Source: Mobula birostris (taxonomy: Eukaryota). From it: a stretch of 64,000 bases of DNA. The translations under genes and the position numbers were made by a program. This document shows positions 1 through 64,000 of this stretch, one piece after another. The first letter of the stretch is position 1. The number at the start of each line of letters is the position of its first letter. The stretch is from contig NC_092373.1 of the NCBI RefSeq assembly GCF_030028105.1, forward strand, positions 138,514,278 through 138,578,277, read 5' to 3'. The notes under the pieces are model-generated. The model searched no databases. It worked only from the letters and a program-made list of their open reading frames with translations, and was not told the DNA's origin.

Positions 1-1544
1 TTATTGAATTGGGTGCTATATCTCAATACACACCCTTGACTGCCTCCAAGTGTATGTGGATTGCACATACACAATGCCAAGAACAATAATCAAGAAGTGT
101 GCTGCTGGCACAATTGTATTTAGCAATTTAATTTTTGATAAAATGCCATCAAGTGGTGCTCAGAAGTATTGCGGTGCTTGATGGAATAGATTGCTACCCC
201 CTGAAATTAGGGAGATTTTTTCTGGCTGTTCACTTTCAAGAAAGTAATTGATTTTTTATTCCACAAACTTCCACATCAGGCTTCAATCGATAACTTCAGT
301 GGTTTAAAGCTTTCCTTACTGATGTGCAAACAAAGGTTATTTTAATAAAGAATCCATCCTGTTAGCTAAAGTCTTTCAATGGAAAAATTTCTAAAATCCC
401 CCAAAAATTGCTTCCTGAAATGGACATTCAGATCTGAATGACAGCAACAACAACACAGGCTTCTAACTCCACAATTAATCGATTCTGGATGTTTAAATTT
501 GTTGATGTGTTAATGCAAATTTCTTTATTTTGTGTTTTTGAGAATTATTTTAACTATGAATAAATTTCACCAGTTAGTTGCTTATCGCTCATAAAATGTA
601 TCTCCAGGAGCCTTAGTGGCTATATTCTACATACTCAGTATGCAATTTAACATGGTTGAGGTTAATTGTCAGCCCCGGGCTCTGCTCAACCTGCTGGAGC
701 AGAGAACAAAAGACACAGATTTCAAATGAGAAGAGTCACAGTCTGTCATCAAGCCATCTGAAGTGGAAAAAAAAGGTCTTTGCGAAAGTTCAGACCATAA
801 CGAATGACCTGTTGTGGTTCATGAAGGTTAGTAATATATATCAGTTAGTGTGAAGTCATGCTTTGAACTTAATGGTTGCAGGTAGTTTTTTTTTAAAAAA
901 TCCCTTACTAAGAATATGAGGTAAAGGAGGAGAAGAAGCCAACTAAAATAGATAAGCTGATTTGGATGTTGTTCTCCAATGATTTTTATCTCTTTTTCAG
1001 ATATTTAATCACCCTATGTTTCTAGATCTACTTCTTAGCAAAGATAGGTAGTGTATCTTCTATAATCCCATCTTTTGTTTTAATTTACTGAAGCAGGGAG
1101 TGGGGTTTCACTTACAGGTGTCTTCATTCTGCATTACCTGGCTTGGATTATATTGCACACTACAATTTGTAGTGTTCTGGATTTTTGAAAGACACACTGT
1201 TGGCACTCATATGAGAAGCAAACTTTGCTTTACATAATGTGTTATGTCTTTCCTGAGTTGGATTGATGTTTTATTTCTAATTAACAGATCTCACTGCTTA
1301 CACGTGAGTTCAAAGCTGTTGCTGTTTATTGCAAAGTTAAGCAATTAACTTTCTTTATTAGGTCGCAGTTGAAGGAATTTCAACCAATATTTGGATCTAC
1401 CTTTTGTGATAACACTGAGAAGTACCAGCTCCTTGCGTTCTGTAATGTTTTGGTGAATAATAAAACCATCATCAACCACGGCTACGCCGGGACTGGAGTT
1501 ATCTATCTGTCTATCTTAAGAAAACAGGGAAAACTCTTGAGCAA

Positions 1545-1975
1545 GGCAGAATATAATGTCTTCTGTGGTCCCCAGATGTCCTGAAAACCAGCACAGTTCT
1601 TTTGAAGCCTCTTCATTGTGGCAATGTATGAAACTAGGCAGTTAATTTTGCAACACACATCAAAGTTGCTGGTTAATTTTGCAGATAGAAAGTTCCCATG
1701 AACAACAATCTAATGAAGTTGGTTAAATAATCTGCCTTAGTGATATTGGTTACAGATTAAGTATTTGTCAAGACATCAAAAGTGACCTCCCCACTTCTCA
1801 TTGAAGTACATTTACTGATATTTTTATATACGTCCACCTGATTGAAAGATAGTGTTTTAGATTCTAGCATCATCCAAAAGCCAGCAGCTATAACAATACA
1901 ACGCTCACTCAGCATTGAGAGTGAGTCAGTGTTGGAGTGGAAATCTGAGGCTTTGGTTCGAGAAGCTTCAGTGAT
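1545..1975 (-). mobile_element. Old DeuSINE-type (SacSINE1/AmnSINE1-like) SINE relic
   Basis: Degenerate match, by recall, to the reverse complement of the Deu-domain SINE (e.g. ataatctgccttagtgatattggtt, tacgtccacctga, catccaaaagccagcagc, ggagtggaaatctga). Not aligned computationally. Confidence 0.55.
1653..1671 (-). mobile_element. 19-bp Penelope-like terminal micro-insertion with 12-bp TSD
   Basis: gttaattttgca at 1641-1652 and 1672-1683 flanks acacacatcaaagttgctg, which matches the PLE terminus at 31555 (agcaacacacataaaaattgctgg). Confidence 0.7.
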
Positions 1976-2044
1976 GAGGAGCAGGCGAGTAGCCTGCAAG
2001 AACAGATTATTTTTTATAGGTAGTTAACTAACTCGATAAAGTAC

Positions 2045-2929
2045 AGATGCAGTCTTGTCATCTTCAGAAGTTTTCTGATGACTCTGCCATAGTTGGATGC
2101 ATCAGCAAGGGAGATGAGGCTGAGTACAGGGCTACGTTAGGAAACTTTGTCACATGGCGTGAGCAAAATTATCTACAGCTTAATGTGAAAAAGACTAAGG
2201 AGCTGGTGGTAGACCTGAGAAGAGCTAAGGCACCGGTGACCCCTGTTTCCATCCAGGGGGTCAGCGTGGACATGGTGGAGGATTACAAATACCTGGGGAT
2301 ACGAATTGACAATAAACTGGACTGGTCAAAGAACTCTGAGGCTGTCTACAAGAAGGGTCAGAGCCGTCTCTATTTCCTGAGGAGACTGAGGTCCTTTAAC
2401 ATCTGTCGGAAGATGCTGAGGATGTTCTACGAGTCTGTGGTGGCCAGTGCGATCATGTTTGCTGTTGTGTGCTGGGGCAGCAGGCTGGGGTAGCAGACAC
2501 CAACAGAATCAACAAACTCATTCGTAAGGCCAGTGATGTTGTGGGGGTGGAACTGGACTCTCTGACGGTGGTGTCTGAAAAGAGGATGCTATTCAAGTTG
2601 CATGCCATCTTGGACAAAGTCTCCCATCCACTACATAATGTATTATTTGGGCACAGGAGTACATTCAGCCAGTGACTCATTCCACCGAGATGCAACACAG
2701 AACGTCATAGGAAGTCATTCCTGCCTGTGGCCATCAAACTTTACAACTCCTCCCTTGGAGGGTCAGACACCCTGAGCCAATAGGCTGGTCCTGGACTTAT
2801 ATCCTGGCATAATTTACATATTACTATTTAATTACTTATGGTTTTATTACTATTTAATGATTTATGGTGCAACTGTAACGAAAACCAATTTCCCTCAGGA
2901 TCAATAAAGTATGACTATGACTATGACTA
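2045..2929 (+). mobile_element. Rex1/Babar-type LINE, 5'-truncated (RT C-terminal part and 3' UTR)
   Basis: ORFs 2047-2493 and 2469-2675 (CHLQKFSDD, LQLNVKKTKELVVD, YKYLG, LYFLRRLRSF); ends in aataaa plus (ATGACT)n tail; near-identical to 59680-60552. Confidence 0.92.
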
Positions 2930-2984
2930 GGATTAGGTGATGTGTTGTCATTGCATGATGTGGGAGTTGATAGACCCTATTTTC

Positions 2985-4235
2985 AACGCTCAAAGTAAAA
3001 TTTATTATCAGAGTGCATACACATCACCACATACAACCATGAGATTCTTTTCCTGTGGCCATACTTAACAAATCTATAGAACAGCAACTGTAAACAGGAT
3101 CAATAGACAACAAACTGTGCAAATGCAGGTATAATTAACGAGCATGAAATAACCAGATGAAGAGTCCTCAAGGTGAAACCACCAGTTGTGGGAAGACCAG
3201 AAGCAGAATGATTGGACTGTAGTAACTGTTCTTGAACCAGGTGCTGTGAGTCCTGAGACACGTATACCTTCTGCCTGATGGCAACAGTGAGAAAAGAGCA
3301 TGGCCTGGGAGGTGAGGGTCTTTGATAATGGATGTTGCTTTTCAAGGCAACATTTCATGTAGATGTGCCCAAGGGTGGGGAGGGCTTTATCTGTGATATG
3401 CTGGGCTGAATCCACTACCTTTTGTCGGGTTTTTCACTCAAAGGCATTACTGTTCCCATACAAGGCTGTGATGCAGCCAGTCAGCATACTTTCCAGCACA
3501 TGCTTATAAAAGTTTGCCAAGGTTTTTTACTGACATGCCAAATCTCCGCAGACTCCTGAAGAAGTAGAGGCACTGTTGTGCTTTCTTTGCAATAATATTT
3601 ATATAATGGGTCCAGGACAGTTCCTCTGAGATAGTGACACCCAGGAATTTAAAGTTACTGACCCTCTCCATCTCTGATTCTCTGATGAGTACTAGCTCAC
3701 GGGCCTCTGATTTCCCTCTCCCGAAGTCTACAATCATTTCCATGGTCTTATTGACATTGAGTGAGAGGTTGTTGTTGTTATTACACCACTCAGCCAATTT
3801 TTCAGTCTCTCTCCTGTATGCTGATTCATCACCATCATTGAGACAGCCCACATCATGAGTGTCATCAGTAAATTTGTATATGGTGTTGGAGCTTTACTTT
3901 GTTACACAGTCATAGTTGTAAAGCAAATAAAGCAGGGGGCTAAACACACATCCCAGTGGAGCTGCTGTTCTGATGAAGACTGTGGAGGAGATGTTTGTGC
4001 CAATCATAACTGACTGGGGATCCAATTGCACAAGTGGGTATTGACGCCCGAGTCTTGGAGTTTACTGATTAGTTTTGAGGGTATGATGGTATTAAATGCT
4101 GAATTGTAATCAATAAAGAGCATCCTGATATATGCATCTTTGCTGCTCAGGGTTGAGTGAAGAGCCAATGAAATGGCATCAGCTGTGGATCTGTTGCTTT
4201 GGGAGGCGAATTCGAGCAGATCCAAGCTGCCACTC
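2985..4235 (-). mobile_element. Rex1/Babar-type LINE fragment, frameshifted
   Basis: ORFs 4004-4225 ([16 protein letters not shown]), 3504-3851 (LSLNVNKTMEMIVDF, FKFLGV) and 3074-3415; 3' UTR with aataaa near 3001. Confidence 0.85.
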
Positions 4236-4329
4236 AGTCACCACTGTTTTGGTTCCTGGTGACCACATCTGTCACAAGTTTTGGCTGATCGCGGTACTCC
4301 GACTCAAGTAAATGAAGACACAGAAAGAG

Positions 4330-6657
4330 ATGAGAACTGCTGCATCTAGTTTTCTCTGACATGTGGCTAAACAACTTATCCAGCTCAGCATTTCAACTCA
4401 ACAGATGACTCTGTTCTGTGCAGACAGAAACTCACTGTCAGGAACATCCAAAGGAGGTGAAGTCGATGTGTACATTAACAAAGTTTGGTGCATAAACTCA
4501 TCTGTCATTAGCAGACACTGTTCTGGGGCTATTGAACATGTCACAATTAAATGCTGGCCTCAGGCAGTTTATTACCACTGTCTACATCCCCCCGAGTGCA
4601 AACGCAAAGGACACACTGGTAGCATTTTACGGTGTCATCAACTCTCTACAAAACAAGCATCCAGACAGTCTCTTCATAATTGCAGGAGATCTCAATCATG
4701 TTAACCTGAAGGACGTTTTACCCAAATTTCTCCATGAACAGCAGGAGACAAGCAGACTCGATCATGTGTATATAAGCAGATAGGGTACTTACAGAGTCAT
4801 CCCATGCCCTCACCTTGGCCTCCCCGACCACATCTCCATGATGCTAATCCTAGCATACTCACCTGTGCTGAAAACGGTGAAACCAGTCAAGAGGATCATC
4901 ACTGCATGGTTTACTCAAGCAATCTCTATGCTTCTGTACTGTTTTGAATGGACTATCTGGCAGATGTACAAGGAAACCAACACAAACGGAGAAGACATAG
5001 ACCTCAACGAATACACCTCATCTGCCATCGGCAACATCAGTAAGGGTGTTGACGATGTTGGCACCTCAAAAACAGACATCTCACAGCCCGATCAGAAGCC
5101 CTAGCTGAATGTTGAGATGCGCTTCTACTAAAAGTCTAGGACACTGACTTTCAGTCTGGTGATAAAACAACTCTCAGAACAGCCAGGAGAAACCTAATCT
5201 TGGGCATCAAGGGGGCCAAGACTGCCTACGCTCAACACCTGTCCGATAATGATCCTTAGTATATGTGGCTGAGTGTCTAGAGAATTATTGACTACGCAAG
5301 GATCAGCTGTACCAGTGATGCCTCCCTCCCTGACATTCTAAACATCTTCTATGCATGCTTCGAGGCATACAACACAACGTTGCCCATGAATGCTATCTCT
5401 TTCTCAGGTGAGCAGCCACTGTCAGGAACAGCAGCAGATGTGAGAAGGACTCTGCAGAGAGTCAACCTCCACAAGGAGGCCGGGCCTGCCACCATCCCAG
5501 GATGAGTAGTCAGGAAGTGAGCACATTAGCTCTCCGACTTCTTCACGGTAATCTTCAACACATTACACATTCAGCATGCTGTCCCCACATGCTTCAAATC
5601 AACCACTATCATCCCTGTACACCTTCAAAATTAAATGAATACTGCTCGGTGGCACTGACACCAATCATCATGAAGTGCTTTGAATGGCTGGTGATGATAT
5701 ATGTATATATATATATCAAAAACTCCATTCCTGCTACATTGGACACACACTCACCAGTATGACCAGTATGTTTACTGAGGTCATAGCATCTGTCATGCAC
5801 CTGGCCCTGACGCACCCAGAAAACACTTACGTCAGAATGCTGTTTCTGGATTTCAGTTTAGCATTGAACACTGTGGTCCAACAGTCTTTGTGAACCAACT
5901 CCTACTCCTCGGTCTACGTGCACCACTGAGCAACTGAGAGTTGGACTTCCCAACCAACACACCTCAGGAGGCACAATTGCCCCTCTCTCCCCATCATCCT
6001 CAAAATGGGTGTGCCCCAGGGCTGTGTGCTGAGCCCATTGCTGTACACTGTGTTCACACGACTGCTCCACCAAACACCTGAGCAATCAAATCGTCAAGTT
6101 CACTAATGGCACGATAGTTATGGGGCTCATCTCCGACAATGATGAGACATCCTTCAGAGAGAAGGTGGAAGAGCTCATGGTCTGGTGCCAGGCAAATAAC
6201 TTTTTCCTCAATGTCAACAAGACAACAGAGATGGTTATTGATTGCAGGAGAACTCACACCACTCACACCCCCTCTTTACACTAACGACACAGCAGTGGAA
6301 ACTGCAGGTAGTTTCAAGATCCTGGGAGTGCACATCACACACAAGCTCCCATGCACATCTCATGGCTCCAGAACACATCACATACAATCAGGAAGCTCAC
6401 CAATGCCTTTACTTTCTGAGGAGGCTGAAGAGAGCTGGACTATGTACATCTATACTCACATCATTCTACAGATGTGCAGTAGAGAGCATCTTAACAAGCT
6501 GCATCACTGCATGGTATGGAAACTGCACTGCAACAGTAGAAGGGCTCTATAAAGGGTAGTCAAAACTGCCCAAGGCATCACTGGCACCAGTCTACCCAAT
6601 ATCAAGGACATGTATACAAAAAGGAGCTGGAAAAGGGTCAATAACATCATGATGGAT
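4330..6657 (+). mobile_element. Long decayed Rex1/Babar-type LINE (APE endonuclease plus RT)
   Basis: APE motifs GGEVDVYINKVWC, VYIPPSANA, IIAGDLNH, LDHVY; RT motifs VALTPIIMKCFE, VRMLFLDFS, LYFLRRLKRAGL; many stops and frameshifts. Confidence 0.85.
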
Positions 6658-6664
6658 CTCTGGA

Positions 6665-9105
6665 ATAGTATCATAGAGTTTAGTGCACAACAGACAGAAA
6701 CAGGCCCCTTAGCCCATATAGTCTATGCCAAACTATTATTGTGCCTTGTCCCACCAACCTGCACCCAGACCATATCCTCTATACCCTTCCCATCCATGTA
6801 CCTATCCAAAGTACTCTTAAATGTTGCAATCAAACCACTTCCACTGGCAGTTCCCCCACATATTTCCCTTAACCATTTCAGTTTCAGCCTTTTCCTATGA
6901 CCTCAAGTTCTAGTCTCACCCACCCAACTTTATTAGAAAAACCCTGCTTGCATTTACTCTATCCATACCCCTAATAATTTTTTATACCTCCATCAAATCT
7001 CCCCTCATCCTCCTAAGCTCCACGGCATAAAGTCGTAGCCTATTCAGCCTTTCCCTATAACTCAGGTCCTCAAGTCCCAACAACATCCTTATAAATTTTC
7101 TTGAAGCTCTTTCAATTTTATTAACCTCGTTGCTGTAACTAGGTGACCAGAATCAGAATACTCAAAATTAGGCCTCACTAACATCTTATACAACATTACA
7201 TTCATCTCCTGTACTCAGTACTTTGATTTGTAAAGGCCAATGTGCCAAATGTTCTCTCTACAGCCCTATATGATGCCTGTTTCTGTATTCCCAGATCCCT
7301 CAACTCTATTGCACTCCAAAATGCCCTATCACTCGCTGTGTATGTCCAATCCTGGTTTGTCCTCCCAAGTGCAACACCTCACACTTGCCTGCATTAAGTT
7401 CCATCTGTCATCTTTCAGCCCATTTTTCCAACTGATCCAGATCCCCTGCAAACTCTGATAGTCTCCCTCACTGTCCTCTACACCCCCAGGCTTGGTGTCA
7501 TCACTGATCTAATTTACCATATTGTAATCCAGATCATTGATACAGATGAGAAACAACAACAGACCAGGGTTGCCTCTCTGACTGGTGGTGATCCCTGTGG
7601 CACACCACCAGTCAGAGAGGCAACCACCGATTACTTCTCTCTGGCTGTTTCTGTGAATCCAATGTCTAATCCAATTTACTACCTGTTCCTGAATGCCAAA
7701 CAACTGAAACTTCTTGACCAACTTTCCACGCGGGACCACGTCAAAAGCCTTGCTAAAGTCCGTGTAGGCAACATCTACTGGTTTTCCTTCACCAACGTTC
7801 TTGCTAACTTCATCAAAAACTCTATAAGAAAAGTTAGACACAACCTACCATGCACAAAACAATGTTGACTATCCCTAATTAGTTCCTGCCTATTCAAATA
7901 CTTACACTGAATATTCAGTCCCTTAGAAAACATTCCAATAACTTACCCACTACTGATGTCAGGCTTACTGGTTTATAATTTCCTGGCTTACTCTTAGAGC
8001 TTATCTTAAACAATGGAACAACATTAGCTATTGTCTAACCCTCTGGAACCTCACCCATGTACCAAACTCAATTTTCATACCTCCAGTAGGGCCTCTGCAT
8101 AGCCTCCAATAGGGTCTTGAGGGAACACTCTGTCAGGCCCTGGGGATTTATCTGTCCTAATTTTCCTCAAGACAGCAAGCACCTCCTCGTCTGAACTCTG
8201 TATATGGTCCACGTCTTCACTGTTGTTTTGCCTCTACCTCTGTAGACTCTGTGTCCATTTCCCAAGTAAGTACAGATGCAAAAAAAATCTATTTAAGATC
8301 TTCTCCATCTCTTTCAGCTCCATGTATAGATAACCACTCTGAACTTCAAGAGGACCAATTTTATCCTTTGTTCTCCCTTTGCTCTTAATAAGTATTTCTG
8401 TAGAATTCCTTGGGATTCTCCTTTACCTTGTCAGCTGGAGCAACATCTTTCCTTCTTTTCACTCTCTTGATTTTCTTCTTAATTTTTCTTTTGCATTTCT
8501 TATAGTCCTGAAGTACCTCCTTTGTTCCTTACTGTCTATACTTGCTATGCACCTCCTTCTTCTTCTTCTTAACCAGGGCTTCATTATCTCTCAAAAACCA
8601 AGGTTCCATAAACCTGTTACCCTTGCCTTTTATTCTGACAGGAAGATATAAACTCTGTACTGTCAAAATTTCATTTCTGAAGGCTTGCCTCTTACCAACC
8701 ACACCTTTGCTTGAAAACAACCTGTCCCAATTCACGCTTGCCAGATCCTTATTTGATACTAACAAAATTGGCCTTATTCCTATCTAGAATCTCAACCTGA
8801 GGACGAGACCTATGCTTCTCCATAATTATCTTTGAAATTAATTGCATTATGCTCACAAGATCCAAAGTATTTCCCAGGCACACTTCCGTCCCCTGTTCTG
8901 TCTCATCCCCTAATAGGAGCTTCAATATATCACTCACTCTAGTTATATTGATTGAGGAAACTTCCATGAACACATTTGACAAACGCAATCCAATACAGCC
9001 CTCTTACTGTATAGAAGTTCCACACAATTTGTTGGATGTTAAAATCACCTACTATCACAACCTTATTTTTCTCGCAACTGCCTGCAATCGCTCTACAAAT
9101 TTATG
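6665..9105 (-). mobile_element. CR1 LINE, decayed (part of APE, RT and 3' UTR)
   Basis: ORF 7509-7841 (VDVAYTDFSKAFDVVP); KVVIVGDF near 9040-9070 on the minus strand; CR1-type 3' end near 6670. Confidence 0.88.
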
Positions 9106-9109
9106 ACTG

Positions 9110-11155
9110 ATCCATTTCCCTGTCAACCCTAATCTCCTGCCTTCTCCCTATCACTCCTGCATTAAATATGCCCAATGACATTTCCTGCACACCTGCCTGT
9201 GGCAAAGAATTCCACAGGTTCACAACCCCTGGCTACAGAAATTACTGCTCACCTCCATTCTAAATAGATGTCCCTTTATTCTGAGGCTATGTCTCCTGGT
9301 CTTAGACTCCCTTATCATAGGAAAATCCTCTCCACAGCTACTCTATGAACATTTGATAGGTTTCAAAGAGATACACCATCATTCTTCTGAATTCTAGTGA
9401 ATCCAGGTCCCGAACCATCAAACACTCCTCATATGATAAGCATGAACCTCCTTTGAGCTCTCTCTGATGTCAGTACACCCTTGGATATGGGGCACAAAAC
9501 TGCTCACAATACTCCAAGTGAGGCCTCACCAGTACCTTATAAAGCCTTAACATTACATCCTTGCATTCATGTTCTAATCCTCTCAAATGAATGCTAACAT
9601 TGCATTTGCCTACCTCACCACCAACTCACTAACATTTAGGGAACCCTGCACCTTTTACCTCAGATTTTTTGAACTTTCTCTCCATTTAGAAAATTACTTT
9701 TATTTATTTATGACCATACACTTCCCGACACTGTATTCCATCTGCCACTTCTTTGCCAATCCTCCTAATCTGTTTAATTCCTTCTTAGCCTCTCTGTTTC
9801 TTCAACACTACCTGCCCCTCTCCCTATCTCTGTATTGTCTGCAAACTTGGCCACAAACCCATCAGTACCATCATCCAAATCATTGACATACTGTATAAGG
9901 TAAAAAGAAGTGGTCCCAACACAGACCCCTGAGGAACATCACCAGTCACTGACAGCCGACCTGAAAAGACTCCCTTTATTCCCACTTTTTGCCTCCTGCC
10001 AATCAGCCACTGCTTTATCCAATCTTTCCTGTAATACCTTGACTCTTAATTTCTTAAGAAGTCTCATGTGTGGCGCCTTGCCAAAGGCTTTCTGACAATC
10101 CAAGTACACACCATCCACCAATTCTCCTTTGTCTATCTTGCATGTTATTTCTTCAAAGAAATCCAACAGATTTGTCAAGAAAGATTTTCCCTTAAGGAAA
10201 CCATGCTGACTTTGGCCTAGTTTATCATGAGACTCCAAATACCCTAAAACCGCATCTTTAACAATCGATCTGAACATCTTCCCAACCACTGAGGTCAGAG
10301 TAACTGGCCTATAATTTCCCTTCTTCTGCCTCTCTTTCTTCTTCCAGAGTGGAGTGACACTGGCAATTTTCTGTTCCTCTGGAACCTGTCCAGAATCCAT
10401 TGATTCTTGAAAGATCATTACTAATGCCACTACAATTTCTTCAGCCACCTCTTTCAGAAGCCTAGCGTGCAGACCAGCTGGTCCAGGTGATTTATCTACC
10501 TTAAAACCTTTCAGTTTCCCAAGCATCTTCTCCTTAGTAATGGCAACTTCACTCACTTTTGCCCCATGACACTCTCAAACATCTGGCATACTGCTAGTGC
10601 CTTCCACAGTGAAGACTGATGCTAAATACTTATTTGGTTCACCTGCCATTTCCTTGTCCCCCATTACTAACATTCCAGCATCATTTTCCACTCGTCCTTC
10701 ATCTACTCTTTCCTTTATTTTACACTTTGTATCTCTGAAGAAACTCTTAGTATCCTCTTTAATACCTTCATATTCTATCTTTTCCCTCTTTATGACTTTT
10801 TTAGCTGCCTTCCATTAGTTTTTAAAAGCTTCCCAAGCCCCTAATTTTCCATTAAGTTTTGCTCTACTATATGCTCTCCCTCTGGCTTTTATATATTCTC
10901 TCTTCTCAACCCATGGTTACATCATCCTGCCTTTAGAATACTTCTTCTTTTCTGGGATGTATCTATCCTGTACTTTCAAGATGCTCCCAGAAACTCCAGC
11001 CATTGTTGCTCCAATTTCATCCCTGCTAACATTGCCTTCCAATCAATTTTGGCCAGCTCCTGGTCTCCTCCCTCTGTAATTCCCTTTACTCTACTGTAAT
11101 ACTGATACATCTGAACTTAGTTTCTCTTCCTCAAATTGCAGAGTGAATTCTATTA
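9110..11155 (-). mobile_element. Second CR1 LINE fragment abutting the first
   Basis: ORF 9939-10556 (KSPGPAGLHARLLKE, NYRPVTLTSVVGK, SQHGFLKGKS, YLDCQKAFGK). Confidence 0.88.
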
Positions 11156-11274
11156 CTTTGTCTCCATTGAAATAAGCATTGTAGATTTGTCATTTTCTTG
11201 TCCTTGACAATTAAGGGAGAAAAGACTTCTCGGTATTGCGGTCGTAAGTACCTATATTTTACAGACACATGTAG

Positions 11275-11425
11275 ACACACCAGTGGGATGTGGGACAAAA
11301 CTAGAGCATCTGGAGGAGGTCTATACGGCTGCAGGGAGAATATGCAAACTCCCACTGACAACGCCGCTGATCAGGATTAAACCCTAGTTGGAGCTGTGAA
11401 GCAGAGGATCGTGCCACCGTGCCCC
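11275..11425 (-). mobile_element. tRNA-derived V-SINE/HE1-like SINE 5' fragment
   Basis: Minus strand reads gggagtttgcatattctccctgcagcc...ctccagatgctctagttttgtcccaca, resembling the V-SINE central domain. Confidence 0.62.
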
Positions 11426-11449
11426 CTCATATTTTCTCAGTGTTTTATG

Positions 11450-11640
11450 CACAGCTTCTTTCCCTCTGCCTCTGAACAAACCATGAACCCATGAACCCTA
11501 CTTTGTTATTCCCCTGTTGAACTAGTTTTTGTAATTTATAGTAATGTTTATATCTCGCACTGTACTGCTGACACAAAAACAACACATTTCACAATAGATG
11601 TCAAAGATAGTGAACTTGATTCTGGTTCCTATTCTGATTA
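11450..11640 (+). mobile_element. Rex1-type LINE 3' UTR relic
   Basis: cagcttctttccctctgcc...gcactgtactgctg...tgattctg tail resembles the 3' end at 30610-30890. Confidence 0.5.
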
Positions 11641-11859
11641 TCAGTGCTGAATTTGTGTCACTATGTTTCTCTTCTGGGAGGAAGGTGAACAACTATAGGG
11701 TGTCAATGGGTATGACGTGCACTTGCATTTGAACATAATAGGGAACAGAGTATCAACAGTCTGCCTTACTTTTCACACAATTTTCACTTCCACTGACTTC
11801 TGAAAAGTAGTTAAACATTAGCTAAACAAAGATGTTTCCTCTAGGATGTCTTTTTCCCA

Positions 11860-12160
11860 TATTAAAGAGCACACATTTAAAGAAATAGGGTAAGTGGAGA
11901 GGAGATGAGTAGGGTAAGTTTCTCACACAAAGAGTTTTGAGTGCCAGGAATGTGTTGTCAGGGATGGTAGTGGAGGGAAATGCAATGGAGGCATTTAAGA
12001 GACTCTCAGAGAGTCTCATGAATGTGCAGAGAATGAAGGGATCTAGACATTTTGTAGGCAGTGGGGAATAGTTTAGATAGGCGTTGAATTACAAGATTAA
12101 TTCGCTCAGTGTGACATCATAGGCCAAAGAACCTGCTTCTGTGCTGTACTGTTCTATGTC
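11860..12160 (+). mobile_element. CR1 3'-end fragment
   Basis: cacacaaagagttttgagtgccaggaa...gcatttaagagactctcaga...ggccaaagaacctgcttctgtgctgtactgttctatg is a CR1 terminus. Confidence 0.75.
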
Positions 12161-13154
12161 TGATCAGTTATCCAGCTCCTGACAATATATTCCCTCTTGA
12201 TTCACTTTTGCGTTTGAATGAGTTCTGCCTTTTCAAGGATGGGCCTTTGATGACTGTGTTTCCTATTCACAATATTTTTCTATATTACACATCCTAAATT
12301 TCTAATACATTGAAGTTATTCTATCTTTCTGTCAAGTATTTATTCCTTAAAGTATTGATGAATCATGGAGATTATTTCTACCTTTGCAGATGTTACCTTG
12401 TGAGATTATTTTCACTACAACAGGTTTATGTAGATATCTCTATTAGAAGAAATTCAATCTTCCATTCAATTTTATAGAATGCATGTACAATAGTACACTG
12501 AGAATTGCATTTATTTTATGGAAATGCTGCATGTAAAGTGATGTAATATGTAATCTATCTCAAGTTAACATTTTTGTTTTTGATATTTGAACGGAGCAGC
12601 TGATATGATCTCATGCATATTGTCATTGGGACTGCTGGATATAGAAGTCAAATGGTGTTTCCTTACTTTTATGTCCATGGAATATAAGGCTTATCCTCTA
12701 TTAAGATGATATCAATTTTATTTGAGGAAGGTAGAGGAGAAGGAACCACTGCCATCCTAGTTTTCCATTCATTTGAAGATTACCTTGACAATAACAGATC
12801 TTCTGAACTTTGTGTGCCTTATCAGTTCATTCTTGGGACACTTCAATATTCATTATCTTTTCCTTTCCAGTTTTCATCTCATACCCTTAATTCATATTGA
12901 GGTACTAGTGCATGGGCACAGCTGAGCTTCCTCTTCACTGGTGGCTGCAAACATTGAGTGGCAATAGGTTATTCAACCACTTCAACACACCTGTGATTAA
13001 GCCTTTTATCATTTAATATGCAATTAGCTAAATAAAATTCCTACGACCACTTGAAAAAATGTTGGCCTAAACTTTCAGTACAAATTTCCCACCATCTAAG
13101 GTTAATAATCATTCAGGATTCAAGGAGATTCGGAATAAATGTCCAAATCAAATG

Positions 13155-13910
13155 CAAATATGTTTTAAATTCCTGGGATCTCACATCACAGATGACCTCA
13201 CCTGGTCCCTCAATATCACCTCTCTGTAAAAGAAGGAACAACGACGCCTCCACTTCCTAAGAAGATGGAGGAAAGCAAGGCTCCACTACACCTCCCTCCC
13301 GGCACTTCCATTTTAACTGCATTTACAGGAGCACCATTGAGTGCATCCTGACAAACAGCATCTGCATCTGGTTTGGGAGCAGACAAGTATCTGACCAGAA
13401 GTCCCTTCAAAGGACTGTGAGAACAGCTGAGAGGATCATAAGGGTCTCCCTACCATCCATCAGGGACATTTACAGGAGCACTGTACACACAGGACCCTTA
13501 GTATTATTAAGGATCCTACCCATCCATCCAGCATCCTCTTTGACTTTCTACCATTGGACAGGAGACCACGATGCATAAAAACAAGAATGGTCAGAGTGGG
13601 AAACTGTTTCTTCCCCTGGGCCATTAGACTTCTGAACTCCTTGCCACACTGCATTCAAAGTGTCACTGATTAATCTGATCCATACCTTACAATATTTAAT
13701 TTATGCATTTTAATTTGCTACTTATGTGTGATTCATCTGTAGATTTTATCCTTACCTTCGTAAGTTATTGTGTGTAGTGTGGGTTATGTGCTTTACACCC
13801 AGGTTCAAAGAAACGTCGTCCTGTTTCTATATATGTTATTGGGTTATATATTGTACGTTATATACATATATATAGTTAAATGACAATATACTTGATTTGA
13901 GTTGACTTGA
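13155..13910 (+). mobile_element. Rex1-type LINE 3' fragment
   Basis: Decayed FKFLG, RLHFLRR and HPSSILFDFLP motifs; (ACTTG)n-like tail. Confidence 0.8.
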
Positions 13911-14014
13911 AATATTAACTTAATTGGAATCACAGGACAATGGCAAATGTTGATTGAGGGGCATAAATGTGATGCAATGTAAACTGCTTCAGTGGGACAT
14001 GCATCTCATTTAGT

Positions 14015-14593
14015 CAGGTCACATTTGGAGTATTGTCAACAGTTTGGGGCCCCTTATTTGGAAAGGATGTATTGTCTTTGGGGAGAATTCAGAGGAGGTT
14101 CACCAGGATTATTCCAGAAATGAAATAATCATGAGGAGTGTTTGGTAACTTTGGGTCTATACTCACTGGAATTCAGAAGAATGTGTGGGGATCTCATTGA
14201 AAGCTACTGAATGTTGAAAGGACTAGATACGGTGGATGTGGAGAGGTTGTTACCTCTGGGGGGAGGGGGTGGGCGGGGTATTCAGAACTAGAGGGCACAG
14301 CCTAAAAATTAAGAGGAGGCCTTTTAGAAAAGAGGTGAGGAGGATTTTTTTTTAGCCAAGGAGTGGTGAATCTGTGGAATGCTGCTACAGACTGTGGTGG
14401 AGACCAAGTCTGTAGGTTTATTCAAAGCAGAAGTTGATAGGTTCCTGATTGGTCGGGGCATCAAGGGATATGGTGAGAAGGCAGGTGTATCGAGTTGAAT
14501 GGGATCCGGGATCAGCCAAGATGAAATGGTGGAGTAGACTCAATGGGCTGAATGGCCTAATTCTGCTCCTATGGTTTTATGGTCTTATGGTCT
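14015..14593 (+). mobile_element. CR1 3' fragment
   Basis: HLEYCQQFG and GLYSLEFRR-like motifs; ends ggcctaattctgctcctatggttttatggtcttatggtct. Confidence 0.85.
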
Positions 14594-14770
14594 AATTTCA
14601 CCTGACCCTGTCACTTAGATAGACAAATAGATAAATATAGTGTCTGAATAAGCGTAGTATGGACAGACTTTTTTTTGTTCTCTGTTGTGGAAGAATTCAA
14701 TGAGATTTTGAGATGAGTGGAAATATATTACAAAATACAGCTGTGCAAAACAAAGCAGGAGCATAACTTT

Positions 14771-15870
14771 ACACACAAAATGCTGAAGGAACTCAGCAGG
14801 CTAGGCTGCATCTATAGAAAAGAGTAAGCAATCAATGTTTCGGGCCAAGACCCTTCATTAGGACTGGAGAAAAAGAGATGAGAAGTCAGAGTAAGGTGGG
14901 AGGGGGGAGGGGAGGCAGAAGTACAGGGCAGTAGGTGATAGGTGATAGGTGATACGGGGGTGGGGAGAGGTGAACTAAGGAACTGGGAAGTCGATTGGTG
15001 AAAGAGATAAAGGGCTGGAGAAGGGAGGATCTGATAGGAGAGGACAGAAGGCCATGGAAGAAAGGGAAGGTGGAGCAACACCAGAGGGAGCTGATGAGCA
15101 GGTAAGGAGATAATGTGAGAGAGGGAATGGGGAATGGGGAATGGTGAGGGGTGGGGGTGGCATTACCAGAGGTTCTAGAAATCAATGTTCATGTCACCAG
15201 GTTGGAGGCTACCCAGATGGAATATAAGGTGTTGCTCCTCCAACCTGAATGTGACCTCTTCATTGACTGACATGTTGAAATGAGAATGTGAAGTGGAATT
15301 ACAATGGGTGGCCACCAGGAGATCTCACTTTTTCTGGTGGATGGTGGCCACACCGGAAGCCTTGGATACAGTAGATGACCCCAACAGACTCACAGGTGAA
15401 AAGTCCAGTCACCTGGAGGGGCTGTTTGGTACCCTCAATTGTAGTGAGGGAGGAGGTGTAGGGGCAGGTGTAGCACTTGTTCTGCTTGCAAGGATAAGTG
15501 CTAGGTGGGTGGTCAATGGTGGGGGGGGGAGCCGCGTGGGGAGGGAGTCGCATAGGGAGTGATCCCTGCAGATAACAGAAAGTAGAGGGAGGGAAAGATG
15601 TGCCTGGTGTTGGGATTCTGTTGGAGATGGAGGAGGTGGTGAGTTGGTAGGTGAGGACAAAAGGAACCCTATTCCCTTTTTGGGTGACGGGAGGATGGGG
15701 TGAGGGCAGACGTGCGTGAAATGGAAGCGGTGTAGTAGAGGGTAGTGGTGATGGTGGAGGAAGGGAATCCCTTTCTTTGAAGTAGGAGGACGTCTCCTTA
15801 GTTCTGGAATGAAAAGCCTCATCCTGGGAGCAGATTTGGAGGAGATGGAGGAATTGAGAGAAGGGAATGG
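14771..15870 (-). mobile_element. Penelope-like element 3' part (Cys-rich linker, GIY-YIG region, pyrimidine-rich UTR, hammerhead-bearing terminus)
   Basis: ORF 15299-15553 contains CKQNKCYTCPY...FTCESVGVIYCI; degenerate hammerhead at 14829-14866. Confidence 0.88.
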
Positions 15871-17399
15871 CGTTTTCTTTTGTTTGTGATTAGCATAGCT
15901 GTTAGATTTAGAAACCAACATTTATAGATACAGTACTATAAATTTTAGTCCTGTGTTTAAAAGGTTAAGCACCTGAAACTGTCTCAAAAGAGAGTGACAA
16001 GAAGCAATATTTCATTCTCTTTAGCTTACAGTACCCATATACTCAGCATGTGGCCCATACTTGAACAGTCCAGCTGACTGGAGGGGTCTACCGGGAAATT
16101 CCTGTCACAAGCAGCCATAGAATAACATTTCAATATGATGCATTCTTCCAGTCTGTCAGCAGTACCATGATTGGTCTGACAGTATTAATCCGCCCAGATG
16201 TTCAGAGTTTTCTGAAAGAGGTCCCAAGACAGTAATTTACTGCCTGTTTTCTGCTGATGGGTCCCTAATCCATTTAATTAGCAGACTCCAATGAGCTGTC
16301 AATAGTTCCCCTGTAGGACATCATACAGAAATAACAAGGAAACATTTTAGTCAAACCTATTGGCCTCTCAATCCACTACTGGGCATTTGCTGTACAAGGT
16401 ACAAGCAGTCTAAGTTTATCATTACAGTGCTTGATTAATAGTCACTAGCTTCCATTAGTAGTAAAAATCATACCTATACTTAAATGAAACACAACCTTTG
16501 AAGAAGAGTTTCCGTTGCCTCATTTGTATATCTATAACTACATTTTAACTGCAACATAAGTAAATAATATGAATTTATTTATTTAAACTGAATTTTAAAA
16601 CTCACATTTTCACCACCTCACTTGAGATCAGAATATGACTAAATCAGTTTTAGATTAAATGTTTTAAATGTCAGATGTGAAATTCTAGTGCCATCCCAGT
16701 TGAAGCAGGAGTGATAAATAGTAGCTTTAGTGTGGGTTTAACAGCAACATAGCTATAGGCACAATGGCTTCTTTCTGTGGCTTAAACATGGCATAATATT
16801 CAAATAGCTGTACTTCAATTTGGAAAGAATCACTTACCAAAGGTTATTATAATAAAGTGCATTATAACTTAACAGAAAACATGTAGCGTGGGAGTATTTC
16901 ACAAAACAGATTGCTAAGGCTCTTATTTTAACCCTTGTCCTGTATTAAGTAAGCTAATCCTCCCTTAAACAGCTACAAAAATAAAAATATTTGCCCTGAG
17001 TGTTTACTTCCTACGAGTCAGGTAAATAAGACAAGGATTCACCTTTGAGTTGTTATATAGAAATGGCAGTTGGCCAAGCGTGTGGCCATCAGACAATGAC
17101 AGAATCAGGCTTATTGCGATGGCTCTTGAGTTTCTTCGCTCTCACATGAAAGCTGGCCAACTTTTAAAAGAAACAAGGGAGCATATTGTTCATCAAATAT
17201 TACCACCACATTCTGGAGAAGAGGAATGATTTAAAGACAAAAAAAATTGAAAGAAGAGGGGCCTAATAATAAAAAATAATGTAAAACGTTCCCCAGCAGA
17301 TGTTAATTTAGTTCTGTGCAGTGATAATATCATTGTCAGTCAGAGAAGATGTAGTTAAATCTGCTCGAGTTGGGTGAGCTGGAATAAGCATTGCTTCAG

Positions 17400-17461
17400 A
17401 TTGTAACATCGAAACAACAATCTATTGGTCTCTCTCTTGCTGTTGAAAGGGTCCCCCTCTT

Positions 17462-17501
<40 letters not shown>

Positions 17502-17827
17502 TGTAGAAGTGTTGGGTTATGGTCTGTAGTTTCTGTTGAACTGCAGAGCATGGGCTCTTTAGGGGCTTTACTATTGCTTGCTTGTTGGGTGGTGGGCACT
17601 GATGTTTCCTGCTGGAACAAGTTGGGCGGGGGAAGGAAGAGAGAAGGGGAGGGTTGATGCTTTGCTGCTGCTTGTGCATGGGACGGGGGTGGGAGAGCTT
17701 TGGGATTCTAATGTTCTGTCATTTGTTCATTAAAGGTTTCTTCTGTTTTGTGGATGTCTGCAAAGAGTAAGAATTTCAAGTTGTATACTGTATACATTCT
17801 CTGATATTAAATGGAACTATTGAACCA
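17400..17827 (+). mobile_element. Non-coding non-autonomous retroelement, 3' part, containing a (GA)n tract
   Basis: Collinear similarity to 23975-24382, including the end tgtatacatt(t)ctctga(t/c)attaaatg. Confidence 0.55.
17462..17500. repeat. (GA)n microsatellite
   Basis: About 19 GA units with one interruption. Confidence 0.95.
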
Positions 17828-17896
17828 GTAAATAGGTCACTGCTAATGAAGTTGGTCAGATTTCTGAGTATTTCCGAAACTGATTTCAGTGAGTTA

Positions 17897-18152
17897 CAGA
17901 GTCATAGAGAGAAACAGAATGGAAAATGGCCCTTTAGATGACTGATACTGCATTGAGAATAAAGCATCTTTTTACACTAATTCTACATTAACCCTACATT
18001 CTCATCAGTTTCCCTCAGATTCTATCACTCGCCTACACACCAGAAGTTATTTACAGTGGCCAAACACCTACCAAATCATACCTCTTAGTTATGTGAAATG
18101 AAATCAAAGCACCGTGAAGCAGCAGCTCTACAAACAGTGCTACTGTGTCTCC
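17897..18152 (-). mobile_element. SINE relic with CR1-like tail
   Basis: agagtcatagag tail; body atttacagtggccaa...cctacc; head remnant gtgaagcagcagctct...gctactgtg. Confidence 0.5.
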
Positions 18153-18344
18153 ACAAAAGGGGAAGATCGTTTCATATGAATTGCACACAATTTTCATGAG
18201 ACTATATCCCACTCACAGGCTTTTTCTTGATAGCTATCTCATTTTTACTCTGGGTAGTCACTGCAGTGCATGTCATGTGTTTTATTTCCTCCTGCTCTTG
18301 AAATAGACTCTGTTTTCTAAGTAAATTGAATTATCTGTGTTAAG

Positions 18345-19047
18345 TCAGAATCAGGTTTATTATCACTGGCATATGACGTGAAATTTGTTAACTTAGCAGC
18401 AACAGTTCAATGCAATACATAATATAGAAGAAAAAAAATGACAATAAAACAAAAATTATAATAAATAAGTAAATCAATTACAGTATATGTATATTGAATA
18501 GATTAAAAATCATGCAAAAAAACAGAAATAACATATATTAAAAATGTGAGGTAGTGTCTAAGGGTTCAATGTCCATTTAGGAATCAGATGGCCGAGGGGA
18601 AGAAGCTGTTCCTGAATCGCTGAGTGTGTGCCTTCAGGATTCTGTACCTCCTACCTGACAGTAACAGTGAGAAAAGGGCTTGCCCTGGGTGCTGGGGGTC
18701 CTTAATAATGGACACTGTCCTTCTGAGATGCCACTCCTTGAAGATGTCCTGGGTACTTTGTAGGCTAGTACCCAAGATGGAGCCAGCTAAATTTACAACC
18801 CTCTGCAGCTTCTTTTGGTCCTGTATCCACCCGCCCCCATACCAGACAACGATACAGCCTGTCAGAATGCTCTCCATGGTATAGAAATTTTTGAGTGTAT
18901 TTGTTGACGTACCAAATCTCTTCAACCTCCTCATGAAGTACAGCTGCCGTCTTGCCTTCTTTATAACTGTATTGATATGTTGGGACCAGGTTAGATCCTC
19001 AGAGACCTTGACACCCAAGAACTTGAAACTGCTCACTCTCTCCACCT
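18345..19047 (-). mobile_element. Rex1-type LINE 3' fragment
   Basis: ORF 18584-19045 (FKFLGV...RFRNSFFPSAI) and (TGATTC)n tail; same family as 58000-61648 and 30305-30890. Confidence 0.9.
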
Positions 19048-19459
19048 CCAGGCATACATCCTCCCGTGTCTCCAGTTGACTTCAATTTCTCGAGTGATTT
19101 GTATCTGGAAGCTCAACCTGCACTTCTGGGTGTGAATTCCACTTGCCCTGCCTGCTGTGAGAGGCATGAAATGATGCATTCCTTGTGTAATGTTCCTGGG
19201 ACAACCGTGCATTGCTATGGCTGCAAACCAGACTGGGGTGCATGCCAAATCGGTCGATAACTTAGTTTGCATCTGTAAATGCCCCTCCCCATTCCATCAG
19301 CCATTCTCATCCAACCACTGTCTTTGACTTAGGTTGCAATTCGGTGGTTGTCCAAGTTCCTAGCCTCTTTACCTCAATCTGCTACACTCTGGATTTTAAT
19401 TTCCTCACCATCATTTAAACATCTGTCTTGATTTTCATCCCCACCTCTGCCTGCAGTAG

Positions 19460-19595
19460 ACTCAATCTGCATTCCGTTATTACTTTCCCTTGTACTACCT
19501 CAATGTACCAATGTGATGAAATGATCTGTTTGGATGCATGCAAAGTTTTTCACTGTACCTCTACACATGAGAAAATAATAAATCAATTACCAATT
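19460..19595 (+). mobile_element. Rex1-type 3' UTR relic
   Basis: Resembles the reverse complement of 29215-29330 (tgtgatgaaatgatct...tttcactgta). Confidence 0.45.
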
Positions 19596-20498
19596 AAGCC
19601 CCATTATCATTTAAGTCACCCATCACCCAATCAACATTACAAATGCATGTCCTTATTCCTACCCTTTCTCTTTCCATAGGCTCAACTGGACTGATGCCTG
19701 CCATCTTTTGTGGATCCAGCCTCCAAGAGGAGCACCAGGTGACATACTAGTATTGGCAAAAGTATGCAGCACCTGCTCAGTTAACTCACCTACCTTAGCA
19801 GCAGATGAAAATTGCAGTAGGAACCCATAACCAAAATGCGACTGCACCCAGAATTACTTGTCAGTTCTTGTAATTTACCAGTGGCAATGTCTAAAGAATG
19901 TAGGTAGTGCTCTGAGTAGGGCTGATATTTAAGGTATTAAATGAAGCTTTCTCAACATTTCACAATCCTGCATGGTCTTCTTTGTCAAAATTTTTAGAGT
20001 TCATTTAATGTATTTGTTAGCAATGGAACCTGGCATTGAAGACACTGCCATCCATTTTTTAAAAAAATGATGTGTTCATGCACGATGCTCTTGTTGAGAA
20101 AGTAAAGTGATTCTATACATGTGGCATTGAAAACCAAATAACAGTTTACAGTTTTCAGAAAGAATTTTGATTAACTCTGAGGGGGGAAGGTATAATTTTC
20201 ACATTTCCTTTTTGTGCTGATCTGTTGAAGCAGTTCAGCACTCATTATAAAACCAGATGACCAATTGACTTTCACTCGCTATAAAACCCGTTGACTTCCA
20301 GCCTACTGGTTTTAGTTAACTTTAGTGGTGATTTGGGAGCCCCACGTTAGACAAGGCCAGCTATTTTGTGAATTATTGCATGATAGGAATTCATGATGCA
20401 GGTACTTAAAACTTCTGTTCCATTTCTGAAGGATCAGATGGAGATCATCTCCTGAACAAATTGCACCATTGCAGAAGCTCATTTCCATGAAGTAAACA

Positions 20499-20909
20499 GA
20501 GCAACACATACAAAATGCTGGAAGGGCTCAGCAGGTCAGGCAGCATCTACGGCATCCGCAGGCATGAATAAACAGACGTTTCAGGCTAAGAACCCTCAAC
20601 AGGACTGGAAAGGAAAGAGGAAGATGCAAAAATAAGAAGGTAGGGGAGGAGGAGGACAAGCTAGAAGGCGATAGGTGAAGTTAGGTGGGTGACGTGGGGG
20701 AAGGATGAAGTGAGAAGCAGGGAGGTGATAGGTGCAAAAGGTAAAGGGCTGGAGAAGAAGGAATGTGATATGAAAGGAGAGTGGACTATAGGAGAAAGGG
20801 AAGGAGGAGGAGCACCGGGGGAGGCAAGAAGTAGGTGAGAAGTAAGATGCCAGAGTGCGGAATTGAAGAACAGGGAAAGGGGAGGGGGAAGATTACCATA
20901 AGTTGTGTT
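20499..20909 (-). mobile_element. Penelope-like 3' fragment with 13-bp TSD
   Basis: Similar to 14771-15180; hammerhead-like motif at 20573-20606; catgaagtaa(a/t)ca at 20486-20498 and 20910-20922. Confidence 0.85.
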
Positions 20910-21544
20910 CATGAAGTAATCAATCCATGAGTTACTGCTCTACTCACACTATAGGATACATGGATGTCAGAACGATCCTGTCAAGTCTGAGAAGAGCATA
21001 AAGATGAGTCGTGAATAGTAATCTGCATGAACAAAATGAATAAAAGCTTGTGTCAAAAAACCTTTCATCACTTCTGTGCTTTTCCAAACAGTTGGAATAG
21101 TTGGAATAAGAAGTGACTTATCAAGGCAATGAATTATTTACATGAATAAATACTTATATACGGATAATACAGAGATGTGCCTCAAATGTTAGTGTGTAGA
21201 AAATTTCCAATAAGGACAGCATTCACATATGTTTATCTGGATTCCCACTAATAAGATCATAATTGACCTTGTAATGGATGCACCCTTCTCTCACCCACTC
21301 TTTTTCTACTCAGAAGTAACAAAGCGTAGTATAAATGAGGCAAGGGCTACTGGCCTTTAGAAAGAATAAGTGTTGTGGGGAAGTTCTAGCGAAGGAGGTG
21401 TACTGGCATTCAGAGAAGTGATTTGTCAACTTTTTATGGCTTCATTAAAACGGAGAATACTGGTTATGAATCCTCTATCTTGCTTTGACATTCGCCAGAA
21501 TTGCCAATAGATTTTAGCTAAACATTAATTGGGATAGCAGCGTA

Positions 21545-21814
21545 TATCCTTTTATCCAGAGGCACAGTGGATATGGTCTTCACTGTACTGCTCCAAGAAG
21601 AAAGTATGTTGCTGCACCAGGCATTGTATCTGACCTTTTGTGACTCCATCAGGGGAACGGACTAAGGACCACCCTCTTCATATTTGGTGCCAACAGATAT
21701 CTGTCTCCATTTTATGTTTGCTCTACAATGGCATGGACATTGTAATTTTCATCTATGGATCTATGGCTGAATCTCTATCAATGAAGACCCATGCCAAGCA
21801 AGGATGTGTCATGG
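21545..21814 (+). mobile_element. RTE-clade LINE RT relic
   Basis: Decayed RGTVDMVFT, LQE, FG(A/C) and KQGCVM motifs in the order expected for RTE RT. Confidence 0.55.
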
Positions 21815-21975
21815 TAACATGCACAACACCCTGGAGGAACTCAGGTCCTGATGAAGGGTCTCAGCCCAAAACGTTGACTGTTCGTTTCCACGGATGCTGC
21901 CCGACCTGCTGAGTTCCTCCAGCGTGTTGTGCATGTTGCTTTGACCCCAGCATCTGCAGAGTATTTTGTGTTTAT
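21815..21975 (+). mobile_element. Fold-back PLE-derived mini-element with hammerhead motif
   Basis: Inverted arms 21816-21844 and 21909-21937; hammerhead-like motif at 21843-21880; tail ccagcatctgcagagtattttgtgttt; imperfect TSD gat(gt/ac)gtcatgg. Confidence 0.85.
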
Positions 21976-22879
21976 GATACGTCATGGCAGGATTATCATG
22001 ATAGTGTTCTCATGGTTCAACACCATGGTCCTTTCCTACCTTCCATTTTGTACCCAATATCCTGGAACTATTTTTAATCTCAAAAGGAAAACACTCAGGA
22101 ACTGGAAAATTGAAATGCTCAGTTCTGACCTAAGATATTGACCTGAATCACTAACATTGTGCTTCTTTCCACAGTTCTCACCATATCCTATCCTTGTTCT
22201 ACTCTAAATCTCATTTTCCCACAACTACCTCCTCACCCCGCACTAGAACAACCATACAGTGGTCACAGAAGGTAGACTATGGAAAACATGACTGTAAGAA
22301 CTTTACTAGTGTGAAAAAATGCCATTCACAAGTGCTAATCTGCACTACCTGCATAACAAGATTTCATAGGGACATCTTCTTAGAAGAGAGTCCTTTCCAA
22401 GTAGAATCATTCACAATAGTAATTTATTCTAAGGAACAAATGTGATGACCATGAAATTTCACCATCTTGTGGAACCGCACACTTGTAGGTGAACATTTTC
22501 TTTCGCTACCTGCAGTAATGGAATATATGCTTTCTGAAATAAGATCTTTGGTTCATCCAAAACAAATACTCATTTCAGGTATTGGTGGCTAAAACTCCAG
22601 TTGATATTTATTGCTTTATTATGAGGGACCAGGTACAATAAACTTCATAGCTGTTTAATATTATTCTTTTGACTGCTCAGAGAGCATGTTGATAGAATAC
22701 AATAGATATCAAGGATCAAATTTTGGAAATCTACCAGAGTTCCATCAAATACTTCTGCATATTCAAGATATAAACATTGGGGTAAGCACTGTGGCAAATG
22801 TGACTCCACAATTGGATTGTGTGCTTTGAGATGTTTCAATGCTCAAGAGATTGAATAGGTAATGTAAGAAGAATTGAGC

Positions 22880-23480
22880 TCAAAAGCAAAAGGGAAGGTG
22901 ATATGTGAAAAGGCCATACTTTAGGAAAGCTTGAAAACCTTAGTAAATATAGAGAGGAGATTGATAAGGTGAGAAACTTCATTAATGAGGAAAGATTAGA
23001 TATGCTTAAGACTGTTCTATTTAGAACAAAAATGTCTAAGGGATGACCTCATGGGCACTTTCAAGTTTTGACAAAAGTAGAGGAAAATTATTCCATTGTG
23101 TGTGTGTCTATTTTAGATTGACAACAAAAGACAAAGAGAAGAATGAGGAGAATTCTTGTCACACAGAGAAATGTCAAGATCTGAAGTATCCACTTGAAAT
23201 AGTGACACAAGCGACTACAGATTAAGGAATCTAGAGCAACATGCAAAGAAGCTGGAGGAACTCAATGAGCCAGGAAGAGAAATAGAGAGTGAACATTTTG
23301 GGTCAAAGCCCTTCATCAGATGTTATTTGAAATGCTAATGTTCTATTTCCTCTATAGATGCCTCCTGACTTGTTGCATTCTTCCAGCTCCTTTGTGTGTT
23401 GTTATCTGATTCTAATTTCATGCATAATTTTAAAATGGATTTGGACAGGTACTTAATATTGGAGAGTATGGTCCAAATGT
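22880..23480 (+). mobile_element. Very old CR1 3' relic
   Basis: Remnants of RLD-LRLF-LE, RDDL and FKMDLDRY motifs; interrupted by a PLE mini-element. Confidence 0.5.
23233..23415. mobile_element. Fold-back PLE-derived mini-element (older)
   Basis: gcaacatgcaaagaagctggaggaa pairs with ttcttccagctcctttgtgtgttgt; minus-strand ctgatgaagggctttgacccaaaatgtt within 23291-23319. Confidence 0.7.
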
Positions 23481-23565
23481 GCAGGTTTGTGATTCAATAT
23501 GAACTCTCTTTCAATGACTTAGCATAGTAATTACCAGTAGGTTGCCCCCCCTTGTGGGTGGAGTT

Positions 23566-24382
23566 AAGGAGTTAATGGCACCTAATAACAACTCCTTTGC
23601 TTGCATCTTTGGAAACAGTTCTACTTCTATCTTTAATAGCTCTATTTTTCCCTTTCAGGGTTCTTTTGAAACCCTGACCTGGAGTTACACGCTGACTTCG
23701 GTTCTTTGCAGGAATGGGACCTGCTGTCGGGGTCTCACGAATGGCCCTTATTTGAGATACCAAGGACGTGAACCAGAAGGTTAGCTTGCCTTTGGAGTTC
23801 TGGGATTTTGTGGCTCTGGAGGCAGGCGGACTTGCGGTCGGTGCCTCTGCAGAGAATCGGTATGTCGTGGGAGATGGAAGATCGAAAGCAGCAAGCTGGC
23901 AGCTGGCTGTGTGCACAGAGAACTGAGTCCTTTGGGCACAGAGCTCAGAAAAAGTGACACAATGGACTTTTAATATCATAAATCAGTGGGTTGTTTGTTA
24001 CGTCTCTCCTTTCATTGTGAAATGGAGATGCCTCTTTTTCCCCTATTAGGGAGAGTCTATGGTATGTTGAATTACTGGGTGAATGAGTAGTCTTTGGGGT
24101 ACTGCAAGTCTGTGTCTTTACTGATGCTTTGCTGCACGCTTGAGTGCTCGGTGGCTGGCACTGATGGTTTTTTGCTGGCGGGGGAAGGGGGACCGTTCCT
24201 TGCTGCTGCTTACGCCTGGGAGAGGGGAGCTGGGGGGGATTTGGGGTTCTAACATTTAACTGTCATTCCTTCTTTGGGGCACTCTTCTGTTATCATGAAT
24301 GCCTGCGAAGAAAAAGCATTTCAGGATGTATGTTGTATACATTTCTCTGACATTAAATGTACCTTTGAAAACTTTGAAACCC
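23566..24382 (+). mobile_element. Non-coding non-autonomous retroelement (~820 bp)
   Basis: GC-richer block sharing its 3' half with 17400-17827; short tandem tail ctttgaaaactttgaaac; 5' hairpin aaggagtt/aactcctt. Confidence 0.6.
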
Positions 24383-24488
24383 TTTTAGATTTTGCCTGAC
24401 CTGGTGAGCGTTTCCTGTGCTTTCAGGTTTTCTTCTAAATTTCCAACATTTGCAGATTCTTTTTTAAATTTTAATTCCCCCGATGGTT

Positions 24489-24695
24489 TAGATAGATAGA
24501 TACTTTATTGATTTGAAAGGAAATTAGAGTGTTACAGTTGCATTACACGTACATAGATATACAAATACACAAATATTAGGAGAGAAGTAAGAAAGAATAA
24601 AAAATTAAGTTGCCTCAAGCAGTTTGAAAAGAGGAGTGTAATCACTTCTCCTGCTATAGGTTGACTAATTAAAGAGCCTAATGGCCGAGGGTAAG
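24489..24695 (-). mobile_element. Rex1-type LINE 3' end with (ATCT)n tail
   Basis: tagatagatagatactttattgat is the reverse complement of aataaa plus tandem tail, parallel to the (ATGACT)n family. Confidence 0.6.
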
Positions 24696-26360
24696 TTTCT
24701 ATGATGTTCAGAGCATTTTTCATCTCTGTAATAAAGGCTACTTGACATGGCATCGAAGTATGAAAAACATGAATAAGAATATCCAAATTAGTTGAAATAG
24801 ATGGAAGGGAGCAAACCCATAGCTATGTAGAAATAGCAAGTTCATGACAAAAAAATCAAGTTGAAAAGAAAATGAAATTCTAGAATATATAAAACATCCT
24901 TTCGTTAATAAATGCCACCAGCATAAATCCAAAGGTGTGTATGGTTGATCTTGGCAGATACAAAATAAGCAAAGATAGGAGAAAATTTGAAACAATTCTG
25001 GGATAGAGGTGATGTCAAGCATGTGATAAAAGCTTTGTGTATCTGATGGATGATGTATCCAGTTCACTAGGGGTATGATGATTACATCAGACAATAAAAA
25101 AATCTCCCTTCAGTAGCTCAGTATTTCAACCAACTTCACATCAAACAGTGACAATAATGTATAGTATAGAAATGTTCCAGCATAATTAGCTACTTGTGAG
25201 TTAATAACACTTAATTTTATCATAGTGTTGAGTAATGCATGAAGCATGTAACTGTAATCTACTAAATTTATCACATAAAAGTTAAAGGGATAATTTGTAT
25301 TATACCAGCTAGTGGAAAAAACAACCTTTAAGCAAAGTTTCTGAATTATATTTCTAGACTTGAAATGAAAGATTGAACAAATTAAAAAACACTATTTATT
25401 TTATGAAATCTGTAACTTCAATTGCATTCATCCAGTCTATGTTGGAAAATTAGTGAGAACTGATTTTCCAACATAGTACCTGTCCAATCAGGAAAACACC
25501 ATCATATGTGCGTGTTTTTATTGGTGGTTCCAATGGTCTTCTACTGAGCCTATAGTGAGACTTCAGTTCACCTGATTGGTTTGTAAGTGTCACCAATGTC
25601 GGATATTGATCGATCGACAGCACAAGTGTAAATCCTTGGTACTTGGAGTATGGCAGCATGAGTATTTTGATCAATGTCATAATTGATCTTATCGAAGTAT
25701 ATGCTGCACTCCAAAGTTGTTACCTGTGGGACCCATAAGCTTTCTCAGCACTCAGTGTGAAAGTAGCCACAAATTTATGTACAGAACATAATTTCCACCA
25801 TTGCATTATCCTTTCTAGCTACTTTCTGCAATTATTTCCGTTATTTATGTAGATTTATGTGTACAGATTTCACTGGAAACAGGCTCTAATGAGTTCAAAG
25901 GAAGCATGGGAAACAGAATCCAGCCTATCTGATGCTGAAACATTGAGATTTCTAAACAGTTGGACTGCAGATTTATTGGAGTAATTTATATATTGTTACA
26001 CTTGCGAACTGATCAGGTAACTAATATCCCAAGAAACACTGGGAGTTTATTGGAAAGACATCAGCTAATCATGTGGCCATTATATGCAAACAAAAAATGT
26101 TTAGTAACAAATAATGTTGTTATAAATGCTAATTTTAAGGATCATCTTGGGTTTATGAAATTATGGATAATACAATTATGGATTAGCTAAAATGAGAACC
26201 AGTCTTTGGGAAATAAACCTATATGCAATTTAACTTCCATCTGATACTTTGTGACTCGTGACTTCTGGTTCTGTCCCACTGAAACTACATAGGGAAAGAC
26301 AATAGGTAATTATTCCTGCGATTAGCACATTGATAAAGATGTATCCTGTACTGGCCTCTC

Positions 26361-26906
26361 TGTAATATTCACTGCTAATGTAATGGTTTCTCTGTAGCAG
26401 CAATGTTTAGGTTATGACTAGAGATAACGGGGGTTTGGAATGTGCACCATCCAATGAGAGACATGTTGTTCTTTCTTGTGGGTCTGAGAGCAGGGATTTT
26501 GTGGTCTTTTGTTGGTGAGAGACGAGGAGAGAAGACGTGAGTGGAGAGAGTTGGTAGACTGCCAGATGGAGTAGACTCAGATCGAGGGTCTGAAGGTTAG
26601 CGATGCTCGGAGGAGGTCGATGGGGAGTGAATGGATGAATCCGTGAACTCCAAGTTGCACATTAGACTGTTTCATTACATTGGGCCCCTTTTATTTTTAT
26701 TTTCTTTACTAACCCTATAGTCAGAGTAAGATTTATAAAGTTCAGTCGTTCAATTGCATATGGTGTACTGCCTGATATTTTGTGGTTCGAATTTGTAACC
26801 GGGCAACACATCACATAACATCCACACAAACGAGATATCTCAGTTTGGCGGGGCAGAGGCTGTCTTCTCGTAGACAAACGCGTGCTGGCCGAATCTGAGG
26901 GTTACA
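26361..26906 (+). mobile_element. Probable solo LTR
   Basis: TGTAA...TTACA termini, CCAAT at ~26451, CpG-richer than flanks. Left boundary is uncertain and no clean TSD was found. Confidence 0.42.
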
Positions 26907-27504
26907 ATATATTCAAAATAGTAAAGTTAAGAAGTGAAAGTGTAGTTAATGTTTATTGTTATCCTAATGTTGAAGAAGTGTAAAACATGTCAAAGTGAGA
27001 TTTGCTTGGATCCTCCTCACTTCTCCCTCTCTAAAGGTTTGCTGTGAATCAAGTCCTTTATATTTCCCAGTACAGTTTCTGTGTGACTCAGATTTAGTCA
27101 GTCACAACATTTCCATTCCTTACCACTGAGAGAAGCACAATAATTAGGAAGTGGATGGAAGGAATGCGACCTTTCACTTTGTTCCTGGAATTGCTTCGTA
27201 TTGACACAGAAGAATAAACAAAAAAAAATCGAAAATTAATCTTTACAACAAACTGCCTAATCTGACTTGTATGGACTGATTAACAGTGAACAACCTAATT
27301 TCTCTTGTATCGATTGATATTAATAGTGAGCAGTCTAATCTCATTAAAGAGTGATTGACTTTGCTTGGTGTTTTTTTAAAATCTTTTTGGACTTGAACTT
27401 TACCTCAGTACAAAATAAAGGACAGGTTGGATGATATTGTGTACAGATAAGGCTGATACATTTGAAATATACCAAACATCACAAAACCTCATGATGGTGA
27501 TTTC

Positions 27505-28830
27505 TCAGAATCAACATTGGATTTAATATCAATGGCATATGTCACGAAATTTGTTGTTATGTGGCAGTAGTACATTGCAATACATAATAATTAAAACAAA
27601 AAATTATAGTAAGAAGTGTATATATTTAAATATAAATTAAACAAGCAGTGCGAGGAGAGAGGGAAAAATAGTGAGGTAGTGTTCATGGGTTCATTGTCCA
27701 TTCAGAAATCTGATGGTGGAGGAAAAGAAGCTGATTCCTGAAATGTTGAATGTGTGGCTCAGGGTCCTGCACCTCCTCGCTGATTGTAGCATTGAGAAGA
27801 GGGCATGTCTAGGGTAGATGATGGATGCCACATTTTGAAGCATCGCCTTTGAAGGTGATGTTGGGGAAGTTAGTGACCATGATGGAGCTGGCTGTGTTTA
27901 CAACTTCCTACTATTTTTTCCAATCCTGTGCCAGGCGGTGATGCAACCAGTTAGAATGCTCTCCATGGTACATCTATAGATAGTTGCAACTGTCTTTGGT
28001 GACATACCAATTCTCCTCAATTTCCTAATGAAATAGAGCCACTGTTGTGCTTTCTTTGTAATTACATCAAAATTTTGGGCCTAGGATAGACCTTCAGAGA
28101 TTTTGCCAGCCAGGAACTTTGATGCGTGTTCCCTCGACTTCCCCTTCCTGAAGTCCCCAATCTATTCCTTGGCCTTACTGACATTGAATACAAGATTGTT
28201 GTGGTGATACCACTCAATCAGGTGATATGTTTTGCTCCGGGAACACCTCCTCATTACCATCTGGATAAAGTCGCTGACAACTGTGATATATTCATTCACA
28301 CTCAAAGATGAATCCCTGGATATTGTCCACTCCATTGACTCAAAGCAGTCTTGTAAATACACCTCTCCCTCCCTTGACCATGTCTTCTTGATCCTCACCA
28401 TTGGTTCTGTGGTCTTCAGTCTCTGCCTATACATTGGGAGTAGAAATACAGCCAGGTGATCGGACTTTCCAACATGTGGGTGAGGGAATGGAATGACAAG
28501 CATTCTTGAAGGTAGCATAACAGTGGTCAGGTGCATTGTCTCCTGTGGTTCCACAGGTGATATATTGGTGATAGTTATTCAGAGACTTCTTCAAGCTTGA
28601 AATCTCCTGCAGTAATAGGGAAGGCATCAGGGTGTGCGATTTCATGCCTGCTCATAACAGTGCTCTGCTCCTCCCCATGCTGCTTGACGCTGGCCTGAGG
28701 TGGAATGTACCAGGATGATGGTGGTGAAATCTCTTGGCAGATAAAATGGATGACATTTGACCAGTAGATGTTCCAGGTCAAGTGAACAGGAATGAGACAC
28801 AACTGTGCACCACGATGAGTTAATCAAAAA
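27505..28830 (-). mobile_element. Rex1-type LINE with large internal deletion
   Basis: APE motifs (HLLVKCHPFYLPRDF, ITAGDF, GKSDHLAVFL, LQDCFES) join directly to late-RT NNLVFNVSKAKE near 28240. Confidence 0.82.
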
Positions 28831-29090
28831 CGATGCCGCTTACTGAAGTACCTACGGCTGTGACCGCGAATTTCAGCTGCAATTACCGCAAGGGGAAGTA
28901 TTTGATGATTCCCATCAGAGCTGCACATATGGACTTGCTGTTACCTTTACGTTTTTCCAGAATTTATATAACTGTGTACTAGTGGTTGTAGAAATGGAAA
29001 TCCTAAAGAGAAATTTCGCTTAGATCAGTGTTTCCCACCACAAATTGATGGAAGTAATTGCATTTCATTGGACGCATGCATTCTTCAACT

Positions 29091-29530
29091 TTTTTAGATT
29101 ATGAAGACACGCAGTCCTCTTTTATTGTCACTTAGTAATGCAAGCATTAAGAAATGATACAATATTTCCTCCGGTGTGATATCACAAAACACAGGACTTG
29201 TTTGTTTAATTAAATTGGTAAATTGTCATATGTACTGAGATACAGTGAAAACTTTGATTTGAACGCCATCCATAAAGATCATTTCATCACAACAATGCAT
29301 TGGAGAGTACAAGGGGAAAACAATGACAGAATGCAGAATAAGTTGTTACGGTTACAGCGAAAATGCATTGCAAGCAGACAATAAGGTGCCAGGTCATAAA
29401 ATGCCAGCAGGAAGTGTAGACTGAGCCCATGAAGGGAAGGCTGCATCCCATGATGTGCTGAGTTGTATCCACTACACTCTGTAGTTTTTTATGGTGTCTG
29501 GCAGAGTAGTTGCAATATCAAGCTGTAAAT
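29091..29530 (-). mobile_element. Two abutting Rex1-type 3' fragments
   Basis: Tail-like end (reverse complement of gacaataaaagaggactgcgtgtcttcataatctaa), followed by a second UTR and ORF-end relic (DTTQHIMGCSLP). Confidence 0.55.
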
Positions 29531-30304
29531 CAAGATGTAAATCACAGCATACCTACATGAAATAGAAGTTACTACAACAGCTATTTTATTTTTGCTGACA
29601 GCAGAGTCACTTTTATCATTTGATCACTAATTGTTGCACATACAATTCACAGTCATTTCATTATTTACGGCTATAATATAGTTTTTAAGGGAACATTTGT
29701 TCATACTCTTCAAAAATAAAGGGAGTGCCATTCTGTACACTTCTGGGCCAAGATGAACTTTGCCTTGAAAAAAGTGGAGAAGTTCAAAGTTACTTTGTTG
29801 CTTAGAAGTATGTTTAACTTCAATTGAATTGAATCGTATAGAATCGGGAAGAGCTCTGATGTGTTTCATTTGGCTTCCCATTTATTTTCAGATTTCATAT
29901 ACAAATTGTCTTATAAATTTCAAACATGCTGGTACTGCTTAGTGAAAGGAACTGTATCTGATCAAGGCCATAATCTCAACAGAAAACATCTGTGAATTTA
30001 AAGGTTGGAGATTGATTAGTGTGATCCTCAGTTATGAGGGTATTTGCAGTAACAAACCCATTTTTAAAAACCTGCCACTATCAGTGAAATGAGATTGCTT
30101 TGGTTTGAATCAGCGGAAAGCATTTTATGACCCACAGAACTGTGTCTGGTGAATCAAACTATATTCATAAAGCAATGGCCAATGACTTCATTTTTCTCTT
30201 TAAAACTGATGTTAGCAGATATTATTAGATAAGTACAAATACAATCATGTTATGAAGACTTTGCATACATCATTGGCTGTCATTGCAGGATTGCAAATTG
30301 CTAA

Positions 30305-30890
30305 AACACTTGAAAATTTCTACAAATGTACCATGGAGAGCATTCTAACTGGTTGCATCATCATCTGATATGGGGCTGGGGTGGGGTTCTACTGCATAAG
30401 ATAGAAATAAGTTGCAAAAACGTTGTAAAATTAGTCAGCTCCATCTTGGGCACCAGCCTCCATAGTATCTAAGACATCTTCCAGGAGCTGTGCCTTAAGA
30501 ATGTGGCATCAATCATTAAGGACCCCCACCACCCAGGACATGCCCTTTTCTCATTGTTACCATCAGGTAGGAGGTACAGAAGCCTGAAGGTACACACTCA
30601 GTGATTCAGGAACAGCTTCTTCCCCTCCCCTCTGTCATCTGATTTCTAAATGGACATTGAACGCATGAACACTAGCTTACTAATTTTTTTTTCTTTTTTA
30701 ACTTGAAAAAAATACATTTTGCACTATTTATTTTTAAGTTAGTAAAACAATAGACATATATATATACATACTTACAATAATTGATTATTTTGTCTATATT
30801 TGTTTATCATATATTTCATTGTACTGCTGCGTAAAGTTAACAAATTTCACGACATATGCTGGTGAGATTAAACCTGATTCTGATCCTGAT
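30305..30890 (+). mobile_element. Rex1-type LINE 3' fragment
   Basis: TMESILTGCI and IIKDPHHPGHALFSLLPSGRRYRSL motifs; tail aaacctgattctgatcctgat. Confidence 0.85.
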
Positions 30891-31554
30891 GCAGCACATA
30901 AAGAAAGATCAAATAGCTTTTTATGTGCATGTACCTTGTACTCCCAGCAACTGTGCAGGACAGCAGATTAGATTAATAGTCTGTCTTACTGAATGTTATG
31001 AAAGATATGGTATATAATGAATATATGTTTGAAAATGGCATGAAATGACTTCAATGTTACACTGAAAACTAATGAGAGAAACAATAATGCTCTTCATTAT
31101 GATATGAATGGAGCAATTGCATTGTTAATTGCATTAACTGGATGGGATCTGATGACATGTCCAGGGATGGACTTCTTTCATTGTCATCAATTGACATAAT
31201 TGTCATTGCCCTCCTCCTCCTCTGTCCGCCCTTCTTCCACACTCCTCCTGTACAGACGTCGCAGAGCCTGAAAGACTGAACTTTCCTGATTGCGATGTTC
31301 TGGAGGACAGAACACTCAAGAGATGCCTGGAGAGTACTTCGGTGTACAGTATTGCCAGAATTCCACTTTCACTTTGTTATAAAGACGTGCTGTTGTACTA
31401 GCCACAGCAGAGACTGGAAATGGAAGCCAAGGAAGAAGAACCCTTGATTAACATGTGTCTGAACTCTGTACAAATTGGAGACCAAAATTTGGCAAGCTAC
31501 ACAGATTGGCTAAACATAAACATGAACCCTCCAAACACATGGTATTAGCTATTA

Positions 31555-31680
31555 AGCAACACACATAAAAATTGCTGGTGAACGCAGCAGGCCAGGCAGC
31601 ATCTATAGCAAGAGATACAGTCAACGTTTTGGGCTGAGACCGCTTGAAATTCCAGCATCTGCAGATTTCCTCGCGTTTGT
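31555..31680. mobile_element. 126-bp PLE mini-insert (inverted terminus plus tail) with perfect 13-bp TSD
   Basis: gtattagctatta at 31542-31554 and 31681-31693; partial minus-strand hammerhead at 31618-31641. Confidence 0.87.
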
Positions 31681-32619
31681 GTATTAGCTATTAGTTTATT
31701 TTGATAGACTTGCAGATTCTGAAGGGGAGAGGGTGAACTATAGGAATATGATTGTTTACCTCTTTGATAGTTAGGGTCCGTAATATTGGATGCAGGGAAT
31801 CAGAACACAAATCAGTTAACATTAATGCCTAGAATTATCCAGAGGCTAGGGAATTTGTAGTGATGTTGACTTCAGCGTTCACAGGCAGAATAATTTAGTT
31901 ACAGATAGGATGTAGGTCTCCTTAGACAAACACAAATATCTGTCGCCAGTGTCCATGAACATCCTTTGCCCCTCTTCTCCACCTTCAGTATCTTGTGGAC
32001 GTTTGTCCTGCTTCCAATATCCATCTTAGTGCCCCTGTAGTAATGCTAGATTGCCACGGGGGCACTCAAGGCAAAGTTATTTAATTGAGAAATGGCATTG
32101 CACTTTTCCCAAGTAAGCATGAAAATCTGTGAATGCCACTTGTTACCCCAGACAGCTCAGTGAAGCTGAAGGTAAAAGTGCAAGTCGCATGGCTGAGTAG
32201 TCCTTTTACGAATGCAGATGCAGTGAGTGAATTACTGTAACAACGTAATTTCCTGTGAGTGAACAACACCTTTCTGAAATCATAGTAATACAATTCAATT
32301 TCATCTGTCAAAAATAGCATATTACAACTGATGCATCTTTCCAATGGTGTAATTTGCATAAACTGAATTTAAACAAAAATTTGAATCATAGAATACTGCA
32401 CTACACAATCCAATTTCTAGACTATTATTGTGATAAACTGAACAATATAAAACTTTCTGTTCAATACACATGATCCATTTTTTTCTTGTGTTAGCTATCA
32501 GCTATGTACTGTAAACTGAAATTTGAATCCAAGGTGCTCCAGGTGTGTCTCATTTGGGATCATTGGGAGCATGTCCAGTTTTGGCTCAGTTTAATATTTA
32601 TTAAGATGTACAAGATATT

Positions 32620-33252
32620 GACGTGAATTACTTGCAGTATTGTGTGTAGCTCTGTTTGCTGAGCAATAGGAAGGAAATCATCAAGCTGCAGTGGATGCAG
32701 AGAAGATTTAGAAGATGTTAACTGGAAATGGTTTTGGCTTGAAACATTGACTCTTCATTTCCTTTCCGAGATACTGCCTGATGTACTGAGTTTCTCCAGT
32801 GCTTTGTGTGTGTTGTTTCACAAGGTTGTTACCAGGTCTGGAAGGCCTGGATTAATAAGGAGAGCCCGGATAGACTGAGACTATTTTCCCTGGGGTATAG
32901 GAGGCTGATGGACGCCTTTATAGAGGTATATGAAATCTTGCGGGGCATAGGTAAGGTGAATGGACAGAGTCATTTTCTCGGAGGGGAATCTAAAACTAAA
33001 GGCTTCAGATGAGAGGCAACCTGAGGGGCAAGTTCTTCTCACTGAGGTTGGTGAGTGTATGGAATAAGTTGCCAGAGGAAGTGACATAGGTGGCATATTT
33101 ACAATGTTTAAAGGACATTTGAACAGGTACATGAATAAGAAATATGGGCCAAATGTAAGTATATAGGCCTAGCTCAAGTAAGTATCTTAGTCAGCATGGA
33201 TGAATTGGACCTAAAGACCTGTTCCATACTATATAGTTCTATGTCTCTATGA
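32620..33252 (+). mobile_element. CR1 3' fragment with nested PLE terminus (~32730-32818)
   Basis: ORF 32806-33012 (DRLRLFSLGYRRL, IEVYEILRG); tail ttctatgtctctatg; nested gaaacattgact...tttgtgtgtgttg. Confidence 0.75.
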
Positions 33253-33761
33253 TGCTATCTTGGAGATTAGCACAAAATAGTAACACTAACTTGGACTATA
33301 TTTTTTCTCCCTCCCTTGAAGCTTGAAGATCACACCATTGTGTCTATTTTGCCTTTTATTTCGTACATGTGTATAAACTATGTTAATTTAATTTTATGTT
33401 AACTTGTGTTTGTCCTCACCTTGTAACGTACTGTACTGCTGCTAACTTTCGTGGCATTTATATCCTGTGTCTGTATGCCATTGGCAACAATAACTGGAAC
33501 TTTAATTTGAAGTGCTTTTGAACATTTGCACAGGAGACTTGAGCATTCCATGTCTGAAGAAGGACTTCACTGATTTTTGGAGAAAGTGTCAAATTATGTT
33601 TTAAGATGTACTTCTAGCTTTAACTAAGAAATACCGTACCAAGAAGCAGTAACATGGCTCATAAAACTGCTTTGGCTATGTCACATTCAACCTATAATTA
33701 CTAATAAGTCCTGAGCAAGCAGACTACCGAAGTGATGTTACTAGAATAAGAATGTTAATAG

Positions 33762-33802
33762 TAGTCATAGTCATACTTTATTGATCCCGGGGGAAATTGG
33801 TT
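33762..33802 (-). mobile_element. 41-bp extreme 3' end of the (ATGACT)n Rex1 family
   Basis: Reverse complement aaccaatttcccccgggatcaataaagtatgactatgacta matches the ends at 2883-2929 and 60512-60552. Confidence 0.85.
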
Positions 33803-34350
33803 AAAGCTACCTTTTTCTATTTTTAATAAGCCAGTAAAATCTAAACAAAATGTCAGCAGTAGAGGATACACCAGCCTTACTCACCCTGTTTCTTCAAACC
33901 TGAGCACTAGGTAATTGTAGGAAAATGAAATAGTTAACCTACGTTCAAAGAAATGGCTTGTGCTGAAATCATCTTTCTGTACAACTGATAAACTGATCAC
34001 TTTTCTTTACACATATTCTCATCTTCCTACTTGACCAGATACTTTTAAAACTTTACTTTGCGTGGTATATACCATTACAATAGAAACAAATTGCTTAAAG
34101 GCAAGGCAGATTTAAATTTACCAAGTCATCTTATTAGTTGTGTAAAGGTCTTGTTTTCTGTTCCCGCCTGCGACAAGACCTTAGAACTTATTTTACTCAT
34201 GGAGTTTAAGGAAATTTGCTATTATAACATCCAGTTTGGTGATACCTTGTATGAGCAATAGAAAGAAGCTTTTAAAATCCCTGGTCTATTTTATCAGAAC
34301 CAGGTGCTGGACTTTGATTGATTGCTGATTTTACAATATGTTCAATATAT

Positions 34351-34489
34351 GACAGTCCAGATGAAGGCTCTTGACCCAAAACTTCGACTATCCATCTTCC
34401 TCCACAGATGCTGCCTAACCTGCTGACTTCAGCGAGCAGATTGCTTATCTTTGCTTTAGATTCCAGCATCTGCAGTCTCTTGTGTCTCC
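34351..34489 (+). mobile_element. 139-bp PLE terminal insert (hammerhead plus tail) with perfect 12-bp TSD
   Basis: tgttcaatatat at 34339-34350 and 34490-34501; hammerhead-like motif at 34353-34390. Confidence 0.87.
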
Positions 34490-35030
34490 TGTTCAATATA
34501 TCCATCTTGTTTATAAATAACTTCATCCATCTTAAGTGGAATCTTTGGAGAAATGGTATCAGGACAAATGGAATTCACCCATGCTGGCTGATTATTGTTG
34601 GACACAAAGGTGAGAAGCCTCAGGCACTGGTTACAAATAAAAATCATCAATGAAAATATCTTTGCTGAGTTGAACTATTGCAAAGCATCAGCACAGTTAT
34701 GCAATTAAATGCATTATATTCAATAAAATGTTAATTTCTTGTTTCTCCAAACTCCTATGTGATACAAGAGATCTGCAATTATATTTGTGTTCAGCTTCAA
34801 GGGAGCTATCATAAACACAAAAGTTTTCAGAGGAAGCAACAGTTTCAAAAGAAAAATACTGTCCAGTGACGTCAATACAGACATTTGTTCTTCTTCCCCC
34901 CCGCCCCCCCCACCCCCACAAGAGTTTTGAGATCTAATTGAAAATGTTTGCATTTGGAGCTGATTTTGGAAAGATTATGCCTGACCTTTTGCAATTTTGT
35001 TACCTGAATTTCCCATCTATTAAATTGTGA

Positions 35031-37085
35031 TTGGTAATTGAGCCTGTCTTTAATGAAAAAGGGAGTGTGAGCTATTGTATCAGAGTTTATTCACTGTTGC
35101 ATTTGTCTTGAACCTAGTTGACAGCAAGGGCCTAGAAATTATTGGATGGCCAATTCCTTTGTCATATGCACTGTGATGCTGGACCACAACTGAAGCAGAG
35201 GGGGTGAGGAACTGGAAAAGGAAGAATTGTATCAGTTTCTTTTCAAAGCTCCTCTTGTGCCCATTTAGAAACATAGAAACATGGAAACATAAAAACATAG
35301 AAAATAGGTGCAGAAGTAGGCCATTCGGCCCTTCGATCCTGCACTGCCATTCAGTACGATCAAGGCTGATCATCCAACTCAGAACCCTGTACCTGCATTC
35401 TCTCCATACCCCCGATCCCTTTAGCCACAAGGGCCATATCTAACTTCCTCTTAAATATAGCCAATGAACTGGCCTCAACTGTTTCCTGTGGCAGAGAATT
35501 CCACAGATTCACCACTCTCTGTTTGAAGAAGTTTTTCCTCATCTCGGTCCTAAAAGACTTCCCCTTTATCCTCAAACTGTGACCCCTCGTTCTGGACTTC
35601 CCCAACATTGGGAACAATCTTCCTGCATCTAGCCTGTCCAATCCCTTTAGAATTTTATACGTTTCAATCAGATCCCTCCTCAATCTTCTAAATTCCAGCG
35701 AGTATAAGCCTAGTCGATCCAGTCTTTCATCATATGAAAGTCCTGCCATCCCAGGAATCAATCTGGTGAACCTTCTTTATACTCCCTCTATGGCAAGAAT
35801 GTCTTTCCTCAGGTTAGGGGACCAAAACTGCACACAATACTCCAGGTGTGGTCTCACCAAGGCCTTGTACAACTGCAGTAGTACCTCCCTGCTCCTGTAC
35901 TCGAATCCTCTTGCTATGAATGCCAGCATACCATTCGCCTTTTTCATCACCTGCTGTATCTGCATGCCCACTTTCAATGACTGGTGTACAAAGACACCCA
36001 GGTCTCGTTGCACCTCCCCTTTTCCTAATCGGCCACCATTCAGATAATAATCTGTTTTCCTGTTCTTGCCACTGAAGTGGATAACCTCACAGTTATCCAC
36101 ATTAAATTGCATCTGCCATGAATTTGCCCACTCACCTAACCTATCCAAGTCACCCTGCATCCTCCTAGCATCCTCCTCACAGCTAACACTGCCGCCCAGC
36201 TTCGTGTCATCCGCAAACTTGGAGATGCTGCATTTAATTCCCTCATCTAAGTCATTAATATATATTGTAAACAACTGGGGTCCCAGCACTGAGTCTTGCG
36301 GTACCCCACTAGTCACTGCCTGCCATTCTGAAAAGGTCCAATTTATTCCCACTCTTTGCTTTCTGTCTGCCAACCAATTCTCTATCCACATCAATACCAT
36401 ACCCCCAATACCATGTGCTTTAAATTTGCACACTAATCTCCTGTGTGGGACCTTGTCAAAAGCCTTTTGAAAATCCAAATACCTGTATACCACATCCACT
36501 GGTTCTCCCCTATCCACTCTGCTAGGTACATCCTCAAAAAATTCTATGAGATTCGTTAGACATGATTTTCCTTTCACAAATCCATGCTGACTTTGTCTGA
36601 TGATTTCACCGCTTTTCAAATGTGCTTTGATAACTGACTCGAGCATTTTTCCCACCACCGATGTCAGGCTTACCGGTCTATAATTCCCCGGTTTCTCTCT
36701 CCCTCCTTTTTTTAAAAAGTAGGGTTACATTAGCCACCCTCTAATCCTCAGGAACTAATTTCCTGAGCTTGAAGGCAATAAGGGCTGCACAATTAAATTA
36801 GCATTATGCACAACCTATATAGTATGCATCTTTACAACATTGTAAAGCCTCAGGTTTGTTCTTATCATCACAGAATACAGCAATGGAGTACAAAAATATT
36901 AATAACTTTTAGAATGTTTTTTTGTGATTCAGACTTTTCCATATTTCTAATGTTATTTCTTTTTGGTTATTACGCCTTTTTTTCCCTCAAGCTTTGAGTG
37001 CACCATAATTTTAAAGTTCATATGCCTTAAAATGAACTGTCTTTGGTAACTCAGCCTGTCTTTAATGAAAAAGGGAGTCTGAGCT
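35031..37085. repeat. 43-bp direct repeat pair (35031-35073 and 37043-37085)
   Basis: ttggtaa(t/c)t(g/c)agcctgtctttaatgaaaaagggagt(g/c)tgagct, 40 of 43 positions identical. Confidence 0.9.
35266..36760 (-). mobile_element. Relatively young 5'-truncated CR1 LINE (RT and 3' UTR)
   Basis: ORF 35777-36658 (293 aa; LDFQKAFDKVPH, SGVPQ, KFADDTK) continuing into 35360-35761; (TTTCTATG)n tail. Confidence 0.95.
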
Positions 37086-37984
37086 CAAGTCCGTTAGTTA
37101 TATTAAAAGGAAAGGATGCACTCTGCAGTGATTGACCAGTACTAGATCAATTAGCACTGTATCAGGGAGTGGTGCAGAAGGGTAAGGTTTTGTTGTCTAC
37201 GCTATGAATCCTTGTAATGTGAGTAAGGCTTTAGCAGCAGTTGGCAAGATCAACATTTCCTTCGTTTGTTATTCATATGATTCATTCCCAAACAGCTTTT
37301 AAATGTCAGGTAGTATGTTGTTGCAAATGTCATTAAGGTGACTTATGCATTTGTCATTATGGCCCACGATATTACCATGTTGTTATCACCTTTCCCACTG
37401 AGCAGTGTAATTTACAGCCCCAAAACCCATGCTCAAGAGTGCATTTCTGAAGGTTTAGCAGAGTACTGAATACAGCCATGAGCCCAACCGAAAGCCCTTG
37501 GACAATGTCAGTGCTTTGCATTATAAATATGTATTTTGATAAATTGTCTCTGCCAATTTTATTGCATTATGCTGAACAACTGATTTAACATGGAAGCTTC
37601 TGCTAAGCATCATCTTTCACCAGAAATTGTCCGAGTGAACCCAAGGTCATAGAATTTTAAAGTCCAATATTAATTGAACTCCATGGCCTAGGAAGTGGTA
37701 TGCTTTGTGAATCAGTTTTGCAGTTTGCAAAATTCCAGTACACAGCCGCAGACAATCAAAGCTTGGCACACTAAATGTGCATGACGTCGTGCTGTCGATC
37801 GTTCAGCATTTATTTTGTTCTTTGGCAATTGAATTTGGGTTATGTTCTTCTCTTAGAAAGTACAATGACTACAGAAAGAAGCTTCTTTATGTGGCACTCG
37901 ATTCAGCTGAACTATTTAACAGGACTTTCACTCCTGTAGCACACGTTATCATGTATTCAGTGAGGTTATATACAACTGTCTACT

Positions 37985-38410
37985 TACACCCCACTGAGCA
38001 CATTTACAAGAAATGCCAGAAGAAATCCGCATCCACCATCAAGAACCCTCACTATCCAGGCCACGCAGAAGCCTGATGTGCCACACCATCAGGTTCAGGA
38101 ACACTTATTAACTTCACTCACCTCAACTCTGAACTGATTCTACAACCTGCAGGCTCACTTTAAAGACTCTACAACTCATGCTCTCAATATTTATTTATTT
38201 ATCTTTTTATCAAACCATCTATTATTTGCAGAATTTGTCTTCTTTTGCACATTAGTTGTTTTTTCTGTCCTTGTACATGAATAGTTTTCATAAATTCTAC
38301 TATACATCTATATTTTCCTCAAAATGCCTGCAATAAATGAGTCTCAAGTTAGTATATTGTGACATATACAGTATGTACTTTGATAATACATTTACTTTGA
38401 TTTTGACTTT
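37985..38410 (+). mobile_element. Rex1-type LINE 3' fragment
   Basis: EHIYKKCQKKSASTIKNPHYPGHA; tail tttactttgattttgactttg; resembles the reverse complement of 2990-3400. Confidence 0.7.
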
Positions 38411-38939
38411 GTCTACTTTAAATATTAATCAGTTTGCATAGTTGGACCGTATCCTCAGTGTAGTTCCAGATGGAGCGCACAATTTTGGGACATAATTGCT
38501 TCCCTCTCTTTTTGTGGGTTCTAACTCCTGTCTGGTATAGTTGAATACCTTTATGGTGTTTGTCACAGGATGACGAGGAGCCCAGTCAGCAAGGCCACTG
38601 AGATTTTCAGAACGTCATTTCAGGGCTTGCACCACTCTAGGCAAACTAGCAATACCCTTAGTTTCACAACTAGCATTACTGATAATAGTGTTTTATTTCC
38701 AGATTGACTACATTAAATTTCTTAAGTTCCTGCATGCATTTGAACTAAGACTTTCAGGTTATCAGCACTGGTCTCTGAATTGCATACTTCATGAAAGTCT
38801 AAATGTAATCTTTTCCTTGTTGTATTCAGGCCACTGTAGTCTTGATTTCAGTAATCTCCTAGAGTAATATAACCTTTTGCGAACTCTGCCTACCTCCAGT
38901 GTGAGCCTTCTACACATTCTATATTTTTGTTGGCTCAGC

Positions 38940-39145
38940 TATCCAGTTCCCAAGCTTTGGAATTCCCCCATTAGATCTCAAATGTTCTCTCTTCTTTTAA
39001 AACATTCCTTAAAATTACACCTGATCATCTTTTTTAATGTCTCTCACTTTTTCTCTGCATCAATATCTTTGACTGATTATGTTCCTTGATATGCCTTGGG
39101 AGGTCTTATAACATCAAGCATGCTATATAAATGCAAACTGTTGCT
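38940..39145 (+). mobile_element. L2-type 3' end relic
   Basis: ccaagctttggaattccc (PKLWNS), FKTFLK-like segment, and end tgctatataaatgcaaactgttg. Confidence 0.45.
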
Positions 39146-40638
39146 CTGTCAAGATAAAATTTTATTTCTTTTCAGTAATTTACATTGATCCTTTTAGGAA
39201 CGAACCCTCAGACTGTTGCTACTAAAAGAATAATTTGTCTATCATTCCTTTTTTTCAATCAGTTTTGCACACCTTTTGCACATTCTTTCATAACATTTAA
39301 TGCAGAGAAGAAAAGCATGGCCCTTAGTAGTAAATATTTGATGGAATTCCGAATGGAGCCATTTGGATGAGGGCTGTGTGACAGGTAAGATATAAACTTG
39401 AGATGGTTTACTACCTGAGGGGAGATAAATCTTGTCTAACAATGGAAATATGAGATTGCTAAATGATGCTGGCTCGAGACTGCTGAACAGAGTATTGAAT
39501 CTGATCTTAGATGAAATGTATTTGGCTTCAACCTGTAACACTGATGGAATGACAGAATATGTCATTTGAAACTTTAATGAGTCTTGAGGCTGTTTCCTTC
39601 TGTTCATCAACATAGAACCTTATGAATTGGACACAATTTTATGAAATATTGCCAAAAAGAACATAGTTGATTAGTGAATCTGTACTTTGCTATTTACCTG
39701 ACAATGAGAAGACCTATTTCACAATGTTAGAGTGCAGACTGGATATTAGAAAGATCACAATGAACAGCTTCTATCTGAATGACTGTCTCTCTCAGAAACA
39801 ACTGGTACTCGTAAAAAAGTTAGAAAAGGTAGTTATTTCCTTGTAGTAATGGTGTACAGATTATGCTTTATACAGTACACTTCTTTGTGGTTAATCTGAA
39901 TTCTACTGAAAAACCTCAGCTGTGATTGTGTGATAATTCTCAGCTAGTAGATCCAGTGCAGAGGGTATACAAGATACAAGCTCCCACCTCAGCATTATAA
40001 GAATAGTATCAAGTCAAAGCCAGCCCATGCTCTTACTGACTTCAGTGCTACCCACAATGCCAAACCTTGTGATTAGTCTATGCCAGTGGAAATGAGCTGG
40101 AGCTGATAGTATTCATGCTTGACAGAGAGATGTTTTGAAATGACATCCAATGGAGGAAATCATATTCCAGCAAATGGACAAGAGAGGGTACGCCAATCTT
40201 CAGACAAGACATTGGATGCTTTGGTTAATGATGTGGAGAAATACTTTACCCACTGGGTTGTGCCCAGTCCATTGGGATATTGATAGTCCCATAAGCACTG
40301 GAGGAGGTTATTTATGATTTCAATCAACAACTTCTGTTAAGTGTGTAGCATTAGCTTGTAACCTCCATTCATCCTTCTGCCTTTTTGCTTTCAATTGTTA
40401 TTGTTTCCCACCTGACCACATGCTGACCAAGTAGCTGGAGGGTGAAGAAATTCAACAAGTTGTTAACTAAGTAGCTTTTCTCTATAATAATGTAGTTAAA
40501 ATAATTGAAGTATGGCAAAAAAAAAGTGTTTAGAAGATAATAAAAAAGTGAAAAGGAGGTGAGCTATAATAATAAAAAAATGAAAACATTTTAGTATTGG
40601 AGAGAAAAAAATCCTTGAGAGCTTAAATGCTGAATTGC

Positions 40639-41752
40639 AAACACGAGAAGATCTGCAGATACTGCAAATCCAAAAGGATATGCACAAAATGCTAGATGAA
40701 CTCAGCAGGTCAGGCAGCATCTATGAAAAAGAGTAAACGGTCGAACTGTCACGGTGAAACCCTTCTTCAGGACTGAGAGGAAAAGGACGAGATAGTGGAA
40801 TTAGAAGATATATTTAGTTGATAGTGATAAAGTCCCTCCTGGCCCTACCTGCCACTCCATCAGCTTCCGCATCCAACTCATTATCCTCCACAGCTTCCAC
40901 CATCTCCAAAAGGACCCCACCACTAAACATATTTTCCCCACCCACCCCCAGCTTTCCACTTGGATCACTCCCTCTGTGATTCCCTTGTCCATTTGTCCCT
41001 CCCTGCTAATCTTCCTCCATGCAAGCAGCCTCAGTGCCATGCTTGCCCATACACCTCCTCCCTCATCCAGAGGCCCAACCAATCCTTCCAGGTGAGGCCA
41101 CACTTCACCTGCGAATCTGCTGAGGTCGTCTGTTGTGTTCAGTGCTCCTGATGTGGCCTCCTTTATATTAGTGAGACCCATTGTAAATTAAGGGACTGCT
41201 TTGTTGAGCATCTTGGCACCTTCTGCCATATGCCGTACTTCTCGGTGGCCAAAGATTTTAATTCTGATTCCCAATCCTTTTCCATTGTTGATCCATGGCC
41301 TCCTCTTGTGCCAAGATAAGGCCAGCCTCAGGGTGGAGGAGCAACACCTTGTATTCTCTCTGGGTAGCCTCCAACCTGATGGCATGAATATCGATTTCTC
41401 CTTTTGGTGAAAAAAATATTACCCCACCTCCTTTATTCCCCACTTTGACATTTTATTTCTCATCTGCCTATTACTTCCCCCTGGGTCCCCTCCCCACTTC
41501 CCTTTCTCCTATTGTCCACTCTCCCCTCCTATCAGATTCTTTCTTCTCCAGCCCTTGACCTTTTCCACCCACCCAGCTTCACCTATCACCTTCCAACTAG
41601 CCTCTTTCGCCATCCCCACCTTCTAATTCAGCTATTTTGTCCCTTCCCTCTCAGTTCTGAAGAAGATTCTCGACCCAAAATGTCTACTATTTATTCTTTT
41701 CTGTAGATGCTGCCTGACACTCTGAGTTCCTTCAGCAGTTTGTGTGTGTTGC
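40639..41752 (+). mobile_element. Penelope-like element with inverted terminal copy
   Basis: Left ~150 bp is an inverted terminus with tail and hammerhead (40738-40775, minus); body encodes CKQPQCHACPY...FTCESAEVVCCVQCS*CGLLYISET (GIY-YIG region); sense hammerhead relic at 41652-41689. Confidence 0.88.
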
Positions 41753-41937
41753 TTTGAATCACTGGCTTTGCTTTGCACCACCTTATGTACATACAACCAC
41801 TCTATGTATATAACAGTTACTTGTACATTGTATTTTGTAGGATTGCTTATATATTTGTTTTTATTGTGGGTTTTTTTGTGTTCTTTATGCTTATTCTGCG
41901 TTTTTATGCTGCATCAATTCTGCAGTAACAATAATTT

Positions 41938-42318
41938 TAGAACATAGAACATAGACCATAGAAACCTACAGCACATTACAGGCCCTTCGGCCCACAATGT
42001 TGTGCTGACCATATAACCAACTCTAGAAACTGCCTAGAATTTCCCTACTGCATAGCCCTCTATTTTTCTAAGATCTATAGACCTATCTAAGAGTCCGTTA
42101 AAAGACCCTATTGTATTTGCCTCCACCACTGTCACTAACAGTGCATTCCATGCACCCACCACTCTCTGTGTCAAAAACTTACCCCTGACATCCCCCTTGT
42201 ACCTACTTCCAAACACCTTAAACTTTGCCCCCTCATGTTAGCCATTTCAGCCCTGGGAAAAAGCCTCCGCTCACGATCAATGCTTCTCATCATCTTATAC
42301 ACCTCTATCAGGACTCCT
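41938..42318 (-). mobile_element. CR1 3'-end fragment
   Basis: ORF 42034-42216 (FLTQRVVGAWNAL); tandem tail seen as agaacatagaacatagaccatagaa. Confidence 0.85.
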
Positions 42319-42925
42319 CTACATCCGCTCCGTCCGCCACAACAAACAGGATCTCACAGTAGCCACCCACTTCAACTCTGCTTCCCACTCCCATTCAGAT
42401 ATGTCCATACATGGCCTCCTCTACTGCCATGATGAGGCTAAACTCAGGTTGGAGGAGCAACACCTCATATACCATCTAGGTAGTCTCCAGACCCTTGGTA
42501 TGAATGTAGAATTCTCCAACTTCCGGTAATTCCCTCCCCCTCCCTTCCTCTATCCCTATGTCACTCTGCCCCCTCCCCCAGCTGCCTATCACCTCTCTCA
42601 TGGTTCCACCTCCTTCTACTACCCCTTGTGTTTTCCCCTATTCCTTCTTCACCTTCCCTGCCTATCACCTCCCTGCCTCCCCTCCCCCACCCCTTTATCT
42701 TTCCCCTTACTGGTTTTTCACCTGGAACCTACCAGCCTTCTCCTTCCCACCGTCCCCCCACCTTCTTTATAAGGCCTCTGCCCCTTTCCTACAGTCTTGA
42801 TGAAGGGTTCCGGCCCGAAACGTCGACCGATCTTTTCCACGGATGCTGCCCGACCTGCTGAGTTCCTTCAGCGTGTTGTGAGTGTTGCTTTAACCCCAGC
42901 ATCTGCAGAGTATTTTGTGTTTATG
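42319..42925 (+). mobile_element. Penelope-like 3' fragment (best-preserved terminus)
   Basis: End of GIY-YIG ORF (VATHFNS, LEEQHLIYHLGSLQTLGMNVEFSNFR*), pyrimidine-rich UTR, hammerhead and tail. Confidence 0.9.
42792..42829 (+). ncRNA. Minimal type I hammerhead ribozyme motif (C3U variant), PLE-associated
   Basis: CAGTC-TTGATGA-AGGG-TTCCGG-CCC-GAAA-CGTC-GACCG: core boxes, stem II GGG/CCC, stem I with one mismatch, GUC cleavage triplet, palindromic ACGT in place of stem III. Confidence 0.72.
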
Positions 42926-43289
42926 ATACCAATGTGCCCAGTTGGAGGCAGGTAGTAAACAGGAAAGGTGGCACTAGTGAGAAAAAATAATTGATATATA
43001 CAGTACATAGAAACAGATGCTACTGATGAAAAGTTATACAAATAACTTCCCAAAATCTGAGCAGCACGTGGAGTAACAGCGATGAGAGATGAGATGAAAA
43101 TTGATAAAAAGGAGGTAGTAAAATGGTTGGATACGCGAAAGGTAAATGGGTCACTAGCCATGGATGTGATCATTCTAGGTAAGAAAATGGTGTAAATGTT
43201 ATTGAAGAGCTTATGATCTTCCCATTAGATATGCCACAGGTGGAATTTGGATGTAAAAATTTTTCAGGCAACTCCATGCCTGTCAGTTT

Positions 43290-43520
43290 AATTCTGGTTG
43301 CGAGGAAGCCTTTGTAAACAGAAATCTGTGAAAACAATAATTGGTACTTGGGAAAATTTGAATTAATAAAGGAAAGCTAGCACAGATTTCTTAAAAGCTG
43401 GTTAAGTCTACATAAACTGAATTTTTTGATGCAAGAACCAAGACATTTTAAGAAGAAAATTCAATAGATGCTGTCAACATAAATATTTTTGGTGATGTAT
43501 ATAGATTGTTGAAAGAATGC
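43290..43520 (+). mobile_element. Very old CR1 RT relic
   Basis: Remnants resembling ESQHGF-K...L-EFFD. Confidence 0.35.
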
Positions 43521-43947
43521 ATTCAAGGTCAATGTCTAATGTTGAAGGACCTGATCTGAATTTCCCTTAACTTCAGATTTAACTTCAGCTTTCCAATAAT
43601 AGAGGTTTTGTTTTAAATCATCTCCAATTTTAGCATATGTTCACCAATATTTTTACAATATATTACAACTGAAATCTATTTTTTAGTTTTAAACCTTATA
43701 TTCAAAACATTGCTAAAATACTCCAATTCAAAATATTAATTTTTTTAATACAAATTTTCCATGGTTTAGTTCAGACTCACGAAGTGACAGAATCTGTGCC
43801 ATGACTGTTAACTAATCCACAGGCCAGGATTAATAACTAGTCCAATGACTAGTTATTTGAAAGTTTATATGTATTAAAAGATTTGCTGTGAAGTTATAAT
43901 AAAGTATAGCTTTGGAATATGTCCAGAATAGACTGACAAAAAGGATT

Positions 43948-44012
43948 GAGTTCCTATGGTGTTTTGTGTGTGTTGCTTTAGATTTCCAGCATTTGAAGAC
44001 TTTCTCCTGTCT
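43948..44012 (+). mobile_element. PLE tail fragment
   Basis: gagttcc...ttttgtgtgtgttgctttagatttccagcatttgaaga matches the other PLE termini. Confidence 0.65.
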
Positions 44013-44822
44013 GTAACAAAAAGGACAGTTCTTCAAAAATTCAGAAATGAATTTCAATGTATTGTAACACACGTCAACTGACAGGTGGGCAAACATGAAT
44101 TAGAAATGCTCAGCTCCTTAAACTAGGAAAAAATCCATTACTCTGGAATGAGATCTTCCAAAGTTTTCAGTTATGTTTATTTTCAAAACAAACATTCGGA
44201 CAGATTGTAACTTCTTAAAACAGATGGCAAAAGCTACAGTTTTGACATTGCTCCTCTGTCTTTCTTTCAGTTGATGCATGGATATTTTCTTAGAAAGATG
44301 ATGTTTTATACATATGTTCCATCACTGGGTTGATTCAACTTTAGTTAATGAAGACACGCTGCTTTCTGTGTTAATATGCAAACAGTGGTTTGACCTAAGG
44401 GAGGTGCCAAAATAAATCTTAGGTTTGGTCCTTGACTGCTGAGAATTTCATAACCACAGCTTTCTCAGTTGTTTATTCAGGCTCAAAACCAAGAAATGGG
44501 AAGTCATTGTTTGAGGTTTGGTGCTAAATACTACTAATGAAAAATATGGTTTTAATTCTTTCATAACTAATCATACACCTGATCGACTCTGCAACTGCTT
44601 TTTCAAAGCTGGACAATTTTCTGGTGATGCACAAGAATGAAATCAATATGGTTGGTGGTTTCCTTCCACTGATTTATTTAACTCTTTGGCACAGAACTTG
44701 TCACATCGACCTTGAATATTTATCTGCATTTCCATTAACCCATCTCCAATTCAGTCCATTTATCAACCTCATGTAACTGCAAGTAGCACTCTATGTTAAA
44801 CATTAATCCATACAATCGAATA

Positions 44823-45641
44823 TAGTGGACTGTAGTTAATTGGGCCACCAGTTAATCGGTGAGCAGCTTATTTGGAACAATTCTTAAAGAACAAAAACTA
44901 ATCAAGAAAATAGCTGGGAGACCCTTCATTTATTTGAGACACTATGCCGCTTAATTGGGGACGGAGACAGTTTCCACACAGTTTCTGACTTGCATCCAGA
45001 TGCATGCACTTGTATGGATGTTAGAAACTACACCATGCTTAGAGCGCATAGTTTTTAAATAGTATCAGTCGCATGCGCTTTTATTCAAAATGCACTGATT
45101 TTTGTCACTAAGAGTCAGCGAGAAACAAGCAGTAAAATAATTCTGAACTGTTTTGCTCACTGTGGTTTCAAGCATTCAGGTTTGGAGATGCTAGGAACGG
45201 CCGATTGAAAACAAAACTATTTCACTATTTCAACAAGTTAGAAACTACAAGAATTTGAAGGTATTGACAGACAACTTGGTGCTACAATGAAAATGAAGAT
45301 TTGGAGGATGCAATCATCGATAGCATTCTATGAAGGTAATTCATTATCTGCACTGATTTTGTTCACTTACAGTCAGTCAAAACAATGCGTGCACTGAATG
45401 AATTTCTCTGTCAATAACTATTAGGAATTAATACACAGTTTAATAGTTCTGTAGTTGTATTGACAGAGTTATAACTTGTTTCTGTATTTCATTTAACTAC
45501 ATACTTGTTACTCAGTTAAATGATAGTTTGTCTTTTTATATCTTTTTAACTAGTGCCATGAAACTTTGGCTAATTGGGGCAGCTGCTTAATTGGCCAAAA
45601 TGTACTGGTCCTGATGTGTCCCTGTTGATTGAAATCCACTG
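44823..45641 (+). mobile_element. Non-autonomous pogo/Tigger DNA transposon derivative
   Basis: Degenerate TIRs (TA|tagtggac... and ...aatccactg|TG); subterminal ttaattggg repeats; internal IILNCFAHCGF, resembling the pogo/Tigger transposase C-terminal NCF-xx-GF motif (~45136-45168). Confidence 0.75.
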
Positions 45642-46164
45642 TGTTTTTATTGCAGACTCATGACTTGATTTGACATAGAGGTTGAAGTATTCATGTTAAA
45701 ATTTCACCTTTTCCTTCATTAACTCAAAAAAAGTTGAGCTTCCTGTTTCAATGGTAGAATGATTTTTATTATGTTACTACCTCAACTGCACAATTGTCTG
45801 AAACAAAAAACAGTGGATTAAACTAAATTTTCCATCATGTCCCACTGTTGTCATTCACTAAATACTTTTCTAAAAGCGCATCATCCTAGTGAAGCTGATT
45901 AATGCACCTCTGGATCAAGCAAAATCAGGGAAAAAATACAATCAAAATCATTTCCTGCAGAAAATCCATGTGTTTAGGTGTAATTACTCGAAACTGTCAT
46001 TTGAAATTATAACACACACAAGAAAGACACCTCTATATTGTGCTGTTATGTCTTGTCATATGTTATTCCGCTGCTCATTCACACCACCAAGCGCCACATC
46101 ATATCCTCATCCCTCTTGCACACAAACTGATTACTGGCATAAATTAATTTCTCTAATTTACAAT

Positions 46165-46565
46165 AATCTTCCACTCCCTTCTTCTCTCTTTTCCCCATTC
46201 TCGTTACACTTTCATCCCTTCTCTGTTTCTTACCTTCCTATCACCACCCTTTGTTTCCCCTCCTTCTTACATTTCTTCCATTGTCCACTGTCTTCTCCTA
46301 TCAGATTCCTTCTTTTTCAGCCCTTTACCTTTTCCATCTTTCATCCCCTTCCTCTACCCATCCACTTTCTCTCTCACCTGGTCCCACCTATCTGGCTTGT
46401 ACTCCCTCCCCTCCCCTCCCTTCTTATTCTGGCCTCTGCCCAGCCCCGATGAAGAGTTTTGGTGACCGTTCATTCCCCTCCATAGGTGCTGTCTGACTTG
46501 CTGAGTTTCCCCAGCATTTTGTGTATGCTGCTCAGGATTTCCAGCAGCTGCAGAATGTTGTGTTT
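46165..46565 (+). mobile_element. Penelope-like 3' UTR and terminus fragment
   Basis: Pyrimidine-rich UTR (cctatcagattccttctt), partly deleted hammerhead at 46441, tail ttccagcagctgcaga. Confidence 0.75.
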
Positions 46566-47309
46566 ATTCATAGATACACTCATGTTATCGCTCTCTCTTC
46601 CACATACACATTCATCCTTGTTGGAAGTCCATGCAGATTAAGTCAGAAACTTTGTTTAGACATTTCATGTTAGTGGTGCCCTTGAGATGTCAACTATATT
46701 GAGTCTGTTTCTAGTTTACAAGCTTGGAACATACTTGTAAGCCCCTGGATGATAGCCAAATATTTGATGTGTCATGCTTTATGGTGCTTTTAAACATGCA
46801 GCCAATGTTCACCAGAGTGAAAATGCAGGAGCAACAATTAATGTCCTATGCCCACAGCTTTCCTGATGTTTCCACTTTATATATGAGGATATATCATCAA
46901 GTATAGCATGAGTTGATACATTGATATCTCTTTTAGCATAAACCAACATCCCGCACTTTCATCTCCTGCCATTTGAAGAACAAGTTAGAACATTACCATA
47001 TCCTAATATTTCCCAAGTAAAGGAACCACATGGTGAGCTGCGAGTTACTTCTTTACTAACTCCAGTCCTAGCTTACTCACAAGTCCTAAGCAACCCTTCT
47101 TAAATCACCAGTCAGCAGTAGGGGCTGGAGCTCCCTGTAAACTTCCTTTCTCCTTCCTTCTCCCTCCATATTCCTAAGAAGACATGACATAAGTAGCAGA
47201 TTTTATACCTTAAGTCAATTAACATAAAAGCATGAAAACTAGGAGCCCTACAGCTCATTGAGCAAACATCAAGACCATGGACTTCCACCTCAGCACCATT
47301 TTCCAGTGC

Positions 47310-48420
47310 ATTCAAGATCACTTGATTCCCTTAATACTCAAACGTCCCTCAGTTATAAATGAACACAGTCACTGAGGTCCCTCTGGAGCTAGGAGCTACA
47401 AAGATTCAGTTGCATCTGAGTGAAGAAATCTCTCCTCATCTCAGAAACTCTTCTTCTTAATCTAAATTGTTGTATCCTTACTCAGAGCAAGCAGTGAAAG
47501 TTAATATTCCTTCTGGCATTTAGCCTGTTCAGTCCTTTAAGAATTTGTAACATTTCAATAGGTTTCCCATTTTCTCTAAGTTCTAAGGAATACAGCCCTA
47601 ATGAACTTAGGCTCTTCTCATACACCAAACCCGTCCCTAGAATCTGTCCAACACTTCCTTTCCCAAATAGGGAGACCAAAGCAGTTTACCATATTTCTGG
47701 TATAGTCCCACCCAGGACTGATATAATTGCTATAAGACTCCATTGTTACTGTAGTTGAACCCTCTCATAATAAAGGCCAACATGCCACATGCTTCACAAA
47801 TTATTTCCTACATTTGTCCTGAGTAACTTGTGTACAATGGATCGCCATCCCTTTAAACATTAGTAATACACAATCTCTCAACATTTAGCAAATATTCTGT
47901 TTTTTTGTTATGTGCACCAAAGTGATAGGCATCAAAATTTTCCCCAATATATTCAATTAGTTAAATTCTCACCCATTCATTCTGATGGCCTACATCCCTT
48001 TGATGTCTCATTAAATCATTCTGGGATATGCATCATCAGATCCGGGGGATTTAATAAGTTTCAAATTCACCAACTTTCCTCGAACTATTTTCTTACTAAC
48101 ACTTACTTCCTCCAGTTTTTCATTGTCACTAGACCCTTAATTCTCCAATGTACTTAATTCTCTAAGTACTGCTGAAGGGTCTTGGCCCAAAATGCCAACT
48201 GAACTCTTTTCTATAGATGCTGCCCGGCGTGCTGAATTCCTCCATCATTCTGTGTGTGTTGCTCTAATGTACTTAGTAGTTTTACGTATGTTTCTTTTTC
48301 TATGAAGATAGAGGCAAATTGATTGTTTAATTCCTCTACCATTTTCTCATTTCTCATTATATACATGTGACTTTGTCTGTAAGGAACTCATGTTTGCCTT
48401 TAATAATCTCTCCTGCTTGT
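47310..48420 (-). mobile_element. Old CR1 LINE fragment
   Basis: ORF 47482-47679 (LGLYSLELRE, LQILKGLNRL); interrupted by a PLE insert. Confidence 0.62.
48157..48265 (+). mobile_element. PLE terminal insert with 10-bp TSD
   Basis: aatgtactta at 48147-48156 and 48266-48275; hammerhead relic at 48164-48201. Confidence 0.78.
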
Positions 48421-48654
48421 TCTGTCACTCAAAGTGATTGTGAATAATTTGTGATCAAATTCCTCTCAGCCATTTTCCTCCTTACACATAGAACATGTTC
48501 CACATCCCTCAATATTCTTGGTGAAAATAAAAATCTCAGATTTAAAATGAATAGAAGATCCAACATCAAATCTTTTTTTTTGTGGAAGCGTTTCAGGCTT
48601 CTACCATTTTTTATATGTTGAAGTATTTACAAATTTAATTTCACACAAGGACCC

Positions 48655-49130
48655 TGTCATGAACACTTCAGCCCAGCGTGATGTGTCAGTTGTGAGTGGT
48701 GTGTGAGTGTCAGGCCTCAGCCCTCCAACGCACCTCAACATCACAGATTTGTTTTAACAAAAACTTGTTAAGTGACTGGCTTAGTTGTTAAGTTTTTCTT
48801 GTATTTTTTATGATGCTTATTTTTTGAATGTGAGTTCCTCAGGCATCCAGATTTTAGTTTACTGAATTTTGATTTTGATATGCTCAGGGTTCCGGTACTA
48901 TATGCACTATTTAAGTTTGTCATCACTAGTGTTCATTGCTGAGTCCTGAATAGGGGTTCCAATTGAACTAAAGTTCTGTGTACTACAGCCCTCCTGAGTA
49001 AGTACTCCCTGGGTCATTTGTTATTCGTCTGTTACAATATGTTCTTTGAATAAATCCTTTTCATTTCTTTCTATTTTGAGTCTCGAGTTTACTCCACGCC
49101 TGGGTTTGTTTGCTTCAAAATCTCATTACA
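48655..49130 (+). repeat. 5' LTR of the Gypsy element
   Basis: TGTCATG...CATTACA termini, aataaa near 49049, homologous to 52651-52995. Confidence 0.85.
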
Positions 49131-51346
49131 GCAAGGCACAACCATCATGGACCCAGTGGAGTTCGATCAATTAGGTACAGCACTGACCTGCCTAGGAGAG
49201 GCAGTTGGATGGCATGAACATTGACTCCAGGAGATACTAACATCAATGCAGAAAGACTCTGAAACTAGTCCTCGAGATTTACATTCTTCGGGGATGGACT
49301 CTGTTTCCAAGCATTTTCCTGTACGTGAGGGAGGTGAGGGAAAATCTATGACAGTCTCTAATCTCTCTCCCAGTCTGAAGAATTCCAGAGGGCATTACCT
49401 TCCCTATTTTTTTGGAGGAAGCATCGACATTCTCTTGGGGCATTGGTAGAATCTGCTTCGGCAGGGAGTTTTTCAGATCTTGGACTGACTAAGAAGATCC
49501 AAGTTCCTAAGTTATGTCTTGACTGGCCACTCTGTACTATGGCCCTGGACAGGAGATGATTGGGCCCTGGACAAATTTCTTATCTTTCCATTCCACTTAA
49601 GTTGACGATTGGTATTCCAGCTTATTTGATCTCCAGATACTCTCCTAATCCTTGGTTACATATGGTTACTTTTCTATAATGCATGTATTAATTGGTCTTC
49701 TGGCACTATTCAATCCTTTGCCAGAATAATTGTCTTTCTAAACATTCTGAGAAACCATTCAGAGGCCCCAATAGGGCAGTCCAAGCTTAAGATTCTGAGT
49801 CAGCTGCTGTGGATTATGCTGAGTCATTGGTCGTAAATCCTGAGTTGCCTTCTGACTCTTCTGAAATGGACTCTAGCACAACTGAGTTGTCTATAGTGCC
49901 TCCAGAATATTTGGACTTGCTGTAGATACTTAGCAAGAAGTGAGCCACAATGCTTCCTCCACATAGGGACTGCAATTGCACTATTGACTTGTCCTCCCCT
50001 GGGAGGGCTCTATGCCTTGTATGCTTTGGAGAGACAAGCCACAGAGACAACCTTATCCGGATTTGAGAGGGAGATGAATGGAAGACGGCCTTCAATACTC
50101 CCACTGGACATTATGAGTTCCTTGTGATACCATTCAGCTTAGTGAACACTCCAGTGGTCTTTCAAAATTTTATTAATGATGTATTCCAGAAATCCTCAAT
50201 TGCTTTGTGTTTGTTTATTTGGATGATATTCTTACTTCTTCTCAATCATTTCAGGATCATGTCCAGCATGTACATGGTGTTCTTTAACGACCATTGGAGA
50301 ATCAACTTTTTGTAAATCTCGAGAGGAACAAGTTCTATGTCCCCTAAGTTTCTGTCCTTGGATTTGTCATCTCCAATGGGGATTTGCAGATGGACCCTGA
50401 GAAGAACCAAGCAAAACAGAATTGGCCACAACCTACGTCCATTAAACAGCTCCAGCATTTTTTAGGGTTTACTGATTTCTATTGTCACTTCATTGGCAAC
50501 TTCAGTTCTATTGCAGCTCCACCTACCATCCTCACTAAAAGGTCTGCAGGGCCTCTCCATTGGACTTCAGAGACAGAATCCGCTTTCTGTGACCTTAAAA
50601 ATGGATTTACCACAGCAACTATACTTGTTCTTTCTGACCCAGACCTACCTTTAGTAGTGAAGATTGATGCCTCAGACATTGGAGTAGCAGATGTGCTTTC
50701 TCAATGAACCACCTCTGACCAGAAGTTACACCCATGTGCCTTCTTTTCCAAATGTCTCTGTCCTGCTGAAATTAACAATGACATTGGCAACAGGGAGTTG
50801 CTTGCTGGCAAGATGGCGAGTGAAGAATGAAGACATTGGTTGGAGGAAGCAAAACATCACATTGTGGTTTAGACTGATCATAAAAACTTAGCTTATGTTC
50901 AAGACACAAAGAGGCTGAACTCCTGGCAGCACGTTGGTCATCATTTTTCAATTAGTTTAATTTTATTATAACTTACAGATCTGGTTCCAAGAATCAGAAA
51001 TCGGATGCTCTCTTTGGGTAATTTGATACATCGGACAAGGAAGAAATTCCAGAGACTATTCTTTGCAGTTCAAGGCTGGTAGCTGCCATTAGATCGGAGA
51101 TTGATTCTACTGTGTAAAAGTGCCAGGAGGCTGATCCAGGCTATGGGCTCCCCAGCCGTATCTTCATCCTGGAGGTGGTTCGCTCCAAGGTACTGAATTG
51201 AGGACATGCCTCTAACATGGCCGGGTGCCTGGGAGCTTCACATAGATTAGAGTTCATTAGGAGGCAGTCTGGTGGCCAGGCATAACCATGGATGTCAAAG
51301 ATTGTTTCAGTGTGTGATGTGAGTGTCCGAAATAAGGAACCTAGAA

Positions 51347-51582
51347 AGTTGTGTATTTACTATTTCAGTAATAGTTTAAATATATTGTTTGATTATGTAT
51401 TCTTGATCATTTAAATAATTCATTACGTGTTATATGTAAAAATACATGAATTGCATATGTCATGATGCTACGTGATATGTGTGTGCCTCGCTTAAAGTAA
51501 AGAACCAACTGAGACTCACAACTCTTGGCTCTTTCATTTTCCTTTGAATTAGTCTAATGTTTGGGAGTTACAAAACATAACA
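51347..51582 (+). mobile_element. Nested solo LTR of an unrelated family
   Basis: AT-rich 236-bp block with termini (a)gttgtgt...acataaca, flanked by tagaa/tagat; integrase-like reading resumes after it (NKEPR|SLPQDLLQTLPIP). Confidence 0.65.
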
Positions 51583-52650
51583 TAGATCACTACCACAAGA
51601 TCTCTTACAAACTTTACCTATTCCCATTTGATCCAGATCTCATGTTTCGGCGAACTTTATCACTGGTCTTCCTCCATCCAAAAGGAATACTGTTATGGAA
51701 TACTGGTTGTGGTGGACCAATTCTCAAAGGTCTGCCACTTTGTCATTCTTACTAAACTTCACACAGTTTTGGAGATGGCTGATCTAATTTTATGAAATTC
51801 CTTCCGGATACAAGGCTTTCTCTGGGATATCGTCTCGGACCATGGTCCACAAATCATGTCTAAGTTCTGTAAGGCCTCCTGTCAGCTATTTGAGCTACTG
51901 TTAGTCTATCCTCTGAGACCCATCCACAAGCTAATGGACAGACAAAGAAAGTGATCCAGGAATTGGAAAGATCCCTAAGGTATTTGGCTTCAGGAAATCC
52001 AACTATATGGAGTTCAAACATAATAATTGTTTACACTCATCCATTATGTTGTCACCCTCTACTCCCGGAGCAAGAGTCCAAGGCGGGTATCCCTGCAGCC
52101 GATGAGTTGGTTAAGAGGTACAAGTGGACATGGTCAAAAGCCAGATCAATGTTAATGGCCAGCTCCCAACAGCAGCAGCATCAGCTGACCAGGCCCTTCA
52201 TTCTATCCCAGCCAGCGGGTTTGGTTTTCCACTCAAGACCTTCCTGTGCAGGTGAAATCTCTGAAACAAGTTCCTACATACATCAGTAAAGTTGCACTGA
52301 GAATCAATCCAGTGTAATACTGCCTACAATCACCACAAACTCTGTGTATTCATCCTAACTTTCAAGTTTCCCGCCGCTAACCCCGACTTTCTAGCCGCTG
52401 TTTCCAAGTCACCGCCACCTCCCCATTTTGTTGATGGTTAACAAGTATACACAATTCAGCAACTGGCAGACTTTCATTTCGTTTGTATTTAAGTACAGCA
52501 CCTCATGAACTGGGAGAGGCATGGCCTGGAGGAGAGATGCTGGACTCCCTCCTATGACATTTTGGACCTGCAATTAATTATGGACTCTCATTGCAGATAT
52601 CCAGATCATCCTGGGCCACCAGGTGCTGGTGGTAGGAATGTGTGGGCTCA

Positions 52651-52995
52651 TGTCGTGAAAGCTTTGGACCAGCACGAGGTGTCAGAGTGTCAGGCCTCCA
52701 ACGCACCTGAACATCATTGATTTATTGATTTGATTTTAGTTGTTAAGTTTTCCTTCTGTTTTCTCATGCTGCTTGTTTCTTGAGTGTGGGTTCCTCCTGT
52801 AATCTGTTTTTAGTTTATGGAATTTTAATTTTGATATGAACATGATATGTGCACTATTTAAGTTTGTCACTGAATCTTTGAGTCCTGAATTTAGGTTCCG
52901 GTTGAACTAATGTTCTGTGTACAGTCGTACTCTCAAGTAAGTAGGCTCTGAATCATTTGTTATTCGTCTGTTATGTTCTTTAAGTTCGTCATTAC
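52651..52995 (+). repeat. 3' LTR of the Gypsy element (internally deleted)
   Basis: Shares blocks with the 5' LTR (gagtgtcaggcctc, ccaacgcacct, tgcactatttaagtttgtca, tcatttgttattcgtctgtta). Confidence 0.82.
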
Positions 52996-52996
52996 T

Positions 52997-53450
52997 TTCT
53001 CAAATCAAGTTTAATTGTCATAGATGGGTTCAGCTGAATGAGACAACATTCCTCTGGGGCCAAGGTGCAAAGCAATACACACACATTCAAGTAACAAGAA
53101 AGGGAAAAAGAGGACATAGTCATGTAAGAAAACAAATTTTAGACCTAGTTCCTGAGCGATAAGTCCCACAAACCGATGTTTCCCAGCTGTCCAGCCTATA
53201 ATTCCACCAATCCACCACTGGAGGGCAGCACCAATGCGAGAGGCCATCCCTAACCGAGCCTGGATGCCACACTACAATGCAAGCCCAAGGACTGAGGCCT
53301 AGTCCTAGCCACAACCAAGGCAACACTGCTTCCTTCTTGCCTGACCTTCCACCAAACAAAGGAAGCAGGCCTATGGCAATCAATGTCCAACAGGGTCTTG
53401 CGACTGCAAAAGAAACATCCAAGATTGTCACTCACAGTTTCAATGCATGC
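52997..53450 (-). mobile_element. Non-coding retroelement with Rex1-like tail
   Basis: Minus-strand 3' end (tgtctcattcagctg...tgacaattaaacttgatttga) parallels the Rex1 tail at 13790-13910; body non-coding. Confidence 0.5.
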
Positions 53451-53559
53451 CGTCTATGCGCCAACTTTACCCTCGAGTTGTGAGTTTACTCCATTCCTGA
53501 GTTTGTTTGCATGAAGATCTCGTTACAGGCAATGCATAAATAAATACCTTCCATGATTT

Positions 53560-53870
53560 TCTTTTCTTTTCAAGGTCAAAATCTTCTTCTGATGCCCAAA
53601 ACTGTTCACAACACTCCCAGTCTTGTGCAAATACAACATATATTCTATCCACTCATATTCTAGTCATGAAGATAAAGGCCAGCATTTCATTAGCCTCTCT
53701 GATTACTTTCTGCAACTATCCATGAAACTTTATTGATCTGTGTACATGGACCTTTTCGTTTCTTTAGACTTTCATGCTCTACAGCTTTTCATCATTTATA
53801 AAGTACTCTGTTCTATCCTTTTCAGGTTCAAAGTGAATGACTGCACTATCTACACTGAAATTTTTCTGCC
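53560..53870 (-). mobile_element. Old CR1 relic
   Basis: WECCEQFWAS resembles LEYCVQFWSP; ANEMLAFI-like segment. Confidence 0.45.
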
Positions 53871-54482
53871 TTGAGGATAGGTTCCATCCTGAAATTGGCA
53901 CCAATTTCACTGTTCCTAAGGGAGATTATCCACTGGCTTAAAATAAAGTGTCTGCATTGGCAAAGTTTAGGTTGAAGGCCTTAAACCCTCTGTGACTTTA
54001 TATCTTTACAGCTGGATAAAATACACCAAGTAGGCAGTGATTAAGTAAGCTAAAGCCAGTATTAACCTTGGTTTTCTTTTATTTTGACAGGAAAGTAGAG
54101 TTTCATGGCATTTAAAACATAAATTTACACCATTGTGCAATTTTACACCTTTGCTTGTTCAATCAATGGGACTTCTTTGTGAAGGAACATTGGAAATAAT
54201 GAATGTAACCTTACTTCAGGTGAAGCTTGTTATCATGGCCTGCATTTTAGTCATATCTGGCATGCTATAGTATTTCTCTGTGTGACACCACCTGAACAGA
54301 ATGAAAACACCACTGGCACCAGCCGCAAGGCATAAATATCAGCCAGTTGTCACTGTGTAAATGGCCAGACTGTTTCACTTTAATGAATCAATGCTCATTG
54401 AATTCTATCCCAAAATGCATTTATTTTGAACTGCAAAGGCAAAGGAGCACTGATACTGTGTATTGTTAGCCCAGGTGATATT

Positions 54483-55013
54483 TGCTCAGTGGCCACTTTA
54501 TTTGGTACACCTGCTTGTTAATGCTAATACCTAATTAGCTGCCAATCATGAGCCTGCAGCTCTATGTATAAAGGATGCAGACATGGTCAAGAAGTTCAGC
54601 TGTTGTTCAGACCGAACTTCAGAATGGGGAAAAAATGTGATCTAAGTGACTTTGGCCGTGGAATGTTTGTTGGTGGCAGATGGGGTGGTTTGAGTATTTC
54701 AGAAGCTGCTGATCTCTAGGGATTTACACACACAACAGTCCCTGAAGGTGCAAAAACAAACAGAAAAATCCAGTGAGCAGCAGCAGTTCTGTGGGCAAAA
54801 ATGAGTCATTAAGAGAGAGGTCAGAGGAGAATAGCCAGAGTGGTTCAAGCTGGCAGGAAAGTGACAGTAACTCAGATAGCCACATGTTTCCACAGTAGTT
54901 TGTAGAAGAACATCTCTGAATGCAAAACATGTCAAGCCTTGAAGTGGATGGGCTATAATAGCAGAATACCACACACACAAACGGTAAGTACCTAATAAAA
55001 TGGCCATTGAGTG
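54483..55013 (+). mobile_element. Tc1/mariner internal-deletion derivative
   Basis: ~26-bp TIRs (ctcagtggccactttatttggtac / gtacctaataaaatggccattgagtg) followed by TA; transposase N-terminus from ATG 54624: MGKKCDLSDFGRGMFVGGRWGGLSISEAADL*GF. Confidence 0.87.
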
Positions 55014-55045
55014 TATCTCAGAAAGCGTTGATAATAATACATATT

Positions 55046-55816
55046 ACCATAAGACCATAATACAAAGGAGCAGAAGTCAGCCATTCGGCCCATCGAGTCT
55101 GCTCTGCCATTTTATCATGAGCTGATCCATTCTCCCATTTAGTCCCACTCCCCCGCCTTCTCACCATAACCTTTGATGCCCTGGCTACTCAGATACCTAT
55201 CAATCTCTGCCTTAAATACTCCCAATGACTTGGCCTCCACTGCTGCCCGTGGCAACAAATTCCATAGATTCACCACCCTCTGACTAAAAAAATTTCTTCG
55301 TATTTCTGTTCTGAATGGGCGCCCTTCAATCCTTAAGTCATGCCCTCTCGTACTAGACTACCCCGTCATGGGAAACAACTTTGCCACATCCACTCTGTCC
55401 ATGCCTTTCAACATTGGAAATGTTTCTATGAGGTCTCCCCTCATTCTTCTAACCTCCAAGGAATACAGTCCAAGAGCGGACAAATGTTCCTCATATGTTA
55501 ACCCTCTCATTCCCGGAATCATTCTAGTGAATCTTCTTTGTACCGTCTCCAATGTCAGCACATCCTTTCTTAAATAAGGAGAACAAAACTGCCCACAGTA
55601 CTCCAAGTGAGGTCTCACCAGCGCCTTATAGAGCCTCAACATCACATCCCTGCTCCTATACTCTATTCCTCTAGAAATGAATGTCAACATTGCATTCGCC
55701 TTCTTCACTACTGACTCAACCTGGAGGTTAACTTTAAGGGTATCCTGTACGAGGACTCTCAAGTCCCGTTGCATCTGCAAACTTTGAATTCTTTCCCCAT
55801 TTAAATAATAGTCTGC
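55046..55816 (-). mobile_element. Relatively young 5'-truncated CR1 LINE
   Basis: ORF 55358-55780 (LYKALVRPHLEYC, LGLYSLE-RRMRGDLIETF); (TTATGGTC)-type tail. Confidence 0.93.
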
Positions 55817-56039
55817 AAACTAACATGGATGAATAACATTACTAACATGGATGAAGTGCATTTTCTAGGCTATAGTCAATAGTCCGCATGAAATATGCCC
55901 AAGCGTGAAAGATTTGACTCCCTATCTGAAATTAGCCATTGGACCTCAGCAGCATGTTGCCAGTGGGTTGTGAATTCTTTCTAAGTTCTAAAATGGATGC
56001 AAAATTTCTGTGATACCTGTTTGAAAAAGAAAGTGGGTG

Positions 56040-56235
56040 TTACCCCAATGCTCCATCCGATATTTATTCCTCAGTCAAAGCTTCTAATAAAAAATATTAC
56101 CATGTCATTGTTCCACTGCTCTTTGTACAAACTTGATGCATGCATCTAGGTTGCTATGTTTCCTACAGCATAGCATATCATTGGTCTTTGGAATGTCCTG
56201 AAAGGGATGTGAAAATGATTATGTCTTTCTTTTTT
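56040..56235 (+). mobile_element. DeuSINE-type 3' half relic
   Basis: atatttattcctcagtcaa...gtcatt...tgtttcctaca...ctttggaatgtcctga; related to the reverse complement of 1545-1780. Confidence 0.45.
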
Positions 56236-57999
56236 TATTGGAATAAGTATCAGCAGGTAATGAACAATGCAAAACTGAGGGAAAGATCTATGTGGTAACT
56301 AATGTTATCTTTAAATAACTGAACTTAAAGTCCAATTTTGACTTAAATCATTAGCAAAAGTTTTGGCTGCAGCCGAGGCAGTAGTGGGATAAAGTACGTG
56401 AAGGTTTGGCTAGCCTTAGCCATGATGTTGAGGAAATCCTATGATTAAAATTCGGTAGGGCTTGCGGTTTTACATTGTGACTGGTGAGAAGGAGGGTCCC
56501 TAGATTTCGTAAAAGGAACCTAAGGCATTTGTGATGGAAGTTGAAAAAGTGGTGGATCATTCTAAGTTGATCATGACAGGAGTTGAAAGTGGACAGAACT
56601 TGTGTAATGGATGGAGAGTATCCGGCACTACCAACTCTCCTTATAGGGAAACCAACACAACTCAAAAACAACCATTTCCCCGATTGCAATATAATTTCAA
56701 AATTCAGATCATGGGTGAGAAATTCTTTTAGCTAACACAAAATAAAAGTCTTGTGCTGTTGAAAATCAGCTTAAATCAGGGTGCCTATATTCAAATTACT
56801 GTATAGGACCTGTTATGAAATTAATCTTCTTATTTTTCAGTTTGATTTTAATTCGCCTTAGCATTGATTTGCTTGAGTAAGGCTCCTCCAGTTTAGTGGA
56901 ACAAACTAAATTTATCTTTTCAGTCTGTTTCATTTCAAAAGTAACTGCTTAGGACTTGAGTTGTACTTTTGAAATGCTGAAATACATAGCATTAAGTTCT
57001 CCTCAAGTCAGTCAACAAAAGGCAGGAAAATGTAAGGATTGTTTAATGTTCTTCACTCCATCCACTTAGGTTAAAGCAGCAAGAAATAGGAATTCAGACA
57101 GAAGGAGTGTCAACTCCATCAGGCTTGAGTTGACCATCCCCTTCCTCACGGACAGAGGGGCAAAAAAAGAACCAAACATTGACTGAGCAGACGCAAGATA
57201 GAATTTGCCATGTCTGTTGATTAACAATGTTGCACAATGACATTTTTGTTTGATGTTGTATAACAATATGGGTGCCTTGGAAGCAGTTTGTAATTGCAAT
57301 CTTTTCTTTAGTCTTTTTGAGGTATGAAGAGAGGACCTGTCCCCTCCTTAGCAGAAGAAAAACCTTCAATAGCACAAGGAGATTTCGCAGATGGGAGAGC
57401 AAGAGGGAAGACTGGAGGAAGAGGAGAAGAAGGGGCTTCTGTTGGTACAGATGAGAAAGGTGGTTCATTGTTCCTAGCACCCTGTGGCATAAACTAGGAA
57501 GGCTTTCTTCAGGATTAGTGAGAGAGCTGAAAAACAAAAGTGATGTCCAATTGGTTTGAGCTGAGTAAAATATGAAACCTTTATTGCTGCTTCCACATCA
57601 GTTCTGCCCAATTCTGTACCTTTAAATTGTCATTCTGCACAATGGCTTAGAATGAACCTCACTTGGAGTTCCATGAGAGATTTCTCATTGCAGGATGAGT
57701 GTGGCCTTCACTGTCCAAATGTTATCCATTAACCCTTCTCTAACCCATTCCAGATCAATCTAATCAACAGTGTGATGCGCATTACTCTCTATGTTAGCTC
57801 CAACTGTCCAAATTATCAAGATTTCAACCAATATTTAGGCCTGCAATGTGAAACTGGGTTCTTTGCAGTGCTAATAGTTGTTGAATTAGGTGTTGCTTAT
57901 CAGGGAATATAGAGATGTAGTATCAAAATATTTAAGGAATTAGATCAGGGATTTCATTATAATCTGTGGAGGTGATCCAGCACAGCAGCCTGCTAGGAG

Positions 58000-60900
58000 A
58001 TCAGAATCAGGTTTATTATCACCGGCATATGACGCGAAATTTGTTAGCAGTAGTTCAATGTAATACATAATATAGAAGAGAAAAAAAAATAATAAATAAA
58101 TAAATAAATTACAGCATGCGTATATTGAATAGATTAAAAATCGTGCAAAAAACTGAAATAATATATATTTAAAAAGTGAGGTAGTGTCCAAGGGTTCAAT
58201 GTCCATTTAGGAATCAGATGGCAGAGGTGAAGAAGCTGCTCCTGAATTGCTGAGTGTGTGCCTTCAGGCTTCTGTACCTCCTACCTGATGGTAACAGTGA
58301 GAAAATGGCATGCCCTGGGTGCAGGAGGTCCTTAATAATGGACGCTGTCTTTTTGAGACACTGCTCCCTAAAGATGTGCTGGGTACCTTGTAGGCTAGTA
58401 CCCAAGATACAGCCGACTAGACTTACAACCTTTTGTAGCTTCTTTCAGTCCTGTGCAGTAGCACACCCCCTCCATACCAGACAGTGAAGCAGCCTGTCAG
58501 AATGCTCTTCACGGTATATCAATAGAGGTTTTTGAGTGTACTTTGAACTGTCCTTTGTTATTCAAATAACAAGCCATGGGTGACAAAGGACATTAAGGAC
58601 ATCCTGAACGCTAAAAAGAGCGCGTTTAGAGATGGAAATAGGGAGGAGCTGAGGGCAATACAGAGGGACCTGAAAGCCAGGATCAGGGAGGCTAAAGACA
58701 GGTACAGGAGGAAGCTTGAGTGGAAACTCCAGCAGAACAATTTGAGAGAGGTCTAGAGGGGGACGAGGACCATCACTGGGTTCCGGCAAACTAGCAACAG
58801 AGGAGCTGAAGGCAGTGTGGACACGGCCAATGAACTTAACCTGTTCTTTAACAGATTTGACATTGTGGCCCCTGCCCATCCCCCACATGAGCCATCTGCT
58901 GTTGGCCGCCAACCAACATATATTTCACTCACCCCTCCTACCCCTCCTCACAGTCTCCCACCCTGCTCTCACACGAAACCACCACGGTGGGCTTCACAGC
59001 TGAACAGGTGAGAAGACAGCTGAAACGTCTCAACCCAAGCATGGCTGGCTGCAGGACCAGATGGTGTCAGTACCAGGGTGCTCAAAGCCTGTGTCCCTCA
59101 GCTATGTGGAGTACTTTGCCATGTATTCAACCTGAGCCTGAGGCTCCGGAGGGTTCCTGTACTGTGGAAGATGTCCTGCCTCGTCCCTGTGCCGAGGACA
59201 CCGCGCCCCAGCGGCCTCAATGACTACAGACCGGTGGCATTGACCTCCCACATCATGAAGACCCTGGAGAGACTTGTTCTGGAGCTGCTCCGGCCTCTGG
59301 TCAGGCCACACTTAGATCCCCTCCAGTTCGCCTACCAACCCCGACTAGGAGTTGAGAATGCCATCGTCTACCTGCTGAACCGTGTCTACGCCTACCTAGA
59401 CAAGCCAGCGAGCACTGTGAGGGTCATGTTTTTTGACTTCTCCAGTGCGTTCAACACCATCCGCCCTGCTCTGCTGGGGGAGAAGCTGACAGCGATGCAG
59501 GTGGATGCTTCCCTGGTATTATGGATTCTTGATTACCTGACTGGCAGACCACAGTACATGTGCTTGCAACAGTGTGTGTCTGACAGAGTGATCAGCAGCA
59601 CTGGGGCTCCACAGGGGACTGTCTTGTCTCCCTTTCACTTCACCATTTACACATCGGACTTCAACTACTGCACAGAGTCTTGTCATCTTCAGAAGTTTTC
59701 GGATGACTCTGCCGTAGTTGGATGCATCAGCAAGGGATATGAATCTGAGTACAGGGCTGTGGTAGGAAACTTTGTCACATGGTGTGAGCAGAATTATCTG
59801 CAGCTTAATGTGAAAAAGACGAAGGAGCTGGTGGTAGACCTGAGGAGAGCTAAGGCACCAGTGACCCCTGTTTCCATCCAGGGGTTCAGTGTGGACATAG
59901 TGGAGGATTACAAATACCTGGGGATATGAATTGACAATAAACTGGACTGTCAAAGAACACTGAGGCTGTCTACAAGAAGGGTCAGAGCTCTCTCTATTTC
60001 CTGAGGAGATTGAGGTCCTTTAACATCTGCCAGACGATGCTGAGGATGTTCTACGAGTCTTTGGTGGCCAGTGCTATCATGTTCGCTGTTGTGTGCTGGG
60101 GCAGCAGGCTGAGGGTAGCAGACACCAACAGCATCAACAAACTCATGCGTAAGGCCAGTGATGTTGTGGGGATGGAACTGGACTCTCTCATAGTGGTGTC
60201 TGAAAAGAGGATGCTGTCTAAGTTGCATGCCATCTTGGTCAATGTCTCCCATCCACTACATAATGTACTGGGTGGGCACAGGAGTACATTCAGCCAGAGA
60301 CTCATTCCTCCACGATGCAGCACAGAGCCTCATAGGAAGTCATTCCTGCCTGTAGCCATCAAACTTTACAACTCCTCCCTTGGAGGGTCAGACACCCTGA
60401 GCCAATAGGCTGGTCCTGGACTTATTTCATAATTTACTGGCATAATTTACATATTACTATTTAACTATTTACGGTTCTATTACTATTTATTATTTATGGT
60501 GCAGTAATGAAAACCAAGTTCCCCCGGGATCAATAAAGTATGACTATGACTATTTGTTGACATACCAAATCTCTTTAAACTCCTAATTAAGTATAGCTGC
60601 TGTCTTGCCTTCTTTATAACTACATTGATATGTTCGGACCAGGTTAGATCCTCCGAGATCTTGACACCCAGGAACTTGAAACTGCTCACTCTCTCTACTT
60701 CTGATCCCTCTATGAGGATTGGTATATGTTCCTTTGTCTTACCCTTCCTGAAATCCACAATCAGCTCTTTTGTCTTACTGACGTTGAGTGCCAGGTTGTT
60801 GCTGCGGCACCATTGCACTTATTGGCATATCTCACTCCTGTACACCCTCTCGTCTCCACCTGAGCTTCTACCAACAATGGTTGTATCATCAGCAAATTTA

Positions 60901-61648
60901 CAGATGGTATTTGAGCTATGCCTAGCCACACAGTCATGTGTATACAGACAGTAGAGCAGTGGGCTAAGCACACGCTCCTGAGGTGTGCCAGTTTTGATTA
61001 TCAGTGAGGAGGATATGTTATCACCAATCCGCACAGATTGTGGTCTTCCAGTTAGGAAGTTGAGGATCCAATTACAGAGGGAGGTACAGAGGCTCAGGTT
61101 CTGCATCTTCTCAGTCAGTTTTGTGGGAATGATGGTATTAAATGCTGAGCTATAGTCAATGTGTTGTCCAGGTGGTCTAAAACCATGTGGAGAGCTATTG
61201 AGACTGTGTCTGCCGTTAACCTATTGTGGCAATAGGCAAATTGCAATGGGTCCAGGTCCTTGCTGAGGCAGGAGTTCAGTCTAGTCATGACCAGTCTCTC
61301 AAAGCATTTCATCACTGTAGATGTGAGTGCTACCAGGCGATAGTCATTAAGGCAGCTCAAATTATTCTTCTAAGGCACTGGTACAATTGTTGCCTTTTGA
61401 GGCAAGTGGGAACTTCTCTCCGTAGCAGTGAGAGGTTGAAAATGTTCTTGAATACTCCCACTAGTTGGTTGGCACATGTTTTCAGAGCCTTACCAGGTAC
61501 TCCATCAGGACCTTCTGCCTTGCGAAGGGGTTCACTCTCTTTAAAGATAGTCTAACATTGGCCTCTGAGACAGAGATCACAGGGTCATCAGGTGCAGCAG
61601 GGATCTTCACAGCTGTAGTTGTGTTCTCCCTTTCAAAGCAGGCATAGA
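58000..61648 (-). mobile_element. Rex1-type LINE split by a nested Rex1 insertion
   Basis: 3' part at 58000-58540 and RT part at 60553-61648 ([31 protein letters not shown]); rejoined flanks gagtgta|tttgttgac match the uninterrupted copy at ~18893-18910. Confidence 0.92.
58541..60552 (+). mobile_element. Young Rex1/Babar-type LINE, 5'-truncated, nested antisense
   Basis: ORF 59078-59929 (283 aa RT: DYRPVALTS, FFDFSSAFNTI, GAPQGTVLSP, KFSDD) and 60010-60408; (ATGACT)n tail. Confidence 0.95.
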
Positions 61649-61779
61649 ATTTTGTTCTATATTCAGGCTCTCTAGGCTGTGATTTGTTGTATTACGGATT
61701 ACAGTGTGAAGATACTTTGCTTTTCACTGGATACTATGAAATATCAGGCTTCATTTGAAAAGAATTACCTTATTAGGGA

Positions 61780-61930
61780 TCAGCTGGAGGGACTCAGCGG
61801 ATCAGGCAGCATCTATGGAAAGAAACGGAGAGCTGGCATTTTCTTCCATAGGTGCTGTCTGACCTGCTGAGTTCTTTTAGATTTTTGTATGTTGCCTCAG
61901 ATTCAAGCATCTGCAGTCTCATGTGTTTCT
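61780..61930. mobile_element. Fold-back PLE-derived mini-element lacking the hammerhead
   Basis: actcagcggatcaggcagcatctatggaa pairs with ttccataggtgctgtctgacctgctgagt; tail agcatctgcagtctc. Confidence 0.72.
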
Positions 61931-62284
61931 CTATGAGGAAGTTCCTAAACATCCGTGCAGGATTACCTCCTTCCTCCTTTCATCTGAGAGGTGAAACTGT
62001 TAATGTTTAGCAAAGATATTCAACTGGTTGGTTGCCTTCTGAATCTTTCCGCTTGTGCAGATCTTAAGGCTGTGCCCATTTCCCTGGGCCCTGGGTTTGC
62101 ATGCTGCCCTGTCTATAGCACCAGCCATTGCTGACAGTGGACAAAGTTGTACAGCATGCAGGGCATCACAGTACAGTATTCGTACTGGATAGAACAGCAA
62201 GGCATCTGTAAACTCTTAGAGGCAATGAAGTCTCACTTTTGGAATACCAGTGGCTTGTTCCACTCTGAGCCTGGTACTTGCACC

Positions 62285-63443
62285 TACCTGAATCTACAGT
62301 CACTGTCGTGGATGTAAGATCAGTCCTCTGGATGGTGAACCCCTGAAGAGCATCCGGCCTGAATGGTGTCTCTGGCCATGTCATAAGATCCTGTGCAGAT
62401 CAGCTTGTGCAATATTTGCAGGCTTTCTTAAACTCTCACTGCTTCAGACTGTGGTTCCGCCCTGCTTTAAGATCACTATTATCGCAGTACCCAAGAAAAA
62501 AAGGTAATGTGCTTTAATGATGACCGTCCAGTGAATCTAACCTCTACCATCATGAAGTGCTTCAGGAGGCTAGTCATGGCATACATCATCTCCAGCTTTC
62601 CAGACGCTCAACCCAGAGCAATTTGCCTACTTCTGAAACAGGTTTATGATGACATGGACTTCCTGGCCCTACATTTGTCTCTGGAGCATCTAGACAGTAA
62701 ATACATTTACGTCAGACTATTGGTTATTAACTATAGTTCCTCCTTCAAGATGATTATTCCAAACAAAATCATCAATCTCTGGATCCTGGGAGTTAATGCC
62801 TCTCTCTGCAAATGGATCCTTGACTTTCTGACTAACAGACCACAATCAGTAAGGATTGGCAATAATACCTCTATCACAATTCTTCAAAATATCAGTGCTC
62901 CACAAGGTTGCGTCCTTAGTGCCCGACTCTACTCCCTGTACCTGGTGAGATACTGCTCTAACTCCATCTACAAATTTGCAGGTGAAGTGGGCTACATCTC
63001 AAATGACGATGAGATGGAGTACAGGAAGGAGACAGAGAGCTTAGTGACACGCTGCCATGACAACAACCTTTCCCTCAATGTCAATAAAACAAAAGAGCTG
63101 GTCATTGACTTCAGAAAGAAGGGTGGTGCACATGCTCCAATCCACATCAACAGTGTTGAGAGTGAGAGGGTTGAGAACTTCAAGTTCCTCGGTGTGAACT
63201 TCACCAACAGCCTGTCCGTATCCTACCACATTGATGTCATGGCCAAGAAAGCTCACTAATTCCTCAGAGGTGAAAGAAATTCAGCACATCCTCATTGACT
63301 CTTACCAATTTTTATCGATGCAACATTGAACACATTCTGTCTGGTTGCATGACAACTTGATTTGGCAACTGCTCTGCACGTGGCCAGAGGAAACTTTAGA
63401 GAGGTATGGACCCAGCTCAGCATATCACCAGAACCAGCTTCCC
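62285..63443 (+). mobile_element. Older Rex1-type LINE RT fragment
   Basis: ORF 62507-63259 (APQGCVLS, LSLNVNKTKELVIDF, FKFLGV). Confidence 0.85.
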
Positions 63444-64000
63444 CTGAGTCATGTCATCTGCTGAAACCCTCTGATGACAGCAATAGTTGGGTGTATAAAA
63501 GGAGGACTGGAGGACGAATACATGGCACTGGTGGAGGACTTTGTCAAATGGTGCAAGCTAAATCATCTGCACCTCAACATCTGTAAGACAACGGAGATTG
63601 TGATGGACTTTAGGAAGACTAAGCCTGCACTGTTCCCTGTTACTATTGATGGTGAGGATGTGGATATAGTGAGGACCTACAAGTACCTGGGGGTACACCT
63701 GGATGGCAGACTTGAGGGAGCACCAACACAGAGGCTGTGTACAAGAAGGGCCAGAGTTGCCTCTACTTCCTGAGGAGACTGAGGTCCTTTGGAGTATGCA
63801 GGCCTTTCCTTATATGTTCTACCAGTCTGTTCTCACCAGTGCAATCTTCTATGTGGTGGTGTGCTGTGGCAATGGTGTCTACATGGGTGATGCCAACAGG
63901 CTCATAAGCTGATTAAAAAGGCAGTCTCTGTTACAGGAGTCAAACTGGACACACTGGAGGCTGTGGTAGAACAAAGGACCCTACGGAAAATCCTGGCAAA
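63444..64000 (+). mobile_element. Rex1-type LINE fragment running off the window
   Basis: ESCHLLKPSDD, AIVGCI, LHLNICKTTEIVMDF, YKYLGV and FYQSVLTSAIFY motifs. Confidence 0.85.

Follow-up and report, generated by a model that had tools for sequence, protein, structure and literature searches.

A minimal hammerhead motif in the terminal repeats of an abundant Penelope-like element of Mobula birostris, and the template RNA ends suggested by its insertions

A short hammerhead-like repeat recurs on both strands of the 64,000-nucleotide stretch of Mobula birostris DNA analysed here (the window), and it raises the question of what the repeat is and whether a ribozyme set the ends of its copies. The original prediction placed copies at 12 coordinates, and a profile search found the same repeat at all of them, on the expected strand, among 15 matches in the window and none in reversed sequences. 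When up to 12 mismatches from a real 38-base copy were allowed, 8 places were found in the window and none in each of five shuffles. Both halves of the core are intact in none of the 15 matches, and the hammerhead family is absent from the 12 weak Rfam matches (E up to 10) in a scan of the window. G12A, present in six of the 12 named copies (21843, 23291, 31618, 34353, 41652 and 48164), is a change expected from CpG decay. Three copies with attached coding remnants lie in the sense orientation about 255-310 nt downstream of GIY-YIG-region remnants; the predicted arrangement is correct for these, but full-length elements carry the motif upstream as well. Pfam gave no match in 13 window frames (PLE-region or other short frames); 4 of 17 window frames are LINE-type reverse transcriptases. 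The window copies are decayed passengers of a very abundant Penelope-like element (PLE), and none is intact. The features are:

14829..14866, minus strand: decayed minimal hammerhead with G5A, its palindrome gone; it forms the 3' repeat in a truncated PLE
15169..15877, minus strand: broken remains of PLE coding sequence with thumb, Cys linker and GIY-YIG region, lying upstream of the hammerhead at 14829
20573..20607, minus strand: decayed hammerhead with A6U and small deletions; PLE 3' untranslated region upstream
21843..21880, plus strand: hammerhead with G12A and C17U; the sense copy begins 3 nt before C3, after an inverted tail piece
23287..23319, minus strand: decayed hammerhead with G12A that has lost stem I; one half of a head-to-head pair
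23329..23396, plus strand: partial opposite arm of the pair with 23287..23319; new to this analysis
31618..31641, minus strand: 3' half of the hammerhead only (5' half missing), beginning in stem II, with G12A
31542-31554 and 31681-31693: 13-bp duplication flanking the insertion with the 31618 copy
32727..32753, plus strand: 3' half of the hammerhead only, 5' half missing
34353..34489, plus strand: short insertion from the front edge, a decayed hammerhead (34353-34390; U4A, G12A) plus tail
34339-34350 and 34490-34501: 12-bp duplication flanking the 34353 insertion
40738..40775, minus strand: decayed hammerhead in which both GAAA and stem II are broken; it is the inverted arm of the insertion at whose end the 41652 copy lies
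40826..41401, plus strand: broken PLE coding remnant (linker and GIY-YIG region)
41652..41689, plus strand: decayed hammerhead with G12A, stem II broken
42329..42526, plus strand: PLE endonuclease C-terminal remnant
42792..42829, plus strand: the best-preserved copy in the window; C3U is its sole core change
46441..46468, plus strand: hammerhead with U4C; a deletion of about 10 nt takes out GAAA
48164..48265, plus strand: short insertion from the front edge; hammerhead at 48164-48201 with A6C, G12A and U16.1C
48147-48156 and 48266-48275: 10-bp duplication flanking the 48164 insertion
61782..61892, both strands: head-to-head pair of partial copies (61782-61842 minus, 61822-61892 plus); new to this analysis, beyond the range of the original prediction

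The copy at 48164 is likely to belong to the A6C subfamily described below.

Full-length copies have the order motif, RT/GIY-YIG ORF, motif. In two of them, L081 and L082, the motif lies in both terminal repeats around the RT-EN ORF; the motifs of L081 are 3,723 nt apart with a 1,005-codon frame between them. The 797-residue frame of L082 matches RVT_1 (E 0.0014) and GIY-YIG (E 0.00014), both weakly and just under the Pfam cut-offs, and its protein has 245 relatives at E 1e-20 or better. We found a DKG-type motif, a C-x4-C-x2-C linker before the endonuclease (L082) and two cysteines inside GIY-YIG in these frames, with an ATG about 165 nt after C3, past the tail. Pseudo-LTRs, inverted truncated copies, an optional tail and target duplications (9-16-bp) were all found for the element. 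Judged by its sequence it is an EN+ PLE whose single ORF holds RT together with a C-terminal GIY-YIG domain, and its motifs (a CX2-5CxxC linker), not a tree, would assign it to a Neptune/Nematis-type clade.

This PLE carries the motif in its terminal repeat (pseudo-LTR), and the motif is a type I hammerhead of the minimal kind, with self-cleavage predicted; in this the original prediction is upheld, including the extra base after A9 and the palindromic ACGU that replaces stem III. It agrees with the consensus of PLE minimal hammerheads published in 2014. Among sampled copies the extra A at 9.1 is present in 92 of 97, and positions 15.2-16.2 are CG or CpG decay products thereof, in a palindromic ACGU with no helix III. 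The 31-base core of the predicted consensus has 1,184 exact occurrences genome-wide (0 in the control), but it is not the commonest intact form: among the matches listed, that form carries C7 and U11.1 where U7 and C11.1 had been predicted. The 10.1-11.1 pair is GC in 67 sampled copies and GT in 61; the youngest subfamily has U fixed at 11.1 and retains the pair as G-U.

The very large population that had been foreseen is there: a genome-wide pattern search (CUGANGA, GAAA and NUH intact, with 3-bp stems I and II) returned 51,525 exact intact motifs and none in the control. Remnants number about 850,000 by extrapolation and 13 of 209 sampled copies are intact, so that most of the population is dead. 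Outside the window, one locus (L093) carries a four-unit 67-bp array. In young copies core identity is 95.7% and that of the flanks 97.4%, meaning that the core decays like its surroundings; in older clusters the core stands slightly above the flank (92.8 vs 87.7% and 87.7 vs 84.1%, uncorrected), partly as an effect of base composition and alignment ends.

Where do the insertions begin and end? By hand tally of 100 listed 5' joints out of 4,620, 71 fall at 0 to -5, 22 at -6 to -28 and 7 are internal deletions, and a script check found 20 of 30 loci at 0 to -5; the denominator behind the joint counts is 51,051. An evenly spaced sample, from which 3 of 41 copies were dropped at stretch edges, has 15 of 38 young copies beginning at -4 to +8 and none at -5 to -25. 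Target duplications adjoin this front edge in four loci (L260, L270, L274 and L282). A cap-derived G is not in excess among joints at -4 (5 of 22, hand count), and inspection by eye found nothing at the expected spacing that matches the downstream promoter element of Drosophila Penelope. From the position of these joints, the front edge of the motif is likely to be the transcript start; this proposed arrangement differs from that in D. virilis, where transcription begins about 120 nt upstream of helix I.

At the other end, all 30 young loci terminate 60-110 nt past the predicted cut, 13 at +86 to +102 and 17 at +119 to +139, forming clusters at about +95 and +130 from C3. All 100 listed copies read through the cut; since a copy ending there would pass the read-through filter about 3 times in 10, this bounds cut-ended copies near 10%, not 3%. 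Insertions are made almost always with the motif uncut. The A6C subfamily has the same front edge, 15 of 30 of its loci beginning at -3 to -7 (hand count). In eight copies with the flank of this subfamily A6 never occurs (seven have C and one T), exact copies number 1,085 genome-wide, and the subfamily has spread widely. In other hammerheads A6C cripples Mg2+ cleavage, according to two papers (PMC3088659; PMC7151607).

We consider it probable that the motif, a minimal type I hammerhead, belongs to the pseudo-LTR of a Neptune/Nematis-type PLE, that the window copies are decayed, and that insertions are almost always made uncut, likely from an RNA starting at the first base of stem I. Transcription would begin at the A four bases before C3, in an initiator-like context, and the hammerhead would then form the 5' end of the RNA. 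Reverse transcriptase would prime, like that of the anole element, at two sites in the tail: starting from the tail of the upstream repeat, it would yield the hammerhead-plus-tail insertions of 100 and 135 bp, and starting from the downstream repeat, the longer 5'-truncated copies. A cDNA reaching the front edge would have the complement of stem I's 5' arm at its end and could pair with stem I's 3' arm in another cDNA, so that joints at the cut site may form with no cut having been made. Where motifs are intact, slow cleavage assisted by a dimer partner or by protein, as published for other PLEs, is likely, and any such cleavage would affect the RNA pool and not fix insertion ends. Hammerhead cleavage as a dimer was reportedly described by Lunse et al. 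in 2016, as a review tells it; in the monomer the hammerhead-shaped fold has -6.8 kcal/mol and a rival hairpin -11.7 kcal/mol. We put forward more tentatively, as possible rather than probable, the full scheme in which the transcript begins with the hammerhead itself, whose first stem arm doubles as initiator, tail priming mass-produces the 100- and 135-bp insertions, the cut "fossils" reflect stem I annealing, and A6C at tens of thousands of copies shows catalysis to be dispensable for spread.

It is very improbable that the motif is a look-alike arisen by chance, or a signal at the DNA level, with no ribozyme history. Single-motif folds do resemble those of shuffles (z -0.6 to 0.55 for seven of eight, the exception being one fold-back locus), an uninformative outcome and one to be expected of minimal hammerheads. 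Sampled copies of the main family contain no two-sided compensatory change and vary mostly by CpG decay, which also suits a look-alike. Against it, four other families (B-E) in the same genome retain the core unchanged while their stems are wholly replaced by unrelated ones, and the complementarity of stems I and II was not demanded by the search pattern; the predicted stem covariation thus exists between families and is missing within the main one. One of the four is nearly identical to a published fugu motif, and placement in both terminal repeats is that of the published class. Five families keeping one core with different stems would also be expected if the hammerhead cut PLE transcripts in vivo and the cut RNA were the normal template, so that cleavage set the element ends, as would the two motifs in one transcript of a full-length copy; 5' joints lie exactly at the cut in 238 cases against 75 at a control 3 nt away (3.2 times). 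Those 238, however, are under 1% of young copies with the filter allowed for, stem I microhomology marks 53 of 100 listed cut-site joints (hand count) and 13 of 30 scripted ones, and the excess falls to about 1.5 times control once the stem I class is removed. In an unselected listing the cut position takes 6 of 100 joints, no more than two non-cut positions with 7 and 11 (hand count). With the 3' ends past the cut and the A6C subfamily amplified, we judge this account improbable, and with it the earlier proposal that the motif processed the RNA ends.

The front edge might instead mark a 3' splice site, a place of resolution by the endonuclease or a stop of reverse transcriptase at a protein-bound or dimerised hammerhead. 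Upstream of stem I in a young copy stand a CUUAC resembling a branch point, a pyrimidine tract and a UAG ending at -3, the intron of the D. virilis element ends at helix I, and head-to-head insertions are common, with joints throughout the motif. Yet no common first exon precedes the joint, which the target duplication adjoins, and a fold-stalled enzyme should stop at the 3' side of the hammerhead, where joints are unpeaked; that four contig sets list no splice joint at the motif, nor any start or end there, is a weak point against splicing, as contigs could not reveal one. These alternatives seem to us rather unlikely, and transcription start at the front edge is the reading that we prefer.

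The identification itself is ordinary because the motif class is already published. The value of the family lies in sample size, in that tens of thousands of young insertions make the termini of the template RNA readable in the genome and so bear on the question of the role of PLE hammerheads; the additions of the present analysis are the start-site reading and the A6C subfamily. In the anole Poseidon element PAc (Frangieh et al. 2024, PMC11167929), mutating the hammerhead leaves insertion in vitro normal, and RNA-seq contains no reads that terminate at the cut. Our findings extend the in vitro result, that cleavage is unneeded for insertion, to a living genome, and if our reading is true the spread of A6C is a natural in vivo test of catalysis being dispensable for PLE spread. 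A literature search, with subscription journals, Repbase/Dfam and bioRxiv supplements outside its scope, found nothing on this element family in sharks or rays, on the front-edge boundary or on an A6C PLE subfamily.

The minimal hammerheads that metazoan PLEs carry (Cervera and De la Pena 2014, PMC4209133) have the same core and extra base after A9, a palindromic ACGU without helix III and a short stem I, and they too lie in two terminal repeats, mostly as solitary truncated copies with opposite-strand neighbours. Stem II has 3-4 bp here and 5-8 bp in most of their rows, some of which share the 10.1-11.1 G-U of our youngest subfamily; the supplement text, in all files but one, has no shark or ray row. 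Their counts are about 4,000 for coelacanth and 9,000 for Xenopus, as against 51,525 exact intact copies here. With Neptune/Nematis EN+ PLEs (Craig et al. 2021, PMC8557442) the element shares a C-terminal GIY-YIG with an internal Cys pair, the CX2-5CxxC linker, partial tandems, inverted 5'-truncated copies and a 30-40-bp tail, and its copy number greatly exceeds the tens of thousands reported for Naiads. The non-LTR retrozymes (bioRxiv 10.64898/2026.07.22.740005, a preprint covering one chondrichthyan) are likewise hammerhead-bearing, non-coding derivatives of PLE terminal repeats; they consist of tandem complete-hammerhead units, whereas the window copies are dispersed singly or head-to-head, and we did not adopt that identity. 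In PAc (PMC11167929), too, the 3' ends fall at two positions, which are about 35 nt apart and define a tail, and uncut RNA is the main template, and the extension of both target strands reported for it would suit the head-to-head copies seen here. The PAc ORF begins inside the hammerhead and Poseidon lacks the Cys linker, whereas here the ATG lies past the tail and the linker is present. The A6C hammerhead variant (PMC3088659, PMC7151607) has the same core change as our subfamily; there it is known from one phage RNA and an engineered mutant, while here it marks a multiplied PLE subfamily whose activity is putative.

Copies of one repeat are present at all 12 positions where the original prediction had placed hammerhead motifs (sequence check of the window), and a profile made by iteration from the genome's copies gave 15 matches in the window and none in the reversed sequence. 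In none of the 15 have CUGANGA and GAAA both survived intact. Among the 12 named copies, six carry G12A, a change that arises when the CpG at C11.1-G12 decays and that also serves as the customary inactivating control; an Rfam scan of the window returned no hammerhead family. The window copies are therefore relics, and the motif that had been rebuilt from them was nearly, not fully, correct. Motif density in the window is ordinary relative to the genome sample. A tail piece of the main-family Penelope-like element (PLE), without the hammerhead, lies at 43947-43999 (+), and a hairpin at 7563-7630 weakly resembles microRNA families on each strand, with matches below threshold. A large share of the window is repeat, and four frames belong to other retroelements:

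9939-10574, minus strand, LINE-type reverse transcriptase (RT) frame, RVT_1
35777-36724, minus strand, LINE-type RT frame, RVT_1
59024-59929, plus strand, LINE-type RT frame, RVT_1
62471-63259, plus strand, LINE-type RT frame, RVT_1

The abundance that had been claimed for the motif was borne out. In the 4.01 Gb searched, the 31-base core first proposed has 1,184 exact matches (control 0), a looser core 17,523 (control 79) and the full descriptor with 3-bp stems 51,525 (control 0); 100 evenly placed 10-kb stretches of 16 large contigs (990,000 readable bases) held 209 profile matches, which extrapolates to about 850,000 remnants genome-wide. Intact copies number 13 of these 209. In a separate comparison of copies, identity is down to 49-68% at CpG positions and about 79-95% at the remaining core positions. 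Core, stems and flanks are alike in their identity to the consensus in the youngest cluster (95.7%, 96.8% and 97.4%), so no selection is visible in the decay of copies once inserted. The copies are mostly dead; the class is already known and the host family is new, and in the literature searched we found no paper on the main family, its front edge or its A6C subfamily.

The PLE open reading frame sits upstream of the motif, and an RT probe of the genome gave 45,751 first-look candidates. One full-length locus, L081, has two motifs 3,723 nt apart enclosing a 1,005-codon frame that shifts close to its end; an ATG lies about 165 nt past C3 of the core, and the terminal repeat is 760 nt. This frame (L081:4054-7071) has a long N-terminal part that is Pro/Ser-rich and in which about 65 residues are duplicated. 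A second locus, L082, has a 797-residue RT-to-endonuclease frame with weak matches to both RVT_1 and GIY-YIG, and its C-x4-C-x2-C linker, of a kind that Craig et al. (PMC8557442) attribute to Neptune and Nematis, suggests a placement of that type. Named relatives of the protein come from sharks and a stingray, which makes an elasmobranch host likely. Among the insertions, arms lie head to head, 3' ends fall at two positions and target duplications measure 9-16 bp, all PLE traits already known. A long simple tandem repeat (L084:1-5278) lies close to the tandem PLE pair of L082, and copies sharing one 601-codon frame recur on contig G000:C17, where the motifs of two loci (L098, L099) are identical, perhaps through segmental duplication.

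The proposal that the motif processed the ends of PLE RNA fared poorly. The predicted cut lies between +27 and +28 from C3, and at each of the 30 young loci the 3' end is past it, at +86 to +102 (13) or +119 to +139 (17). All 100 of the copies listed continue through the cut, under a filter that a cut-ending copy passes about three times in ten, which bounds such copies near 10%. The 5' joint falls inside the motif in 4,362 young copies; a hand tally of 100 listed put 6 at the cut, 7 at one non-cut position and 11 at another, and a direct count gave 238 joints at the cut versus 75 three bases away. Of these 238, about half (hand count 53 of 100 listed, script 13 of 30) join the stem I 3' arm of an antisense copy to a sense copy starting at the stem I 5' arm, and those left after this class are about 1.5 times the control, inside the position-to-position spread. 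As far as insertions show, cleavage does not set their ends; cut RNA may be used as template, rarely. A further recurrent joint (13 of 100 cut joints listed) has two bases flipped between a short inverted repeat at the motif start, suggesting a small fold-back during joining.

A boundary is found at the front edge of the motif, where stem I starts. Young copies that extend across the core number 51,051, and 4,620 of them passed a filter requiring a joint no more than 28 nt upstream. By hand tally, 100 listed of these 4,620 comprised 12 at position 0, 2 at -1, 10 at -2, 16 at -3, 22 at -4, 9 at -5, 13 at -6 to -11, 9 at -12 to -28 and 7 internal deletions, about 12-fold more joints per position at the edge than farther upstream. 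A script check put 20 of 30 upstream joints at 0 to -5, though mutated sites led to miscalls in 3 of the 30. Of 38 young copies sampled without selection, 15 started between -4 and +8 and none between -5 and -25. The target duplication abuts the front-edge joint in several inserts, and the window copies at 34353 and 48164 are front-edge inserts with target duplication. A sharp upstream edge with losses trailing into the motif is the expected trace of a template 5' end.

Transcription probably starts near -4, where the surrounding bases match the initiator consensus, YYANWYY, in young and old subfamilies; a cap-derived G is not in excess (5 of 22 joints at -4, hand count), which counts against such a start. 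Set against it is a 3' splice site of textbook appearance: upstream of stem I, L081:7157-7185 (minus strand) has a branch-point-like CUUAC, a pyrimidine tract and CAG/UAG at the stem I 5' arm, and the Drosophila virilis Penelope intron ends at the equivalent place. In the start-site model, RT would prime on the tail belonging to the upstream repeat, as PMC11167929 describes for the anole PLE, and cDNA ending at the edge would anneal to another cDNA at its stem I, yielding many of the cut-site joints.

Position 6 is C in 16 of the 134 sampled copies that cover it. Eight sampled copies share one diagnostic upstream flank and have C (7) or T (1) there and never A, so their master element carried C. 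Exact, otherwise intact A6C copies number 1,085, with about 50,000 remnants by extrapolation; older-type flanks occur at 28 of 30 A6C loci, and by hand count half of the 30 (15) have their start between -3 and -7. A6C reduces Mg2+ cleavage in two other hammerheads, by about four orders of magnitude in one, according to PMC3088659 and PMC7151607. If this effect carries over, the subfamily would have spread with little catalysis and its front edge unchanged.

The hammerhead identity first proposed stands: the motif agrees at each point with the consensus of Cervera and De la Pena (2014; PMC4209133) and, judged by sequence, is a minimal hammerhead of the known PLE class. As a monomer it favours a hairpin that is non-catalytic over the hammerhead fold, by about 5 kcal/mol, in line with reports on other PLEs (PMC4209133, PMC11167929) of activity that is low or depends on protein. 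Four direct 67-bp hammerhead units lie behind an inverted tail and within a 9-bp duplication at L093:8307-8703 (contig G000:C5), a small retrozyme-like array that could allow dimers to form in cis. Two-sided covariation was not found within the main family, but across other families the stems do covary: a search with the core fixed and the main-family stem forbidden gave 416 matches (control 16), most from four other families (L141-L170) whose stems I and II differ yet are complementary. Upstream of the motif in one of the four, in sense orientation, lie weak GIY-YIG remnants (E 0.004-0.04) of a Poseidon-like endonuclease, and another family is nearly identical to the published fugu motif (Xena).
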